Source: an uncultured Planctomycetota bacterium
GTDB taxonomy: Bacteria > Planctomycetota > Planctomycetia > Isosphaerales > Isosphaeraceae
Direction: 5' to 3'
Assembly: GCA_963823665.1 (NCBI GenBank)
Contig: CAWGMQ010000006.1
Coordinates: 640,001 to 704,000 of the forward strand
Length of the DNA stretch: 64,000 nucleotides
The notes under the pieces were generated by a model, which was not told the origin of the DNA, made no database searches, and saw only the letters and a list, made by a program, of their open reading frames with translations. Numbering within the stretch: position 1 is the stretch's first letter; the number at the start of each line of letters is the position of its first letter. This document shows, piece after piece, positions 1 to 64,000 of this stretch. The translations under genes were made by a program, and so were the position numbers.

Positions 1-1139
1 TCTTGGCAGAGTCGCTCGGGCCGAATCGGCACGGCGCTCGAATCTGCCTGCGGTGCGACTTCGGTGCGCCAATCACGCGCGAGTGCCTGAACCTGCTCGA
101 CCCACTCGCGGCGACTGGCAGCCGTGCTTGCGTCGCTCGCTTCGATCAAGCCGCGGAGCCCGAGCCGGGCATCGCCCCAGAGTGAGACGCGATTGGGATA
201 ATGCCGCCCGAGCTCGGCCGGATTGATATCCAGTTGGATGACGGTCGTGCCCGGCCGCGGCACCTGCCACCTGGCGGTAACCTGGCTGCCGGTATGGCTG
301 CCGACATAGAACACGAGGTCCGCGGCCAGCACGCTACGATTGGCGCTTTGTCGCGCGTAAGTGCCCACGACTCCGACGTTGAGTGGATGGTCGCCCGGGA
401 GCAGCTCCTTGGCGTTCAGCGAGGTGGCGACGGGGATCGCCAGCCGTTCGGCCAGCTCGCGCAGCTCGGCGCCGGCGTTTGAAGTGCGCGCGCCACCGCC
501 GGCCACGATGATCGGACGGTGCGCCGCGCCGAGCCGTTGTGCCGCTTCCGCGAGCGCCTGCGGGTCGGGCGCGATTCGCAGGGGCGGCACGCTGCCGAAC
601 TGCGGCTCGGCGATCACCTCGAGGTCGGCCGATTCTTGCTCGAGCTCGCCCTGATGGCCCGCGAGCTCCAGATGGGCAGGCCCCGGCGAGCCCGTCGTTG
701 CCGCGCGGAACGCTTGGCGCAGCGTGTCGGGCAGCCGCGTCACCGTTTCGACGCGCGCGCTGTACTTGGTCACCGGTTTGAAGAGCGGGAAATCTTCGAT
801 CTCTTGATAGACGTGGCGACTTCTCGATTGCGCATATGGACCGCCGGTCAATACCACCAGCGGGGAACAGGCGAGATAGGGGTCGCGCAGGCCGGCCGCC
901 AGGTTTGCGGCGCCGATGCACTGGGCGAAGCTCACGCCCACGCGTCCAGACGCGCGGGCATAGCCATCCGCCATGTAGACGGCTGCTTTCTCCCCATGCG
1001 TCAGGATTCGCTTGATGGGGGTGCGCCGGTCAAGCTCAGCCAGCGTGTGGCTGAGGATCGCCGGCACGAAAAAGACGTGAGTGACGCCGTAGGCGTGCAG
1101 GCTGTCCGCGAGAAACTGAGCACCTGTCTGTCGCGACAT
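1..1139 (-). CDS. Thiamine pyrophosphate-binding enzyme, acetolactate synthase large-subunit-like (3' end outside window)
   Basis: Manual translation from ATG 1139: MSRQTGAQFLADSLHAYGVTHVFFVP...THGEKAAVYMADGYARASG...QEIEDFPLFKPVTK...RPIIVAGGGA...ADLVFYVGS. Open to the window edge, so it is missing from the ORF track. Confidence 0.9.
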   Translation of the reverse strand, partial: MSRQTGAQFLADSLHAYGVTHVFFVPAILSHTLAELDRRTPIKRILTHGEKAAVYMADGYARASGRVGVSFAQCIGAANLAAGLRDPYLACSPLVVLTGGPYAQSRSRHVYQEIEDFPLFKPVTKYSARVETVTRLPDTLRQAFRAATTGSPGPAHLELAGHQGELEQESADLEVIAEPQFGSVPPLRIAPDPQALAEAAQRLGAAHRPIIVAGGGARTSNAGAELRELAERLAIPVATSLNAKELLPGDHPLNVGVVGTYARQSANRSVLAADLVFYVGSHTGSQVTARWQVPRPGTTVIQLDINPAELGRHYPNRVSLWGDARLGLRGLIEASDASTAASRREWVEQVQALARDWRTEVAPQADSSAVPIRPERLCQ

Positions 1140-1188
1140 GGACGGCCCCGAATGAGTCAATGCCTGGAAATGGATGGAACGGATCGCA

Positions 1189-1962
1189 TTATCGCAGGAC
1201 TTCGACATTGCCGCACACAGAGAGCGATTGTCCGCTGATATTGCGAGCGGTGGGAGAGCAGAGGAACAGGGCCATTGCCGCCACGTCCGCGTGCGTGACC
1301 ATCCGGCGCAGGGAGACCTGTTCGAGATACCGGCTTTCCATTTCGTCGCAGGAAAGGCCCAGTGCTTCGGCCCGCGCGGCGATCACGCGGCGAATTCGCT
1401 CGCCCTCAACGAATCCAGGCAAGAGGGCATTCACTCGAATGTCGTGCGGCCCAAGCTCGATGGCCAGGCTCTCGGTGAAGCCAATGACTGCCCATTTTGA
1501 GGCCGCGTAGGGCGCTCGCAGCGGATAACCCAGTCGGCCGGCGACGGACGACATATTGATGATCGAGCCGCCGCCGGCCGCCTTGAGGAGCGGGACCGCG
1601 CGGCGAGCGCACAGGAACTGGCCCGTGATGTTCACTGCCAGCGTGCGCGACCAGTCGTCGGGATTGATATCCTCGACGGGTGCCGTGGGACCGGCGATAC
1701 CGGCATTGTTCACGAGCACATCCATCCCGCCGAGACGTTGCCCAAGATCAGCAAAGACCAGATCGATTTGCGGCGCGCTGGCAACGTCGGCGACAGTCCC
1801 GGTCATTTCGGGTTTTCGAGAGAGGGCCTCGGCCAGAAGCTCGGGCGAGGCGTCGCAGAGATGGACTCGGGCACCTTGTTCTTGCAGGCAAACGGCGATC
1901 GCCCAGCCGATGCCCGAAGCGCCGCCCGTCACGAGAACTCTCAGTCCGGGTTGAATCATCAT
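1189..1962 (-). CDS. SDR family oxidoreductase
   Basis: TGGASGIG Rossmann motif, NNAG, YAASK catalytic motif. ATG 1962 overlaps the MFS stop codon (ATGA). Confidence 0.93.
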   Translation of the reverse strand: MMIQPGLRVLVTGGASGIGWAIAVCLQEQGARVHLCDASPELLAEALSRKPEMTGTVADVASAPQIDLVFADLGQRLGGMDVLVNNAGIAGPTAPVEDINPDDWSRTLAVNITGQFLCARRAVPLLKAAGGGSIINMSSVAGRLGYPLRAPYAASKWAVIGFTESLAIELGPHDIRVNALLPGFVEGERIRRVIAARAEALGLSCDEMESRYLEQVSLRRMVTHADVAAMALFLCSPTARNISGQSLSVCGNVEVLR

Positions 1963-3290
1963 TGCGCCTTCGCGACAAGTTTCGGGGAAGGGCTCCGCGA
2001 GCCTGGCCAGAAACGCCACAAGACGACGCACGAAACGAGCGGCACCCAACCGATCAGCGCGAGCCCAAGATCGAAGGATCCTGTGGCGTCAATATAACGG
2101 CCGAACACCGGATGAAGTACCGACAGGGCCAGCCAGGCCGATGTTCCCAAGACACCGATAACCTTGCCCTGATGTCTGGAACTCAGCTCCTGGCTCAGAG
2201 CGTAGAAGAACGGAAACAGCCCCAGACTGCCGCATCCCACCACGAGCAGCACGGCCAGAAGCGCGAGACCCTTGGGCAAGAAGGCCGCGAGCGTAGCACA
2301 CGCGGTGAGCATGCAGCAGGCGACGTAGACGAGCAGGCGGGCTCGCGCGGGCGAGACGCCCCGACGCTGCAAAGCGAGTGCGATTGCACCCGTTGCGAGG
2401 CAACCGATGTCCGCGGCAACGTAAAACGCCGCATTGAAGCGCAGCATCGCTCGTTCGCTGTAGCCGCGCCCGTTCTGCAAGAATAGCGGCTGCCAGACAC
2501 GCAACATGTGCCAGCATAGATTGACGCATATAGCGACACACAAGACGACGGCGAAACGCGCTGAAAAGAGAATCTGCCAGAACGAGGGCTCGTGTTCGAG
2601 GCTTCCCCGCGCGGCATCGCTCGCTCGAGCCACGCCATCGCGCGGCAGCTCGAGGTCGGCGCTTTTGACCGACGCAAGCCACAAGACAACCCACAACAGC
2701 CCGACGGCGCCGATCACCAGAAATGCCAATCGCCAGCTCCCTGTGAGGTCGGTCAGGAGGAGACCCACGACCAAGGGGGTCAGCATCGCACCGATTGCGC
2801 CGCCGCTTTGCAGGATGCCACTTCCCAGCGACCGCTCTGCCGGCGGCAGCAAGCGCTGAACGGTCTTGATTCCGCACGGCCAGTTTCCCCCTTCAAACAA
2901 GCCGAGAAGGATGCGGCAGACCAGCAAGCCTGCAAATGTATCCATCAACCCCGTGGCGAACCCCATCAAGGACCAACAGGCCAGCAAGAGAGGGTAGAAC
3001 CAGCGGACATTGACCCGGTCGGCAAGAATTCCCATCAGCGTTTGCCCGGCGGCGAACGCGAACCCGAAACCGGTTTCGAGCCAGGCGTAATCTTCATTCT
3101 TGAGCTGCAACTCAGACATGATGCGCTTGGCGGTGACGCTCAGTGCCTGGCGATCCATGTAGTTCACGACGGTCGCCAGCATGAGCAGCCCGCAGATCCA
3201 CCACGCCCAGGCGCGCGAACGCGCGGACGATGCACCCGAGGCGAGGTGTCCCAGGAGATCAGCAGGGGCATCAGGCGGGTGCGGGGTCAT
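1959..3290 (-). CDS. MFS transporter, ExuT/ACS (hexuronate-like) family
   Basis: NYMDRQALS motif, G-x-LADR motif A, about 12 hydrophobic segments. Confidence 0.88.
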   Translation of the reverse strand: MTPHPPDAPADLLGHLASGASSARSRAWAWWICGLLMLATVVNYMDRQALSVTAKRIMSELQLKNEDYAWLETGFGFAFAAGQTLMGILADRVNVRWFYPLLLACWSLMGFATGLMDTFAGLLVCRILLGLFEGGNWPCGIKTVQRLLPPAERSLGSGILQSGGAIGAMLTPLVVGLLLTDLTGSWRLAFLVIGAVGLLWVVLWLASVKSADLELPRDGVARASDAARGSLEHEPSFWQILFSARFAVVLCVAICVNLCWHMLRVWQPLFLQNGRGYSERAMLRFNAAFYVAADIGCLATGAIALALQRRGVSPARARLLVYVACCMLTACATLAAFLPKGLALLAVLLVVGCGSLGLFPFFYALSQELSSRHQGKVIGVLGTSAWLALSVLHPVFGRYIDATGSFDLGLALIGWVPLVSCVVLWRFWPGSRSPSPKLVAKAQ

Positions 3291-3313
3291 GAGACGACGA
3301 CGCTCGCGACGCG

Positions 3314-3376
3314 TTCAAAGGCGTTACGTGCAAAGAACGTAGGCTATCGGTGTGGTGTGCTCATTGCAAGCAGACG
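3314..3376. repeat. 63-bp dispersed repeat, copy A (copy B at 5233-5295)
   Basis: Ungapped hand alignment gives about 54/63 identity. Confidence 0.85.
3353..3368 (+). promoter_or_regulatory. Sigma54-like -24/-12 element
   Basis: TGGTGT-GCTCA-TTGCA, with GG and GC correctly spaced versus consensus TGGCAC-N5-TTGCW; conserved in the duplicate at 5272. Confidence 0.45.
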
Positions 3377-3579
3377 AAAGGGGTGAGCGCTCGGCATTGG
3401 TGCAAAGGCTGTTAGGAACAGGCCGGGAATAACATTGCCGAATTGTCGGCCTGCGCTCCACGAGGGCCGACATTCTCGCATCCGAAGCGACCAGGTCTGA
3501 CGTTTTGGATATAATGCCATGATGGTCGTTGGCTTCGCCGGTCGCGATTCCTTAAGTACAGCATAATCCGGAGTGTGAG

Positions 3580-3672
3580 ATGCCTCCCGAAAAGCAAACC
3601 CAAAATCCAAATTCGAGCAATAGCCAAGGAACTTCGACCGGCAACCTTCTTAGCCTCGCGGCCTGTCGCTAA
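3580..3672 (+). pseudogene. Truncated copy of small Ser/Thr/Gly-rich ORF (30 aa)
   Basis: MPPEKQTQNPNSSNSQGTSTGN matches the first 22 aa of ORF 5573-5767, then diverges and stops. Confidence 0.5.
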
Positions 3673-4015
3673 GCTCAATTCGGAATTATGAGGGCGACCT
3701 TTGCGCCGATCTTGAAGGAGAGCCGGTTCCAACGAGAGTGGTGTTCGATCGACTCCAATTGGTCAGCGCGTTAACCGAGTGTCCACCGCGGCCACGCTCT
3801 TGGGATCGAAGGTCAGGAGATTGCTGCCGGTTGGTCCGGCCAGCAGAGCCAACCAATACCGGATTGCGCACCATCGTATTCTATCGAGTCAACGCGGGCC
3901 GGGTAATTCGTTTAGTTCGTTTCGCGATAATAGTGGACTGACCGAGATTTCCCGCCCACCAACCGGTGCCGTCAAACGCGATTTCACCACCATCGCTTGA
4001 TCAATTACGTAGGCG

Positions 4016-4399
4016 TCAGGTCGCATTGGGAAGTGGCCTCTGCCACGTCTGGTACAAGGCCTGGCGCTCCTGCAACAAGAATTCCTCCTCATCGGCCTTT
4101 GTCCCGGTTAGGCGGCCGAGTTTCCTTGTCAGGTAGAAGTGTCCGCTGCCGGGCCGCCCGCTAGCGCTAACCACCAAAGCGCTGAGCATCGGCCGTCCCC
4201 GATTCACCTCGTCTTCTGAGATCTCTCCGAGCAGGTGTCCGATTTCCTTCACCAGATGCTCTCCGCGAATCGGTAATCCCAGAACGACCGCGAGATGTTG
4301 GTAAGTCGAGAGTCCCCGGAACTCGGCGGCACGCACGAGCTCGGCCAAAACGCGCGTGTATTCCGTAGTTCCCCGGTAGCGATCCTCAACAATCGGCAT
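4016..4399 (-). CDS. Conserved hypothetical protein, 127 aa (TY..LA...LG.IS...PMLSALVV...G.PG.G motif; possible winged-helix-like DNA-binding domain)
   Basis: GGAGGG RBS, protein-like composition, and a motif pattern recalled from small proteins near restriction/HNH genes. Confidence 0.65.
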   Translation of the reverse strand: MPIVEDRYRGTTEYTRVLAELVRAAEFRGLSTYQHLAVVLGLPIRGEHLVKEIGHLLGEISEDEVNRGRPMLSALVVSASGRPGSGHFYLTRKLGRLTGTKADEEEFLLQERQALYQTWQRPLPNAT

Positions 4400-4814
4400 G
4401 GCTTAATGCCCTCCGCCTCGGATCCAGTTTTGTTCAAACGATCCGGTATCGCGACGGAATCAGTTGAATCTCGAGGTCCCGGGAAAACTCCTATTCGCAC
4501 CGCCGAACCGAGCGTTCCCGTCGACCTCGCATCCGCGTGATAATCCATTTCGGCGTGACCGACATCTACGCCGGCTTCGCCTGGACCTCGCGTGGCAGAC
4601 GCGGCCGACCACCTCGCCCGCTTTGGGCGGCGCAGGCTAAACTGCCGAGCGACACCCGGTTCCGCCGACCAAACTCCGCCTACGAAGGATCAACCTTGAG
4701 TGTAACACTCGCAGCTCGCGCGATCCAGATATTGCTCGCCTGGGAGGGAAACGGCTGCGTTTTGAATATCCGCTTTTGCCGGCGGACTGCGGTTTCTGAT
4801 CCTTCATTCACCGT

Positions 4815-5219
4815 ATTGGCTCCGCCTACCCCTTGGTCTCATACATGGCGGCATCCCAACTGTCGGTCCCCTGCACGGCCGTGCCTCGTCGCATGCGTTT
4901 GGGCGGTGCCAGGCGTCCGCCTCCGGTTCGAGAACGTTGTCGCTCCCTTGCTTGGCCTCGACTACGAATCAGGCGCGCTTGTAAAGATCGATCCGCTTGA
5001 CTGTGGTGGACCCATCGGGATTGGGGAACGGCACTGCGCGCCGAACACGTAAGCGTTGTTCTCGTCGTCTGGCCTCGATAGGTCGGGTCGGGCGACTGCG
5101 AGCAGGTCGCATAGCTCGTTCAAAAACATCGAATAGTTTGCTCGCTCCGCCGCGCCCGAGGCCTCCCATCGCCGGAAGCACTCGTCCATCGCGGGCGGAA
5201 CAGCGGTCGGATCAGCCAC
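4815..5219 (-). pseudogene. 5' remnant of an MmeI-like (type IIL/IIG) restriction-modification enzyme
   Basis: RWEASGAAERANYSMFLNELCDLL...NAYVF / RAVPFPNPDGSTTVKRIDLYKRA*FVVEAKQGS / RRGTAVQGTDSWDAAM, read across frameshifts and stops. Confidence 0.8.
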
Positions 5220-5232
5220 GGCACCTCGTAAC

Positions 5233-5295
5233 TTCGAAGAGGTTACGTGTACAGAACGTAGCCTATCGGCGTGGTGTGCTCAATGCAAGCAGATG
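5233..5295. repeat. 63-bp dispersed repeat, copy B, containing sigma54-like TGGTGT-N5-ATGCA at 5272-5287
   Basis: Hand alignment to 3314-3376. Confidence 0.85.
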
Positions 5296-5572
5296 GCGTG
5301 AGGCCGCGGCGCCTGCGCGATTATCGGACCTCCGGTAGGAGAGATCAGTCCGACGGACAATTGGCGCCGGAGGTGGTGCCCGCGTCGATCTGAGTCGCCG
5401 CTTATCCAATTTCGACTCCGGCCATACAACATAACAGCTCCTTTGGAAACGGATTACTCTGATTGCGTCACATGGAATCCTCACATCCGCGGCGACGCGG
5501 TTTTGCGTTTCGGATATAATATCAGCACAGTCCTCGGCGATTCCTTACGTGCTGCATTATCAGAGGTGCGAG

Positions 5573-5767
5573 ATGCCTTCCGAAAACCAAACCCAGAATC
5601 CAAATTCGAGCACCAGCCAAGGAACTTCGACCGGAAACTCGGCTTCCACCACTACCACCTCGTCCCAGGGGCTGATCGGTCAGGCGGGTGTCGCCCCGAG
5701 TGGCACCGTGGAAAGAAGCGGGACGTATTCCGGGACCACCGGCCAGAGCGGTAGGACGAGCCGCTAA
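5573..5767 (+). CDS. Small Ser/Thr/Gly/Gln-rich hypothetical protein (64 aa)
   Basis: GAGGTG RBS before ATG; N-terminus conserved in paralogue at 3580. Confidence 0.5.
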   Translation: MPSENQTQNPNSSTSQGTSTGNSASTTTTSSQGLIGQAGVAPSGTVERSGTYSGTTGQSGRTSR

Positions 5768-6243
5768 CGGTGAAGGATTGAGCCAAGCAGCACGAGCAGG
5801 CCCATGATGAACGCCAGAGTCGATCGCGTGAGCAATCGGGCTTTCCAAGTCGTGAGGCTCCTCATCCCAAGAATAGCGACGTGATACGACGCCGCGGTCA
5901 CGCTTTCAACTTGGTGTTTGGCTGGCTTGGAGTTGAGCTCGGCAACGCTCAACAGCTCGCGCGGGCTCATAGGAATCGAACTTTTTTGCGGCGTCCGTAT
6001 CGTGATCGCGGTGAACAATGCCACGCAAAAGAGGGCAAGCCCAACCACTGCGAGCCAGGGGCGCTCGAAACTGATCAGTTTGGCTGCGACGGCTGCCAAA
6101 ATAGCCCCCCCGACAGTGGCCATGAATCGGAGGTGTTCGTCGGCTTTCTTGTCCAGGCCTTCTGAGATACTTATCATCAAGTAGTATTGTTTTTCAGCGA
6201 ATGCCGATACTATGCCGTAAACTTCTTCCTGGCCCGTGGGCAC
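5764..6243 (-). CDS. Three-TM membrane protein (Pycsar/SLATT effector-like layout); may extend to ATG 6360 through an in-frame TGA at 6259-6261
   Basis: LDKKAD followed by two TMs, a soluble loop and WKARLL + C-terminal TM. Upstream ORF 6259-6468 is in the same frame. Confidence 0.55.
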   Translation of the reverse strand: MPTGQEEVYGIVSAFAEKQYYLMISISEGLDKKADEHLRFMATVGGAILAAVAAKLISFERPWLAVVGLALFCVALFTAITIRTPQKSSIPMSPRELLSVAELNSKPAKHQVESVTAASYHVAILGMRSLTTWKARLLTRSTLAFIMGLLVLLGSILHR

Positions 6244-6549
6244 ATATTCTTCTGCCCATCAGGTTGCTTCGATGAATTCAGAATCAAAGAGCGGCGAAGG
6301 CGGATAAACCCACGAACGCACCCATACTCTGATACGCACAATCGCCATCGCTGTTTTCATGGGCTGTATCTTACCGACTGCGACTGCACCAAAGAAAGGT
6401 ACGCCCCGAGCGCCCGTGCTCGCACCCTGAAGCCCGGGCTGGTTGCGGCTCGAGGCCGCGTTCGGCAATAGGCAGTTGAACGAGTCGCGGACGTGTTGAA
6501 GACGCGAGAAGGATGGCCCGCGCGAGCAGCAAACAGGTGCGAACTTCGG

Positions 6550-6783
6550 TCACGTGGGGTCGGGACCCAGGAACTTCGGCCCGTTGAAATGGATCATGTG
6601 GTCCGGCGACTCAGCGATCCAGACTTCGGTTTCCCAAGCGATGTCGGCAGCGTATTTACGAAAATCGCTCATCGTGAGGAACGCCGTCACGTACACGCCC
6701 TGAGCCTGGCACTGGCCCAGGAATGACTCGATTTCCCGATGTCTTTTGGGTGAAACCGGCCCGTGCGATGTAACCGCCTCTAA
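6550..6783 (-). pseudogene. C-terminal remnant of a BsuBI/PstI-family restriction endonuclease
   Basis: [14 protein letters not shown]...YVTAF...[34 protein letters not shown] is the family C-terminal signature; the N-terminal part is absent. Confidence 0.88.
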
Positions 6784-8323
6784 TCCCCAATACTTCCAGC
6801 ACGATCCGTTCAATCGCTGCCGGTTGATGGCCACCCAGCTTCTTCATCCGGCCGCCGATACCCGCAACTCGTTCGAGGGCGGGGAATCTGATCGACCTGA
6901 CGTCGGTCGCATTGACCTGAGTATTGCCGCTGATGACACGGAAATATCTGTCGAGCAGAGCCGAATTGAACAACGCCGTCAGGCCGTAGGTCTCTTCGGC
7001 CGTCAACTCGCGATCCGCGTGATAGACGTAGTTCAGATGATTCTCAAGCGCAAGATACGGCCGCGATTCCTCGGCGCGGAGCAACCAGCTTGCGGTCAGT
7101 CGTCGCCGTTCCTCCTTCGCGCTGAAGCGGCGCAGCAACACGTAGTTCCGCGTCGGCACCAGATGCTTTCGCGACGCTTCGCACACGCGAAATGCCGTCG
7201 GCTTACCGCGCCGCTCGAGCGGCCACACAGTTTCAAATGGCCGCACGTTGTGAGGCTCAAGCAGAGGCGCGGATCCTTCGTCGTCCGGCTTCACTAACAG
7301 AAACTCCTCAGCTCGAAATAGTACCACCGGTCCGGTCGACACCTGCAATCCTAGATCGGCAAACCGATCCGGCCATGATTCGACCGCGTCGACGACAGCG
7401 GCATCTTGAACTGTCGCCGGGATGCGTAGAATCATGTCGCCGGAGCTATCGTCCAGAACCTTGGCAGACGGCAGAGTCAGCTCCTCCAGCTTGGCCGGTA
7501 TATCGCGGCCCAAGCACGTCGTGATCGTCGTTGATGGAGCCGCCACCCCTGACCGCTGCGTGTGGGTAATCACGCTCTCCTGAAGGACGTTGTCAAAAGT
7601 GCTGCGCCGGCATTCAAAGAGGTGAACATGACGCAACGACACGCGCGAGAAGAACCACCGCCTGAAGTTCTTGAAATAAAGCCCGCTGCAGAAGCTTCGC
7701 GGCGTGATGGCCACCATCTCGCCGTTCACTCGCAGCAGTTCAGCCGCCCGAGCCATGAACAGCATGTAGATGTTGCTCTGACCTTGAAAAACGTCCTCCA
7801 TCGCGAGGGCATGAGCCGAACCAACGCCGACCTTGAAGTAAGGTGGATTCAGAATTGCAGCGTCAAATGGTTCCAGAGCTTCGTCGTCATCGAAAAGCTT
7901 ACGCTGCGCTCGCCGTACGCGCGTGCTCAAGATGAAATCTTGCCCATGTATCGTGTAACGCAGCTCGTGCCCGGCGCCCTCAAGAACTTCGCGGCAGTGC
8001 CGCATGTTTTCTTCGAGCAGCGGTAGCAGCGCTGCATCATCTTCGTACAGAACGATCTCGATAAGGCGAGGCGAGCGGAGTGTGAGCACCCGGTCGCAGA
8101 CCGCTGTCGCCAGTGAGCCAACTCCGGCTCCTGCATCCAGCAGTCTGAGGCGGTCGGGAATTCGCGTAAAGAGACCTGCCATGAAGGCGCAGATGCTCGG
8201 CGGTGTAAAGACCTGCCCCTTCTCCTTACGTGCATCTGCCGGCGTCGCGGCTTCGTGGCGCTGTTGAAGCTTCGCCGAATAGCTCAACAGGCTGTGCTGT
8301 GATGTTTGTTTTGCTAACTTCAT
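6656..8323 (-). CDS. N6-adenine DNA methyltransferase, BsuBI/PstI (Eco57I-domain) type; last ~43 codons run out of frame over the REase remnant
   Basis: [15 protein letters not shown] (motif I), ILNPPY (motif IV), [43 protein letters not shown]. Confidence 0.92.
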
Positions 8324-8459
8324 CGGAGTGCATCATCCCAGTCGCTGTCCGACAATGATCGAACCGAATTGACCACACGTCGGTCGGCACCATCGATCCT
8401 CAATGGTGGATCGCAGGGCACAAGTATACTAATAGCCACTTCATTTTCGCCAGCCCCTA

Positions 8460-8522
8460 TCACTGTGCGTTCAAAGACACACGCGTTCTTCTCGTCACCC
8501 GGCCCCGGCAGGCCGACGCCGG
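8460..8522 (-). pseudogene. Possible second tiny remnant of an MmeI-like N-terminus
   Basis: GPGDEKNACVFERTV resembles RPDDENNAYVF-RAV at ~5040-5075. Confidence 0.4.
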
Positions 8523-8708
8523 TGATTCGCGCCCGGCCAATCGCTGAGATTGACTCCGGCCGCTTGCGATCCGATGATTGAATCGACAATGATGTCCAAG
8601 CCGAGTCGGTTCTATGACGCTGAATACCGGCGTTGACCTGAAAACTCCCCACGCCCAGAACGATCAAGCCAAGGTCCGCGGGGCGCAGTCGGACACTGAA
8701 AAGCGGAC

Positions 8709-11700
8709 ATGGAACCCACGCTCCAAAACTTGATCAACCGGCTGAACGATCTCTCCGAGCAGTTCAACGAGCTGCGGGAGGGGATCGGCATGGCGATCGA
8801 TGGTGCTACGAGAGACCCCGAGATGGCGCTCATCCGGTCCCGCAAGGTGCTGGAGTACGTCGTCCGGGACGTGTTCCAGCGCAGGGTGCAGGAGCCGCCC
8901 GGCACTCGGCCCCTCGAGAGCCTGATCCAGCGGCTCGTCAAGGACGGCTACTTGCCGCCCAGACTCGAAGCCTACACGGAGACGATCCGTAAGCTGGGCA
9001 ACGTCGGGGCGCACCAGTTCGGTCAGAAGATCAGGGCGGCGGATGTATACCAGTCGCTCACGCAACTGATGCCGATCCTCGAATGGTTCTTCGAGGTCGA
9101 GCGCCCCGAAGCCGGCGTGAGACTCGACCTGCCGGACGAAATACGTTTCACGGAGACCGCCCCCAATCAGCCCGGCGGCGATCGGGCGAGCAAAAAACAG
9201 AACGCCGTGCTGCCGAAAGGGCTCCGCTCGTTCGACGCGAGCGACAGTGCCTTCTTCCTGCAACTGCTCCCCGGACCACGCGATCAGGACGGCCTGCCTG
9301 AAAGCATCCGCTTCTGGAAGCACCGCATCGAGGCGACCGACGATCCGTCATTCACGGTGGGTGTGATCTATGGCCCCAGCGGGTGCGGCAAGTCGTCGCT
9401 GGTCAAGGCTGGTCTTCTGCCCCGGCTCGCCAAGCGGATCACCTCCGTGTACGTCGAGGCGACCCCCGACGAGACTGAGACCCGGCTCCTCAATGGGCTC
9501 GGGAGAAAACTCGCCAGCTTGCCGGCGGATCTGGATCTGAGGGAGACCATCAGCGCAATCCGGCAGGGGCAAGGACTACGTGCCGATCAGAAGGTCGTCA
9601 TGGTCATCGACCAGTTCGAGCAGTGGCTCCACGCCAACCGGCACAAACAGGACACCGGACTGGCCCAGGCCCTGCGCCAGTGCGACGGCGAGCGCGTCCA
9701 GTGCGTCGTCATGGTGCGCGATGACTTCTGGATGGCCCTGACCCGATTCATGAGCGAGCTGGGAATCGAGCTTCATCAGGGACGTAATGCCGCCTCCGTC
9801 GATCTCTTCGACCTCATCCATGCCCGCCACGTGCTCGCAGCCTTCGGACGATCTTATGGACGATTGCCCGAAAGTCCGGAATCTCCGACCGGCGATCAGG
9901 AAACCTTCCTCGCCGATGCCGTCGAAGGGCTTTCGCAGGACGGCCGGGTGATCTCGATCCGCCTGGCGTTGTTCGCCGAGATGGTCAAGGGCAAGGCCTG
10001 GACACCCGCAACGCTCAAGGCGGTCGGGGGAACCGAGGGCGTCGGCGTGACATTTCTCGAAGAGACCTTCGGCTCAGCCACGCTGCGGTCGCATCAGAAG
10101 GCGGCTCAGGCGGTGTTGAAAGCCCTTTTGCCCGGCAGCGGCACGGACATCAAAGGACACATGCGGTCGCACGATGAACTTCGTGAGGCGTCAGGGTGCG
10201 CCGAACGTCCCAGGGAGTTCGACGACCTGCTGCGGATTCTGGATAGCGAGCTCCGGCTGATCACGCCGACGGATCCCGAAGGCTCAGTCGCCGGGGAACA
10301 ACCCGCTAAACCACAAGGAGTGCGTTTTTTTCAGTTGACCCACGATTATCTGGTCCACTCCTTGCGGCACTGGCTGACACGCAAGCAGCGGGAAACACGG
10401 AAAGGGCGTGCGGAGCTGCGGCTGGCAGAACGATCAGCAGTGTGGAGCGCCAAGCCCGAAAACCGCCATCTACCGTCTGCCCTCGAATGGGCAAACATCC
10501 GCTTGCTGACGACGACGAAGGACTGGTCAGAGCTGCAGACGAACATGATGAGGCGGGCGGGCCGGGTTCACGTTCTGCGGGGTCTGGGGCTAGCAGTACT
10601 GATCGCGTTGGTCACCTGGGCCGGTGTCGAGGGATACGGGACCGTGCGTGCCTCATCACTCGTCGAGTCGCTCAAGACCGCCAGCACCGCGGATGTGGAA
10701 CCGATCATCAAGCACCTTTCAGCGTACCGCCGCTGGGCCAAGGCTCCGCTGGTCCGCTTGCTGGGGGAATCGGAAAAAACCAGCCGCGAGCACCTCCACG
10801 CCAGTCTCGCCCTACTTCCGCTGGACGCAAGTCAGGGCGAGTACCTTTACGATCGCCTGCTCAACTCCAACCCGATCGAATTGCCGGTGATCTGGAAGCT
10901 GATACAAGATAACCATCAAGCTCCGGTTGATCGGCTCTGGAAAGTTCTGGACGACCCGAAAGCGGACAGAGACCAACGGTTCCGATCGGCGTGTGCGCTG
11001 GCGTTTGTCGACGCGGCGGCAGACAAAAAACGCTGGGATGCTGTCTCTGGCTTCGTCACCGATCGGCTGATGGAGGCGGTTCTCAAGAACCCCAGCCATT
11101 ACTCATCTCTGATCAAAACCCTGCAACCCGTGTGCGATCGGCTAATGGCTCCGCTGTCTCGAACCTCTCGAGACCAGGGCAAGCTGGAGTCCGAACGGTC
11201 CCTGGCGACGAGCATCCTGTCCGACTACGCCGCCGAGCGGCCGGACGTGCTGGCCGACCTGCTCATGGACGCCACTGGACCCCAGTTTGCCATGCTCTTC
11301 CCGAAGGTCCAAGCCGTGGCCTCGCAGGCTCTGACGGTCCTCGAGTCCGAGGTCGCCAGAAAGCCGACGCCCGAGGCCACGGAAGACGACAAGGATAAGG
11401 TTGCCCAGCGCCAGGCGCGGGCGGCGGTGGCGCTGGTGCGGCTAGGTCGAACCGAAAGGATCTGGCCTCTGCTGCGGCACAGCGCGGACCCCCGGCTCCG
11501 AAGTTTCATCGTCAACTGGCTCGCCCCCCTCGGTGCCGACCCGAAGCTGATCGTCGCCGAGTTCGACCGACTGCATTCACTCCCCATCCGAAAAATGGAC
11601 CGGGTTGCCAGCGCCATGGACGGAATCCTCTTCCACCCCGAGACGTCGATAAGGCGGGCGCTGATCCTGGCGGTGGCGGCGTACGGCACGGACGGACTGT

Positions 11701-12698
11701 CTCCCGGCGAGCGTGAGCCTCTGGTCGGCAAGCTGCTGGATCTCTATCGCAACGACCCTGACGCTGGAATCCACGGGGCGGCGGAGTGGGCGCTCCGGCA
11801 GTGGAGGAACGACGAGAAACTGAAGGCGATCGACACCGAGCTATCGAAACTCAAGGACCGGGGCGAGCGTCGCTGGCTCGTGAACAGCCAGGGGCAGACG
11901 TTCGCCGTGATCGAGGGTCCGGTGGAGTTCCTCATGGGGTCGCCGCCCGCGGAGCCGGAGCATGACAGCGACGAAACAACACACCGTGTGGTCATTCCCC
12001 GCGCCTTTGCCATCGCCGCCAAAGAGGTCTCCAAGGAACAGTGGCAGGCATTCGCGAAGCAGAATCCCGATTGGGATATTGATGCAGCGAGTGTGAATAA
12101 ATTCAGCCCCGACCCGAACGGCCCGATGATAGGGTTTTCCTGGTATACCGCCGCTGCCTTCTGCAACTGGCTCAGCGAGCAGGAGGGGTTGCCGAAGGAA
12201 CAGTGGTGCTACCTTCCCGCCGAAAACGGCAACTACACGACGGGGATGACGATCCCCGCCGACGTTCTCCTGCGCAAGGGCTATCGCCTTCCGACCGAGG
12301 CGGAGTGGGAATTTGCATGCAGGTCAGGCACGACGACGAGTCGCTACTACGGTCTCTCGCTCGAATTGCTCGACGGGTATGCTCGGTACCAGCTTAACAG
12401 CAAGGGGCACGCCTGGACGTGCGGGAGTCTCCGACCGAATGACTTTGGGTTGTTCGACATGCTGGGGAACATGTACGAATGGGTGCAAGACGAAGAGTAC
12501 GCGTACAAGGCAGGCCAGGCTGATGCTACACTAGATTCTATAAAGAATATTTCACATGTAAATGACACCAATCGTGTGCTTCGGGGCGGGGCGTTCGTCT
12601 ATGAATCGTCGTTCGTCCGCGCAGCGCACCGTCCCGGGAACCTGCCGGTGATCCGTAGCGCGAATTACGGCTTCCGCCCCGCCAGGACTTACCCCTGA
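8709..12698 (+). CDS. DUF4145 (HEPN-like) - STAND NTPase (nSTAND1-like) - TM - helical repeats - FGE-sulfatase/C-type lectin fold protein, 1329 aa
   Basis: N-terminal SRKVLE...IRKLGNVGAH; PKGLRSF; Walker A GPSGCGKSS; Walker B VMVIDQFEQ; QLTHDYLV; TM GLGLAVLIALVTWAGV; C-terminal RLPTEAEWEFACR, PNDFGLFDMLGNMYEW, RVLRGG, GFRPARTYP. Confidence 0.9.
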   Translation: MEPTLQNLINRLNDLSEQFNELREGIGMAIDGATRDPEMALIRSRKVLEYVVRDVFQRRVQEPPGTRPLESLIQRLVKDGYLPPRLEAYTETIRKLGNVGAHQFGQKIRAADVYQSLTQLMPILEWFFEVERPEAGVRLDLPDEIRFTETAPNQPGGDRASKKQNAVLPKGLRSFDASDSAFFLQLLPGPRDQDGLPESIRFWKHRIEATDDPSFTVGVIYGPSGCGKSSLVKAGLLPRLAKRITSVYVEATPDETETRLLNGLGRKLASLPADLDLRETISAIRQGQGLRADQKVVMVIDQFEQWLHANRHKQDTGLAQALRQCDGERVQCVVMVRDDFWMALTRFMSELGIELHQGRNAASVDLFDLIHARHVLAAFGRSYGRLPESPESPTGDQETFLADAVEGLSQDGRVISIRLALFAEMVKGKAWTPATLKAVGGTEGVGVTFLEETFGSATLRSHQKAAQAVLKALLPGSGTDIKGHMRSHDELREASGCAERPREFDDLLRILDSELRLITPTDPEGSVAGEQPAKPQGVRFFQLTHDYLVHSLRHWLTRKQRETRKGRAELRLAERSAVWSAKPENRHLPSALEWANIRLLTTTKDWSELQTNMMRRAGRVHVLRGLGLAVLIALVTWAGVEGYGTVRASSLVESLKTASTADVEPIIKHLSAYRRWAKAPLVRLLGESEKTSREHLHASLALLPLDASQGEYLYDRLLNSNPIELPVIWKLIQDNHQAPVDRLWKVLDDPKADRDQRFRSACALAFVDAAADKKRWDAVSGFVTDRLMEAVLKNPSHYSSLIKTLQPVCDRLMAPLSRTSRDQGKLESERSLATSILSDYAAERPDVLADLLMDATGPQFAMLFPKVQAVASQALTVLESEVARKPTPEATEDDKDKVAQRQARAAVALVRLGRTERIWPLLRHSADPRLRSFIVNWLAPLGADPKLIVAEFDRLHSLPIRKMDRVASAMDGILFHPETSIRRALILAVAAYGTDGLSPGEREPLVGKLLDLYRNDPDAGIHGAAEWALRQWRNDEKLKAIDTELSKLKDRGERRWLVNSQGQTFAVIEGPVEFLMGSPPAEPEHDSDETTHRVVIPRAFAIAAKEVSKEQWQAFAKQNPDWDIDAASVNKFSPDPNGPMIGFSWYTAAAFCNWLSEQEGLPKEQWCYLPAENGNYTTGMTIPADVLLRKGYRLPTEAEWEFACRSGTTTSRYYGLSLELLDGYARYQLNSKGHAWTCGSLRPNDFGLFDMLGNMYEWVQDEEYAYKAGQADATLDSIKNISHVNDTNRVLRGGAFVYESSFVRAAHRPGNLPVIRSANYGFRPARTYP

Positions 12699-12704
12699 GA
12701 AGTT

Positions 12705-12932
12705 CTACCACTTTACTACTGCCACCGGACCAGCCCAGGTCACGAGCAGAGAATGTGGGTTGTGGGAGACGACGGTGCAAGAAATCTTGAGCGGATGGAG
12801 GACAACCACTTTGACAGTGCCGCCAGTCAGGAGGGCTCCGAGCACGTGGCCAGCTTCGTGGACGGCCATCATGCCCAGCCAAGCGAGCGGAACGGCCGAG
12901 CCGATCAGGACAAACTGGTCAGCTCGCCGCAT
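12705..12932 (-). pseudogene. N-terminal fragment of an M50-like (HExxH) membrane metallopeptidase
   Basis: VHEAGH within a hydrophobic segment, then WAGP and an abrupt stop against the 3' flank of the STAND gene. Confidence 0.7.
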
Positions 12933-13199
12933 GGGAGTACCTCAACCACGTGAAAGCCTGGACGAGTGCCAACCTTGGCCGAATCTCCCGTGTGATGGTT
13001 GGCATTGGGTCGCCCTTCTGGTAGTTTTTCCTTGAAATAAACCGATGCGGCGGGGTTCAATCGTTAGCGAGTCGAAGCGATTCCTCCCGGACGTGATGAG
13101 CCGCACCAAGGCATAAGTACCGGCGTTGCCCCCTTCCCGCGATCGGCGCGATCGAAGCGCCGGAAGCAGGATCGACGGGCTGCCCCGGTGGGGTGGGTT

Positions 13200-16100
13200 A
13201 TGAATCCGACCGTCTTAGCGATGAAACGCCCAATCACGACCCTCATGCTGGTCGTGGCGCTGATCAGTGGGGGCATCTATGCCGGGACGAGTATGCGGGT
13301 GGACATCTTCCCCTCGCTGAACGTTCCGAAGATCTACGTGTTCCTCGATTATATCGGGATGAGCCCGGACCAGATGGAGGGGTTCATCGTCAACGAGCTG
13401 GAACTGTATTTCCAGTACGTGGATGGCATCAAGGATATCAATACCCGGAACATTCAGCAGGTGGCCTTGTGCGAGCTTTCGTTCTTCAACGGTACCGACA
13501 TGGGCCAGGCGATGGCCCAGGTGGTAGCGATGTCGGACCGGGCGATGTCGTGGATGCCCAAGGGAACCTTGCCGCCGATGATCATGCGCATGGACGCAGG
13601 CAGCGTCCCCGTCGGCTACCTTGTGTTCGAGAGCACGGAAACCTCGCTGGGGGCGATGGGCGACCTGGCGCAAAACATCATCCGGCCGCTGGTGCAGCAG
13701 AACGTTCCCGGCACCGTCGCGATCTCGCCGTTCGGCCCGAACATGCGGTCGATCGTCGTGAATGTCGATCCCAACAAGCTTCTCGACTACAACCTGACCC
13801 CACAGCAGGTCATCGCAGCCTTGGCCAAGGGGAATACGGTCATTCCGGCGGGCAACATCTACATCAAGGACTCGATGCCGGTCGTCGCCAACAATGCCAC
13901 CGTTGTCGACATCCAGAAACTGGGGAGCATTCCGCTCAAGCTGGAGAGGAACGTCTACCTCCGCGACGTGGCGACCATCCAGGACTACGTGGATATCACG
14001 TATGGATACGCGCTGGTCAACGGCAAGAACTCGGTCTATTTGCCGATCATCAAGAAGGACACCGGATCGACCCTGACCGTCGTGGCCGACATCCACAAGA
14101 ACATGAAGACGTTCCGCGAAGCCGTGCCCGAGGACGTCACGATCAATTTCGAGTTCGATGAGTCGCCCACGGTCGTGGCGGCGGTCAAGAGCGTCGCCAC
14201 CGAGGGGCTGATCGGCGCAGGCTTGACCGGACTGATGATCCTGCTCTTCCTGCGCGACCCGCGCAGCGTGATCGTGGTGGTGTCCAATATTCCGCTGGCG
14301 CTACTGGGGTCGCTCCTTGGGCTCTACATGACGGGCAACACGATCAACATCATGTCGCTGGGCGGGATGGCGCTGGCAATCGGCATCTTGGTCGACGAGG
14401 CGACGGTGACGATCGAGAACGTGCACGTCCAGATGGAGCACACGTCACACATCGCCACCGCGGTGCTGCACGCGAGCAACGCCACGGCGGTTCCCAGGTT
14501 GCTGGCGCTGCTTTGCATCCTGTCGGTATTCATTCCGGCGTTCATCATGGAAGACCCATTGCGGTCGCTCTTCATGCCGCTGACCCTGGGTGTCGGATTT
14601 GCCATGATCTCGTCGTACATTCTCTCGAGCACGTTTGTGCCAATCCTGTGCGTGAGGCTGCTCAAGCACCACGGAGGCCATGGCGAAAAGAAGCAGGGGC
14701 TGTTCGACCGGTTTCTCAAGCTTTACGGCACGGCGGTAAGCTGGTTCGTGCGGCTGCGGTGGCTGACCGTGTCAATCTATCTGATAGCAAGTGCCCTGAT
14801 CCTGGGGGGACTGGGAATCCAGGTCGGCCGGGAGCTGTTCCCTCAGATCGATTCCGGGGAGTTCGTGCTGCGGTTCCGGCCTCCGCCTGGCTCGAACTTC
14901 GAGCTGACGCGGCAGATGGCACTCAAGTGCCTCGAGGAGATCGAGCGCGAGGCAAAGCCGGAAAACATCGAGATCACGATGGGCTACGTCGGGCAGGTTG
15001 CCCCGAACTTCGGCATCGACAACATGGTGCTGTTCATGCGCGGGCCGGACGACGGCCAGTTGCGGGTGGCACTCTCCGAGGCGAGCGGAATCAAGCTCGA
15101 CCGATTCCGCGAGCGCCTGCGCGAAGTGCTGCCCAAGAATGTGATTCCCTGGATGGCGAAGCGGCTCGAGCAGGGCGGTTTGTCCCCTGCGGACGCGCAG
15201 CGACAGGCGAAGTTGTCGACCTTCGGCTTCGAGCCCGGAGACATCGTGACCACCGTCATGAGCTTCGGCTCCTCGACGCCCATCGCCGTGCGAATCGTCG
15301 GCACCGACCTGAAGCTGGTGCGGCAGCACGCGGAGAAGATTGCCGCCAACATGCGGCGCATCCCGTTCCTCAAAGATGTGGGATTTGTCCAGCAGCTTGA
15401 CTACCCCACGGTGGAGCTGGACATCGATCGCGAAAAGGCCGGGCTCTCCGGCGCCCAGGTCGAGGACGTGGGCCACGCGGTTGTCATGGCAACGTCGTCA
15501 ACGCGCTTCGCCTCGCTCAACTACTGGATCGACGTGAAGACCGGCTTCGACTACCTCGTTCAGATCCAGGTACCGCCGCTCAGGATCGAGAAGCCGGAAG
15601 ACGTCGAAACGTTGCCGGTGGAATCGGTCAACCCACTGGTCAATCTGATGATTCGCGACGTGGCGTCGGTTAAGAAGGGTGTGCGGCCCGGCGAGATCGA
15701 CCGTGACATGTCGCAGCGCTATGTGACGCTCACGGCCAATGTCGAGGGCGAGGACATGGGCCGCGCGGCAGACCAGGTCGCCCGTGCGCTCTCCGCCGCC
15801 GGCGATCCGCCCCGCGGAGTGCGCGTACAGACGATGGGCCAGCTTCCCCCGATGCTCGAGATGTTCCAGTCGCTGGGAATCGGGCTTGGCGTCGCCGTGT
15901 TCGTGATCTTCGTGCTCTTGACCGCATATTTTCAGTCGCCGCGGCTCGCGCTGATCTCAATCGGCGCGGTGCCGGGCGTTCTCGCGGGCATCGCGACCAT
16001 TCTCTACTTCACGAACACGTCGCTGAACATCGAATCATTCATGGGTTCGATCATGTGCCTGGGCGTCTCGGTATCGAATTCGGTGATGCTCGTGACCTTC

Positions 16101-16571
16101 ATCGACGAGCACTGGAAGGCCGGCGCCTCTTCGACCGAGGCGGCCATAAAGGGCGCGAGCGAGCGGCTGCGGCCCATTCTGATGACAGCGTGCGCGATGA
16201 CCGTCGGCATGGTGCCGATGGCGCTGGCGCTGGAACGTGGGAGCCAGATGCAGGCGCCGTTGGGCCGGGCGGTCATCGGCGGGCTCGTGATGTCAACGTT
16301 CGCCACATTGCTCATTGTGCCGTCGATCTTCGCAGTTGTGATCGGCAAGAAGGAGGCCCGCTCGGCGTCGATTTACCCGGACGACAAGGAGAGCTCGCAC
16401 TACGACCCGGACGCGTATGCCCACGAAGGCCAGGAAGGCGGCGAGGCCGGCTCGCCGGGATCGCACGCTTCGGCGGCGGGCTCGTCCCAGAAACACGAAG
16501 TGAATGACGACCTGAACCACGGCGACGACGATGCCGGCCATGCGACGGGAGGCGCAACTGATGGACGTTGA
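13200..16571 (+). CDS. RND efflux permease subunit (RND1)
   Basis: AcrB/CzcA-family architecture: TINIMSLGG..LAIGILVDEATV, ERLRPILMT, PLGRAVIGGL. Confidence 0.96.
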   Translation: MNPTVLAMKRPITTLMLVVALISGGIYAGTSMRVDIFPSLNVPKIYVFLDYIGMSPDQMEGFIVNELELYFQYVDGIKDINTRNIQQVALCELSFFNGTDMGQAMAQVVAMSDRAMSWMPKGTLPPMIMRMDAGSVPVGYLVFESTETSLGAMGDLAQNIIRPLVQQNVPGTVAISPFGPNMRSIVVNVDPNKLLDYNLTPQQVIAALAKGNTVIPAGNIYIKDSMPVVANNATVVDIQKLGSIPLKLERNVYLRDVATIQDYVDITYGYALVNGKNSVYLPIIKKDTGSTLTVVADIHKNMKTFREAVPEDVTINFEFDESPTVVAAVKSVATEGLIGAGLTGLMILLFLRDPRSVIVVVSNIPLALLGSLLGLYMTGNTINIMSLGGMALAIGILVDEATVTIENVHVQMEHTSHIATAVLHASNATAVPRLLALLCILSVFIPAFIMEDPLRSLFMPLTLGVGFAMISSYILSSTFVPILCVRLLKHHGGHGEKKQGLFDRFLKLYGTAVSWFVRLRWLTVSIYLIASALILGGLGIQVGRELFPQIDSGEFVLRFRPPPGSNFELTRQMALKCLEEIEREAKPENIEITMGYVGQVAPNFGIDNMVLFMRGPDDGQLRVALSEASGIKLDRFRERLREVLPKNVIPWMAKRLEQGGLSPADAQRQAKLSTFGFEPGDIVTTVMSFGSSTPIAVRIVGTDLKLVRQHAEKIAANMRRIPFLKDVGFVQQLDYPTVELDIDREKAGLSGAQVEDVGHAVVMATSSTRFASLNYWIDVKTGFDYLVQIQVPPLRIEKPEDVETLPVESVNPLVNLMIRDVASVKKGVRPGEIDRDMSQRYVTLTANVEGEDMGRAADQVARALSAAGDPPRGVRVQTMGQLPPMLEMFQSLGIGLGVAVFVIFVLLTAYFQSPRLALISIGAVPGVLAGIATILYFTNTSLNIESFMGSIMCLGVSVSNSVMLVTFIDEHWKAGASSTEAAIKGASERLRPILMTACAMTVGMVPMALALERGSQMQAPLGRAVIGGLVMSTFATLLIVPSIFAVVIGKKEARSASIYPDDKESSHYDPDAYAHEGQEGGEAGSPGSHASAAGSSQKHEVNDDLNHGDDDAGHATGGATDGR

Positions 16572-18036
16572 TGGGATGACCGCGTGGTGGTTCTTGGGAC
16601 GATCCGTTGCTCGGAGTACTCTGATGCGGCAGGCGCGAGCGTGGCGCGTTTTCGGTCTCGTCGCTTTCGCGGCGACGGCCGGCTGCGGCCAGCAGGCGAA
16701 GATCGACTTCACCGATAACTCAAAACCCCCGCTCGTGCAGGTGATCAAGCCGCCGGTCCGCACCATTGTGCGCATCGTCGGGCAGCCCAGCTTCATCGAG
16801 AGCTTTGAGCGCACGTCGATCTTCAACAAGCCGACCGCTTATATCGATAAGTGGATCGTGGACATCGGCGACAAAGTGAAGAAGAACGACGTGCTGGCCA
16901 ACCTGTTCGCGCCCGAGCTGGTCGAAGAGCTGGCGTCGAAGACGGCGGCAGTCGTGCTCGACCGAGAACGGATCGCACTGGCCAAGGAAGAGGTGGAAGT
17001 GGCCAGGGCGGATGTCGCGGCGGCCGACGCCCGCGTGAAGGAAGCCGAGGAGATCTTGAAGCGGTATCAGGCCGAAGTCGACCGGTGGGATACCGAGGTC
17101 AAGCGGCTCGAGCGTCAAGTTGAGTCCGTCGTGATCGATCGCCGGGTCCTCTTCGAGTCAACCAATCAGCTCCATTCAAGCACCGCGGCGCGCGACAAGG
17201 CGATAGCGACCATCAAGCGGGCAAAGGCAGAGCTGGACTTTGCCCGAGCGACACTTGCCAAGAGCCAGGTGGATGTCAGGGTTACCGAGGCCGACTTGAA
17301 AGTGGCCCAGAGCGAGGAACGATATGCGAAAGCCTGGGTGGACTATCTCACGCTCCGCGCCCCGTTCGACGGCGTGATCACAGCCCGAAACGCAAATACT
17401 TTCGATTTCGTCATGCCCGCCACCGGCGACCCGACGGCGTTCTACCTCTCCCCGGATATCGCGCCCGGGGGTGCGGCGCCGATCTATGTGGTGGACCGGG
17501 TCGACGTCGTCCGGATCTTCGTGGATATCCCCGAGCAGGACGCCAACTTTGTGCACCCGGGGTCCAAAGCGACGGTGATTGCGAAGGCTTACCGCGATGA
17601 GCCGCTCGAAGGCACCGTCACACGCATCGCATGGGCCCTCAATCAGAAGAGCCGCACGCTTCGCGCCGAGATCGACCTCAAGAACCCCGGCAGTCAGCTC
17701 TTGCCGGGGGTATATGCGTACGTCAATTTGAGGATCGAGCGCCCGGGTGTGCGAGCGATGCCTGAGTCGGCGCTTTCGCACTCCGGCGACCAGGCGTATT
17801 ACTGGTCATACGAGAATGGGCGTGCGGTGAAGACGGAGGTACAAACAGGAGTCAGCGACGGCGAGTGGATTGAAGTCATCAATCGCCGAATTCCTTCTTC
17901 CGGCGAAATGGCTGAGGCTGAACCTCCGTGGCAACCGATTGACGGGACGGAGCAAGTAATCCTTGGCGACCTGGCGCTGCACGTCGACGGTGCACCGGTA
18001 GAAGTCGGACCGGCGACGGAGGGCGCAAAACCGTGA
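16561..18036 (+). CDS. RND periplasmic adaptor/membrane fusion protein (MFP1), lipoprotein
   Basis: Lipobox-like ATAGC; VDIGDKVKK lipoyl half; long coiled hairpin; APFDGVITARN; SRTLRAEIDL. Start codon uncertain. Confidence 0.93.
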   Translation: MDVDGMTAWWFLGRSVARSTLMRQARAWRVFGLVAFAATAGCGQQAKIDFTDNSKPPLVQVIKPPVRTIVRIVGQPSFIESFERTSIFNKPTAYIDKWIVDIGDKVKKNDVLANLFAPELVEELASKTAAVVLDRERIALAKEEVEVARADVAAADARVKEAEEILKRYQAEVDRWDTEVKRLERQVESVVIDRRVLFESTNQLHSSTAARDKAIATIKRAKAELDFARATLAKSQVDVRVTEADLKVAQSEERYAKAWVDYLTLRAPFDGVITARNANTFDFVMPATGDPTAFYLSPDIAPGGAAPIYVVDRVDVVRIFVDIPEQDANFVHPGSKATVIAKAYRDEPLEGTVTRIAWALNQKSRTLRAEIDLKNPGSQLLPGVYAYVNLRIERPGVRAMPESALSHSGDQAYYWSYENGRAVKTEVQTGVSDGEWIEVINRRIPSSGEMAEAEPPWQPIDGTEQVILGDLALHVDGAPVEVGPATEGAKP

Positions 18037-19592
18037 TGGGGCACTCCGTCGTCTCGGCAGCCAGACCAGATCGTCCGGCCGGATTCGGCTGGCGCGCGTG
18101 CATTCTCCTCGCGGGCTTCCTCGCAGTTCTGGTGGCGCCGGGATGCGAACAGAAGCCGAAGAATGACTACAAAAGCGTGGACGAGCCGCCGGCCGTGCGC
18201 CTGGTCAAGCCGCAAGTCCGGACTATCGTTCGCACAGTCGCGCAGCCCAGCTTCGTGCAGAGCTTTGAGCGGTCGTCCGTCTTTCCGAAAATGAATGCGT
18301 ATATCCTCAAGTGGAATGTCGACATCGGCGACAAGGTGAAGAAGGGCGATGTGCTCGCCAACCTGTTTGTGCCGGAGCTAATTGCCGACCACCAGACGAA
18401 GCAGGCGATGGTCGTGCTCGACCGGGAGCGCATCGCGCTGGCCAAGGAGGTGGTGGAGGTGGCCAAGGCCGACGTCGAAGCGGCCGTTGCGCGGCTCGAG
18501 GAGGCCCGGGCTGAGCTCGCTGGCTATAAGGCCGAGGCCGAGCGCTGGGACTCGGAGGTCAAGCGGCTCGAAGCCGAGCTCAAAAGGGGTGTCGTCAATC
18601 CGCAGGATGTTCTTCAGACCACGAACCGATGGAAGGCGACAGTCGCCGCGCGGGATTCTGCCGGTGCGACCGTTTTGAAGGCGGATGCCGAGCTGCTCTC
18701 GCGGCGGTCTGCGCTCGCGAAGGCCGGGATCGGCGTGGACGTGGCGGAAGCCGCGCTGAAAGTGGCCCAAAGCGAGGAAAAGCGGCTTCAGGCGTGGGTC
18801 GACTATCTCGTCTTGCCCGCGCCGTACGACGGCATTATCGTCGGCCGCAACGCCAACACGTTCGACCTCGTCCTCCCTGCCAAGGGCGACCCGTCCGCAT
18901 TTTCGCATTCTCCGTTCCTGTCGCCCTCGGGTGCTTCCGCGCCGATCTACGTCGTCGACCGCACCGACATCGTTCGCGTTTTCGTCGATATACCCGAGCG
19001 CGATGCCAACTATGTTCAACAGGGCTCCAAGGCATCGGTGTTGATCAAGGCATTCCGCGACCTGCCGATCTCGGGCACGGTCACGCGCACGTCCTGGGCG
19101 CTGAACATCAAGAGCCGCACGCTTCGCGCCGAGATCGACCTGCCCAACACCAACAGCCAGATCCTGCCGGGGATGTACGCGTATGCCAGCGTGAAAATCG
19201 AGCGACCGGGCGTGTGGACGCTGCCCTTGTCAGCCCTCATGCACCAGGGCGACCGAACCATCCTGCAAGTCGGCGAAAAGGTGTTCTGCTGGGTGTACAA
19301 GGATGGACACGCAAGCCGCATCGAGATGGAAACGGGTGTCATCGGTGACCTCGACCCGGAGAGCGGCGACCAGTGGATCGAGGTCACCAATCGACGCGCC
19401 GCGGGCGCATCGCCGGGGTCATCCGCCGGCGGGCGCTGGACGCCGATTGACGGATCGGAGGACGTCATCCTGGGCGATCTGTCGACTCTCGCCGAAGGCA
19501 ATGCCGTCAAGGTCGCTCCGCCAGCCAAGACAAAGAAGGCTGGAGGCGAACCGCCCGATCGTCGAGCCAGGAAGAGCCAGGCGAAGAAGTGA
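18033..19592 (+). CDS. RND periplasmic adaptor (MFP2), lipoprotein
   Basis: VAPGC lipobox; same MFP motifs; overlaps the MFP1 stop. Confidence 0.93.
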   Translation: MMGHSVVSAARPDRPAGFGWRACILLAGFLAVLVAPGCEQKPKNDYKSVDEPPAVRLVKPQVRTIVRTVAQPSFVQSFERSSVFPKMNAYILKWNVDIGDKVKKGDVLANLFVPELIADHQTKQAMVVLDRERIALAKEVVEVAKADVEAAVARLEEARAELAGYKAEAERWDSEVKRLEAELKRGVVNPQDVLQTTNRWKATVAARDSAGATVLKADAELLSRRSALAKAGIGVDVAEAALKVAQSEEKRLQAWVDYLVLPAPYDGIIVGRNANTFDLVLPAKGDPSAFSHSPFLSPSGASAPIYVVDRTDIVRVFVDIPERDANYVQQGSKASVLIKAFRDLPISGTVTRTSWALNIKSRTLRAEIDLPNTNSQILPGMYAYASVKIERPGVWTLPLSALMHQGDRTILQVGEKVFCWVYKDGHASRIEMETGVIGDLDPESGDQWIEVTNRRAAGASPGSSAGGRWTPIDGSEDVILGDLSTLAEGNAVKVAPPAKTKKAGGEPPDRRARKSQAKK

Positions 19593-19606
19593 TTCCAGCC
19601 GGTGAT

Positions 19607-21336
19607 TCAGCGGGTCGCCGGCGGTGGCCCGTTGCGAACCGCTGGCAGGTAAGACGGTCGCTCGGTATCCACGGGGTCGACGTTGCCCGGGGGCCGGAGA
19701 TAAGTGATCTCCTTGGCGGGGTAACCGAGCGCGTGGAACAGCTCGAACTGGGCACGGTTGTAGTCGGCCACGGTCGTGAAATACTCGTCGAACGCCAGTT
19801 TCAGCAGCCTGAGCGCGTAAACCACTTCCTGGGGACGATAGACCAGGACGAGCGTATCGCCGAAGCGGGTGGTCTGGCGCAGGCCCTCGACGTTTCCGTT
19901 GAAGGCGCTCAAGCCCGTGCGCAGCGAGCGATCGGCCTGGCCCACCCGGGCGGTCGCGGACTGGAGATTTGCATAGGCCTCGGTGACTTCCGCCGCCACC
20001 ATATCCTGGAGCTTGAAGAGCTCGACGATGGTGTGCGACTGGTCGCCGCGCTGCTGCTTGATCCGCGCCAGGTTGCCGATCCCGAAGGCGTCGAGTTGCC
20101 AACTGAGCTGAAGGCTCACGTCCAGGCGACCGGTCCACTGATTGAGGCTGGAGTTGGGTCCGAGGCCGAAGATCCCGGCCTGGGTCATCATGCCGCCGGG
20201 GTCCTGGAAGCCGCCGATGATGACGAGGGGAAGGAACGGGCGCATCTTCTCGCGGCGGATCCGCTCCTGTGCGGCCTGGACTAGGGCACGCTGGGAGGCG
20301 ACGTCGGGGCGGTTGGCGAGCGCGATGCGATGCAAGTCGGGCAGCGGCAGGGCAGGGTCGATCAGGGTGAGCTGAAGATGATCGTGCTCGAGCGGGACGA
20401 CGACGGCGAGGGGGTTGAGGCGGAGCACCCGGGTCAGATTGGCGCTCGAGACGCGCCAGGCTTGACGCGCGGAGGTGGCTTCCTGCTCCAGGTGGGCGAG
20501 CAGGTTCCGGGCCCGCTCGACTTCGACGATCGGGACCAGCTCCTTGCTCAAGCTGGCGATTTGATCGACGAGCTCGCGCCGCGCTCGACACAGTAGAGCG
20601 CTGCGGTATACATGCCGCGGTGCTGGTGGACGCGAAAGTACGCATTGGCGGTCAAGAGCAGAGCGTCGTTCTTGGCGACCTGGACATCCCATTCTCGCGA
20701 ATTAAGCACCTGGCGCGCGACCAGCGGCTCGAAGTAGGCGTCAGTCAGATTCACGAACTGGAAGATGCCGGAGTTAGTGACATCGAGGCCGCCTCCGGCG
20801 TAGAAATAGTTGACGCTCGGCGCGGTCATGACGCCCTTGTTGAAGTCGGGGCCGCCGCCGTCGTGGCGGATGTAATCAGCGGCAAACGTCATCGTCGGGA
20901 TCCAAATCACCTTGGCCCGAGTGAGCTGTGCTTCCGCGACCCAGACACTGGCCTGGGCGGCCGCCACGATCAGCGGGCGAGCGTCGGAAAGCCGCAAGGC
21001 GGTGGCGAGGTTGATCGGAAATCCAACGTCGCTTGGTTCAAGCCGCGCGGGTTTCATTCGCGCGCCTTGGAGGTCCAATGCAGTCCGAGGTTGATCGGCA
21101 GCCAGGCCCGATCGCGGCAGCGGCTGCGGCATGTCCTGGACGCCGGGCCTCCATGGCCGTGGCGGGGGAATCGCCGCTCTCGAAGAAGCCGCCGGCCGGG
21201 CCGGCGGCGGAGGCAGATCAGTCGTCGACCCGGACGACTGCAGAGGCGCTGCCGGCTGGGCGTGGCAGGCAGGCGACTCGAACCAAGGAAGCGTCACGGC
21301 CGCAAGGGTGACCGTGAATCTGACGATTCGATCCAT
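19607..21336 (-). CDS. TolC-family outer membrane factor (OMF1), frameshift near 20580
   Basis: GGAGGAG RBS + MDRIVRF signal peptide; FPINLATALRL...; continues in ORF 19607-20692 to NGPPPATR; one base missing at GGC[C]GC relative to paralogues. Confidence 0.85.
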
Positions 21337-21457
21337 CGGTCGCGGCTCCTCCCCCCGTCCCTCCTGCTCGGAACCTGCCGCGCAGCGACTCAGGCCTGAC
21401 AGGACGTCAGATGAATTATCGGCTCGTGCCGATCTGGATGTTGATAACGAATGCTCT

Positions 21458-22204
21458 TTAGAAATGTCCCGCGAAATCCCGGCGCTGGGTCCGCGCATCG
21501 ACGATCTCATTGATCGAAGTATTAGGCAGACCAAGTTGCGCGCCCTTGCCCGTTTCATTGCCCTGACCAAACGCCACGATCCAGTTGAGAGTGCGGGCGA
21601 ACGTAGAAGGATTGTACTTGAGCCGGAGGAAGATGCCCGATGGTCCGGGTACGGCTGTGGATGACCTGCCGCCCAGGTTGAACTGGAATCCGCCCGCGAC
21701 GAAGGAGACGGCGTAATATTTTTTTGTAAGGACGTAGAAGGCGAGAATTTGCCCCGGCTTCCACTGCTGATCGCCTGCCAGAATGGGAAAGCCCGCGAAG
21801 GATCGGGGTTGGTTCGTCATTCGGACGGTGAAACCGTCGCTGGCAGTGAAGGTCTGTGCCGTGCCGTTCTTGACGGTGACAAAGGTGACGTTGTAAACCT
21901 GGCCGGGCACCGGTTTTTTGCCCTGGACAAGGACTTGCTGGAACGGAGGAACGAGCTTGTAGGGTGTCTGCCAGGGCGTGTTGGTGACGCGAAACGCGAG
22001 GTAGCCAAAGGCACCGGGCGTGTGCGGTTGACGATGGCGGCCCGCAAGCGCCGACACCGCCTGGCTCCCGGCGATGTCGGAGGCGAGCGAGTGAACATTT
22101 GACGGTTTCGCAGTACGTGGGGTGACTGCGCCGGCACTGAGCAGTTGTTTTGCTTCAAATCGTTCGAGCGCGGGACGGAACGTCGTGATTGAGCGGCGGC
22201 GCAC
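21458..22204 (-). CDS. Unknown putative exported protein X1 with planctomycete LEPR-XLL-like leader
   Basis: FRPALERFEAKQLLS leader; ~170-aa domain shared with X2 and X3. Confidence 0.85.
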   Translation of the reverse strand: MRRRSITTFRPALERFEAKQLLSAGAVTPRTAKPSNVHSLASDIAGSQAVSALAGRHRQPHTPGAFGYLAFRVTNTPWQTPYKLVPPFQQVLVQGKKPVPGQVYNVTFVTVKNGTAQTFTASDGFTVRMTNQPRSFAGFPILAGDQQWKPGQILAFYVLTKKYYAVSFVAGGFQFNLGGRSSTAVPGPSGIFLRLKYNPSTFARTLNWIVAFGQGNETGKGAQLGLPNTSINEIVDARTQRRDFAGHF

Positions 22205-22364
22205 GGATCGACCCCTCTTGAGCTCGGGAATTCACCAATCCCGCGTCTTCAATACGTCGGCACTTCACCCGCGTGGCGGGAGCGAGTGCGACGAGAGTCG
22301 CGGCATTTGGGGACGACCGAGCCAAGAACGCCGATTGTGTCAATCATTCATCATGAAGCATGGA

Positions 22365-24275
22365 TTAGCGTGTTGCCGGTGGCGGCCCATTGCCGACTGG
22401 CGGCAAGTAATCGGGCCGTGACGTATCCACCGGCACGACGGTACCCGGAGGCCGGACGTAGGTGATCTCGCGGGCAGGATAGCCGAGTGCGTGGAACAAC
22501 TCGAACTGGGCGCGGTTGTAGTCGGCGACGGTCGTGAAGTACTCGTCGAAGGAAATCTTGAGGAGCTGGAGAGCGAAGACGACTTCCTGGGGCCGGTTGA
22601 TGAGGACCAGGACCTCGCCAAAACGGGTGGTATGCTGGAGGCCCTCGAAGCTTCCGTTGAAGGTGGCAATGCCCGAGCGCAAGGCGCGCTCGGCCTGAGT
22701 GACCCTTGCCGCGGCCGACTGGAGATCCGCCTGCGCCTGGGTGACCTCGGCCGCAACCATGTCCTGGACCTTGAAGAAGTCGATGATCGCCTTGGATTGC
22801 TCGCCGCGCTGCTCCTTGATCCGTGCCAGGTTTCCAATACCGAGTCCTTCGAGCTGCCACATCAATTGCAGGCTGACGTCGTCGCGCCCGGTCCACTGGT
22901 TCAACTTGTTGTTGGTGCCGAAACCGAAGACCCCGGCTTGCATCAGTTCGTCGGGCGTCTGGAAGCCGTTGATCAAGACGGTTGGGAGGAGCATGCGACC
23001 CCTCTCGCGGCGGATTCGCTGCAGGGCCGCCTGAACGAGCGCCTGGTGGGATTCCAGCTCTGGGCGGTTGGTGAGCGCGACGATGTGCAGGTCGGGGAGG
23101 TCCCGGACGGGGTCAATCAAGGTGATCTGGAGATGATCGTGCTCGAGCGGGACGACCACCGCGCGGGGGTTGAGACGGAGAACGCGCGTGAGCCGGGCGC
23201 TCGAAACCCGCCACGCTTGCCGCGCCGCGGTGGCTTGCTGCTCGAGGTCGGCGAGGAGGTTGCGGGCGCGATCGACTTCGACGATGGGGACCAGCTCGTG
23301 GCTCAAGCTGGCGATTCGCTGGACCAAGTCGCGCCCGCGTGTGACACAGTAGAGGGCTCCTGCATACATCCCCCGGTGCTGGTGGACGTTGAAATAGGAT
23401 TCGGCGGTCATGAGCAGAGCATCGTTCTTGGCGGTCTGGATATCCCACTGGCGGGAATTCAGGTCCTGCCGCTTGACGAGGGGCTCGAAGAACACGTCGG
23501 TCAAGGCGACGATCTGCCACAGGCCGCCACCACCGTAGAAGAAATTGAGGCTTGGTGCGGTGAGCACGCCCTTGTTAAAGTCGGGTCCGCCGCCGTCATG
23601 CCGGATATAATCGCCGCCCATGTTGAGCTCGGGCACCCACAGGACCTTGGCCCGGGTGAGCTGCGCTTCGGCCACCCACACACTGGCCTGGGCGGCGGCC
23701 ACGATCAGAGGCCTGGCGTCGGAAAGCCGCAAGGCGGTGGCGAGGTTGATGGGAAACTCGAGGTCAGAGGGCTCCAGCGGCGCGGGCTTGAGCTGCGAGG
23801 TGAGGTTTGCGGAGCTGGAATCGAAGGCTGCAGGCGACGTTGTGCCAGATTCGCCCGGCACTTGCACGTTCCTCGGTGCCGGCAGGAAGGTGTGCAGGAA
23901 CGGGGGCGCGGGCACCGGCCATTCGCTCGGCAGGCGCATCGGGCGTGCCGCCAGCAGTTGCCCCCCGGCAGCCTCTGGAGGTGACCGGAATTCGCTGGGA
24001 AGTCGAATGGAGTGCAGCGCCAGCACCGGCACGTCGGGCGCGAGCGCCTCCGACACCGGCGCGACGGCTACTCGCGTCGTTCGAAACGGAAGTGGTGCGG
24101 GCACGCGGTGACCGGGCACCGGAGTCGCCGCCCCAGGCGGAGGCGAGAGCGGCGACTGGCCCGGTGATGTCGATGGCGGCCCGGCGGGCTGTGTCTGAGC
24201 CGCGCACAACGCGGGCAGAGCCCATACGAGCAGCATGGCCGTGCCCGGAATCCATCGCGGCGCAGGTCGTTCCAT
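22365..24275 (-). CDS. TolC-family outer membrane factor (OMF2), intact, with long Pro-rich N-terminal linker
   Basis: GAGG RBS + MERPAPRW signal peptide; two OEP-like halves; ends NGPPPATR. Confidence 0.9.
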   Translation of the reverse strand: MERPAPRWIPGTAMLLVWALPALCAAQTQPAGPPSTSPGQSPLSPPPGAATPVPGHRVPAPLPFRTTRVAVAPVSEALAPDVPVLALHSIRLPSEFRSPPEAAGGQLLAARPMRLPSEWPVPAPPFLHTFLPAPRNVQVPGESGTTSPAAFDSSSANLTSQLKPAPLEPSDLEFPINLATALRLSDARPLIVAAAQASVWVAEAQLTRAKVLWVPELNMGGDYIRHDGGGPDFNKGVLTAPSLNFFYGGGGLWQIVALTDVFFEPLVKRQDLNSRQWDIQTAKNDALLMTAESYFNVHQHRGMYAGALYCVTRGRDLVQRIASLSHELVPIVEVDRARNLLADLEQQATAARQAWRVSSARLTRVLRLNPRAVVVPLEHDHLQITLIDPVRDLPDLHIVALTNRPELESHQALVQAALQRIRRERGRMLLPTVLINGFQTPDELMQAGVFGFGTNNKLNQWTGRDDVSLQLMWQLEGLGIGNLARIKEQRGEQSKAIIDFFKVQDMVAAEVTQAQADLQSAAARVTQAERALRSGIATFNGSFEGLQHTTRFGEVLVLINRPQEVVFALQLLKISFDEYFTTVADYNRAQFELFHALGYPAREITYVRPPGTVVPVDTSRPDYLPPVGNGPPPATR

Positions 24276-24398
24276 CAGACTCACCTCTTCCCTCTTGGAC
24301 AGCGCGGTGCTTCGATCAGCCGCGCCGAGCTGGCCGGATATTCCTGATTGATCGGCTAATCGGGGTAGGGAGGATGATCCGAAACATGGTTCACTCCG

Positions 24399-24521
24399 CC
24401 GAGCCCGGTTTTCGACTCGCACCGCGCGCGGGCACGGCTGCGCTAATTGTAGGGTGGGTGAAACCCACCGATTACTCGTCCGAGCCCAGATTTCGAGCGA
24501 TACCGCGAGCGGGCACGGCTG
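24399..24521. repeat. Two imperfect 42-bp direct repeats flanking a GTAG-type REP-like hairpin (24449-24469)
   Basis: 24399-24440 vs 24480-24521, about 34/42 identical; GTAG-GGTGGGT-GAA-ACCCACC perfect 7-bp stem. Confidence 0.75.
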
Positions 24522-24665
24522 AATGGGCACAAATGATCAGTATCGTCACATTTCGGGTAATCCCGTACACCGCGAAATGCCGATGAATCGATAAATCCGG
24601 CTCATGCGGAGCGGTCGCTACCACCGTCACTGCGTTCGATTGCCTGTTCATGGAGAGGGGTGTGC

Positions 24666-26393
24666 ATGATGGAACGGTCGACCCGGGCATCGACGATCGT
24701 GATCGCCGTTCTGATACTCTGGATCGCGCCGGCAATGTGTTTGGCGCGACAACAGTCGCCGGCGTCAACCGCCTCGCCGATACCCCAACCTCGGCCCTGG
24801 CCGGGTACGAGCTCGACGCCAGTTCAGGCGCAGCCTCGCCCTTCTCCAACCACGCCCGCGACGCCCGCCGTCCAACCTGGACGCGCCCAAGGGGCCGGGA
24901 CGTTGCCAAGCCCCCTGCTGGAACGTCCGCCTATCACCGGGGAGCGCGAAGCGCTGGACATTGTAAGGATCAAGCCGGCGCCGCTGGAGCCGACAGACTT
25001 CCGCTTTCCGATCAATCTGGCCACCGCATTGCGTCTTGCCGACGCCCGGCCGCTGATCGTGGCCGCCGCACAGGCGACAGTCTGGGTTGCCGAGGCGCAG
25101 CTCACCCGGGCCAAGGTGATCTGGGTTCCCATGCTCAACGTGGGCTTCGACTATACGCGACACGACGGCGGCGGCCCGGACTTCAACAAGGGCATCATGA
25201 CCGCGCCGAGCGTGAACTTCTTCTACGGCGGCGGTGGATTGATCGCGAACGTCCCCCTGACCGACGCCTACTTCGCGCCCCTGGTCGCGCGGCAGATCTT
25301 GAACGCCCAGCACGCGACCATCCAGACCGCCAAGAACGACGCTTTGCAGATGACAGCCGACACCTACTTCCTCGTCCATCAATTCAGGGGACAGTATGCG
25401 GGCGCCCTCTACTGCGTTGAGCGAGGCCACGACCTGGTCGAGCGCATCAGACAGTTGAGCCGCGAGTTCGTCCCCACGGTCGAGGTGGATCGGGCCCGGA
25501 ACTTGGTCGCGGACCTCGAGCAGCAGGCCACCTCTGCGCGAATCGTGGCGCGTCCAGAGCGCCGACCTCACGCAAGTCTTGCGGCTTGATCCCCGCGCGG
25601 TCGTCGTGCCGCTGGAGCACGATCACCTCCAGATCACCTTGCTGGACCCCGCCCGGACGCTGGACGACCTGATCCCAATCGGCCTGATGAATCGCCCAGA
25701 GCTGGCCGCGAACCGGGCGTTCGTAGAGGCGGTGGCCCAGCGGATCCGCCAGGAGAAGGGGCGCATGCTCCTTCCCAGCATCCTGCTCAACGGCTTTCAA
25801 ACCCCGTACGAGCTGATCCAGGCGGGGATTTTCGGCATGGGCACCAACAGCAACCTCAACCAGTGGGTAGGCCGTGACGATTTCAGCGTTCAGCCCCTCT
25901 GGCAGCTCGAAGCCTGTGGGATCGGCAACCTCGCGCGGATCAAGGAGCAGCGCGGCGAGCAGTCGCGGGCCATCATCGAGCTTTTCATGACGCAGGACCG
26001 GGTCGCGGGCGACGTGACCCGGGCGCAGGCCCGCCTCCAGTCGGCAACGGCACGCGTGAGCCAGGCCGATCGCGCTTGCGCACGGCTGTTATCACTTTCA
26101 ACGGGAACTTCGAGGGCCTGCGCCAGAGCACCCGCCTGGGGAATGTGTTGGTCCTGGTGAACCGCCCTCAAGAGGTGGTCTTCGCACTCCAGCTCATGAA
26201 GCTCGCCTTCGACGACTACTTCCAGACGGTTGCCGACTACAACCGGGCGCAGTTCGAGTTGTTCCGTGCGCTGGGCTACCCCGCACGCGAGCTCGCCTAC
26301 TTGCACCCGCCCGGCGAAGTCCAGCCGGTGAACACAGAGCGGCCTGACTATCTGCCCCCAGTCGGCAATGGGCCGCCCCCGGCAACCCGCTGA
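24666..26393 (+). CDS. TolC-family outer membrane factor (OMF3), frameshifts near 25540 and 26075
   Basis: ORFs 24660-25589, 25579-26160 and 26076-26393 tile one paralogue of OMF2; ends NGPPPATR. Confidence 0.85.
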
Positions 26394-26627
26394 CGCAAAC
26401 ACCTGGCCTCCCCCACGGCCAACTCTCTTTTTCGCCAAAGCCTCTCTGGCTTACTCAAGCTGCGCTATCCCGTTCTTTGCATTGAGCCAGCACCAGCAAG
26501 ATTTTGTGATATATCAAGATAAGCGTAGCATAACGTTGCCCGACCTCGGGACGCCGGGGCGGGCCTCAAGGAGGTATTACGCCGAGTCTCACGCACAGAG
26601 ACTCTGCATTGAACGAGGGATTCACCG

Positions 26628-27524
26628 ATGTCGTCGACCTTGCCATGCGCGCGCAGATTCTCGATCGTGGCGCTTTCAATGGTTCTGGCCAGTTGCTCAC
26701 TCGCTGGAAAGTCGGCGATGGCTCAGGACGTCGGTGTAAGCCCGGGCTTTTTCCAGCAGCACGTGACGACCGACGGCACCTTGAGCTACGGCGGAGACGA
26801 GATCTATTCGGGATACCCGGGCTTCGGTCTCAGGTTTCACCCCGGGTATGGGTACGGAGGTAAAGCCCTCGGCACAGGGGCCGTGGGCGGCTACCCGTTC
26901 TATGGCGGGCCCGGCTACCCGCACCCTGCGCCCGTGCTGAGAAGGTGCGGCGGAATCACTCCGTTTCTGTTTTATGGCGGCCCCGACTATCCGCGTTTTG
27001 GCTACAGCAATTACTTCACCGAGGTCGGCCCGCTTGTCGTCCCCCATCCGGTCGCTCTACAAACCACGGGTCATGACCAGGCCCATGCCGCCGGCAGCGC
27101 CGTTTATCCCTACAATATTGGGTACGGACCGTATACAGGGGTCCTTCCTTATCCCGAGAGTTTCTTCGCACCTTACACGGCCGCGGCCGCGACAAGCGGA
27201 TCATCGGCCGCAATCCCGGCCCTCTCTCCGAGCGTAACAAGTAGTCCCGCTCCAGTCCCCAATCTTGGGATCGACGAGGAATCCGTCGTCGACCCCGATG
27301 GTGTGCGTGCAGTCAAGGTCGCGCGTGTCTATCCTGGGACCGCGGCGGAAACCGCCGGCTTGAGGCCAGGCGACGTGATCCGCTCAATCAACGGCTATCG
27401 CACCGAAGAGCCCGGAAACTTGGCCTGGATCATCATCAACAAGGCGCCCGACAAGGTTCTGACAATCAACGTGCGCACCGCGACCGACGGTCAAGCGCAC
27501 ACAATCACGGCCAAGCTGCCATAA
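26628..27524 (+). CDS. Signal-peptide protein with Gly/Tyr/Pro-rich region and C-terminal PDZ domain
   Basis: Signal ending AMA-QD; GYGYGG/GYPFYGGPGYP repeats; LGI...VKVARVYPGTAAETAGLRPGDVIRSING PDZ motif. Confidence 0.88.
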   Translation: MSSTLPCARRFSIVALSMVLASCSLAGKSAMAQDVGVSPGFFQQHVTTDGTLSYGGDEIYSGYPGFGLRFHPGYGYGGKALGTGAVGGYPFYGGPGYPHPAPVLRRCGGITPFLFYGGPDYPRFGYSNYFTEVGPLVVPHPVALQTTGHDQAHAAGSAVYPYNIGYGPYTGVLPYPESFFAPYTAAAATSGSSAAIPALSPSVTSSPAPVPNLGIDEESVVDPDGVRAVKVARVYPGTAAETAGLRPGDVIRSINGYRTEEPGNLAWIIINKAPDKVLTINVRTATDGQAHTITAKLP

Positions 27525-27642
27525 CCAGGAAGTGATGGTGCGGTCCTACGCTAGGAAGGAGTGGTGTCAAGTCGGGCGAAATGCCGACATATAGGAATTG
27601 TAACGCCCGTATCTTCTCGCGGGCCAAGTAGGAGTTTCATTC

Positions 27643-28428
27643 ATGCATGGACGCGCGTCGTTGAAACTCCGTCCCGGTCTCGAGCGACTCGAAGCGAAGC
27701 AACTGCTCAGCGCCGGTACGCAGGCGAGCCATGTCGCGCAGCTCGAGAAGAGGCACTCGGCGGTCGTGGCCCGGCACACGGCCGCGACACCCACTTCCGC
27801 CACGGCCGCCAGCGAGAGCCTCGCGACAGACACGCCTGGGCCGGCAACCGCGGTTCACCGGCCGCGACAACAGCTACCTCGTACGTTCCTCGGCTACCGC
27901 ATTACCAACCCGACAATGCTCAAGCCGATCCGCCTGATTCCTCCGTTCGGCCAGGTCCTGGTGCAAACCGTGCAACCAAAGCCCGGTCAAACATACAACG
28001 TACTCGACGTGGTCGTGCAGAACGGGTCGGGGCAGACATTCACCGCGAAGAACAACTTTACCGTAAGATTCCCCAATAGACCCGGAGCCCCTCTTTTCCC
28101 GGTCCTCACGGGTAACGAGAAGTGGCTACCCCATCACTGGATCGTGTTCTACGTTCTGACCAAGCAGTACTATCCCCTTACGCAGATTCAGGGGGGTTTC
28201 CAGTTCGACCTGGGCGGCAGGAGCACAACCCTCGTGCCCGGACCATCAGCCATTTATCTCCGGATCAAATATAATCCGGCGACGTTCGCCCGCACACTGA
28301 ATCACATCGTCGCCTTTGGCCCGGGCACACAGTACGGCACCGGCCCGCCGTTTGGCCTACCTACGACAAATATTAACCGGATCGTCTCCGGAAGTACCCT
28401 CAGGCGCGACTATGGCGGCCATTTCTGA
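27643..28428 (+). CDS. Unknown putative exported protein X2 (paralogue of X1)
   Basis: AGGAG RBS; LRPGLERLEAKQLLS leader; shared domain; ends RRDYGGHF like X1 RRDFAGHF. Confidence 0.85.
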   Translation: MHGRASLKLRPGLERLEAKQLLSAGTQASHVAQLEKRHSAVVARHTAATPTSATAASESLATDTPGPATAVHRPRQQLPRTFLGYRITNPTMLKPIRLIPPFGQVLVQTVQPKPGQTYNVLDVVVQNGSGQTFTAKNNFTVRFPNRPGAPLFPVLTGNEKWLPHHWIVFYVLTKQYYPLTQIQGGFQFDLGGRSTTLVPGPSAIYLRIKYNPATFARTLNHIVAFGPGTQYGTGPPFGLPTTNINRIVSGSTLRRDYGGHF

Positions 28429-28665
28429 TCGCCCTCCAGGTGAGACGCTTGTTTGGGCGAACCGCCCCGTGCGCCGGGGCCCTGGCCGCCAGGCGGCCGC
28501 TCAAAGCGCCCGCCCGACAGGATGATAGAGGCGGGACCGTTAAAATCGATGCATTCTTCATCAACATCACCACTGCGACAAACCGATTAAACCTGAGTCC
28601 CGTCAAAATCTCGATTCCGCGGTGTGGGTATTGTTCACCGGGGCTCACGGGAGGAAGCTCGCCCG

Positions 28666-30497
28666 ATGGAACGATTCGGCAAGTTGATGGCTGTATTCGT
28701 GGTCGCGGTGCTGCCTTGGTTCGAGGCGTCGCCGTGCCGTGCCCAGTCGTCAGCCGCTTTACCGCCGACATCGCCCCCGGCGCGACAAACCCCCTCGTCA
28801 TCGACGCCGCCGGCCCAGGGGCCTTCGACTGGGGCAAGCGCGACGACACCGTTGGCGCCGCCACGGCCCTGGCCCGCAGCGACGTCGGCGTTGTCATCCC
28901 CCGCGCGCAGCCGCCCGCCGCCGTTCGGGAGGCGAGCGAGGCGACCGGGCCGCGAACGGCTGCGTCCGGAGCGCGCGTACCACCGCCGCGCCCCTTTCGA
29001 CCGCAAAGCGAGCGGACCGCCCCGCCGGCTCCGGCCCTCTCCGCGAACGAGGCTGACCACATCTTCGCGCTAAAGCCCGCGCCCTTGGAGCCGGCCGACC
29101 TCCGCTTTCCGATCAATCTGGCCACCGCCTTGCGTCTTTCCGACGCTCGCCCGCTGATCGTGGCCGCCGCCGAGGCCAGTGTATGGGTCGCTGAGGCGCA
29201 GCTCACGCGGGCCAAGGTCCTCTGGGTTCCTTCGTTCATGCTCGGTGCCGATTTAATCCGCCACGACGGCGGCGGCCCGGACATCAATAAGGGCATCATG
29301 ACCGTCAACAGCACGAACTTCTTTTACGGCGGTGCCGGGTTGTGGGAGCTGGTCAGCTTGACCGACGCTTACTTCGAGCCCCTGGCGGCGCGCCAGGTTC
29401 TGAACTCCCGCCAATGGGAAATTCAGACCGCCAAGAACAACGCCCTGCTCATGACTGCCGACGCCTACTTCAAGGTTCATCAATATCGAGGAATGTACGC
29501 CGGCGCCCTCTATGCCGTCGAACGGGGACACGACTTGGTCGAGCGGATCGCGCAATTGAGCCGCGACCTGGTCCCCGCGGTTGAGGTTGACCGGGCCCGG
29601 AACATGGTTGCCGACCTCGAGCAGCAGGCCACCTCCGCCCGCGAATCCTGGCGCGTCTCGAGCGCCAACCTCACCCAGATCCTCCGGCTCGACCCTCGCG
29701 CCGTCGTCGTGCCGCTCGAGCACGATCATCTTCAGCTCACCTTGATCGACCCCGCGGCGTCGCTCCATGAACTGACACGGGTCGCCGTGACCAACCGCCC
29801 CGAGCTCGCCTCACGCCGCGCGCTCGTCCAGGCGGCCGAAGTGCGAGTTCGCCGGGAGAAGTGGCGGCCCTTCCTGCCTTTGGTCGCGGTCAATGGCTTC
29901 CAGAGCGCCGGCATGTACTACAACATCGGAATATTCGGCCTCGGGCCCAACAGCAGCCTCAACCAGTATGTCGGCCGCGACGACGTTTCCTTGCAGTGCG
30001 TCTGGCAGATCGATGCGTTCGGAATCGGAAACCTCGCGCGGATCAAGCAGCAGCGAGGAGATCAGTCGAGCGCCATCGTCGAGCTTTTCAAGGCCCAGGA
30101 CACGGTCGCGAAGGAAGTGACGGCGGCTCAGGCGCACGTCCAGTCGGCCGCGGCCCGCGTCAGCCAGGCCCAGCGTGCCTTGCGAACCGGCATCATCACC
30201 TTCAACGGGCACATCGAGGGCATCGCCCAGACCACGCGATTGGAGAACTTCTTGATCATGGTCTACCGCCCGCAGGAAGCGGTCTACTCACTCGAGCTCT
30301 TGAAGCTGGCCTTCGACGAGTATTTTACCACCGTGAACGATTACAACCGGGCGCAGTTCGAGTTGTTCCACGCACTGGGTTATCCCGCCGGCGAAATCGC
30401 CATCCGCCGGCCCGCCGGCGAAATTCAGCCTGTCGATCTGGAACGTCCTGCCTACCTGCCTCGCGTGGGCAATGGGCCGCCTCCCGCGACCCGCTAA
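28666..30497 (+). CDS. TolC-family outer membrane factor (OMF4), probable frameshift in the Pro-rich linker (~28900-28980)
   Basis: GGAGG RBS + MERFGKL...LPWFEASPCRAQ signal (homologous to the OMF1 signal) lies in a different frame from the OMF body of ORF 28440-30497; ends NGPPPATR. Confidence 0.85.
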
Positions 30498-30606
30498 CCG
30501 CCCGGGTAGATTCAATCGGCCTGACCCAGCCGCCAACCTCCCTTGCCCCGCTGCCGGCCTATTGCCATAGGCGCGTATAATCGCATGGCGATTGATCACG
30601 CACCCG

Positions 30607-30710
30607 CCCTATGCGATTGCAACCATGTTGAGACGAGCCTCATAGTCGCCCTTCGCTCCGCGAAAGGGTTCCTCCCCTCCCTATGCGATTGCAACCATGT
30701 TGAGACGAGC
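30607..30710. repeat. Perfect 32-bp direct repeat (30607-30638, 30679-30710) around a hairpin CCCTTCGC-TCC-GCGAAAGGG
   Basis: CCCTATGCGATTGCAACCATGTTGAGACGAGC occurs twice, 72 bp apart, and includes the X3 start codon. Confidence 0.9.
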
Positions 30711-31377
30711 AGCCAGCGGATTTCGTCCCGTCGTCGAGCGAATGGAAGAGAAGCAACTGCTTAGCGCGGGCCTGGTAGCGGCTCACGCAGCCAGCCTCGC
30801 GTCAGGAATGCGGACTCCCAGCCATTCCCCAGCCGAGACACAGCGCGGCCTGTTCATGCTGTCTCGTATCACGAACACGGCATTCCCCTACACCGTCGAC
30901 TTGAAGCCGCCGTTCCAGCAAGTGTTGGTTCAAGCCGCCCAACCTGTGCCAGGCCAGATGTACAACGTACTCGAAGTCAGCGTGAGGAATGAAACGAGGC
31001 AGACGTTCACGGCCGCCAATGGGTTTTCCGTGCGGCTTGCGACCAGCGGCTCCGCGATTCCTCGCTCCTTCCCCATTCTGACAGCGAACGAGCAATGGAA
31101 ACCGCAGCAATTCATCACATTTTACGTTCTTACCAAGAAATACTATCCGGTGAGTCCGGTTCTGTCGGGAGGTTTCACGTTCAGCTTTGATCCGGGGCGG
31201 GTCGCGATACCGGGACCTTCGGGAATCGCGCTGCGGATCAAGTATAATCCGGCCAAGTTTGCCAGGACGCTCGACTGGCTGGTTGCGTATGGCCCGGGTG
31301 CAGAAGGGGGCGCGGGGGCGAAGCTGGGTTTGCCGGACACCGCCATTTGGCAGTTCACGGCGCCGAAGCCGGTGTAG
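30697..31377 (+). CDS. Unknown putative exported protein X3 (paralogue of X1/X2)
   Basis: FRPVVERMEEKQLLS leader; shared RITN/PPFQQVLVQ/QTFTA/FYVLTKKYY/PGPSGI.LRIKYNP motifs. Confidence 0.85.
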   Translation: MLRRAASGFRPVVERMEEKQLLSAGLVAAHAASLASGMRTPSHSPAETQRGLFMLSRITNTAFPYTVDLKPPFQQVLVQAAQPVPGQMYNVLEVSVRNETRQTFTAANGFSVRLATSGSAIPRSFPILTANEQWKPQQFITFYVLTKKYYPVSPVLSGGFTFSFDPGRVAIPGPSGIALRIKYNPAKFARTLDWLVAYGPGAEGGAGAKLGLPDTAIWQFTAPKPV

Positions 31378-31390
31378 TGGGGCAAATTCA

Positions 31391-34300
31391 CTACAACAGC
31401 TCAGCGGGCGGATCAGGTTTTTCGGGCGCAGCCGCAGCGTCGGGTACGGCAGCCGGAGTGGGCAGCGCTTCTGGGCCAGGGCCCTCGGCCGGGGAGTGCG
31501 GCGTGTGTGCGCCGCCATCGCCGGTGTCCGCGGACAATAATGGATCGTAGAACCGGCTGTGCACGTCGCCTGGGTAGATCGACGGAGATCGTGCGGCCTT
31601 GTTGCCGATGACGACCGCGAAGACCGAGGGGACGACCAGCAACGTGGCGAATGTCGAGAACACCAACCCGCCGATGACTGCCAGCCCCAGCGGGGCCTGC
31701 ATCTGGCTTCCTTTCTCGAGCGCCAGCGCCATGGGCACCATGCCGACGGTCATCGCGCAGGCGGTCATCAGGATCGCCCGTAGTCGCTCACCGGCCCCGA
31801 CCACGGCCGCCTGGGTCGACGACGCTCCGGCTTTCCAGTGCTCGTTCATGAACGTGACGAGCAACACCGAATTCGACACCGAGACCCCCAGTGACATGAT
31901 CGAGCCCATGAACGACTCGATGTTGAGCGACGTGTTGGTGAAGTAGAGGATGATGGCGATGCCCGCCAGGACGCCCGGCACGGAGCTCACGGAGATCAAT
32001 GCCAGTCGTGGCGACTGGTAATTGGCCGTCAGGAGCACGAAGATGACGAACACGGCGACGGCCAGCCCGATCGAAAGCGCCTTGAACATCTCGAGCATCG
32101 GGGGGAGCTGACCCATGGGCTCGACGCGCACGCCGCGCGGCGGCTCGCCGGCGGCATCGATCGCCTTCGCGACTTGATTCGAGGCCCGGCCCATGTCTTC
32201 GCCCTCGACGTTGGCTGTGACCGTCAGGTAGCGTTGCGACATGTCACGGTCGAGCTCGCCGGGTCGAGTGCCCCTGCGAACCGTCGCCACGTCGCGGACC
32301 AGCAGATTGACCAGGGGGTTGACCGTCGCGATCGGCAATATCTCGACGTCCTCGGGCTTCTCCATCCGCAGCGGAGGCACCTGAATCTGGACCAGGTAGT
32401 CGAAGCCGGTCTTGACGTCCACCCAGTAATTCAGCGAATGAAACCGGGTCGAGGCTGTTGCCATGACGAGCGCGTGGGCGACGTCGTCGACCTTGGCGCC
32501 GGAGAGCCCCGCTTTCTCGCGGTCGACGACCATCTCGACCGTGGGGTAGTCGAGCGTCTGCTCGAACTGGACGTCGCGGAGATACTTGATGCGCTTCATC
32601 GACCTGGCGATCTTCTCGGCGTGCTCGCGCACCAGTTTGAGATCCGTGCCGACCACCCGCACCGCGATGGGCGTCAGCGAGCCGAAGCTCATGACCTTGG
32701 TCACGATATCACCCGGCTCGAAACCGAACGTCGCCCGCTCCGCCTCCCGCCGGGCCTCTTCCCTGGATAACCCCCCGCGCTCCAGCCGCGCTTCCAGCCA
32801 CGGGATCACCCGCTTGGGAAGCACTTTGCGCAGCCGCTCGCGAAACGCGGCGAGCTTGATTCCGCTGCCATCGCGGAAGGCGACCCGAAGCTGGCCGTCG
32901 TCGGGCCCACGCATGAACAGCACCATGTTGTCGATGCCGAAGTTCGGGGCGACCTGGCCGACGTAGCCCATCGTGATGTCGATGTTCTCGGGCTTGGCCT
33001 CGTTCTCAATCTCCTCGAGGCACTTGACGGCGAGCTCCCGCGTCAGCTCGAAATTCGAGCCGGGGGGCGGCCGGAATCGCAGCACGAACTGCCCTGAATC
33101 GATCTGCGGGAACAATTCCCTGCCGACCTGCAAGCCCAGGACACCCAGCACCACCGCGCACCCCAAGAGGTAGCCCGGAACCACCCACCACCGCAGCCGA
33201 ACCAGAGCCCCGACCGCCCTGGAATAGACGGAAAGCATCCGGTCGAAGATCCCCTCTTTTTCGGCGCCGTGTGCGGAATGCTTGAGGAGAGCCACGCAGA
33301 AAACCGGTACGAACGTGCTCGAAAGCAGATAGGCCGAGATCATTGCAAACCCGACCGCGAGCGTCAGCGGCATGAACAGCGACCGCAGGGGGTCGCTCAT
33401 GATGAACGCCGGCACGAATACCGACAGGATGCACAAAAGCGCCAGCAGGATCGGTATCGCCGTGGCGTAGAGTCCGCGCAATACGGCTGTGTTGATCTTG
33501 TCCGTGCCCCGCATCTGCACGTGGATGTTCTCGATCGTGACCGTGGACATGTCGACCAGGATTCCGATCGCCAGCGCCATCCCACCTAACGACATGATGT
33601 TGATCGTGTTGCCCGTCAGCCACAGCCCGAACAACGAACCCAGGAGGGCGAGTGGAATATTCGCCACCACGACGATCACGCTGCGCACATCTTTCAGGAA
33701 CAGAAGAATCATGAGCCCGGTCAGCCCCGCGCCGATCAAGCCTTCCGTGGCCACGCTCTCGACCGCCGCCCTCACCGTGGGCGACTCGTCAAACTCGAAG
33801 TTGACCTTCACATCCTTGGGAACGGCTTCCCGGAAGTCCTTCATGTGCTTGTGCACGTCGTCCACGACCGTCAGCGTCGAGCCGGTGTCCTTCTTGATGA
33901 TCGGCAGATAGACCGATTTCTTGCCGTTGACCAGCGCGTACCCGTACGTGATGTCGGTGTCGTCCTGGAACGTCGCCACGTCGCGGAGATAGACGTTCAG
34001 CCCCACCTTGACCGGGATATCGCCCAGTTTCTGAATGTCGACGACCGTCGCATTGTTCGAGACCAGGGGCATCGAGTCCTTGATATAAACGTTGCCCGCT
34101 GGAATGATCGTGTTTCCTGTCGCCATTGCCTCGATCACCTGCTGCGGCGTGATGTTGTAGGCGAGCAGCTTCTGCGGGTTGACATTGATGATGATCGATC
34201 GCATGTTGGGGCCGAACGGCGAGATGGCCACCGTCCCGGGCACGTACTTCTGGACCAGCGGCCGGATGACGTTCTGCGCATAGTCGCCCATCTGCCCCAG

Positions 34301-34747
34301 CGATGTCTCGTCGCTCTCGAAAACGAGGTAGCCGACGGGAACGCTTCCCGAATCCATGCGCATGATCATGGGGGGCAATGTCCCCTTGGGCATCCACGAC
34401 ATGGCCCGGTCCGACATCGCAACGACCTGGGCCATCGCCTGTCCCATGTCGGTGCCCGGGAAGAACGACAGCCGGCACAAGGCGACCTGCTGGATGTTGC
34501 GCGTGTCGATATCCTGAATGCCGTCAACGTACTGAAAGTACAGCTCGAGCTGGTTGACGATGAACCCCTCGACCTGATCGGGGCTCATGCCGATGTAGTC
34601 GAGGAATACATAGATCTTGGGGGTGTTGAGCGCCGGAAAAATGTCAACGCGCATCCGCGTGAAGGCAAGAGCACCGCCGCTGACTAGCGCCACCACGAGC
34701 ATGAGTATCGTGATCGGTCGCCGCATCGCGAAAACGGTCGGATTCAT
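31391..34747 (-). CDS. RND efflux permease subunit (RND2)
   Basis: Close paralogue of RND1; TM4 reads GILVDMSTV and TM11 ERLRAILMT. Confidence 0.96.
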   Translation of the reverse strand: MNPTVFAMRRPITILMLVVALVSGGALAFTRMRVDIFPALNTPKIYVFLDYIGMSPDQVEGFIVNQLELYFQYVDGIQDIDTRNIQQVALCRLSFFPGTDMGQAMAQVVAMSDRAMSWMPKGTLPPMIMRMDSGSVPVGYLVFESDETSLGQMGDYAQNVIRPLVQKYVPGTVAISPFGPNMRSIIINVNPQKLLAYNITPQQVIEAMATGNTIIPAGNVYIKDSMPLVSNNATVVDIQKLGDIPVKVGLNVYLRDVATFQDDTDITYGYALVNGKKSVYLPIIKKDTGSTLTVVDDVHKHMKDFREAVPKDVKVNFEFDESPTVRAAVESVATEGLIGAGLTGLMILLFLKDVRSVIVVVANIPLALLGSLFGLWLTGNTINIMSLGGMALAIGILVDMSTVTIENIHVQMRGTDKINTAVLRGLYATAIPILLALLCILSVFVPAFIMSDPLRSLFMPLTLAVGFAMISAYLLSSTFVPVFCVALLKHSAHGAEKEGIFDRMLSVYSRAVGALVRLRWWVVPGYLLGCAVVLGVLGLQVGRELFPQIDSGQFVLRFRPPPGSNFELTRELAVKCLEEIENEAKPENIDITMGYVGQVAPNFGIDNMVLFMRGPDDGQLRVAFRDGSGIKLAAFRERLRKVLPKRVIPWLEARLERGGLSREEARREAERATFGFEPGDIVTKVMSFGSLTPIAVRVVGTDLKLVREHAEKIARSMKRIKYLRDVQFEQTLDYPTVEMVVDREKAGLSGAKVDDVAHALVMATASTRFHSLNYWVDVKTGFDYLVQIQVPPLRMEKPEDVEILPIATVNPLVNLLVRDVATVRRGTRPGELDRDMSQRYLTVTANVEGEDMGRASNQVAKAIDAAGEPPRGVRVEPMGQLPPMLEMFKALSIGLAVAVFVIFVLLTANYQSPRLALISVSSVPGVLAGIAIILYFTNTSLNIESFMGSIMSLGVSVSNSVLLVTFMNEHWKAGASSTQAAVVGAGERLRAILMTACAMTVGMVPMALALEKGSQMQAPLGLAVIGGLVFSTFATLLVVPSVFAVVIGNKAARSPSIYPGDVHSRFYDPLLSADTGDGGAHTPHSPAEGPGPEALPTPAAVPDAAAAPEKPDPPAELL

Positions 34748-34983
34748 GATGGGTACTTCCGATCTATTCCGGCGATCCCGCGGGTGAAGCCGCTTCTAGT
34801 CTCTACGGGTGCAGAACGGGCATGGCGAGATTTCGGCTCTACCTCCTGGGTCCGCAGAATCGCGCAGGAGCTCGATTCTTCCTGAATTACAAATATGCAC
34901 GACCATTATCTATCATAAAAAGGTCCAGGCACAATGATGCATTATAACGCCGATACGATCTTTGGTCCAGCATCAACTCCCAC

Positions 34984-36444
34984 TTAGTTAGCTTGGGGCT
35001 GTGAGCCGGTTTCCGCCCGGGGAGCCGCTGGCTGAGGACTGCCCCCCTGAGGACTCTCCGGCGGATGACTCTCCGGCTGCGCCTCGTCCCGAACTTTGGC
35101 GGCATTCTTCTCGGCGTCCGACGCGGACAGCACCTCGACGGGGCCGCCGTCGGCGAGGACCGACAAGTTGCCCAGGATCACCTCTTCCGCGCCGCTTACC
35201 GGTGTCCACGAATCGCCGCCCTCCAGTGAAGGCCTCTGGAGCCTGGTGATCTCGATGTACTTACCGTCGCTCACGCCCGTTCGAACTTCAGTTCTCTTGG
35301 CCTTGCCGTTCTCATGTTGCCAGCAGTAGGTCTTCTTTCCGCGGTAGGAGAGGGCCTCCAGCGGCAGCGCGCGCACGTTGGGTCGCTCGATGATCACCTT
35401 GGCGTAGACGTACATGCCTGGCAGGAGCTGGCTCTTGGGGTTGGCGAGGTCGATCTCGGCACGGAGCGTGCGGTTCTTGATGTTCAAGGTCCGCGACGTA
35501 TGGGCGACTTTGCCCACAATCGGCTCTTCGCTGTACGCCTCGGGAACGACGGTCGCCTTGGTGCCGGCTTGCACGTAGCTGGCATCCTGCTCGGGGATAT
35601 CGACGGAGATCCGGACGGTGTCGAGGCGGCCGATCACGCAGATCGGCGCGGCCGTTGTCCGATGGGAGACGTGGGGCGAATGCTCCATCGCGGTCGGGTC
35701 ACCGGTTGCGGGCCGGACGAAATCGAACGTGTTGGCGTTGCGGGCCACGACCACGCCGTCGACGGGGGCGCGGAGCTTCAGGCAGCCGACCCAGGCCTCG
35801 GTCCGCTTGGCAACGCTCACGGCGACGGAGAGATCGACTTCGTCGATCTCGACTTCGGGCTTATCTTTCTCCAGGGAAGACTCTCTCCAGAGCGCGACCG
35901 TCGTTGCCCTGGAGACCGTCGCGGCCGCGGCAGCTCGCGCGGCAACGCTCGCCTTCAACTGATTGGTCAACTCGAGCAGGATCTGCGGGTCGACGATGCC
36001 CCGCTCGAGTTCATGCTCGAGCCGTTTGACTTCGGAGTCCCAGCGCTCGACCTCGGCCTCGTACTTGTCGAGGATCGCCCTGGTTTCCTTGACCATTTCG
36101 GGCACATAAAGGATGGCGAGCGTGTCTCCCTTATCCACTCGGTCCCCGATGTCGACGTTCCAATTTTCGATGTAGGCCGCCACCTCGAGAAACACCGATG
36201 ATTGCTCGCGGGTTTCGATAATGCTGGGCTGGCCGACGATCCGCACAATCTTGCGCAGCTCGGGCCTGATGATATGAACCACCGGCGGCTCGGTGACCGT
36301 GTTGTCGATCCCTTTCTCGGCGCGAGCGCAGCCCGGTGCCGCCCCGAAGGCGAGCAGCGCGCAGATCAGCAGTCCCCTGGCGGGCAAACGACTGAAAATC
36401 GCAGACCAGAGGCGCGCCACACATCTGTGATCTCCAATCGCCAT
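34984..36444 (-). CDS. RND periplasmic adaptor (MFP3) with a 38-aa in-frame hairpin deletion; possibly degenerate
   Basis: Paralogue of MFP4/MFP5; AAPGC lipobox; PEMV joined directly to KETRAIL. Start uncertain: the ATG homologous to the paralogue starts (36424) is out of frame. Confidence 0.8.
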   Translation of the reverse strand: MAIGDHRCVARLWSAIFSRLPARGLLICALLAFGAAPGCARAEKGIDNTVTEPPVVHIIRPELRKIVRIVGQPSIIETREQSSVFLEVAAYIENWNVDIGDRVDKGDTLAILYVPEMVKETRAILDKYEAEVERWDSEVKRLEHELERGIVDPQILLELTNQLKASVAARAAAAATVSRATTVALWRESSLEKDKPEVEIDEVDLSVAVSVAKRTEAWVGCLKLRAPVDGVVVARNANTFDFVRPATGDPTAMEHSPHVSHRTTAAPICVIGRLDTVRISVDIPEQDASYVQAGTKATVVPEAYSEEPIVGKVAHTSRTLNIKNRTLRAEIDLANPKSQLLPGMYVYAKVIIERPNVRALPLEALSYRGKKTYCWQHENGKAKRTEVRTGVSDGKYIEITRLQRPSLEGGDSWTPVSGAEEVILGNLSVLADGGPVEVLSASDAEKNAAKVRDEAQPESHPPESPQGGSPQPAAPRAETGSQPQAN

Positions 36445-36448
36445 CTAA

Positions 36449-38071
36449 CTAACGAATCCCCTCGGCGGGCCCTGCGGAAGCTGGGCTAACCGTGACGACG
36501 TTGGCTGGGGCTTGGGGCGCTGAGCCGGTTTCCGCACGGGAAGGCACCGGCTGGGGACTTCCGGGCTGAGGATTGACCGGCTGAGGAGTTCCCGCCTCGG
36601 GACTATCTGGCTGAGCCGCATCCGGAACTTCCTCGGCGACTCGCTCGGCGTCCGATCCCGGCAGCACCTCGACAGGGTCGCCCTCAGCCAGGAGCGATAG
36701 GTCGCCCAGGATCACCAGCTCCGAACCGCTTACCGGTTCCCAGGAATCGGCGCCCTCCGGTGCCGTGCGTGGCTTGAGGCCCGTGATCTCGATGAACCGC
36801 CCGTCGCTGGCGCCGGTCTCGACCTCGGTTCTGACGGCCTTGCCATTCTCAAGTTGCCAGCAGTAGGCCAACTCACCGCTGTACGAGAGCGCGGCCAGCG
36901 GTAGCGTGCGCATGCTGGGGCGCTCGATGATCACCTTGGCGTAGGCGTACATGCCTGGCAGGAGCTGGCTCTTGGGGTTGGGGAGGTCGATCTCGGCACG
37001 GAGCGTCCGGCTCTTGATGTTCAAGGCCCACGACGTCCGCGTGACGCTCCCCGGGATCGGCTGATCGCCGAACGCCTTGGCAACGATGGTCGCCTTGGTG
37101 CCGACATGAACGTAGTTGGCATCCTGCTCGGGAATATCGACGAAGATTCGCACGATGTCGACGCGTTCGACCACGTAGATCGGCGCGGCGCTTTTCCCGG
37201 GAGAAAGGTGGGGCGAGCGCTCCATCGAGGTCGGGTCGCCCGATGTGGGCAGGACGAAGTCGAATGTGTTGGCGTTGCGGGCCACGATCACGCCGTCGAA
37301 GGGTGCGGGGAGCTTTAAGTAGCTGACGAGCGCGTCGAGCCGCTTGGCTTCGCTCACTGCCACGGAGAGGTCGGCCCGGGCGACCTCGACTTCAACCTTA
37401 TTCTTTTCGAGGGACGACTCTCTGGAGAGCAAGTCTGCCTCAGCCCTGGCGATCGTCGCCGACGCAGCCGACCGCGCAGCGACGCTGGCCTTCCACTGAT
37501 CCGTCGACTCGAAAAGGATCTGCGGGTCGACGATGCCCTTGTCGACTTCATTCTTGAGCCGCTTGACTTCCGCGTCCCAGCGCTCGACCTCGGCTTCGTA
37601 CTTGTTGTAGATCTCCTTGGCTTCCTTGAGGCTGGCTTGAGCGGCTCGCACGTCGGCTCCTGCGACCTTGACGATCTTGATGGTGCGCTCGACTCGCTGC
37701 TCATCCAGCTTGACAGTTGCCTTCTTGGTTTCGAGATCCTCGACCATTTCGGGCGCGAAGAGAGTTGCCAGGATTTGACCCTTCTTCACGCGGTCGCCGA
37801 TATCGACGTTCCATTCTTCGATGTAGCCCGTTACCTTGGGAAACACCGATGATCGCTCGTAGCTTTCGATAAAGCTGGGCTGACCGACAATCCGTACGAT
37901 CTTGCGCAGCTCGGGCCTGATGATGTGAACCGCCGGCGATTCGGCGACCGTGTTGTCGATCTCCTCCTCGTCGTGGCCGCAGCCTGAAGCGGCCACGAAA
38001 AGCACAGCGCAGATCACCATACCCGAGTTGGGGAAACGATTCGAAATCACAGACCAGAGCGCGCGAGTCAT
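36449..38071 (-). CDS. RND periplasmic adaptor (MFP4), lipoprotein
   Basis: GGAG RBS; AASGC lipobox; MFP motifs; C-terminal PQP repeats. Confidence 0.93.
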   Translation of the reverse strand: MTRALWSVISNRFPNSGMVICAVLFVAASGCGHDEEEIDNTVAESPAVHIIRPELRKIVRIVGQPSFIESYERSSVFPKVTGYIEEWNVDIGDRVKKGQILATLFAPEMVEDLETKKATVKLDEQRVERTIKIVKVAGADVRAAQASLKEAKEIYNKYEAEVERWDAEVKRLKNEVDKGIVDPQILFESTDQWKASVAARSAASATIARAEADLLSRESSLEKNKVEVEVARADLSVAVSEAKRLDALVSYLKLPAPFDGVIVARNANTFDFVLPTSGDPTSMERSPHLSPGKSAAPIYVVERVDIVRIFVDIPEQDANYVHVGTKATIVAKAFGDQPIPGSVTRTSWALNIKSRTLRAEIDLPNPKSQLLPGMYAYAKVIIERPSMRTLPLAALSYSGELAYCWQLENGKAVRTEVETGASDGRFIEITGLKPRTAPEGADSWEPVSGSELVILGDLSLLAEGDPVEVLPGSDAERVAEEVPDAAQPDSPEAGTPQPVNPQPGSPQPVPSRAETGSAPQAPANVVTVSPASAGPAEGIR

Positions 38072-38092
38072 CTGGAATCTCCAATGGCTTTT

Positions 38093-39688
38093 TTAGCGAA
38101 CCGCCTTGGCAAGCCCGACAGAAGCCGGGCGACTCGTGGCGACGGTAGTCGGGGTTTCAGACAATGAACCGGAGTGAGCTCGGCGAGCGACCGGCTGGGG
38201 GCTGACCGGCTGAGGACTCTTCGGCAGCGTCTTATCGGGGGCCTCGGTCGCGATTTTCTCGGCGCCCGATGTCGGCAGCACCTCGACGGGGCCGCCGTCG
38301 GCGAGGACCGAGAGGTCGCCCAGGATCACCTCTTCCGAGCCGTTGGCAGGTCCCCAGGGGTCGGTGCCCTCCGGCGCGGGCGCTTGCTGGAGCCCCGTGA
38401 TCTCGATGTACTTGTCGTTGCTCACGCCCGTTTGAACTTCAGTTCTGACGGCCTTGCCGTTCTCATGTTGCCAGCAGTAGGTCTTCTCACCGCTGTAGGA
38501 GAGGGCCGCCAGCGGCAGCGTGCGCACGTTGGGACGCTCGATGATCACCTTGGCGTAGGCGTACATGCCTGGCAGGAGCTGGCTTTTGGGGTTGGTCAGG
38601 TCGATCTCGGCACGGAGCGTCCGGCTCTTGGTGTTCAGGGCCCACGACGTACGGGTGACTTTGCCCGCAATCGGCTGGTCGCGATACGCCTTGGCGACGA
38701 CGGTCGCCTTGGTGCCGACTTGCACGTAGTTGGCATCCTGCTCCGGGATATCGACAAAGATCCGTACGATGTCGAGGCGGTCGACCACGTAGATCGGCGC
38801 GGCGGTTCCGCCGGGAGAGAGGTGGGGCGAGCTCTCCATCGCGGTCGGGTCACCGGATGAGGGTAGGACGAAATCGAACGTGTTGGCGTTGCGGCCGACG
38901 ATCACGCCGTCGAACGGCGCGGGGAGCTTCAGGTAGCCGACCCACGCCTCGAGCCGCTTGGCCTCGCTCACGGCCACGGAGAGGTCGGCCCGGGCGACCT
39001 CGACTTCGACCGTATCTTTCTCGAGGGTGGACTGTTTGGAGAGCAGGTCTGCTTCGGCCTTGGCGATGCTGGCGGACGCGGCCGAGCGGGCCGCGGTGCT
39101 GGCCTTCAACTGGTTAGTCGACTCGAGCAGGATCTGCGGATCGACGATGCCCCGCTCGACTTCATGCTTGAGCCGTTTGACTTCGGAGTCCCAGCGCTCG
39201 ACCTCGGCCTCGAACTTGTCGTAGATCGCTTTGGCTTCCTTGAGGCTGGCCTCGGCGGCGCGCACGTCGGCCTCGGCAACCTTGACGACCTTGATGGCCC
39301 GCTCGACCCGCTGTTCATCCAGCTTGACGGTCGCCCTCTTCGTCCCGAAGTCCTCGACCAGCTCGGGCACGTACAACGTTGCCAGAGTGTCTCCCTTCTT
39401 CACGCGGTCGCCGATGTCGACGTTCCATTTCTCGATGTAGCCCGTCATCTTGGGAAACACCGATGATCGCTCGTAGCTTTCGATAAAGCTGGGCTGGCCG
39501 ACGATGCGCACGATCGTTCGCAGCTCTGGCTTGACCACGTGAACCGCAGGGGGTTTGGTGACAGTGTTGACCGTGCCCTTTTCCTCGTGGCCACAGCCGG
39601 CAGCGGCTCCGGCCGCAAACAGAGCGGTGATCATCAGCACCGAGGCGGGAAGCCGATCGGAAGTCGCAGACCAGAGCGTGCCAGGCAT
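38093..39688 (-). CDS. RND periplasmic adaptor (MFP5), lipoprotein
   Basis: Start MPGTLWS chosen by homology to MFP4 and a GGAG RBS; AAAGC lipobox. Confidence 0.92.
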   Translation of the reverse strand: MPGTLWSATSDRLPASVLMITALFAAGAAAGCGHEEKGTVNTVTKPPAVHVVKPELRTIVRIVGQPSFIESYERSSVFPKMTGYIEKWNVDIGDRVKKGDTLATLYVPELVEDFGTKRATVKLDEQRVERAIKVVKVAEADVRAAEASLKEAKAIYDKFEAEVERWDSEVKRLKHEVERGIVDPQILLESTNQLKASTAARSAASASIAKAEADLLSKQSTLEKDTVEVEVARADLSVAVSEAKRLEAWVGYLKLPAPFDGVIVGRNANTFDFVLPSSGDPTAMESSPHLSPGGTAAPIYVVDRLDIVRIFVDIPEQDANYVQVGTKATVVAKAYRDQPIAGKVTRTSWALNTKSRTLRAEIDLTNPKSQLLPGMYAYAKVIIERPNVRTLPLAALSYSGEKTYCWQHENGKAVRTEVQTGVSNDKYIEITGLQQAPAPEGTDPWGPANGSEEVILGDLSVLADGGPVEVLPTSGAEKIATEAPDKTLPKSPQPVSPQPVARRAHSGSLSETPTTVATSRPASVGLAKAVR

Positions 39689-39789
39689 CAGTGATCTCCA
39701 GGATATGGGGCGGCGTGCCAAAGCGGCCGCCCCTTGGGTTTTTCCGAGTTCAACGTGCATCAATGCTCTCCAAGTAAGAAGGTAGTGAC

Positions 39790-42700
39790 TCATTCAGATT
39801 CTCCGGAGGATTGGAGCTCCTCCTCGATCGCGTCGGCAGACGACGCCGGAAGTTCGCTCTCATCGGGGGCATGGCTCTGCGCGGCTGCTGGGGTCGCGAA
39901 GACCAGCGGGTCGTAGAGGCGGCTCTCGGGGTCGTCGGGGTAGATCGACGGCGAGTGTGCGACTTTCGACCCGACGATGACGGCGAAAATCGAGGGGACG
40001 ACCAGCAAGGTGGCGAATGTCGACATCACCAGGCCGCCGATGACCGCCAGGCCCAGCGGGGCCTGCATCTGGCTTCCTTTCTCGAGTGCCAGCGCCATGG
40101 GCACCATGCCTACTGTCATGGCGCAGGCCGTCATCAAGATGGGTCGCAGCCGCTCGCTTGCACCGAGGATCGCCGCCTGTATCGAGGTGGCTCCCCGTTT
40201 CCAGTGCTCGTCGATGAACGTCACGAGCATGACCGAGTTCGACACCGAGACGCCCAGGCACATGATCGAGCCCATGAACGACTCGATGTTGAGCGATGTG
40301 TTGCTGAAGTAGAGAATCACCGCGATGCCGGCGAGCACTCCCGGCACGGCGCCGACGGAAATCAGGGCCAGCCGCGGCGATTGGAAATAGGCGGTGAGTA
40401 GCACGAAGATCACGAACACGGCGACCGCCAGTCCGATCGAGAGCGCTTTGAACATCTCGATCATGGGGGGAAGCTGACCCATCTTCTCGACGCGTACGCC
40501 GCGCGGCGGCTCGCCGGCGGCATCGATGGCCTTCGCCACTTGATTCGAGGCCCGGCCCATGTCCTCCCCCTCGACATTGGCCGTGAGCGTCAAGTAGCGC
40601 TGCGACATATCGCGATCCAGCTCGCCGGGTCGCACTCCCGTTCGCACGGTTGCCACGTCGCGGAGCATCAGGTTGACCTCGGGGTTGACCGACTGGAGCG
40701 GGAGGGTTTCGAGGTCTTCAGGCTTTTCCATGCGCAGGGGGGGAACCTGAAGCTGCACCAGGTAGTCGAACCCCGTCTTGACGTCGACCCAGTAATTCAG
40801 CGAATGGAACCGGGTTGACGCCGTGGACAGCACGAGTGCGTGGGCCACGTCTTCGACCCGCGCCCGGAGAGGCCCGCTTTCTCGCGGTCGATATCGATCT
40901 CCACGCTGGGATAGTCGAGCATCTGTTCGAATCCCACGTCCCGCAGCGAGGGAATCCGCTTCATCTCGGCCCGGATTTTCTCGGCATGCTGGCGCACCAG
41001 CTTGAGATCGGTGCCGACCACGCGCACGGCGATCGGGGTCATCGAGCCGAAGCTCATCACCGCCGAGACGATGTCGCCGGGCTCGAATCCGAAGGTGGCC
41101 TGCTGTGCTTGCTGCAAAGCCACTTCGCGGGACAAGCCTCCTTGTTCAATCCGGTCTGCCAGCCAGGGGATCACGCGTTTCGGAAGGACCTCTCGCAGCG
41201 TTTCGCGAAAACCCGCGAGTTTGATCTTGGCATCTTCGGTGAAGGCCACGCGAAGCTGGCCGTCGTCGGGCCCGCGCATGAAGAGCACCATGTTGTCAAT
41301 GCCGAAGTTGGGGGCAACCTGCCCCACGAAGCCCATGGTGATATCGATGTTCTCGGCCTTTGCCTCAGTCTCGATCACTTCGAGGCACTTCACCGCCATC
41401 TGGCGGGTCAACTCGAAATTCGAGCCCGGCGGCGGCCGGAACCGCAGCACGAACTGGCCCGAATCGATCTGCGGGAACAATTCCCTGCCGACTTGCATCC
41501 CGAGCAGGCCCAGGAGTAGCCCGCAACCGACTATGTAGCCCGGCACCACCACCCAGCGCAAGTGCACGAACCAGTGCACCACGCCGCCGTAAACCTTGAG
41601 CATCCGGTCGAAGAGCCCCTGCTTCTGCTGACCTTCCGCACCATGGCCGCCGTGCCCATGCCCACTATGCTTGAGCAGACTCACGCAGAGGACCGGCACG
41701 AACGTACTCGACAGCAGATAGGAAGAGATCATGGCAAAGCCCACCCCCAGGGTCAGCGGCATGAACAGCGAACGCAAAGGGTCGGCCATGATGAACGCGG
41801 GGATGAACACCGAGAGAATACAGAGCAACGCGAGCAACCGAGGCACCGCCGTCGCATTGCTCGCGTGCAGCACGGCGGAAGCGATGTTATTGGTGCGGCC
41901 CATCTGAACGTGCACGTTCTCGATGGTAACCGTCGCCTCGTCGACCAGAATGCCGATTGCCAGGGCCATGCCGCCTAAGGACATGATGTTGATCGTGTTG
42001 CCGGTCACCCACAGCCCGAACAGTGATCCGAGAAGGGCAAGCGGAATGTTGGAAACAACCACGATCACGCTGCGCACGTCACCCAGGAACAAAAGAATCA
42101 TGAGCCCCGTCAGTGCGGCGCCGATCAAGCCTTCCGTGGCCACGCTCTCGACCGCCGCCCTCACCGTGGGCGACTCGTCGAACTCGAAGTTGACCTTCAC
42201 ATCCTTGGGAACGGCTTCCCGGAATTCCTTCATGTGCTTGTGCACGTCATCCACGACCGTCAGTGTCGAGCCGGTGTCCTTCTTGATGATGGGCAGATAG
42301 ACCGATTTCTTGCCGTTGACCAGCGCATATCCGTAGGTGATATCGGTATCGTCCGAAATGGTGGCCACGTCTCGCAGATAGACGTTTTTTCCCAGCTTGA
42401 GTGGTATGTTGCCCAGTAGCTGAGGGTCCACCACGGTCGCATTGTTGGCGACGAGCGGCATCGAGTCCTTGACGTAGATGTTTCCGGCCGGAATGATCGT
42501 GTTTCCTGTCGCCACCGCTTCGATCACCTGCTGCGGCGTGATGTTGTAGTCGAGCAGCTTCTGGGGGTTGACATTGATGACGATCGACCGCATGTTCGGG
42601 CCGAACGGCGAGATGGCCACCGTCCCGGGCACGTACTTCTGGACCAGCGGCCGGATCACGTTCTGCGCATAGTCGCCCATCTGACCCAGCGATGTCTCGT

Positions 42701-43136
42701 CGCTCTCGAAGACGAGGTAGCCGACGGGAACGCTTCCCGAATCCATGCGCATGATCATGGGGGGCAATGTCCCCTTGGGCATCCACGACATGGCCCGGTC
42801 CGACATCGCAACGACCTGGGCCATCGCCTGTCCCATGTCGGTGCCCGGGAAGAACGACAGCCGGCACAAGGCGACCTGCTGGATGTTGCGCGTGTCGATA
42901 TCCTGAATGCCGTCAACGTACTGAAAGTACAGCTCGAGCTGGTTCACGATGAACCCCTCGACCTGATCGGGGCTCATGCCGATGTAGTCGAGGAATACAT
43001 AGATCTTGGGGGTGTTGAGCGATGGAAAAATATCGACGCGCATCCGGGTGTAAGCCAGCGCGCCGCCGCTAATGAGGGCGACGACGAGCATGAGCGTGGT
43101 GATCGGCCGCCGCATCGCGAAGACGGTCGGATTCAT
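39790..43136 (-). CDS. RND efflux permease subunit (RND3), frameshift near 40863
   Basis: ORFs 40797-43136 and 39790-40848 tile one RND; one base missing at REKAGLSG/ARVEDVAHA. Confidence 0.9.
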
Positions 43137-43420
43137 TTATGAGAGCTCCAGGTCGGGTTCGGTCGAATGCAACATGAATTTGACCATTCGGCGCAAGCCA
43201 GAAGTTCTTTTTTCCAGGCGTGGTACACCCTTCGTGAAAATCGCGCGTTAGCAATCGCGCGACACTCGCGGCTCACGTTCTACTGCGGCGCGACAATCGC
43301 GCGACGAATCCGAATGTCAGAACGTCGAGGACTGCCTCGCGGGCAAGCGGAGAAGCTCGCTTGTGCGGGCTCTTGGCGTGCGGTCGACGCAGCAGGGGCG
43401 CATGCGAACCGACATCCAGC

Positions 43421-43780
43421 TCAACATCGCAACGGATGCACGGTCGCCGCGAGGCCGACCGAGATGAGGTTTTGGCCGAATTTGGAGAGGGGAGTAGAGG
43501 CGGGGTCGACCAAGAATCCAGCCAGATGACCGGCCTCGGCCAGTTTCTCTTCGTCCGATTCCGATGCAATAGCTTTGACTTGAACCAAACGCGACGGCAC
43601 CTGATTCACGGAGGTTGGAGCGGAAAGCTTGCCAAAGGCGAAGGTGCGGCCAGCGGTGTCGTTGCCGGCAAGCGCGCCGAGCATCTTCGATGGCCGTACC
43701 GGCGACGTGAGCACCGTCGCAAGCAGGGCCAGCGCCGAGAGCAGCCGAACTCCGTTGCCTTGAACGCTGAGTGTAAACAT
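43421..43780 (-). CDS. Small hypothetical protein with N-terminal hydrophobic segment and C-terminal PLRC (candidate leader ORF of the RND3 operon)
   Basis: 119 aa; LLSALALLATVL; ends TVHPLRC; co-oriented and 284 bp upstream of RND3. Confidence 0.55.
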   Translation of the reverse strand: MFTLSVQGNGVRLLSALALLATVLTSPVRPSKMLGALAGNDTAGRTFAFGKLSAPTSVNQVPSRLVQVKAIASESDEEKLAEAGHLAGFLVDPASTPLSKFGQNLISVGLAATVHPLRC

Positions 43781-43991
43781 CAGCCCTTCAGAATCTGGAG
43801 CCCAATGAATCCATATAACTCTTATCTTAGACGAAAGCGATTGTCAAGCTTCAGCCGTGAGGTTAGGACGATCGATCCTCGACCAATGCACACGTACATC
43901 CTCGGGCGGATGGACTCTTGCGGTCGAATTCAGCCTGACTGGTCCCGGAGAGACACAACCGCCTCGCGATTTATGATTTAGGACGCGAATG

Positions 43992-44060
43992 CAACATTTT
44001 TTACGCAATCGTGTCGGCCGAGAGCGTGGACTGGCAATTCACGTGTAGACCGCGACCGAG
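43992..44060 (+). promoter_or_regulatory. 69-bp conserved intergenic element, copy A (copy B 50260-50328)
   Basis: About 54/69 ungapped identity by hand; shared TGGCAATT and TGTAGACCGCGACCGAG. Confidence 0.65.
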
Positions 44061-44084
44061 CCAAGCTGAGCCGTCTTCGTCAGT

Positions 44085-44665
44085 GTGTTTCAGGCGGGGA
44101 TCTTTGGCCTGGGACCCAATAGCAGCCTCAACCAGTGGGCCGGTCGCGTCGACGTCAGCCTTCAGGCAATCTGGCAGCTCGACGGTTTCGGTTTTGGAAA
44201 CCTGGCGCGGATCAAGCAGCAGCGAGGCGAGCAGTCCGCGGCGATCGTCGAGCTATTCCACGCTCAGGACCGCGTCTCGGCTGAAGTGACCGAAGCTCAG
44301 GCACACCTGCAATCGGCCGCGGCGCGGGTCGGCCAGGCCCACCGGCGCTGCGGACGGCGATCATTACCCTTAATGGAAACTATGAAGGCCTGCGCCAGAC
44401 CACCCGTCTAGGCGACGTGCTGGTGCTGGTGTACCGTCCGCAGGAGGCGGTCTACGCACTCGAGCTGCTCATGTTCGCCTACAACGAGTACTTCACCACG
44501 GTCGCCGAATATAATCGCGCGCAATTCCATTTGTACCTCGCGCTTGGCTACCCGGCCCGAGAGCTCGCGCACGTCCGGCCCCCCGGTCCCGTCGAGCCCG
44601 TCGACACGGAGCGGCCAGACTATTTGCCGCGGGTGGGCAATGGTCCGCCGCCGGCGACCCGGTGA
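44085..44665 (+). pseudogene. C-terminal third of a fifth TolC-like OMF (OMF5), 5'-deleted, frameshift near 44345
   Basis: FQAGIFGLGPNSSLNQW...GNLARIKQQRG... and ...YNRAQF...NGPPPATR; no signal peptide or N-terminal half upstream. Confidence 0.88.
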
Positions 44666-44695
44666 GCGACGACTTCCAGCCGCAGATCGGTATGG

Positions 44696-46165
44696 TCAAG
44701 CCAGGATTTGCTTGATCACGTTCCCGTGCACGTCGGTCAGCCGGAAATCCCGGCCCTGGAAGCGGTACGTCAACCGGGTATGGTCCATTCCGAGCAGGTG
44801 AAGCAGCGTCGCCTGGATGTCGTGGACGTGCACGGGGTTTTCGGTGACGTGGAACCCCAGCTCGTCGGTTGCTCCCAGGGTGAAGCCTGGCTTCAGCCCT
44901 CCTCCGGCCATAAAGAACGTATTGGCGAAGGGATGGTGATCGCGGCCGATGTAGGCGCCTGCGGCCGTGCGCCCTTCGCGGAACGGGGTACGGCCGAACT
45001 CGCCCATCCAGACGACGAGCGTTTCATCCAGGAGGCCGCGGCGTGATAGGTCCTTGATCAAGGCCGACACGGCTTGATCCATCGCGGAGCAGCGTTTTAC
45101 CAGGTTGTCGCCGATGTCTTCGCCGGCGTTCGTGCCGTGGAAATCCCAGCCCCAGTCAAAGAGCTGAACGAAGCGCACGCCCTTCTCGATCAGGCGACGG
45201 GCGAGCAAGCAGTTGTTCGAGAAACTGGCAGCGCCTGGCTGCGCGCCATACTCCTCGAGCACGCGCGGCGGCTCGCGGGAGATGTCCATCAGCTCGGGAA
45301 CGACGAGTTGCATCCGGAACGCCAGCTCGTAGCCGGCAATCCGGGTGGCGGTCTCGGGGTGATTGAGCTCGGCGGCCTGGAGGCGGTTCATCTCGTTGAG
45401 CGCGTCGAGACTGGCGCGACGCAGAGAACGGCTCATTCCCTCGGGGTCGGAGAGGTAGAGAACCGGGTCTCCTCCAGTTCGACACTGGACGCCCTGATAG
45501 ACCGATGGCAGGAAACCGTTGCCCCAGCCGCTCTTGCCTGCGCTCGGAAGCGACCCGCCCGAGACGAACACGATGAATCCGGGCAAGTCGCGATTCTCAG
45601 AGCCCAGGCCATAGGTGACCCACGAGCCAAGAGAAGGGCGGCCGGCAGTGCGGGGGATTCCGGTCAGCAACAAGAGCTCGGCCGGGCCGTGGTTGAACTG
45701 ATCGGTGTACATCGATTTCACGAACGTGAGCCGGTCAGCGATCTCGGCCAGCCGGGGCATTGCGGCGGAGATCCATGCGCCTGAATCACCGTGCTGGCGG
45801 AACTTTTGCGGCGTTCCCTGGAGCTTGGGCGTTCCGCTTGTGAACGCGAATGGCTTGCCCGAGGTGAGCGAGGGCGGGCAGTCCTGGCCGGTTCGTTTGA
45901 TCAGGTCGGGTTTATAATCAAATAGATCGAGATGTGGCGGACCGCCGGCCATGCTCAGGAAGATGACGTTCTTGACCTTGGCGGCGAAATGCGGAGGCTT
46001 GGGCGCGAAGGGGTCATCGTCATTCTGAGGCGTGAGAGTTCGGGCGCGACCTTGGCGGTCGAGCAGCGTCGCCAGGGCCAACCCGCCCAGGCCGAGTGAG
46101 CCCGTGCCGAGAAAATGCCGGCGGGTCTGCGCTGCGATCAGGTCGAGAGGACGGGCGGTTGTCAT
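44696..46165 (-). CDS. DUF1501 domain protein (planctomycete, Tat signal)
   Basis: TRRHFL Tat motif; GGPPHLDLFDYKP; ARRLIEKGVRFVQL; WDFH; GEFGRTP; GRDHHP; HDIQATLLHLLG. Confidence 0.93.
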   Translation of the reverse strand: MTTARPLDLIAAQTRRHFLGTGSLGLGGLALATLLDRQGRARTLTPQNDDDPFAPKPPHFAAKVKNVIFLSMAGGPPHLDLFDYKPDLIKRTGQDCPPSLTSGKPFAFTSGTPKLQGTPQKFRQHGDSGAWISAAMPRLAEIADRLTFVKSMYTDQFNHGPAELLLLTGIPRTAGRPSLGSWVTYGLGSENRDLPGFIVFVSGGSLPSAGKSGWGNGFLPSVYQGVQCRTGGDPVLYLSDPEGMSRSLRRASLDALNEMNRLQAAELNHPETATRIAGYELAFRMQLVVPELMDISREPPRVLEEYGAQPGAASFSNNCLLARRLIEKGVRFVQLFDWGWDFHGTNAGEDIGDNLVKRCSAMDQAVSALIKDLSRRGLLDETLVVWMGEFGRTPFREGRTAAGAYIGRDHHPFANTFFMAGGGLKPGFTLGATDELGFHVTENPVHVHDIQATLLHLLGMDHTRLTYRFQGRDFRLTDVHGNVIKQILA

Positions 46166-46221
46166 GGTTCTTGTCGTCTCTGCCTGAAGTTGAGGGGCCT
46201 TCCGCTCCCGGTCAGCTTTGC

Positions 46222-48540
46222 TCAGCGGCGGGCAAGCGTTTCGTCGAGGTTCAAGAGGACGTTGCCGACGACGGTCCAGGCGGCTGCATCGAGCGGATCG
46301 GCTCCGGCGGGCATGGGGCCGATGGGCTTGGTCGCCAGGGCGACGGCGCTTGCAGGCTCTCTTGCAAGGGACGCTCGGGCGGTTTCGTACAAAGCGGCGA
46401 GCGTGCGTGTCTCGGCTTCGGTCGGGTGGCGCTGGAGCACCGTCCTGACACCGAAGGCGGCTTTCGAGCGAGTGGTGGGCCCGCCTTCGTGAATGATCCG
46501 GCGCGCAAGCGACTGGGCAGCCTCGACGAAGACTGGATCGTTGAGTGTGACCAGCGCCTGGATCGGCGTGTTGGTGCGGGTGCGGCGCATCGAGCAGACC
46601 GCTCGCTCGGGGACGTCGAAGGCGATCATTGACGGATACGGCAGATTTCGCCGCCAGCGGGTGTAGAGGGCGCGACGATGGGCGTCGTTGCCCTGGCTGG
46701 TTTGCCAGTCCGTGCTCTGGCCGAATGCGGCGGCGAGCCCGTTCAAGGGCTGGAACGGGTGCACGGGCGGGCCGAACATCTTGGGGCTCTGCAACCCGGA
46801 AACGGCCAGCGCCTGGTCCCGGATCGACTCGGCCGACAACCGGGACCTGGGCCCGCGGGAGAGGAGCCGGTTGTATGGGTCGACGCGGGCCGCTTGGTCG
46901 CTGACTCGCGACGATTGGCGGTAGGTCGACGACGTGACGATCAGCTTCAGCAGCCGCTTGGTGTCCCAGCCGAGACGAACGTACTCGATGGCCAGCCAGT
47001 CGAGGAGCTCGGGATGGCTGGGCGGCTCACCCTGGATGCCGAACTCCTCGGCCGTCTCGACAATGCCGATCCCGAATATCTCCTGCCAGAGGCGATTGAC
47101 CGCGACGCGGGCCGTCAGCGCGTTGCCGGGGTCGACGATCCAGCTTGCGAAACCAAGGCGGTCGAGCTTCACGCCGGCTTGTGCCGGATGGATCACAGAC
47201 GGGACGCCGGGAGTGACAAGCTCGCCCGGGTTTTGATACTCGCCGCGGATCGCGACATGTGTCGGCCGCGGCGCGATTTCCTTGAGTATGAGTGTCGTCG
47301 TGGCGACCTGGTCGATCGCCGCACGAAGCTGTTTTAACTTTTCGGGCTGGTCCCTGGCTGTCGGCAACCGGGCCGACAGGGTGGCGAACGCGGCATCGCG
47401 GCCGGCGCGGGCCACTTCCAGCGACGGTTCTTCGCTGTTCGAGTCGGCCGTGTTGTTGAAGATGGCGAAGAGCTGGTAATACTCTTTCTGCGTGAAGGGA
47501 TCATATTTGTGATTATGGCATTGAGCGCAACCGATCGTTGTGCCCAGCCAGACCTGCATGGTGGTGTTGACGCGATCGACAACCGAGGCATGGCGGTACT
47601 CCTCGGCGTTGGCCCCACCCTCGGTGTTGTTGGTCGTATTGCGATGAAAACCGGTCGCAATCAGTTGCGAGGCCGTGGCGCCAGGAATCAAGTCGCCGGC
47701 GAGCATCTCGATCGTGAAGCGGTCGTACGAGAGATTCTGGTTGAGTGACTGGATGAGCCAGTCTCTAAAGCGCCAGATGGTGCGGGGAGGGTCGTGGATA
47801 TACCCTTGCGAGTCACCGTAGCGAGCGAGGTCGAGCCAGACGGCGGCCCAGCGTTCGCCGTAGGACGGCCGGGCGAGGATCGCGTCGACGGCTCGCTCGT
47901 AGGCGTCGGGGCGCGGGTCGTTCACGAATTGCTCCACCTGTTCCCATGTGGGCGGCAGGCCTGTCAAATCGAGTGCCGCTCGTCTGAGAATGGCAGGCCG
48001 ATCGGCGGGTGGCGACGGGCGGAGTCCTTCGGCATCGAGCCGCGCGAGGATGAAGCGGTCGATACCGTTCCTGGGCCACGACGGATCGCTCACTTTCGGC
48101 AGCGGATGACGGACGGGGGCGGCGTAAGCCCAGTGCTTGGTGTATGGAGCGTCTTGCTCGATCCAGCGCTTGATGACGTCGATTTCTGCCGGCGTAGGTT
48201 TCTTGCCGAGCTTCCGCGGCGGCATCGCGGCGGATTCGTCGTGGGTGGTGAGCCGGGCGATGACTTCGCTTTCTTCGGGCCTGCCGGGGACGATTGCTCG
48301 TTCGCCGCTGGGCAGCTCGCCGGTGGCCGCGGCGCGATCGTCCAGACGGAGGCCGGCCTTGCGGGCCTTGTCGTCCGGGCCATGACACTGGAAGCAATAC
48401 CTGGAGAGTATTGGCCGAACCTCGCGCGAGAAGTCGACCGGCCGGGGTGATTTACCGGCCGTCGCTGCCGGAGAGTCCGGAGCAACAACGGCGATCGAGA
48501 TTGCCGCGAACAGTAGCGCTATCAAAGACGCACTCGCCAA
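46222..48540 (-). CDS. PSD1/planctomycete cytochrome c protein (DUF1549 + DUF1553)
   Basis: VDFSREVRPIL..CFQCHG; WLDLARYGDS; CAQCHNHKYDP; PSHPELLDWLA; TNTPIQAL. Start codon uncertain. Confidence 0.93.
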   Translation of the reverse strand: MASASLIALLFAAISIAVVAPDSPAATAGKSPRPVDFSREVRPILSRYCFQCHGPDDKARKAGLRLDDRAAATGELPSGERAIVPGRPEESEVIARLTTHDESAAMPPRKLGKKPTPAEIDVIKRWIEQDAPYTKHWAYAAPVRHPLPKVSDPSWPRNGIDRFILARLDAEGLRPSPPADRPAILRRAALDLTGLPPTWEQVEQFVNDPRPDAYERAVDAILARPSYGERWAAVWLDLARYGDSQGYIHDPPRTIWRFRDWLIQSLNQNLSYDRFTIEMLAGDLIPGATASQLIATGFHRNTTNNTEGGANAEEYRHASVVDRVNTTMQVWLGTTIGCAQCHNHKYDPFTQKEYYQLFAIFNNTADSNSEEPSLEVARAGRDAAFATLSARLPTARDQPEKLKQLRAAIDQVATTTLILKEIAPRPTHVAIRGEYQNPGELVTPGVPSVIHPAQAGVKLDRLGFASWIVDPGNALTARVAVNRLWQEIFGIGIVETAEEFGIQGEPPSHPELLDWLAIEYVRLGWDTKRLLKLIVTSSTYRQSSRVSDQAARVDPYNRLLSRGPRSRLSAESIRDQALAVSGLQSPKMFGPPVHPFQPLNGLAAAFGQSTDWQTSQGNDAHRRALYTRWRRNLPYPSMIAFDVPERAVCSMRRTRTNTPIQALVTLNDPVFVEAAQSLARRIIHEGGPTTRSKAAFGVRTVLQRHPTEAETRTLAALYETARASLAREPASAVALATKPIGPMPAGADPLDAAAWTVVGNVLLNLDETLARR

Positions 48541-48631
48541 TAATCGAACGTCTGACCATCCTGTGACCTGCTTGGATGATAGCTGAGCGCCCGTGCGACT
48601 TCAATGAAACGATTGTTGTTGCCACATTGGA

Positions 48632-49897
48632 TCACCACACGTCTGATTCCTCGTACTGGACGGGTGACTTCCCGTGCTTTTCGATAATGCGCGGAGCCTT
48701 GGCCTTCCCGCCGGGCGGGTCGACACGTTCGAGCTTGACTGAAAAATGCCATTCATCGCCGAAGTCGTAGAGCAGCTCCATGGATTGGCCGGGCTCGAGG
48801 GGCAACGAGCCGATTGAGACCTGGTCGGTCCAGGGCCCTTCCTCGACCGCTGGGTGATTGATCGTGCAAGTTGCTCCCAGGCGATCGCGGTAAGAGAATT
48901 CGTACAAGTGATCGTCGTCGAAGTTAACTGAGCGCAGGATCATGCTCACGAGGTCTTCGAGCGTGGCATCGGCGGGCATGGCGATCAAACGCCAGCAGAT
49001 CCTGCCCAGGGAAACGCGGAAGATGAAGGTGCCGTCGCGCGGCTCGATTTCTGGCAATTCGAGGTTTTGCTGCCATTCCGGAAAATAGGGCTGGAAAAGC
49101 GGCTGCCAGGCGCCGAAGCGAGCCGGGTTCGGCGTTTCAGCAGGATCGTCTTCATTTTCTTGCATCGGATGCAATTCGTCTGAGAAGACGTTGACGCGAG
49201 ATGCGATGAAGGCCAAGGCCGCATCGCCGAATGGAGTGTGGTCGACGCCGGCCGGTTTCCAGGTGCCCGTGGACGTGCGCGGTTGGGCGACTGACAAGAG
49301 GCCGAACAGATCCATCAGGGCGACGTGGTAAAGATCTCCAACGCTCCCCATTACGTACACTTCCTCCGGCTTGATACCTTCGAAGCGATGTCCTTTCGCA
49401 GGAAGATTGCGCCAGACCGAGAGACAGTTCAACAGGAGTGGTTCCTGGCGGCGCCCGCGGTCGCCAACCATCTCCGCGCGGCCGAGGCGGAGCCAGGACT
49501 CGAGCAGGTTGAAGTACTGCTCGACGGTGTTGAGGGCGTTCCACTGCACGAGCATCGACGGCTCGACGATGAGCCTCGCCTTCGCGTTAGCACCTTCGAC
49601 GATCACGATGCCCGAGGCGCGAAGTAGGAGATTGAGCCCTTGCAAGTAGGGGTGAGACCGAAGCTGCGGCCGCGCCAAGGCGAGATTCAAGGGCCGGCTC
49701 AGCCGGCCGTCCAGCTCGCCGATGAGTTTGAGCGGGAGCAAGTTGTATTTCCCGCCTGACTCGATCCCCTCGCGGCCGATGAAATCGAGCAGCATCCGGA
49801 AATCGCGCAAGACCGTACCGGGCTCGGTGTCGGTGATGACCTGGGCTTGCAGGCGTTTTTCATGGTCCCTTGTGAAGTCCTTTTCTCTCATCATCAT
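48632..49897 (-). CDS. pRiA4b ORF-3 family protein
   Basis: C-terminal WRLI.MPADATLEDL...FDDDHLYEF...LYDFGDEWHF.V.LE motif. Confidence 0.85.
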   Translation of the reverse strand: MMMREKDFTRDHEKRLQAQVITDTEPGTVLRDFRMLLDFIGREGIESGGKYNLLPLKLIGELDGRLSRPLNLALARPQLRSHPYLQGLNLLLRASGIVIVEGANAKARLIVEPSMLVQWNALNTVEQYFNLLESWLRLGRAEMVGDRGRRQEPLLLNCLSVWRNLPAKGHRFEGIKPEEVYVMGSVGDLYHVALMDLFGLLSVAQPRTSTGTWKPAGVDHTPFGDAALAFIASRVNVFSDELHPMQENEDDPAETPNPARFGAWQPLFQPYFPEWQQNLELPEIEPRDGTFIFRVSLGRICWRLIAMPADATLEDLVSMILRSVNFDDDHLYEFSYRDRLGATCTINHPAVEEGPWTDQVSIGSLPLEPGQSMELLYDFGDEWHFSVKLERVDPPGGKAKAPRIIEKHGKSPVQYEESDVW

Positions 49898-50259
49898 GAT
49901 GATTCATCCCGGATTGAGGTTCTCGAGTAGGACGATTTCCCACCTGGTCGACGAATGGATTGCAGTCAGCCTTGATCGCGGTTGGCCCTCGATCAACAGG
50001 ATTGACCTCGTTTTGGTCTTGTAGTCTTCCTGTACTCGCTTTTCAATACCAACACGGGTCGTTGACTCATCTCCACACACATTTCACCACCACGTCCGGC
50101 TCGTCCGGTTCAGGCAGCTTCGACATCACGTCGTTTTCCGGCACACGCTTCGTCGCCAAGCTTCAGTCGCGCAGTTAGCGGACGGACGGGCCAGTCGGAA
50201 AGACGGCCGGCGCTGAAAAGCCGCAAATGCCTCGCCCGACGCGAGTTAAGGCGTGATCT

Positions 50260-50328
50260 CAACATTTCTTGCGCGATCGTGTCGGGTAGAAACATCGAGT
50301 GGCAATTAGCTTGTAGACCGCGACCGAG
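50260..50328 (+). promoter_or_regulatory. 69-bp conserved intergenic element, copy B, with sigma54-like TGGCAA-TTAGC-TTGTA
   Basis: Homologous to 43992-44060; about 300 bp upstream of a LEPR-XLL gene. Confidence 0.6.
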
Positions 50329-50627
50329 ACGAGACGAGCGACTTTAGCCGGAATGATCGGTCCGGATCGGGCGCTCTAGACACTGACCAGGGCGGCTGAT
50401 CGTCATGTGCGGGCGTTCCCTCCCTGATCCCGCGGGGATGGCATTTGCCAGTCTCCCAGCAACCCCCGCGGGTTTCCGCTTTCAACGGCAATACACGACC
50501 TGCCCCGAGCAGACGGGGCCGGCGCGCGAAGCATCGATCCCGGTGTTTTTCCATGCGTCCGCGTGGGCCGGGACGTGATTGTTCACGATCCGTGCACAGA
50601 TGATTTTTCTACCTTGGAGATGATCAC

Positions 50628-51725
50628 ATGCAGTTAAACAAGCGATCCACACGTAAGCGAAGTGTTCGCCCGGCCGTCGACTCGCTCGAAGGGCGCGCAC
50701 TCCTGAGTACCATCATGCCGCACCACGTCGAGGACATGCGAGTCTCGGCGCACGTGCTCGACGTCAAGCACCACGGCGCCCGCAGGCGCAGAAGCACGCT
50801 CCGAGCATCGTCCTGTTGAACAAGACCACGTTCCGCGGCTTCCAGTTTACGAACGTCAACGGACCGAACGCCGGCACCAACGCGGCCGCCGGCACGAACT
50901 TCAACGGAATCTCGAACAACGGCAATTCAGTCGGCTTCGATATCGAGAACAACGGCGACTTCAGCAACTTCGAGGCCAACCCGCTGAAAACTCGTTCGGC
51001 CAATGTGCTGAATCTCGGCTCAACCGCCGCGAATGCGTTCGGAGTTAACTCCTCCGGCACGGTGGTCGGCACTGACGGCAACGGCAATGCGTTTTATCTG
51101 AATAAGGGCAAGCTGCACACGTTCATCCCCAACGGCGGCATGTCGGCGGTGGCCTTCGGGATCAACGACCACGGCACGATTGTCGGTCAGTACGTGACGT
51201 CGACCGCGACACCGGGGTTCGTCCGGGTTAACGGCAACACATTCCTCACGATCAATGCTCCGTCCGGGCCCAACACCGTCAATGTGCAGAGCATCAACAA
51301 CCACGGGCTGATCGTGGGGTTCTATGTCGGCACGGACGGCCAGGACCATGGCTTCATCGCGACACGAGAACAGCGCGGTGAACGGTGTGATCACGGCCAC
51401 GCCGGTCGCGGACCCGGTCATTCCAACTGTGCCCGGTGAGCCAGGCGCCACATTCGTTTTCTCGCAGATACTCTCGGTCAACGATAAAGGGATCGCCGTG
51501 GGCTACTACGGCGACTCCACCACCAGTCAGCACGGATTCTTCTACAACACCAACACAGGGCAGTACACGTTCCTGGATGATCCGAACGCGGCGTTTTCGG
51601 GCGGCGTGGAGGTGACGCAGATCACGGGTATCACCAATTCGGGCGAGATCACGGGCTTCTATTCCGATGCCAATGGCGTGTTTCACGGGTTCGACGCCAC
51701 GATTGCGAAAGGAGGGCACAGCTAG
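50628..51725 (+). CDS. LEPR-XLL-leader extracellular protein with beta-propeller-like (GIN.G.IVG) repeats; frameshifts near 50790 and 51365
   Basis: VRPAVDSLEGRALLS leader; repeats GISNNGNSVG, GVNSSGTVVG, GINDHGTIVG, SINNHGLIVG, SVNDKGIAVG, GITNSGEITG across three ORFs. Confidence 0.8.
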
Positions 51726-51771
51726 ATCGTTCCGCCTCGGGAAATCGATTCTGTGACGGAGCCTCTGGGCG

Positions 51772-51805
51772 AGGCACGGACAGGAAACTGTCCGTGCCTT
51801 TTTTT
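51772..51805 (+). terminator. Intrinsic terminator
   Basis: AGGCACGGACAG-GAAA-CTGTCCGTGCCT perfect stem followed by a T-run, between convergent genes. Confidence 0.85.
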
Positions 51806-51807
51806 GC

Positions 51808-52269
51808 CTATTTGACGAACCAGACGGCCGAGATCTTGCCATCTTTCACTCGATAGATGGCGACGGCGGTGAACTTTCGGCCGCCGCCGCTTACCTCCTC
51901 GTGATCAATGACGTAATCGCCCTGGACGATGCGCTTGGCGATTTTGGCCTTTCGATCGGGCTCACGCTCGAAGAGCTTGCCATAAGTCTTCCGCATGGCA
52001 TCAAGGCCCGATGACAATTCCTTGTCTGGAAAATCGTAAAGCTTGATCTCTGCGGAGTAGGTTTTCAAAAAGGCATCGACGTCGTGGCGGTTGTACGCCT
52101 CGAGTTGTTCCTGGACGATCTTCTCGGATTCCGAGACTGGGGGAGTGGCCGGGTCTTCCTTCCGGGACTGCTGGCCCGCGGCGACAAAGGCTCCGAGCAG
52201 CGCGACGAACGCCGGCGCGGATACACAGAACGCCATTCCCCTGAATGAGAGACCGGCACGTTTACGCAC
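51808..52269 (-). CDS. SnoaL/NTF2-like family protein with signal peptide
   Basis: VQEQLEAYNRHDVDAFLKTY...RIVQGDYVIDHE...AIYRVKDGKI. Confidence 0.88.
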   Translation of the reverse strand: MRKRAGLSFRGMAFCVSAPAFVALLGAFVAAGQQSRKEDPATPPVSESEKIVQEQLEAYNRHDVDAFLKTYSAEIKLYDFPDKELSSGLDAMRKTYGKLFEREPDRKAKIAKRIVQGDYVIDHEEVSGGGRKFTAVAIYRVKDGKISAVWFVK

Positions 52270-52325
52270 GGTTGAGCTCCTGAAGTGCAGAGACGGGATT
52301 CAAAATGAAGCTTGAGCCCGGTCGG

Positions 52326-52920
52326 TCACGTTGTGCCTGATGTTCCCTGACCGCTGCGGATGAAGTAGCGGCGCACATAGAGCAGATAGCCCAGCCACGC
52401 GGCCCCGCTCACCATGCCCATCCACGGTGCGGCGTGAGACACCGATTCGACCACGCCCGACTTCCGTATCATCTCCAACTGGTCGGCCGGCATCTGCATC
52501 TTCTCGTACATCTTCATCAGATTGGTCTCCGAAAAGGTGACAACCATATTCAAGATTCCCGCGATGAAGAGCAGCAGTGTCCCCCACCAGGCGGCCATTT
52601 GCAGCCGATACGTGCCCCAGGCACAACTGAACGGTCAAGGTCCAGGCCCAGCGCCGGGCGCGGGCCAAGCCGATCCCCAGCCAAATGAACGCCACGGCCA
52701 ACGGCAGGTAGAACACCATGACCGGGATCATCATCTGCCTATTCATCGCCTGGCCGTTCGGCGCTTGAGCCATCGGCCCCAGCAAGTAGACGGCGACCAT
52801 CAACGCGGCCATCAGCCCGCAGAGGCAACCGAGCAAGACCTGAAAGACTCCGACGAGCATCAACCTTGTGCTTCGATCGGGATACATAGGCGCAGCGGCC
52901 GGTGGTTGGGAATTGAACAC
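52326..52920 (-). pseudogene. Multi-pass membrane protein, frameshifted or internally deleted near 52625
   Basis: DRSTRLMLVGVFQVLLG...GIGLARARRWAWTL in one frame; ...AAWWGTLL...GYLLYVRRYF in another. Confidence 0.6.
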
Positions 52921-52933
52921 GCTGGGTGCCCCC

Positions 52934-53203
52934 TTAAGGTTTCTTGCCCGAGGTGTTCGTGAGCTGTGTTTGCGTCTTGCCGTCGGTGGAAAGCAGCCAC
53001 AGGTTGGAGGAGCTTTCGTCCTTGTTGAGATCCCAGGTTGTGACATCGACCACGCACGTAAGGCCGTCGGGCGATACCGACGGTAAACCGACGCGCTTAA
53101 CCTTCCGGAGGTCCTCAGCCGTCATGGGCAGGCGCTGGGGCGAATCGCCGGCGCGGGCGGAAAGGACCATCAGGATCGCGGTAACGAAGGCGATCGATTT
53201 CAT
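52934..53203 (-). pseudogene. N-terminal fragment of an S9-family (acylaminoacyl/dipeptidyl) peptidase
   Basis: Signal peptide + MTAEDL.KVKRVG.PSVSPDG...NLWLLSTDG..QTQLT, then a stop after ~89 aa. Confidence 0.75.
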
Positions 53204-53418
53204 GTTGATGATCCTGCCTGGGGACGATGGTTCGGTCATGCGCTCCATGAGCGGCGGAAGAGATAGCAGAACCGCGGGTGTCGCGGGTTGCAAGGCAAAT
53301 CTGAGATGAGTGACGACCGTTTTTCGGCCGGGGCTTGCAATCGAAGAACGGAGGGGTTAGTCGTGGCGTTCGTCGCGGTGAAGTTCCATCAGACCAGGCG
53401 GTGCCCGGAGGCGAACGG

Positions 53419-54459
53419 ATGGCTGCGTGCGCAGCATGCGGAAAGAATATCTTGGTGGGTGCTGTCAAGGACGGGGAGACCCGGTATTGCAGCCAGACTT
53501 GCCGGGGGAATGTGTTTATCGAGCGGTTCGGTTCCGCGCTCGAGCGTGCCACCGCTCTCAACGCCGAGCCCATCCCCGCTACGCAATCTTCGTCGACGGC
53601 GAGCGAGGGCAGGGAGGCGAACGCTGATTCGGACCCGATCGCTCGCGGAGCCGGTGAGCTTGGCGTCAGCGGACTTGGGCTCGCAGTCGGAGCAACTGTT
53701 GTCGCCCTGATCTGGTTCATCCATGAGAAGGTGAATTATCCGTTCTTTGCGCAGACCGTCTGGTTCGTGATTCCGATCGGGGCGTTCTGCTGCGGAATGG
53801 CGGCTGGGTTGGGGTTCTTTCTGGGAATTCGCGTCTTCAACCGGCGCCCTTCGATTCTCACTTTCGTTGTGGCGGGGCTCAGCGGGCTCGCGGGCTATGT
53901 CCTGATTTTTGGATTGACCTGGTGGTTTGATGAAGTCGGTGGATTGAAGGTGCGCGACATGGTGCCGTTTCCGCAATTTCTGCAAGCCGTGGTGGAGAAT
54001 CAGCGTGTCCAGTTCCGGCACGGCGGCCCGATCGATCTGGGGAAGTGGGGCTACGGCCGGTTCGTGATCAACCTGGCGGGCTTTGCCTGCGGGGTAATGG
54101 CCACGGTAGCGATTGCGGCTGGCAAGGAGTACTGCACGCGGTGTGGGAGGTACCTGACGACCGTGGGCTCGCAGACGCGAACATCGTCAGACCCGGAGGC
54201 GACGGCGCAGGGGATCGCGACGTTGATCGCGAGAGTGAACGCGGGTCGCATTCAAGACGCGCTCGACTTGCACGCCGCCTGGGACTCGAGCGATCGGACC
54301 GGGTTTGTCACCACCAAGATTGCGGTCGAAACGTGCACCGGCTGCGGCATGCACCTCGGGACGCTGACCGCGGTTAGCAAAAGCGACAACAATGTCGCGC
54401 CCGTGATCTCGCTCAAACTCCAGGGACGCACGAACGAACGCGTGCTTATTCCAGGGTGA
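53419..54459 (+). CDS. Membrane protein with CxxC zinc-ribbon motifs
   Basis: GGAGG RBS; CAAC..YCSQTC at the N-terminus; about four TMs; YCTRC and CTGC in the C-terminal part. Confidence 0.75.
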   Translation: MAACAACGKNILVGAVKDGETRYCSQTCRGNVFIERFGSALERATALNAEPIPATQSSSTASEGREANADSDPIARGAGELGVSGLGLAVGATVVALIWFIHEKVNYPFFAQTVWFVIPIGAFCCGMAAGLGFFLGIRVFNRRPSILTFVVAGLSGLAGYVLIFGLTWWFDEVGGLKVRDMVPFPQFLQAVVENQRVQFRHGGPIDLGKWGYGRFVINLAGFACGVMATVAIAAGKEYCTRCGRYLTTVGSQTRTSSDPEATAQGIATLIARVNAGRIQDALDLHAAWDSSDRTGFVTTKIAVETCTGCGMHLGTLTAVSKSDNNVAPVISLKLQGRTNERVLIPG

Positions 54460-54754
54460 GCCGTTCGAGGAGATCTGGCCCAGGCCGCGTCGTCGGGCGG
54501 GGGCTCGTCCGGTGGCCGGCAGCGGGTAAGCCTACTGACGGCCGCTGCGAAAACGTTCATTTCGTGTTGCTTTGCATGGACTTGCGGTCCGCCTGATGGC
54601 TGAACCCTGCGACCGTCAAATTGGTTTGGCGCTTCGACGGGTATAATTTGATAGTATTGTTGGCCCGGCGGAATTCCGGCCCGGCGACCGGCGTGCGAGT
54701 CGGTGCGCAGGCAGGGCGGTGGTGCCTGATCTTTCGAGAGGGACGCGGATAACG

Positions 54755-55528
54755 ATGGTAGAACAGCAAGTGACTGACAAACCGGTCAAAGAGCGAAAGC
54801 CGCAGGCGGCCAGGAAGCGCAGAGGTTTCTGGTCGGCGAATCCGATCGTTGTGCTCTGGGGCACGATGGTTGGCAAGAAGGTCGTGATGGCGGTGACCGG
54901 GGTGATCCTGGTCGGGTTCGTCATTGCGCACATGCTGGGCAACATCAAGATTTTCATTGGCGCGGATGTCTTCGACGCCTATGCAAAGTTCCTCCGAGAG
55001 TTCGGCGAGCCGCTCCTTCCTTATAGTGCGCTCTTGTGGACGGCGCGGGCGATTTTGCTGGCGAGCGCCGGCCTGCACATCTGGGCCGCCGTGGAGCTCA
55101 CGCTGATGAATCGCACAGCGCGGTTGACGGGATACGAAACCAAGAAGTCGGCCGCGGCTACCTTTGCTTCGCTCACGATGCGGTGGAGCGGAGTTCTTCT
55201 GGCCGTGTTCATCGTGTACCACCTGTTGCATCTGACGCTGGGTGTCGTGGGCTTCAATCGCGGCGAATTCCTGCACATGGAGGTCTACCGAAATGTGATC
55301 AACGGATTTTCCGTGTGGTATGTGTCTGTGTTTTACATCGTTTCGATGGCTGCGCTTTGCTTGCATCTGGACCACGGTGTCTGGAGTATGCTGCAAACTC
55401 TGGGCCTCAATGACGCCCGAAGCTCGAAGGTCTTGCGGATGATTTCGCGGGGAATCGCGGTCCTGGTGTTCACCGGCTTTATCTCGGTACCGGTCGCCGT
55501 GCTGGCGGGCTGGATTCGTAAGGAGTGA
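54755..55528 (+). CDS. sdhC: Succinate dehydrogenase cytochrome b558 subunit
   Basis: GKKVVMAVTG, HMLGN, LHI, YHLLHLT, LHLDHG haem-ligand motifs; first gene of the operon. Confidence 0.93.
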   Translation: MVEQQVTDKPVKERKPQAARKRRGFWSANPIVVLWGTMVGKKVVMAVTGVILVGFVIAHMLGNIKIFIGADVFDAYAKFLREFGEPLLPYSALLWTARAILLASAGLHIWAAVELTLMNRTARLTGYETKKSAAATFASLTMRWSGVLLAVFIVYHLLHLTLGVVGFNRGEFLHMEVYRNVINGFSVWYVSVFYIVSMAALCLHLDHGVWSMLQTLGLNDARSSKVLRMISRGIAVLVFTGFISVPVAVLAGWIRKE

Positions 55529-55531
55529 TCG

Positions 55532-57442
55532 ATGCTCGACGGGAAGGTCCCACCGGGACCAATCGAACAGAAGTGGGATCAGTTCCGCTTCGACATGAAG
55601 CTGGTAAGCCCGGCCAACCGGCGGAAGCACACCATCCTGGTTGTCGGCTCGGGGCTGGCCGGGGCCGCGGCTGCCGCCACGTTCGGCGAGCAGGGCTACC
55701 AGGTGCGGTGCTTTTCGTTTCATGACAGCCCGCGCCGTGCCCACTCAATCGCGGCACAGGGCGGAATCAACGCCGCCAAGAACTACCGGAACGACGGCGA
55801 CAGCGTGTTCCGGCTCTTTTACGACACGATCAAGGGGGGCGACTTTCGCGCTCGCGAGGCCAATGCCTACCGGCTGGCGCAGGTGAGCGTGAACATCATC
55901 GACCAGTGCGTTGCGCAGGGCGTGCCGTTCGCACGCGAGTACGGCGGCGTGCTGGCGACGCGCTCCTTCGGCGGCGTGCAGGTCGAGCGCACGTTTTATG
56001 CGCGCGGCCAGACGGGCCAGCAGTTGCTCTTGGGCGCCTACCAGGCGCTCGAGCGCCAGATTGCCGCGGGCAGCGTGACGATGCATTCTCACACCGAGAT
56101 GCTTGACCTGGTGGTGGCCGGGGGCAAGGCACGCGGCATCGTGACCCGCAACCTGAGAACCGGCGCGATCCGGTCGTATGCGGGCGACGCGGTCGTGCTG
56201 GCCACGGGTGGGTATGGCAACGTCTTCTACCTTTCCACCAATGCGAAGGCGTCGAACTGTACGGCGATCTGGCGGGCCTATCGCCGCGGCGCGTACCTGG
56301 CCAACCCGTGCTACACGCAGATTCACCCGACTTGCATTCCCGTAACAGGTGATCATCAGTCGAAACTGACACTCATGTCGGAATCGCTGCGCAACGACGG
56401 CCGGGTGTGGGTGCCCAAGAAGAAGGGGGATAGCCGGCGGCCCAACGACATCCCCGAGGATGAGCGAGATTATTACCTTGAGCGGCGCTATCCGAGCTTC
56501 GGCAATCTGGTGCCGCGCGACGTGGCGTCGCGGGCGGCCAAGGAGGTGTGCGACGAGGGGCGCGGGGTGGGCCCGGGCGGATATGGCGTGTATCTGGACT
56601 TCCAGGGCGCCATCGAGCGGCTGGGCCTGGACCAGATCCGTGAGAAGTATGGCAACCTGTTCGAGATCTATGAGCGGATCACGGGCGAGGATGCGTACCA
56701 CACTCCGATGCGAATCTACCCGGCCGTGCATTACACGATGGGGGGCCTCTGGGTGGATTACGAGCTGATGTCGAACATTCCGGGCCTCTTTGTCGCCGGC
56801 GAAGCCAACTTCTCGGACCAGGGAGCGAACCGACTGGGTGCCAGCGCGCTCATGCAGGGCCTGGCTGACGGTTACTTTATCTTGCCGTGCACGTTGCCCA
56901 ACTACCTGGCGAGCACGAAACTCGAGAAGCTCGATACGTCGCATTCGGCGTTTGCTCAGGTGGAGTCCGAGGTGCAAGGGCGGATCGACTCGCTGCTTGC
57001 GACCAAGGGCCGGCGAACGGTCGACAGCATCCACCGCGAGCTGGGCAAGCTGCTGTGGGATGATTGCGGCATGGCTCGCTCGGAGGCGAGCCTCAAGCAT
57101 GCGCTCGCGAAGATTCCCGAGCTTGCCCAGGAGTTCCGCACCAATCTGCGTGTGCTGGGAAGTGCGCGGGAGCTCAATCAGTCGCTCGAGAAAGCCGGCC
57201 GCCTCGCTGATTTCCTGGAGCTGGCCGAGCTGATGTGCATCGACGCCCTGCAGCGAAACGAGTCGTGCGGCGGGCACTATCGCGTGGAGAGCCAGACTCC
57301 CGAGGGCGAGGCCCGGCGCGATGACGAGAACTTCTCCTACGTCGCGGCCTGGGAGTACACGGGCGCGGGGAACGCACCGGCTCTTCACAAGGAGCCGCTG
57401 GCATTCGAATACGTTCACTTGATGCAACGGAGCTACAAGTAA
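55532..57442 (+). CDS. sdhA: Succinate dehydrogenase/fumarate reductase flavoprotein subunit
   Basis: [42 protein letters not shown]. Confidence 0.97.
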
Positions 57443-57444
57443 TC

Positions 57445-58242
57445 ATGAACCTGACTCTCAAGATCTGGCGCCAGAAAGACGGGCAATCGGCGGGCAAGTT
57501 CGTCACGTACGAGGCGAAGGGCGTGACCACGGACATGTCGTTCCTCGAGATGCTCGACGTATTGAACGAAGAGCTGATCGGCCGGGGTGAAGATCCGGTG
57601 GCGTTTGACCACGATTGCCGCGAGGGAATCTGCGGGTCATGCGGTTTCCTGATCAACGGCGTCGCGCACGGCCCTCGCAAGGGCACCACTGTGTGCCAGC
57701 TTCACATGCGGTTTTTCAAGGACGGCGATTCCTTGACGCTTGAGCCGTGGCGCGCCAAGGCGTTTCCGATCATCAAGGACCTGGTGGTCGATCGCTCAGC
57801 GTTTGACCGGATCGTCCAGGCGGGTGGATATATCTCGGTTCACACCGGAGGGGCTCCGGATGCGAGCGTCGTGCTGGTGCCGAAGGAAGCGGCGGATACG
57901 GCCATGGACGCGGCGGCTTGTATTGGCTGTGCGGCCTGTGTGGCTGCGTGCCCGAATGCCTCGGCCATGCTCTTCACCGCGGCCAAGGCCACGCACCTGA
58001 ACGTGCTGCCGCAGGGCGGGCCGGAGCGGGACGAGCGCACGCTGAACATGGTGGCGGCGATGGAGCGGGAGGAATTTGGAAGCTGCACGAATCACGCGGA
58101 GTGCGAGGCGGTGTGCCCGAAGGAAATCCCGCTCGAGTTCATCGCGCGGTTGAACCGCGATCTGCTTCGGGCCGTGTTCCGGCCTCGCAGGGAGCCGCTT
58201 GCCGTCCTGGGGATGTTACAGGCTCCGGCGGATGAGGAGTAG
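57445..58242 (+). CDS. sdhB: Succinate dehydrogenase/fumarate reductase iron-sulfur subunit
   Basis: [33 protein letters not shown]. Confidence 0.97.
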
Positions 58243-58243
58243 C

Positions 58244-58702
58244 TTAGTCTTTCTTTGCCCACTTGATGTAGTAGAAGACGATCGGCTCGCTGCCCGTGTT
58301 GGTGATGCCGTGGGAGGCGTTAGGGGTGGTGTACATCACGGAGCCGGGGCCGACCTTGGTGGTCTTGCCGTCGCAGAAGATCTCGCCGCGTCCGCTCTCG
58401 ATGATCATGACTTCTTCTTCGACGTGCGTGTGCGGCGCATGAGGCGACTTGCCGGGCTCGAGGATGAACCGGCCGGTGGCAAATTTAGTGGAGGCCGGCG
58501 TGTCGCCTGATAGGTAGACGCCGTTCTTGCCGACGAGCTCGTCCTTGTCTTTGAAGCTCGCCATCTCGAGCTGGTCGAGGTTGATGGTGCCGGAGGCGAC
58601 TTCCTTCGCGCGTTCGAAGGCGAACGCGACCTCGCGGTATGACCAACCGGCTGCCAGGACCAGTGCCAGTGCAGCGAATCCCCAGCGCTTGAAGAATTGC
58701 AT
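58244..58702 (-). CDS. Cupin domain protein with signal peptide
   Basis: GAGGAG RBS; PHAPHTHVEEE...G.G and PNASHG cupin motifs. Confidence 0.88.
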   Translation of the reverse strand: MQFFKRWGFAALALVLAAGWSYREVAFAFERAKEVASGTINLDQLEMASFKDKDELVGKNGVYLSGDTPASTKFATGRFILEPGKSPHAPHTHVEEEVMIIESGRGEIFCDGKTTKVGPGSVMYTTPNASHGITNTGSEPIVFYYIKWAKKD

Positions 58703-59321
58703 CGTTTGCTCTCCTCGGATGAAGCGGTCACGATTCATGCCAGATCAGGAAGAGCGTATTATACGCGATGCGCGGGCGCGCCCCAGAAGCCAGCGGACGA
58801 GAAACCTAGCGACGGTTGCGTCGCGTGAGGCCAAGCAACATGACAGCCAAACCGAGGCTCCATGCCAGGATCGCCGAAGGCTCCGCCACCGCGGCAAAGC
58901 TCAATCCGCCGAGATTCAAGAACTCGCCGCTGACAGCGTCGCCCTTGGGCTCGAGGAGAAAGGATGAGATCGGCTGAGCGGAGAACGCGGTCGAGATATT
59001 GAACGTGGGTAGTGGGCGACTGGATGGGATCAGATGGCGTCGGCCCGAAGCCCGTTGGGTAAGCCCGCGAGAATCGCGAGACCGAAGGCACGCCGCGCCA
59101 GAAGATTCGAAGTGGAAATCGGCCTCATTGGTGGCTCCATCCGGCAGAGTGGTCGCTTGAAGCCGGCGTCATGCTGCGCTCGTAAGATTATCCCGGGATC
59201 GGGATTTCGTAAAGGCGAGGCGATGGCCATCGGGTATACTGGTCTGGCACACCGGGACGCGAATCCCGCACTGGGCGATGCGTCGAGAGTCCGAATCCGG
59301 ATCGATGTCCGAGGAGTTCGT

Positions 59322-60422
59322 TTGGAATCGATACGAGTACGTTTTCACGGTTCCGCGTCGTTTCAAGGCACGCTCAGACGGCGCGTTGAGCAATACTTCG
59401 AAGGCTTGAACATCACCGGTCGCGATGCTCCGCGGATGTACGCGAAGTCGGCGCTGATTCTGGGGACGGCCCTGGGATCTTACGGGCTGCTGATGTTTGC
59501 AGCGATTACCTGGTGGCAGGGTGTGATCCTGGCCATCGCACTAGCCTTCGGCATGGCCGGAATCGGGTTCAGCGTGCAGCACGACGCCAACCACGGCGGC
59601 TACTCGCGGAATCGGTGGATCAATCGCCTGATGGGACTGTCGCTGGACATGATCGGAGCCAGCTCATTCATCTGGTACTGGAAGCACAACATCTGCCACC
59701 ACACCTACACGAACGTTTCGGGCGTCGACGTCGACATCGAGATGGAGCCATTGCTACGGCTCGCCCCGAACCAGCGGTGGCGCTGGTATCACCAGTTTCA
59801 ACATTTCTACATCTGGATTCTCTATGCCCTGATGCCGGCGAACTGGCACTTCTGGGCTGACTATCGCGACCTTGCGCGAGGCAACATCAGTGGCCAGCGC
59901 TTCCCGAGGCCGACGACCCGGGTCCTGGCCGGTACGCTCGCCGGGAAGGCGTTATTTTACGGTTGGTCGCTGGTCCTGCCGCTCTGCTTGCACCCGACCT
60001 GGGCCGTTCTGGGATTCTACATGATTGTCACGTCCGTGCTGGGAATCGTGATGACCACGACATTTCAGCTTGCGCATTGCGTTGACGAGGCCGAAGTGGT
60101 GATCATCGAGGAGGGGATCGATACGCTCGCTGTCGGTTGGGCCGAGCACCAGGTTCGGTCGACTGCGAACTTCGCGCCGAGCAATGGGTTGCTGACTTGG
60201 TATCTCGGGGGCTTGAACTACCAGATCGAGCACCACCTCTTCCCGAAGGTATGCCACGTGCATTACCCGGCGCTTTCACCGATTGTAGCCGCGACGTGCG
60301 AGGAATTCGGCATTCCCTACCAGTCGCATCGGAGCCTGCTCGCGGCGGTGGCATCGCATTTCCGGTGGGTGCGGAGCCTGGGGGCCGGGTCGGTGATCGG
60401 TGGTCAAGATGTTCCGTGCTGA
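59322..60422 (+). CDS. Membrane fatty acyl desaturase
   Basis: His boxes HDANH, HNICHH, QIEHHLFP. TTG start after GAGGAG chosen; ATG 59223 is an alternative. Confidence 0.92.
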   Translation: MESIRVRFHGSASFQGTLRRRVEQYFEGLNITGRDAPRMYAKSALILGTALGSYGLLMFAAITWWQGVILAIALAFGMAGIGFSVQHDANHGGYSRNRWINRLMGLSLDMIGASSFIWYWKHNICHHTYTNVSGVDVDIEMEPLLRLAPNQRWRWYHQFQHFYIWILYALMPANWHFWADYRDLARGNISGQRFPRPTTRVLAGTLAGKALFYGWSLVLPLCLHPTWAVLGFYMIVTSVLGIVMTTTFQLAHCVDEAEVVIIEEGIDTLAVGWAEHQVRSTANFAPSNGLLTWYLGGLNYQIEHHLFPKVCHVHYPALSPIVAATCEEFGIPYQSHRSLLAAVASHFRWVRSLGAGSVIGGQDVPC

Positions 60423-60454
60423 CGGATTTTGACCTCAACTGTGGAACAACCTCG

Positions 60455-61840
60455 ATGAGCCTTCCGGACAAGATCGGACGCAGCCTGTTTGTTGCTCTGG
60501 CGGTCGGGCTGGGCTGGGGAATTCGAGGGGATTTCGGCCACCTGGTCGGCGCGATGTATCCGGGGGCGGCGCTGGCACTTGGGCTGGCTTATGTGAGCGG
60601 GCAGCGGTCGCTGTTTCTGTGGATGCCGATCATCGCTGCACTCTCGGCCATGGGGATCGGCTCGGGCGGGACGATGAGCTATGCGCTCCTGCATGGGTAT
60701 GCGCAGTCGGACACGCTCATCAATTATGCTTATGGGTTCGTGACGCTATTCCTGCAAGGCTCGGCCTGGGGGACGTTTGGCGGCGCACTGATTGGACTCG
60801 TGCTCGAGCGCAAACCGATGCGCAACGGCGAGTGGCTAGGACTGATCGGCAGCACGCTTTTTGCCGGCTGGGCCGCTTCGTTTCTGGTCGTGAACGTGAT
60901 CGGGTTTCAGATTAACCCGCCCCGGAATAGCGGGTCGATCGCTTACATGGGTGCTGCGCTCGGGCAGCTCGTCTGGCTGGCGTGCAACAACAAGCCGAGC
61001 GGGTTGCGCGGAGCGGTGCTCGGGTATGTCGGGTTCGGGCTGGGGATGGCCGGAGGGCGGCTGCTCGGGAATGTTGCCAACGTCTTGCAATATCAGTACG
61101 ACTTCACGATCAACCACTGGAACGTGATGGAGACGTCGTGTGGGTTCATCGGCGGGTTCATTTACTGCTTTGGAATGGTCGACCGGCCGCATCCGGATCC
61201 GCCGGAGGGCGAGAACATCCCGCTCGCTTCGTTTTATGGGATCGTTTACGTGCTGGGAATCATTCCGCTGTGGCACCGGCTGAATCGAATCGCCGACGTC
61301 GCGAAGAAGCTGGACGAATGGGTCAAGGCTTTCAAGTCGTACGGCTATCTGGATCCGCAGAAACTCGCGAACATCACGCTCCGGCTGATCGACGGCGTTT
61401 GCCTGCTGGGCTTCGTGGGTGCGGCCGCGTGGATGGTGATCCATTTCCGGCGACGGCAAAGATGGTCGATGCTGCCTGTGCTCTGGCTATCGGGGACGAT
61501 GGTGCTTTATCAGAATCTGAACGCCTTCTATTTTTTCTATCCAACGCGGCCGCGATACATCAACATGCATCATGTGTTTTGGATCATGTTTGCGCTCTTG
61601 GTGCTGTATGCGTTCTTGGCGCGGCCGCGACCGGTGAAGGCGGCGCCTGAGGATATCGTATTCGACGAGCCTCGGTTTGCGTGGGAGCGATGGATGGCTG
61701 GCGCAGTTGCGGCGACGGCGCTGGTGATTTTCCTCGCCGGCTACGTGAACAACGATAAGACGATGAAGACGGCGAACACGCGGTGGCCGGAGTGGTCATG
61801 GTCGCAGGGGCCGTCTCCGGGGCGTGGTGCTCGGCCGTGA
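60455..61840 (+). CDS. Multi-pass Gly-rich membrane protein, function unknown
   Basis: GWGIRGDFGH..GAMYPG; more than 10 hydrophobic segments. Confidence 0.8.
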   Translation: MSLPDKIGRSLFVALAVGLGWGIRGDFGHLVGAMYPGAALALGLAYVSGQRSLFLWMPIIAALSAMGIGSGGTMSYALLHGYAQSDTLINYAYGFVTLFLQGSAWGTFGGALIGLVLERKPMRNGEWLGLIGSTLFAGWAASFLVVNVIGFQINPPRNSGSIAYMGAALGQLVWLACNNKPSGLRGAVLGYVGFGLGMAGGRLLGNVANVLQYQYDFTINHWNVMETSCGFIGGFIYCFGMVDRPHPDPPEGENIPLASFYGIVYVLGIIPLWHRLNRIADVAKKLDEWVKAFKSYGYLDPQKLANITLRLIDGVCLLGFVGAAAWMVIHFRRRQRWSMLPVLWLSGTMVLYQNLNAFYFFYPTRPRYINMHHVFWIMFALLVLYAFLARPRPVKAAPEDIVFDEPRFAWERWMAGAVAATALVIFLAGYVNNDKTMKTANTRWPEWSWSQGPSPGRGARP

Positions 61841-61962
61841 TGTGGCCGCGGAAAAGCGGAACATGACGCAGTGTGCGACCGGCGCTCTCGACGTTAACAT
61901 GGTTGTGAGCGATGATTGATCACCAGCGTCCGGTCCTTGAACTCGGTTGGGGAGGCTTCATC

Positions 61963-62921
61963 ATGAAGAATCGACGATTGGGTCTCTTATGCCTGAGCGG
62001 ATTGCTCGTCCTGAGCGCTTCAGCGGCGACCATCTGCGGCGCGAAGGCGCGGCGAAGGGCGCCGAACCGAAGGCAAAGGCCAAAGTGGTCAAGATCGGTG
62101 CGGTCGCCTACTCGCCCAGCGCGGTGACGATCTTCGAGGGGGTCTGTCGCTACTTGAGTCGCAACGGGCTGACTGCCGATTATGTGCTCTACTCGAATTA
62201 CGACTCATTGGTGGACGCCTTGCAGAAGCGGCAAATCGATATCGCGTGGAACACTCCGCTGGCGCATGCCCAGTATCACCTGAAGGCCGGCGGCAAGAGC
62301 CAGACGTTGGTCATGCGCGACGTCGATTGCAATGTTCGCGTGGTGCTGATCGCCCGTGCCGACGCCAACATCCGCTCACTCGCTGACTTGAAGGACAAGA
62401 CACTCGTACTAGGCAGCCGCCAAGCCGCTGAGGCCACCGTTCTGCCTCGCCACTTCCTGGAGAAAGAGGGACTGAGCCTGAGCCGGGTCAAGATTCACAG
62501 CCTCGATGGTAAGGTCGACTTCCGGGGCAATCCGTGTTCCAGCGAGGTTCACGTCTTGAAGGCCCTGGGCGAGGGTGCCGGACAGGCTGGTATCATCGGC
62601 GAGCGCCTTTGGAATCACGTTTCGAAGAATCAGCCCGATCAGGCCAGCGGTTTGCACCGGGTCTGGGTATCGCCGCCGTTCAGCCATTGCGTCTTCACAG
62701 CAGGTGCCGATTTCGACAAGTCGCTGGCGAGCCAGTTCACCAAGCTCATGCTCGCGATGGATTCGAACGATCCAGCGACGGCAGAGGCGATGCGGTTGGA
62801 AGGGACCAAGAAGTGGGTAGCAGGCAGTCCGGACGGGTTCCAGGAATTGCTGAAAGCCCTGGATGAAGAATCCTGCTGCGAAGCGGAAACCGCCGAAGGC
62901 AGTCCGTGTAAAGCCTCATAG
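61963..62921 (+). CDS. PhnD-like phosphate/phosphite/phosphonate ABC substrate-binding protein; frameshift near 62042
   Basis: GGAGG RBS + signal MKNRRLGLL in one frame; IGAVAY...YSNYDSLVDAL...DIAWNTPLA...PPFSHCVF in the other. Confidence 0.8.
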
Positions 62922-63172
62922 GCCGGCGCGCTCGTGTCGGGGCGTTTGCGATCCGCTCGAACAAGTGCGACGTCCAAGAGTAGTCGGTCACGATGCGGCA
63001 GTCCCGGCGGGGGATCGCTGCCCGGGGCAATTACTCGATTAGATTTCGACGCAGGTGTCGCCGTTTGTCATCGGCATGCGCGCGTTCCCAACGTCTCGAA
63101 CCATCGCATCGAGTGCCTATCCGCATCTGTGGGCGCATGATGACCGGCGGCCCAGTCTCCAAGTGATTAAAC

Positions 63173-64000
63173 TCACTCGCTGCTGTCGATTTCCGACAGC
63201 GTGCTGATTGCTGCAGCTCGCACTACGGAATAGAACTCCTCCGCTGGCATTTCCCTGGGCGTGGGAAGTCCCTCGTCCGAGGTCTCGACAGTCTGGCGTT
63301 TTGATTGCTCCACTGGCTTTGGCGTGGGCATGAAGTCTCTTGCCGCGATGAGTGCCGGGATGGCGGCGCTCGCTGGCGGGCCGATCTCGCCGAGTGCATC
63401 GGCGGCATCGCGTCGAACGGACAAAAAGGGGTCCTGCAAGGATTCGACGAGCGCCGGAACCACGGCGTCGACGTTCTGATCGATGCGCCAGAGAGCCTGT
63501 GCCGCATGGAGCCGATCGTAGCAGGTCGAAGTCTTTAGTCGCTTGATGAGGGCTGGGGCGGCCGACCTGGCCTTCGGGCCAGTATTTCCAATCGCGGCGA
63601 GCACATCCGCCAGGAGCGGCTTATCATCCAGAGCTTCGATGAGAGCGCGCACTGCGGCCTCGGCGGCTGGACCGAATTCGCGAAGCGCCGACGCCGCGAC
63701 AACGGGAGTCTTCGCGTTACTCATGTCTTTGAGAGAGAGAATCAGAGCCGGAGCGATGCGGTCGTCGATGGGGCCAAGCTCGACCAGAGTCAATGTTACA
63801 ATGTATCGAAGTTGCTCGTTCGCGTGAGCTGTGATGAGTGCCGGGACCACAAGATTTGGGTCGGCGTCTAGCTTGCCCAAGGCTCGAACCGCTCTCTCGC
63901 GGATGGAGGGGGTGTCGTCCTCCAACAAGTGGATGAGCGGCACTGCGGCATCGTCGCCGCGCTTGACGCGGTTGACCGAATGAACCGCCAAGTACACCTC
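63173..64000 (-). CDS. HEAT/PBS-lyase repeat protein (5' end outside window)
   Basis: Repeated VPALI..L.D....VR..AA.ALGEIGP.A..A units. Confidence 0.85.
   Translation of the reverse strand, partial: EVYLAVHSVNRVKRGDDAAVPLIHLLEDDTPSIRERAVRALGKLDADPNLVVPALITAHANEQLRYIVTLTLVELGPIDDRIAPALILSLKDMSNAKTPVVAASALREFGPAAEAAVRALIEALDDKPLLADVLAAIGNTGPKARSAAPALIKRLKTSTCYDRLHAAQALWRIDQNVDAVVPALVESLQDPFLSVRRDAADALGEIGPPASAAIPALIAARDFMPTPKPVEQSKRQTVETSDEGLPTPREMPAEEFYSVVRAAAISTLSEIDSSE

Follow-up and report, generated by a model that had tools for sequence, protein, structure and literature searches.

What kind of receptor is encoded by the gene at positions 8709..12698, what does it sense, and through what output would it act? 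The gene (P0001) lies in a window of 64,000 nucleotides, the whole stretch of DNA that was analysed, from an uncultured planctomycete of the family Isosphaeraceae. It is one uninterrupted open frame of 1329 amino acids on the + strand, as are all features below unless stated, and ~100 homologs have a matching N-terminal architecture. On balance, we favour a conflict receptor that spans the inner membrane once and has a predicted ribonuclease output.

From N- to C-terminus the protein consists of a DUF4145/HEPN domain, an nSTAND1 module, one probable membrane helix, a HEAT-like solenoid and a C-type-lectin (CLec, FGE-fold) domain. This layout, and the intactness of the gene, had been proposed in the first-pass annotation, and Pfam, structural models and hydropathy bear it out. 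The DUF4145/HEPN domain (aa 1-135, 8709..9113), the predicted RNase effector, matches Pfam over aa 36-113 (31.5 bits against a cut-off of 23.1) and is followed by a poorly conserved flexible linker (aa 142-170, 9132..9218; pLDDT < 50). The nSTAND1 NTPase module (aa ~165-562, 9201..10394; Pfam over aa 210-582, 80.3 bits against 27.1) was delimited by Pfam, conservation and fold match, its model resembling archaeal STAND/ORC proteins and the NB-ARC of plant NLRs in structure comparison. Its Walker A (9372-9398) and Walker B (9609-9620) motifs, already noticed at first pass, are intact, each pattern being present in 119/120 top homologs with the query counted, and H545-D546 (10341-10346) is invariant. 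The solenoid (aa ~650-1045, 10656..11843) belongs to a segment between the membrane helix and the CLec domain that is helical throughout in the model, and its likeness to HEAT/ARM solenoids reaches only Z<=9.3 in structure comparison. Close homologs carry BTRD1/TPR inserts in this region. The CLec domain (aa ~1053-1329, 11865..12695) is recognised by Pfam as FGE-sulfatase (aa 1073-1326, 126.7 bits against 23.3) and by VIA and Foldseek matches.

The CLec domain would be the sensor. In structure it comes closest to TvpA, a variable protein of a DGR (VIA Z 30.9, rmsd 2.4, 256 residues aligned), which is also the top Foldseek match. An active formylglycine-generating enzyme, PvdO or EgtB was considered and rejected: aa 1289-1329, where we take the catalytic cysteine pair of the formylglycine-generating enzyme to be expected, contain no Cys, and the NCBIfam matches all fall far below cut-off. 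The same end of the protein aligns without gaps to the template repeats (TRs) of relatives, from which it differs at 14/27 TR adenines and 14/92 other bases; in all seven of the seven comparisons with relatives' TRs, 48-56% of TR adenines differ against 15-19% of other bases. The relatives' own TR/VR pairs likewise differ mainly at adenines (7/7 tested). Judged by this pattern of substitution, the final 117 coding bases (aa 1289-1327, 12573..12689) derive from a DGR variable region (VR), apparently orphaned, and the binding loop of this predicted non-enzymatic CLec domain came from DGR hypermutation. A pyrimidine-rich, putatively IMH-like element lies 3' of the stop codon (12703..12720), in a degenerate form common to the DGR targets of relatives. 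The first-pass annotation contains no mention of a variable region.

Relatives carry the receptor together with Avd, RT and TR in cassettes. A STAND receptor of this kind lies directly upstream in 12/14 of the Avd loci fetched from genomes of the same family, and the two closest HEPN-type loci (~80% HEPN identity) have bAvd immediately 3' of the gene, one of them also with the start of an RT. In the gene's own assembly, neither blastn nor pattern search found a cognate TR, the assembly being 91.9% complete, so that a cassette could be missing, and no bAvd exceeded the cut-off. No RT for this gene was found among 22 RT matches in the genome, five loci of which were inspected; only the one on contig C8 has a TR/VR pair. 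The C8 DGR targets a kinase paralog, and its TR aligns with the present gene over only 15 nt. As no matching template was found in the genome, this copy looks frozen and no longer diversified, and its specificity is probably fixed. Low-depth DNA contigs yielded no usable variation; one of them, at a depth (2.9) too shallow to count, is identical across the VR.

At the other end of the protein, a HEPN fold is supported by the AF2 model of the N-terminal domain, which matches HEPN 2hsb over 118 of 126 residues (VIA Z 13.2, rmsd 2.8; a Z close to where the tool advises caution with helical bundles, and so counted jointly with the Pfam match) and the Roquin N-terminus at Z 11.6. The motifs noticed at first pass are both present, and take the exact form R94-x2-G97-N98-x3-H102 (Rx7H, 8988..9014), the putative active site, and E49-x3-R53 (8853..8867; E49 in 115/120, R53 in 116/120). 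The latter corresponds to Ex3[KR], given as the second HEPN motif in PMC3710099. The canonical Rx4-6H motif is not found in the query, which has Rx7H with G preceding N in place of the usual arginine. The same spacing is found in RAZR (PD-T7-4), described by Zhang et al., 2026 (PMC13017515) as a DUF4145 RNase that needs R146, H154 and higher-order assembly; R and H are eight residues apart in both, a likeness of spacing only. Neither the N-domain nor its profile, searched against PDB sequences, had a significant match, and RAZR was not reached. The best profile match of the domain is the type I HsdR N-terminus, which is not known to have RNase activity. Structure prediction of the HEPN homodimer, run without controls, scored 0.00 and was given no weight either way.

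The motif residues R, G, N and H are invariant in 59/59 aligned rows. The fold and the R/H conservation, on which the original proposal had been staked, are thus both supported by the results given here; the motif is present in 142/146 distant representatives, all 142 being of the [RK]xxGN type. It is retained in 110/110 homologs without a TIR domain and in 0/10 of those with a TIR added upstream. In the TIR-fused proteins, identity to the query is 0.20 within the motif window against 0.53 outside it, where the other homologs have 0.69 and 0.70, respectively. Such erosion is as expected if catalysis became dispensable after a second effector had joined. The TIR-linked losses form one clade on the N-domain tree and probably reflect a single event; two HEPN+TIR proteins of other architectures (P0217 and P0253) both retain the motif.

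The effector is exchanged within the family. The HEPN-nSTAND1 N-terminus is common to ~100 close 90%-clusters, and one scaffold carries kinase, TIR or HEPN, the TIR versions being in relatives. The first-pass statement that planctomycete versions usually carry a kinase, making this gene an effector-swapped variant, agrees with the 20 scaffold loci inspected in its own genome, 19 with a kinase and one, the studied gene, with HEPN (among the best 30 of 82 matches). In kinase homologs, this HEPN is present as well, as an insert that interrupts the STAND module. The phylum-wide protein search scored at most six candidates per genome and is no census. The STAND tree was built without the kinase rows, their STAND being split by the HEPN insert, and its TIR rows are scattered; the order of events was taken from neither this tree nor that of the N-domain.

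The first-pass annotation placed the gene in a defence island beside decayed restriction-modification (RM) genes. Upstream, on the - strand, there are indeed two remnants, one from the C-terminal end of a type II restriction enzyme (6550..6834; PADLOC REase_II profile 241-314 of 317) and one from the N-terminal end of a type IIG REase-MTase (4962..5219; profile 4-55 of 1136), but the type II methyltransferase that runs into the former (6656..8323; PADLOC MTase_II, E 5e-113) is almost whole. Among the flanking ORFs scanned at 11 HEPN-intact homolog loci (87 of 99 picked ORFs by Pfam, 32 ORFs by PADLOC), none had a type II or IIG RM neighbour (0/11); a conserved defence island was rejected on these grounds, and the association is taken as local to this locus. 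At 5/11 of these loci the scanned neighbours are housekeeping or unannotated genes only, with no defence-type neighbour.

That many homologs sit amid housekeeping genes would also suit an Ire1-like signalling RNase, in which an envelope or cell-contact cue leads to the cutting of selected RNAs so as to tune physiology, with the HEPN replacing the kinase of the planctomycete receptor-kinase repertoire rather than acting as a suicide effector. The HEPN subfamily is joined via a TM to the outer domains of planctomycete kinases (FGE, WD40, DUF1080/3-keto, LRR, Sel1) and is also fused to FHA, receiver and STAS domains. Both domains are kept in 9/9 kinase+DUF4145 homologs, and stimulus-dependent RNA decay by membrane HEPNs has been proposed in section 15 of PMC3710099. 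We nevertheless regard this reading as unlikely, since a DGR-hypermutated sensor and an effector that interchanges with TIR are easier to reconcile with an arms race than with an unchanging cue, and the characterised DUF4145 protein RAZR is a broad RNase of abortive infection (PMC13017515).

The HEPN could instead be a non-catalytic homotypic adaptor, similar to an EAD, that pairs the receptor with other HEPN proteins, leaving the receptor as sensor and switch only. There are four DUF4145/HEPN copies in the genome on different partners (the studied receptor, a copy that precedes an FGE domain, a split copy, and one with a T2SSE-type ATPase), TIR-fused proteins still have the domain though its motif is gone, and the canonical arginine is replaced by glycine. 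An adaptor would, however, have no clear reason to keep the four residues found invariant above, and it is the motif stretch that erodes upon TIR addition, which makes a purely adaptor role improbable.

The probable single transmembrane helix (aa 622-640, 10572..10628) forms part of an unbroken helix of ~50 residues in both models; its mean KD is 2.02, and its uncharged run is 16 residues long. The equivalent segment could be anchored in 119/120 proteins, with KD >=1.6 in 103 of the 119 and an uncharged run of at least 15 in 115, and K/R flanking it number 4.3 before against 2.6 after. Hydropathy and this K/R bias support the helix that had been placed between sensor and effector, and a single-pass, N-in/C-out orientation is probable. 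In keeping with the membrane receptor, the HEPN subfamily is often followed by a strong TM segment and an extracytoplasmic-type domain (a segment of KD>=1.8 after the HEPN in 66/121 representatives), and in planctomycete receptor kinases most FGE domains have a predicted periplasmic location (PMC11032199). It is very improbable that all domains are cytoplasmic, with the helix a buried or membrane-skimming arm of an ordinary intracellular STAND-CLec phage-protein sensor with a HEPN effector: the query's uncharged run is only 16 residues long, many published nSTAND1-FGS targets are predicted cytoplasmic (PMC10907252) and a cis arrangement suits known STAND activation, but the segment's hydrophobicity is conserved though its sequence is not, no other window is as hydrophobic in 115/119 proteins, the segment has a positive-inside bias, and 7/11 STAND-less HEPN-FGE relatives examined have a clear TM.

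For the membrane receptor, the following mechanism is proposed. The CLec domain and stalk would face the periplasm, where the CLec may bind a non-self ligand, either a phage structural or injection protein or a molecule of a neighbouring cell. A point against the model is that, with sensor and NBD separated by the membrane, auto-inhibition cannot be lifted directly in the way known for Avs and NLRs. The ligand would cluster receptors or turn the long membrane-crossing helix. The STAND modules would then exchange nucleotide and oligomerise, so that HEPN domains meet and form composite active sites (R94/H102), which may cut cellular RNA, resulting in arrest or death. New specificities would be drawn by the family from its DGR cassettes.

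This class of protein is not as new as the word "undescribed" at first pass implied, and the gene is no one-off either, given the close clusters counted above. Receptors of the effector-nSTAND1-FGS type, with N-termini that can be exchanged and with links to DGRs, were predicted in PMC8195603 and PMC10907252. The systems in the available part of Kaur et al., 2021 (PMC8195603; effector/EAD-STAND(nSTAND1)-FGS) have the same nSTAND1 core, C-terminal FGS/CLec, exchangeable effector (TIR, kinase), several copies per genome and DGR association, and the present gene has intact Walker A/B, a C-terminal FGS/CLec, an exchangeable effector and a DGR in its genome (C8). It differs from what that part of the paper covers in its HEPN/DUF4145 effector (0/23 "HEPN" strings in the Figure 2 source file fall on an nSTAND1-FGS protein) and in the TM and ~400-aa HEAT-like stalk between STAND and FGS. 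The clade-5D DGR targets of Dore et al., 2024 (PMC10907252) also combine a STAND (nSTAND1/NACHT) with a DGR-diversified CLec, in some cases periplasmic, as proposed antigen sensors, which that paper describes as not experimentally characterised. Their effectors are peptidases, TIR or adaptors, DUF4145 being absent from the main text and supplements searched, and the studied copy differs from them in having no cognate TR in its own assembly. RAZR is soluble and small, has a zinc finger and assembles on a ring of phage origin, with no STAND, TM or CLec (PMC13017515). In Avs and bNACHT antiviral STANDs, effector, STAND and sensor are arranged likewise, the effectors listed for NACHT proteins include HEPN (bioRxiv 2022.07.19.500537) and FGE-type sensors are noted in PMC13581612; their tested members, in contrast, sense phage proteins in the cytoplasm via repeat sensors, while the CLec here lies behind a TM. 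The Avs models of PADLOC 2.0 gave no match, with only weak PDC-M16A and P-loop matches. Membrane bacterial HEPNs and eukaryotic Ire1 (PMC3710099) also place a predicted cytoplasmic HEPN under an outer sensor via a TM, but the three groups of section 15 have other architectures, none with STAND, CLec or DGR, and the likeness to Ire1 is offered as an analogy only. The effector-STAND-FGS class and its DGR link were already predicted; the HEPN version was not found in the literature searched.

It is possible, though doubtful, that Planctomycetes hold a family of adaptive "receptor ribonucleases", in which a periplasm-facing CLec, rewritten by a DGR much as an antibody loop is, would act through one TM helix and a STAND switch on a cytoplasmic HEPN RNase, with exchangeable outputs (kinase, RNase, kinase plus RNase inside STAND, or a TIR added to a HEPN that is dead). 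The ligand would be recognised outside the cytoplasm, as a phage enters or earlier, or on non-kin contact, and orphan copies such as the studied one would hold specificities that were selected and then fixed, a kind of immune memory. The natural series of intact HEPN, HEPN within STAND and dead HEPN under TIR represents effector replacement under way. Antigen receptors have predicted bacterial analogues in the STAND-CLec receptors. Since an RNase output would give a simple readout (RNA cleavage, toxicity) with clean controls (R94A, H102A, Walker A), the HEPN variant could be a practical one for testing them. It could help to establish whether immunity is triggered by extracytoplasmic sensors that DGRs diversify, and by what means a STAND switch is operated from the other side of a membrane.

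The receptor gene at 8709-12698 on the forward strand of the window is real and intact, an uninterrupted frame of 1329 codons. Pfam places DUF4145 (residues 36-113), nSTAND1 (210-582) and FGE-sulfatase (1073-1326), each over cut-off, and two AlphaFold2 models, of residues 1-660 (pLDDT 82) and 598-1329 (pLDDT 91), are in agreement. In the models, residues 14-136 match the HEPN protein 2hsb (Z 13.2, rmsd 2.8), residues 165-562 match archaeal STAND/ORC ATPases and plant NLRs, and the best structural match of the C-terminal domain is TvpA, a variable protein of a diversity-generating retroelement (DGR; Z 30.9). Pfam and structure thus agree on the N-terminal HEPN fold and the nSTAND1-like and FGE/CLec domains proposed in the first-pass annotation. 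The middle region weakly resembles HEAT/ARM solenoids (Z ≤ 9.3, structure comparison).

A search with residues 1-600 gave 7155 matches among 8000 scored, with the N-domain present in all of the best 120. The gene's own genome holds 82 matches, of which the best 30 reduce to 20 scaffold loci whose N-terminus is visible: a Ser/Thr kinase stands there in 19, and HEPN in the query alone, which supports the earlier proposal of an effector-swapped variant of a kinase-bearing scaffold. Three further HEPN copies occur in this genome, respectively ahead of an FGE domain in split frames (L055:5056-6610), split (L056:4482-5431) and fused to a T2SSE-type ATPase (L057:2878-4707). An N-domain profile found 1668 representatives at E ≤ 0.001, with FGE, WD40, TPR, LRR, Sel1, DUF1080, trypsin, vWA, FHA, kinase, NB-ARC and TIR as fusion partners (domain scan of 134 of the 146 new representatives), and a strongly hydrophobic segment follows HEPN in 66 of the 121 long enough to judge. 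The profile matches in 9/121 genomes of the same order, and its distribution is therefore patchy. The wider set includes STAND-less HEPN-TM-outer-domain proteins (P0127, P0191, P0193, P0236, P0240, P0145, P0157, P0188, P0189 and others) with FGE, WD40, LRR, DUF1080, vWA or trypsin outer domains, resembling receptor kinases with the kinase swapped for HEPN.

The sensor loop carries traces of a DGR. At both of the closest HEPN-type loci, L114 and L116, the accessory gene bAvd lies directly 3' of the receptor gene, and at L114 it is followed, at the contig end, by the beginning of a frame judged by eye to resemble a DGR reverse transcriptase (RT). Avd of this type is present in 19 of 120 same-family genomes, including the same-genus G429. 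A STAND receptor of the query's scaffold lies upstream of Avd at 12 of 14 fetched loci, the other two giving only an FGE match; the effectors of these 12 are ten kinases, one TIR with a dead HEPN, and one with the N-terminus out of range. Cassettes of receptor, Avd, RT and template repeat (TR) are common in this bacterial family (L214-L227), and no locus examined showed a complete cassette together with a HEPN receptor whose motif is intact. All seven cognate pairs of TR and variable region tested differ mainly at TR adenines, for example 13/30 adenines vs 1/95 other bases at L219 and 6/16 vs 0/64 at L223, in an alignment that scored adenines as neutral and so inflates the contrast. Window positions 12573-12689 align ungapped to the TRs of relatives; against the L214 TR, 14/27 adenines and 14/92 other bases differ, 10 of the 14 non-adenine differences being non-synonymous. 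TR AAC codons are among the most variable columns across 56 aligned proteins, and a pyrimidine-rich element follows the query's stop, as it does in DGR targets.

A DGR does occur elsewhere in the gene's own genome, on contig C8 (L050:7343-13687). Its target has the layout kinase-nSTAND1-helical-FGE and is broken into several frames in the assembly; with it come a small accessory ORF distinct from bAvd, an RT and, beyond the RT, a TR. This TR matches a kinase paralog (20/31 adenines vs 0/96 other bases differ) and, in the TR/VR comparison, does not match the query gene. Neither Avd of the L114/L116 type nor any cognate TR or Avd for the query was found in the own assembly, which is 91.9% complete. 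Because of the TR-adenine excess at 12573-12689 and this lack of a cognate TR or Avd, we conclude that the binding loop descends from a DGR target and that its diversification has probably ended; relaxed selection at binding residues could have added to the excess. At least seven RT matches in this genome, on separate contigs, share one and the same score and probably represent a single group II intron in several copies.

Upstream of the gene, in divergent orientation, PADLOC identifies an almost complete type II MTase together with remnants of an REase and of a type IIG enzyme, which bears out the description of these RM genes as decayed, the MTase less so than the others. The single same-genus genome is syntenic with the window at both flanks (1-1246 and 13183 onward) and has 12 kb of unrelated, mostly metabolic genes between them; the gene therefore occupies a variable interval that also contains RM debris. 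Flanking ORFs were scanned at 11 loci of homologs with an intact HEPN, and no type II/IIG RM neighbour turned up at any of them; Lamassu lies ~5.5 kb off in one, and there is Avd in two, a tandem TIR paralog in one, an integrase in one, a Uma2 gene in one and only housekeeping or unannotated genes in five. The RM debris is thus local to the window, and we rejected a defence island as part of the receptor system. A 536-558 aa gene directly upstream at L114 (466-2139) and L116 (4384-5991), with a weak CorA-like PADLOC match in one of them, is possibly a partner there and is absent from the window. The variable interval also holds two diverged duplicated stretches, 3314-3645 and 5233-5638 (87% over 61 nt, 75% over 174 nt), one with a short Ser/Thr/Gln-rich ORF; a 127-aa ORF at 4016-4399 (-), unmatched in Pfam, PADLOC and NCBIfam and without a meaningful PDB match; and a small membrane ORF at 5764-6243 (-) with no Pfam or PADLOC match. 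In one of the Atlas clusters nearest to this membrane ORF, 33% of members carry PycTM, a lead only. RND efflux genes recur in several paralogous sets within 13188-43136 (AcrB-like, HlyD-like and outer-membrane efflux), identified by Pfam up to 30497 and by eye beyond.

We lean towards a membrane conflict receptor. The CLec domain would bind a non-self ligand in the periplasm; the cytoplasmic STAND would be switched on by clustering or by movement of the unbroken helix 608-657, its oligomerisation would pair HEPN domains on a flexible linker, and the paired HEPN would cleave RNA, leading to cell arrest or death. A regulatory, Ire1-like role for the putative RNase seems unlikely to us.

The query motif, R94-x2-G-N-x3-H102, differs from the Rx4-6H of the HEPN definition in PMC3710099, and a second HEPN motif is present at E49-x3-R53. 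RAZR, a DUF4145 RNase of phage defence, uses R146 and H154 and requires higher-order assembly, according to PMC13017515; it and the query have the same R-to-H spacing, and PDB sequence and profile searches gave no alignment of the two. Among the best 120 homologs, picked by score and so slightly biased toward motif-bearing rows, R-x2-G-N-x3-H is kept in 101/101 plain and 9/9 kinase-bearing proteins, as the predicted conservation of the R/H residues would have it, and in 0/10 with TIR fused upstream. A non-catalytic adaptor role for HEPN appears quite improbable. The motif is also absent from two further TIR-adjacent sets (8/8 and 4/4), which may overlap. Identity of the TIR group to the query is 0.20 inside the motif window vs 0.53 outside, and that of other homologs 0.69 vs 0.70. 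The TIR-bearing rows group together as a single clade in the N-domain tree, so motif loss was likely one event; P0217 and P0253, proteins of other architectures in which TIR and an intact motif occur together, count against the pattern. A motif-intact HEPN also lies inside nSTAND1, at about query residue 389, in all nine kinase + DUF4145 proteins (P0069, P0086, P0090, P0091, P0095, P0103, P0106, P0108, P0117), in P0110 and P0200, and at L141 and L142, so HEPN has been placed on the chassis at two positions, N-terminal in query-type and internal in kinase-type receptors. At L118:10001-16103, a HEPN-intact receptor is directly followed by a TIR receptor with a dead HEPN.

Segment 622-640 retains TM-helix-like hydropathy across homologs: in a survey by hydropathy alone of the 119/120 that could be anchored, the equivalent segment has a KD value of at least 1.6 in 103 and an uncharged run of at least 15 in 115, with K/R commoner before it than after. 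An all-cytoplasmic sensor is very doubtful, and the predicted topology is that of the membrane receptor.

PMC8195603 predicted STAND-FGS systems in which effectors vary and DGRs occur, and DGR-diversified nSTAND1/NACHT-CLec sensors appear in PMC10907252, where they are called uncharacterised. Other papers place HEPN among NACHT effectors (bioRxiv 10.1101/2022.07.19.500537), predict membrane HEPNs (PMC3710099) and note FGE-type STAND sensors (PMC13581612, whose tables may include the present family). No HEPN on a STAND-FGS protein was found in passages and searched supplements of PMC8195603, the string DUF4145 is absent from the text passages and supplements of PMC10907252, and a literature search, with most subscription papers outside its reach, brought up no description of a HEPN-nSTAND1-TM-CLec protein. 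The first-pass term "undescribed" thus applies to the HEPN version within that coverage and not to the class. Judged from its sequence, the gene adds a new effector type to a predicted receptor class, and its sensor loop derives from a DGR target.

Follow-up and report, generated by a model that had tools for sequence, protein, structure and literature searches.

Tripartite pumps of the HAE-1 kind, such as AcrAB-TolC and MexAB-OprM, combine an ACR_tran permease (RND), a HlyD-type adaptor (MFP) and a TolC-fold channel (OMF). In AcrB, residue D408 has S481 and the L442 backbone as partners, according to the accessible part of PMC4359379. Departures from the simple trio include the two-RND heteromers MdtABC and MuxABC, whose tandem RND paralogues differ at the proton site, and TriABC with its tandem MFPs (both from the accessible part of PMC4338810); MdtB and MdtC, which are 50% identical, both keep the DD pair and the lysine. 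TolC, a channel without a lipid anchor, has a dedicated partner gene encoding the periplasmic lipoprotein YbjP (PMC13082787, in excerpt), and some transport operons are headed by short leader ORFs with a conserved C-terminal motif, such as the CruR and DUF2946 uORFs (PMC9426467, in excerpt). Phyllobacterium, Methylocystis and Hymenobacter carry, on plasmids, RNDs of an unnamed subfamily whose operons are simple, with two or three genes and one OMF or none.

The window analysed here, a 64,000-nucleotide stretch from an uncultured bacterium of the Isosphaeraceae (Planctomycetota), contains a 31-kb cluster of three RND, five MFP and five OMF genes (one a 3' remnant), three genes of a family that we call X, and one PDZ gene (Table 1). 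Like AcrAB-TolC and MexAB-OprM, it has the permease, adaptor and channel folds and keeps D407, N941, R971 and T978; unlike them, it has K940 replaced by Ser and D408 by Glu or Met together with a new TM5 Arg or Ile, and two OMFs, X and the PDZ protein belong to the cassette.

Layout and integrity of the cluster

The gene order and strands given by a first-pass annotation were confirmed across 13200..44665. That annotation regarded all classes as close paralogues, which suits the RNDs (79-85% identity) and OMFs (about 58-77% by piece) but is generous for the MFPs (47-73%) and X (45-50%). It had also raised, as unlikely, the possibility of an assembly duplication, which is ruled out by the synonymous divergence of 0.39-1.9 between the paralogues compared and by a congener (G001) that is collinear with the cluster at 76-85% nucleotide identity.

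Table 1 Features of the cluster, in coordinates of the window
Feature	Position	Strand	Description
RND1	13200..16571	+	ACR_tran permease, DE subtype (TM4 GILVDE, TM5 Arg)
MFP1	16531..18036	+	long-hairpin adaptor, lipobox-like N-terminus
MFP2	18033..19592	+	
OMF1	19607..21336	-	kind found downstream of X; 1-base frameshift near 20580
Promoter-like element	21415..21445	-	RTMAWC-N16-RCCGATNAW, before OMF1
X1	21458..22204	-	family without a name; N-terminal RPxLExLExKxLLS motif, beta-sandwich core
OMF2	22365..24275	-	intact; predicted TolC fold; Sec signal peptide and Pro-rich linker
Promoter-like element	24348..24378	-	before OMF2
Promoter-like element	24557..24587	+	before OMF3, divergent from OMF2
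OMF3	24666..26393	+	two frameshifts (near 25535 and 26075), absent from short-read contigs
PDZ protein	26628..27524	+	signal peptide, conserved Gly/Tyr/Pro-rich region, C-terminal PDZ domain
X2	27643..28428	+	
Promoter-like element	28560..28590	+	before OMF4
OMF4	28666..30497	+	frame shift in linker; signal peptide and core in different frames
X3	30697..31377	+	lacks the conserved C-terminal F/Y-G/A-G-H/R-F tail; gap-free in a spanning short-read contig
RND2	31391..34747	-	DM subtype (TM4 GILVDM, TM5 Ile, TM6 Ala)
MFP3	34984..36444	-	one-sided 38-aa hairpin deletion
MFP4	36449..38071	-	
MFP5	38093..39793	-	
RND3	39790..43136	-	DE subtype; 1-base frameshift near 40862, absent from a short-read contig
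Leader ORF	43421..43780	-	119 aa; hydrophobic N-terminus, conserved C-terminal PLRC; candidate regulatory uORF
OMF5 remnant	44086..44665	+	3' part of an OMF; full-length counterpart in congener G001

Correcting the earlier reading, OMF2 is the only OMF that reads through in the assembly; frameshifts of 1-2 bases interrupt OMF1, OMF3 (twice), OMF4, OMF5 and RND3. Three of these breaks, at 25535, 26075 and 40862, are mended in short-read contigs of a close strain, and similar frame breaks are common in this assembly; programmed frameshifts or pseudogenes are therefore disfavoured for OMF3 and RND3. Purifying selection acts on X, PDZ, OMF and RND (dN/dS 0.07-0.26). MFP3, with a relaxed dN/dS of 0.47-0.50 in addition to its deletion, is probably decaying, as are some other copies: OMF5 and perhaps X3. 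An arrival of OMF5 together with a DUF1501/PSD1 block was considered and rejected. The true start of MFP1 is probably further in than the annotated 16531.

RND permeases with two forms of an altered predicted proton site

The permeases match ACR_tran at 552 bits (cut-off 28) and are about 21% identical to AcrB. Among 39 full-length sequences aligned with AcrB, D407 is kept in 38 and R971, T978 and N941 in all, whereas K940 is kept in none (Ser in 38, Ala in one) and position 408 is Glu in 32 and Met in seven, so that the HAE-1 relay D407-D408-K940-R971-T978 is not found. Position 408 co-varies fully with position 441/442 (Arg in 32, Ile in seven), which makes an E408-Arg(TM5) pair likely in the DE subtype; in the DM subtype, represented by RND2, this pair is replaced by Met/Ile. 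The equivalent of AcrB S481 is Ala in 7/7 DM and Ser in 30/30 close DE sequences. Curated models for HAE-1 (TIGR00915, 284 against a cut-off of 940; NF033617, 448 against 1250) and HME pumps (TIGR00914, 353 against 701) all scored below threshold. In 37 close sequences, none of the CusA residues M573, M623 and M672, its charged relay, E939 or K984 is kept, in an alignment at about 22% identity whose periplasmic positions are uncertain. Scores and residue signatures support the earlier reading in so far as they place the system outside the named drug- and metal-pump subfamilies.

DE and DM genes share one operon as RND3 and RND2 here, and also in G000 C10, G001 and G053. Across four tandem DE/DM pairs, identity is 92-99% in the first 600 nt and 73-78% in TM4-6, a pattern indicating that the TM4-6 patch of RND2 is kept although the rest of the gene has been largely homogenised with its neighbour. 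In a tree of TM2-6, the DM sequences formed one clade only with the three diagnostic columns included, and the Met/Ile swap could be a neutral compensated change. DM was counted by eye in 18 of 121 Isosphaeraceae genomes, 16 of which also have a non-DM copy. Most carriers have the DE subtype only, which argues against an obligatory DE/DM heteromer. As in MdtABC, two RND paralogues with unequal proton sites share an operon; unlike there, the pair is largely homogenised outside TM4-6 and optional in its DM member, and the OMF is duplicated too.

The plasmid RNDs share 42-46% identity, the GILVDE signature, loss of K940, the TM5 Arg (Lys in Hymenobacter) and the RND-before-MFP order, but no X, PDZ or DM subtype was seen in the three regions read. 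Their MFP hairpins, 82-110 residues where measured, are shorter than the 151-residue spacer found here, which also exceeds those of MdtA (81) and CusB (58). The MFPs themselves match HlyD_D23 (65-87 bits, cut-off 30), and the two that were scanned match TIGR01730 (116 and 133, cut-off 95).

A cassette of the Isosphaeraceae

The locus derives, by duplication and rearrangement, from an Isosphaeraceae cassette, leader-RND-MFP-OMF-X-OMF-PDZ, for which we found no description in the literature searched. Across 121 Isosphaeraceae genomes, X occurs in 68, the close OMF in 70 and the close RND in 66; X and OMF are found together in 67, all three in 61 and none in 48. X and the OMF clade thus coincide in 67 of the 71 genomes having either and are jointly present or absent in 117 of 121, unlinked cases included, a co-occurrence that may rest on few events because kin genomes are not independent. 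The PDZ gene is present in 56 genomes, 55 of them OMF-positive by our own tally. At the 68 X loci, an OMF lies within 3 kb in 58 and two or more OMFs are present in 51, while a close RND lies within 10 kb in 47 and PDZ within 5 kb in 40. This linkage and co-occurrence agree with the proposal that X and PDZ are dedicated companions of the RND/OMF clade. A search of 189 other Planctomycetia found no X; the system, earlier called planctomycete, is indeed lineage-specific, but as a trait of the Isosphaeraceae rather than of the phylum.

The 3:5:5 multiplicity does not define the unit, as the first-pass annotation had supposed: in most carriers a single RND, X and PDZ gene each accompany one or two MFPs and a pair of OMFs, and copy number tracks genome size (Spearman 0.68 for OMF and 0.54 for X among 41 genomes that include non-independent kin). 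This correlation suits the explanation that we place second and consider unlikely, namely that the cluster encodes an ordinary homotrimeric pump of an unnamed RND subfamily, with X and PDZ as co-regulated passengers and the copies reflecting dose or drift in a large genome. Related RNDs with the same TM signature in plain operons of other phyla and the presence of decaying copies point the same way. So do the nine of 68 X loci with no OMF nearby, which include two cultured strains (L101, with PDZ only, and L115, with X alone), and a YflT general-stress gene that lies within or next to the cassette in 13 compared stretches, as would fit a co-regulated stress block. The model favoured below is also weakened by G411, where the 40 kb inspected contain the pump and two OMFs but no X, and by G000, which has three further close RNDs with MFPs but without OMF or X. 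Against an ordinary pump stand the X/OMF concordance described above, which holds even where the genes are unlinked, the two or more OMFs in 41/41 carriers at least 85% complete, and a DM patch that resists homogenisation.

Channels, PDZ protein and leader

The OMFs score above the OEP cut-off. Sequence comparison with the PDB found no OMF, and the fold search alone placed them: the predicted model (pLDDT 81) matches TolC with Z 27.7 and an rmsd of 3.3 over 401 residues, and Foldseek assigned it to the TolC fold at E 2e-15. At least 90% conservation across 60 OMFs was seen in the loop connecting strands 61-71 and 88-98 and in parts of loop 282-312, both of which would be extracellular by TolC topology. 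The model has an additional beta-hairpin at residues 394-403, which we read as lying near the periplasmic tip. OMFs carry a Sec signal, with a lipobox in 0/81 and C-x-A/G-Q in 42/81, and end in NGPPPATR in 44/85, most of the rest having a closely similar ending. The two OMFs of a pair are frequently sisters within one genome, a pattern compatible with dose and with division of labour alike.

The PDZ protein, in which no protease domain was found, is single-copy even where OMFs multiply, and most of its homologues lack a lipobox. The leader ORF has no Pfam match; its C-terminal PLRC is present in 15 of 15, in place of the RAPP of CruR/DUF2946 uORFs, and it has no CXXC. Together with the promoter-like element that precedes each of the four full-length OMFs, a feature missed earlier, it qualifies the statement that no local regulator is visible. 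A scan of 12600-32000 for sigma-70 promoters and terminators gave no excess over shuffles.

The X family

X proteins, about 250 aa long, have 489 homologues without a Pfam, NCBIfam or close fold match. X1-X3 gave no Pfam match at E 0.01 and 83 members none above cut-off; NCBIfam reached E 0.37 at best, the Atlas offered no usable match, viral contigs contained none, and Foldseek against the PDB and viral libraries returned nothing at E 0.001. A wide fold search peaked at Z 4.3, loosely Ig/adhesin-like. Repeats in two large proteins gave weak profile matches spanning just 50-90 residues, and a metagenome scan for a distant X subfamily yielded two marginal matches.

X has neither a Sec-type hydrophobic stretch nor a lipobox, but 102/120 homologues bear an N-terminal ExLExR/KxL motif (0.2% of shuffles) and 115/120 end in F/Y-G/A-G-H/R/Y-F. 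As in PF07595 proteins, a basic patch precedes L-E-x-L-E-x-K/R-x-L-L; unlike them, X is small, its core lacks a family or close fold, and none of 83 members matched the Pfam model. X is not among the 48 PF07595 matches in the genome (150 of 512 candidates scored), and an X-motif profile hit 41 other places, five shared with those matches and some in large proteins. Such a motif is a putative export signal of planctomycete surface proteins and is known from lineages in which this OMF clade was not found (PMC8567305, in excerpt); the accessible part of PMC4452313, on SecA_DEAD, draws no link to it. A surface location of X is likely on this basis.

That X and PDZ are instead assembly or quality-control factors of the non-lipidated OMFs, acting as YbjP does for TolC, seems doubtful. 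It would account for Sec-borne OMFs that lack a lipobox, often carry C-x-A/G-Q and share a conserved tail, and has a precedent in the lipoprotein partner of lipid-less TolC (PMC13082787, in excerpt). YbjP is a periplasmic lipoprotein, however, whereas X and most PDZ homologues have no lipobox, the X motif points to the surface, and PDZ stays single while OMFs multiply.

Slightly less probable still is that X is cargo, secreted or assembled on the surface by RND-MFP-OMF, with a periplasmic PDZ chaperone reading its C-terminal Phe. The missing Sec-type stretch, the export-type motif, the conserved tail and the loosely Ig/adhesin-like fold would suit such a substrate, as would the position of X between two OMFs, its multiplication with them and the additional OMF hairpin. 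However, we know of no RND that exports a folded protein, X is distant from the pump in several genomes, and the sole PDZ-X fusion (P0271) was rejected as a frameshift read-through. Because the export-type motif is common to about 40 unlinked sites in the genome, several in large proteins, and occurs in planctomycete lineages where the OMF clade was not found, X is more likely an accessory, and the earlier idea of X as cargo is weakened. Equally improbable is an RND-run, type-I-like machine, with a rewired proton relay, a double-length adaptor and a two-paralogue TolC channel, that exports X or builds an X-capped structure; no ABC transporter gene of type I secretion was present in the cluster or among the recurrent neighbours inspected. 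A heavy-metal (HME-type) system is very improbable: ZneA is the best solved relative by sequence (E 2e-67), many periplasmic Met residues are conserved and chromate-resistance genes adjoin one distant relative, but the CusA residues and TIGR00914 score argue otherwise and no metal-resistance genes occur among the recurrent neighbours inspected.

A tentative model and its implications

We tentatively favour, at a little under even chances, a proton-driven small-molecule exporter, probably of mixed subunits, in which X is likely an outer-face channel partner and not cargo. The RND would capture its substrate in the periplasm or the outer leaflet and be powered by protons via D407, R971, T978 and N941, with a fixed E408-Arg(TM5) ion pair substituting for the lost K940; the DM subtype would act either as another protomer or as a pump with different coupling. 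MFPs with 151-residue hairpins would span a wide periplasm, and two OMF paralogues, possibly as a heterotrimer, would form the exit duct. X would be exported by the general pathway that recognises the planctomycete N-terminal motif and would dock on the OMF at its conserved outer loops, while the Sec-exported PDZ protein would work in the periplasm. Expression may be controlled by the leader ORF and by the elements that precede the OMFs, and additional copies in the 16.5-Mb genome may provide dose and variants. The initial interpretation of a specialised, combinatorial export system is partly supported: two RND subtypes and at least two OMFs are indirect indications of a combinatorial make-up, as judged from sequence.

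An RND family without the lysine regarded as central in AcrB would be a natural test of energy coupling, with two co-varying solutions at the D408 site adjoining in one operon. The OMF pair is a candidate heterotrimeric TolC-type channel, and the type-I-like alternative, if true, would mean secretion with an RND in place of the ABC transporter. X may offer a small single-domain substrate for the long-proposed putative planctomycete export signal, in a cassette carried, judged by X with its OMF clade, by more than half of the Isosphaeraceae searched (67/121), cultured strains included.

A pump-channel cassette recurs within Isosphaeraceae

A search with an 83-sequence X alignment yielded 68 X loci; a genome may contribute several of them, and some overlap one another or are truncated at a contig end. 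A close OMF lay within 3 kb of X in 58 of them and two or more OMFs were present in 51, while an MFP was found near X in 50, a close RND within 10 kb in 47 and the PDZ gene within 5 kb in 40. The linkage of X and PDZ to OMF and RND genes noted in the first-pass annotation thus extends to other genomes. The simplest recurring order was leader-RND-MFP-OMF-X-OMF-PDZ (e.g. loci L099, L108, L110, L123, L126 and L128, and genome G108); a second, OMF-PDZ-X-OMF facing MFP-MFP-RND, recurred at L062, L065 and L076. In the window, two facing cassettes stand back to back, with extra tandem copies. OMF C-terminal tail copies fused to or following PDZ genes (see table) are probably the scar of a rearrangement that put PDZ ahead of X.

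Among 121 family genomes, X occurred in 68, a close OMF in 70 and a close RND in 66 (best E below 1e-85; at 1e-62 the count is 90, taking in a clade at ~50% identity). X and OMF coincided in 67 and all three in 61, none of the three was found in 48, and the four genomes with an X/OMF mismatch are all 70-81% complete. The PDZ gene was detected in 56. Beyond Isosphaeraceae, none of 189 other Planctomycetia yielded X, and one of 300 phylum genomes (G411) yielded a close OMF; it has an OMF pair and pump without X in 40 kb. Against a rigid unit stand nine of the 68 X loci, which have no OMF nearby, and three additional close RNDs of the source genome, accompanied by MFPs only. Two of the nine loci belong to cultured strains: at L101 of Aquisphaera insulae JC669 X stands with PDZ, and at L115 of Singulisphaera sp. 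PoT it stands by itself.

Each of the 41 carriers with a completeness of 85% or more has at least two OMFs, and the 21 with genomes below 9 Mb have exactly two matches each. Across these 41 genomes, which are not independent by kinship, larger genomes carry more copies. Two genes absent from the window accompany the cassettes of relatives, within or next to them, and also occur on contig C10 of the source genome: one, for a YflT stress protein, in 13 stretches, the other, for a single-TM protein that is coiled-coil-like by eye, in 19.

Gene multiplicity is shared with a congener

The source genome (G000; 16.46 Mb, 12 contigs), in which the window spans positions 640001-704000 of contig C6, is 92% complete, and named homologues of the window genes belong to Isosphaeraceae or other planctomycete bins. 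Every gene annotated at first pass was recovered, in place and strand. OMF2 is the sole OMF of the window with an uninterrupted reading frame: OMF1, OMF3 (two sites), OMF5 and RND3 carry 1-2-base deletions, and the core and signal peptide of OMF4 lie in different frames. Soil short-read contigs were compared with positions 25000-44900, and two of four runs (X1 and X4) supplied bases at frameshift sites. Because these contigs put back two bases at 25535 in OMF3 (both runs), one at 26075 in OMF3 and one at 40862 in RND3 (both run X1), these three breaks are probably sequencing errors; the OMF1 break lies outside the compared stretch, and those of OMF4 and OMF5 had no short-read counterpart. The window frameshifts sit in GC-rich CGCG/CCGG-like contexts.

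The congener G001 is collinear with the window at 76-85% nucleotide identity and carries three RND, four MFP, five OMF and three X genes, PDZ and the leader, against three RND, five MFP and five OMF genes in the window; its counterpart of the OMF5 remnant is a full-length OMF. The multiplicity is real rather than an assembly duplication, and it predates the split of the two species.

Coordinates of features in the window and at related loci
Feature	Location	Position	Strand	Observation
Methylase gene	window	6656-8323	-	Eco57I-type restriction-modification
DUF4145-nSTAND1-FGE-sulfatase protein	window	8709-12698	+	beside RND1; related genes near cassette in G008 and at G000 C4
49-bp stretch	window	~13015-13063	+	upstream of RND1, with CCGAT element; matches two places near an RND start in G001
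Leader	window	43421-43780	-	upstream of RND3
80-bp imperfect direct repeat	window	43951-44071 and 50260-50339		on either side of OMF5 remnant and DUF1501/PSD1/pRiA4b block
OMF5 remnant	window	44086-44665	+	3' part
DUF1501/PSD1/pRiA4b block	window	44696-50200		missing from same place in G001
Further gene	window	50657-51730	+	planctomycete N-terminal motif; broken by frameshifts; matching reading frame in G001
DE-DM tandem (L014)	G000:C10	307000-318000		same RND clade, two MFPs, YflT gene, upstream single-TM gene; no OMF or X
Lone DM RND with MFP (L016)	G000:C4	1382000-1387000		same RND clade; no OMF or X
Leader homologue (L190)	G000:C10	2048306-2048632
DM-type RND	L062	16898-20239		D407 replaced by Asn, leaving neither TM4 relay acid; could be a sequencing error
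OMF-tail copies	L061; L079; L078	7828-8925; 4035-5072; near 5111		at PDZ genes

Two RND subtypes differ at the predicted proton relay

The RNDs scored below the cut-off of every curated subfamily and share 20-23% identity with AcrB, CusA, MdtB and MdtC. In 39 full-length RNDs aligned to AcrB, D407 is kept in 38 and N941, R971 and T978 in all, and the K940 position is Ser in 38 and Ala in one. The 408 position is Glu in 32 and Met in 7, in full co-variation with TM5 Arg (32) or Ile (7) at AcrB 441/442 (two alignments lie one column apart), and the S481 position is Ala in all seven Met408 copies. AcrB D408 touches S481 and the L442 backbone (PMC4359379), and therefore the three changes between the DE form (RND1, RND3) and the DM form (RND2) cluster at a single site. 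We infer that an E-R ion pair would take the place of the D408-K940 pair, M/I being a hydrophobic variant. The cluster RNDs share the DE form with RNDs on plasmids of Phyllobacterium, Methylocystis and Hymenobacter (42-46% identity, plain operons).

The DM form amounts to 28 copies in 18 of the 121 genomes, every one at least 8.5 Mb; inspection by eye showed a non-DM copy in 16 of them too, and the remaining two genomes are 60% and 72% complete. A full-length quick tree required five changes for six labelled DM rows; a TM2-6 tree placed all seven DM rows in one group (support 0.97), which was lost after removal of three diagnostic columns. Four tandem DE/DM pairs show a DNA identity of 92-99% in their first 600 nt, which falls to 73-78% for nt 1201-1500. 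It appears that gene conversion keeps the two copies alike, with TM4-6 remaining a distinct patch. Such pairing resembles MdtB2C (PMC4338810), but DM is optional here.

Long adaptors and a TolC-like channel

In 35 of the 37 MFPs that could be measured, out of 56, the two lipoyl halves are separated by a spacer of 151 residues; that of MdtA has 81 and that of CusB 58, and a length of 113 was found in MFP3 alone. A sequence comparison of the OMF with the PDB found no OMF relative, and structure search of the predicted model (pLDDT 81) returned a TolC fold (E 2e-15; Z 27.7), with an additional hairpin at residues 394-403. The OMF has a Sec signal without lipobox and a conserved C-terminal tail, and its loops on the side assumed to be extracellular are well conserved. 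In the tree, OMF sequences sort partly by position before or after X, partly as within-genome sisters.

The element RTMAWC-N16-RCCGATNAW, built from the four window sites, stands upstream of 39 of 135 OMF genes, in 30 cases with a distance to the start of 70-81 nt, and before none of 274 other cassette genes, for which shorter upstream stretches were scanned. Four of its five occurrences in the source genome fall within this locus. Each OMF is probably transcribed from a promoter of its own; in three of the four units, X and PDZ genes lie downstream of it.

X, PDZ and leader proteins

X has 489 homologues and gave no match in family-profile searches; the confident core of its model (~70-255) matches only a generic β-sandwich (best Z 4.3). 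The motif E-x-L/F-E-x-K/R-x-L lies within the first 45 residues in 102 of 120 homologues (against 0.2% of shuffles) and later in one, and 115 share the C-terminus F/Y-G/A-G-H/R/Y-F; the median homologue lacks a hydrophobic signal stretch. P0190, P0198, P0200, P0253, P0265, P0266 and P0268 form a distant shorter subfamily that keeps the N-terminal motif without the C-terminal helices and tail. The motif resembles RRLxxExLExRxLLA, which PMC8567305 describes as a putative signal for the export of surface proteins in planctomycetes. None of 83 X members matched PF07595 itself, and the X N-terminus profile matched 41 further places in the source genome, five in common with PF07595 (150 candidates scored in each). 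Judged by eye, these places presumably include protease-like and repeat proteins.

The PDZ protein, mostly single-copy, has a signal peptide and a single PDZ domain, together with a conserved Gly/Tyr/Pro region. X, PDZ, OMF and RND are all under purifying selection (dN/dS 0.07-0.26). All 15 leader homologues contain PLRC, terminal in 14 (dN/dS 0.42). Another PLRC-ending copy in the source genome heads an unrelated MFP-RND operon (L190), which suggests a class of leader ORFs general to RND operons in Isosphaeraceae; CruR-type uORFs (PMC9426467) are alike in design only.

A proposed exporter

The core is an already known kind of machine. Tentatively, we favour a proton-driven small-molecule exporter: a long MFP adaptor and a channel of two OMF paralogues would carry small molecules out, driven by an RND whose DE and DM subunits may optionally be mixed, with X as a putative partner at the outer face and PDZ as a putative periplasmic helper. 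That X and PDZ are passengers of an ordinary pump seems unlikely. Assembly factors like YbjP (PMC13082787) would be a still less probable role for both. X as cargo is marginally less plausible again, since an N-terminal signal so widely shared in the source genome points to a general export route rather than this pump. Metal efflux is the least credible, as no CusA metal ligand is kept in the RND alignment. In the main texts searched, no description was found of the cassette, of the X family, of the DE/DM relay pair or of the OMF upstream element.
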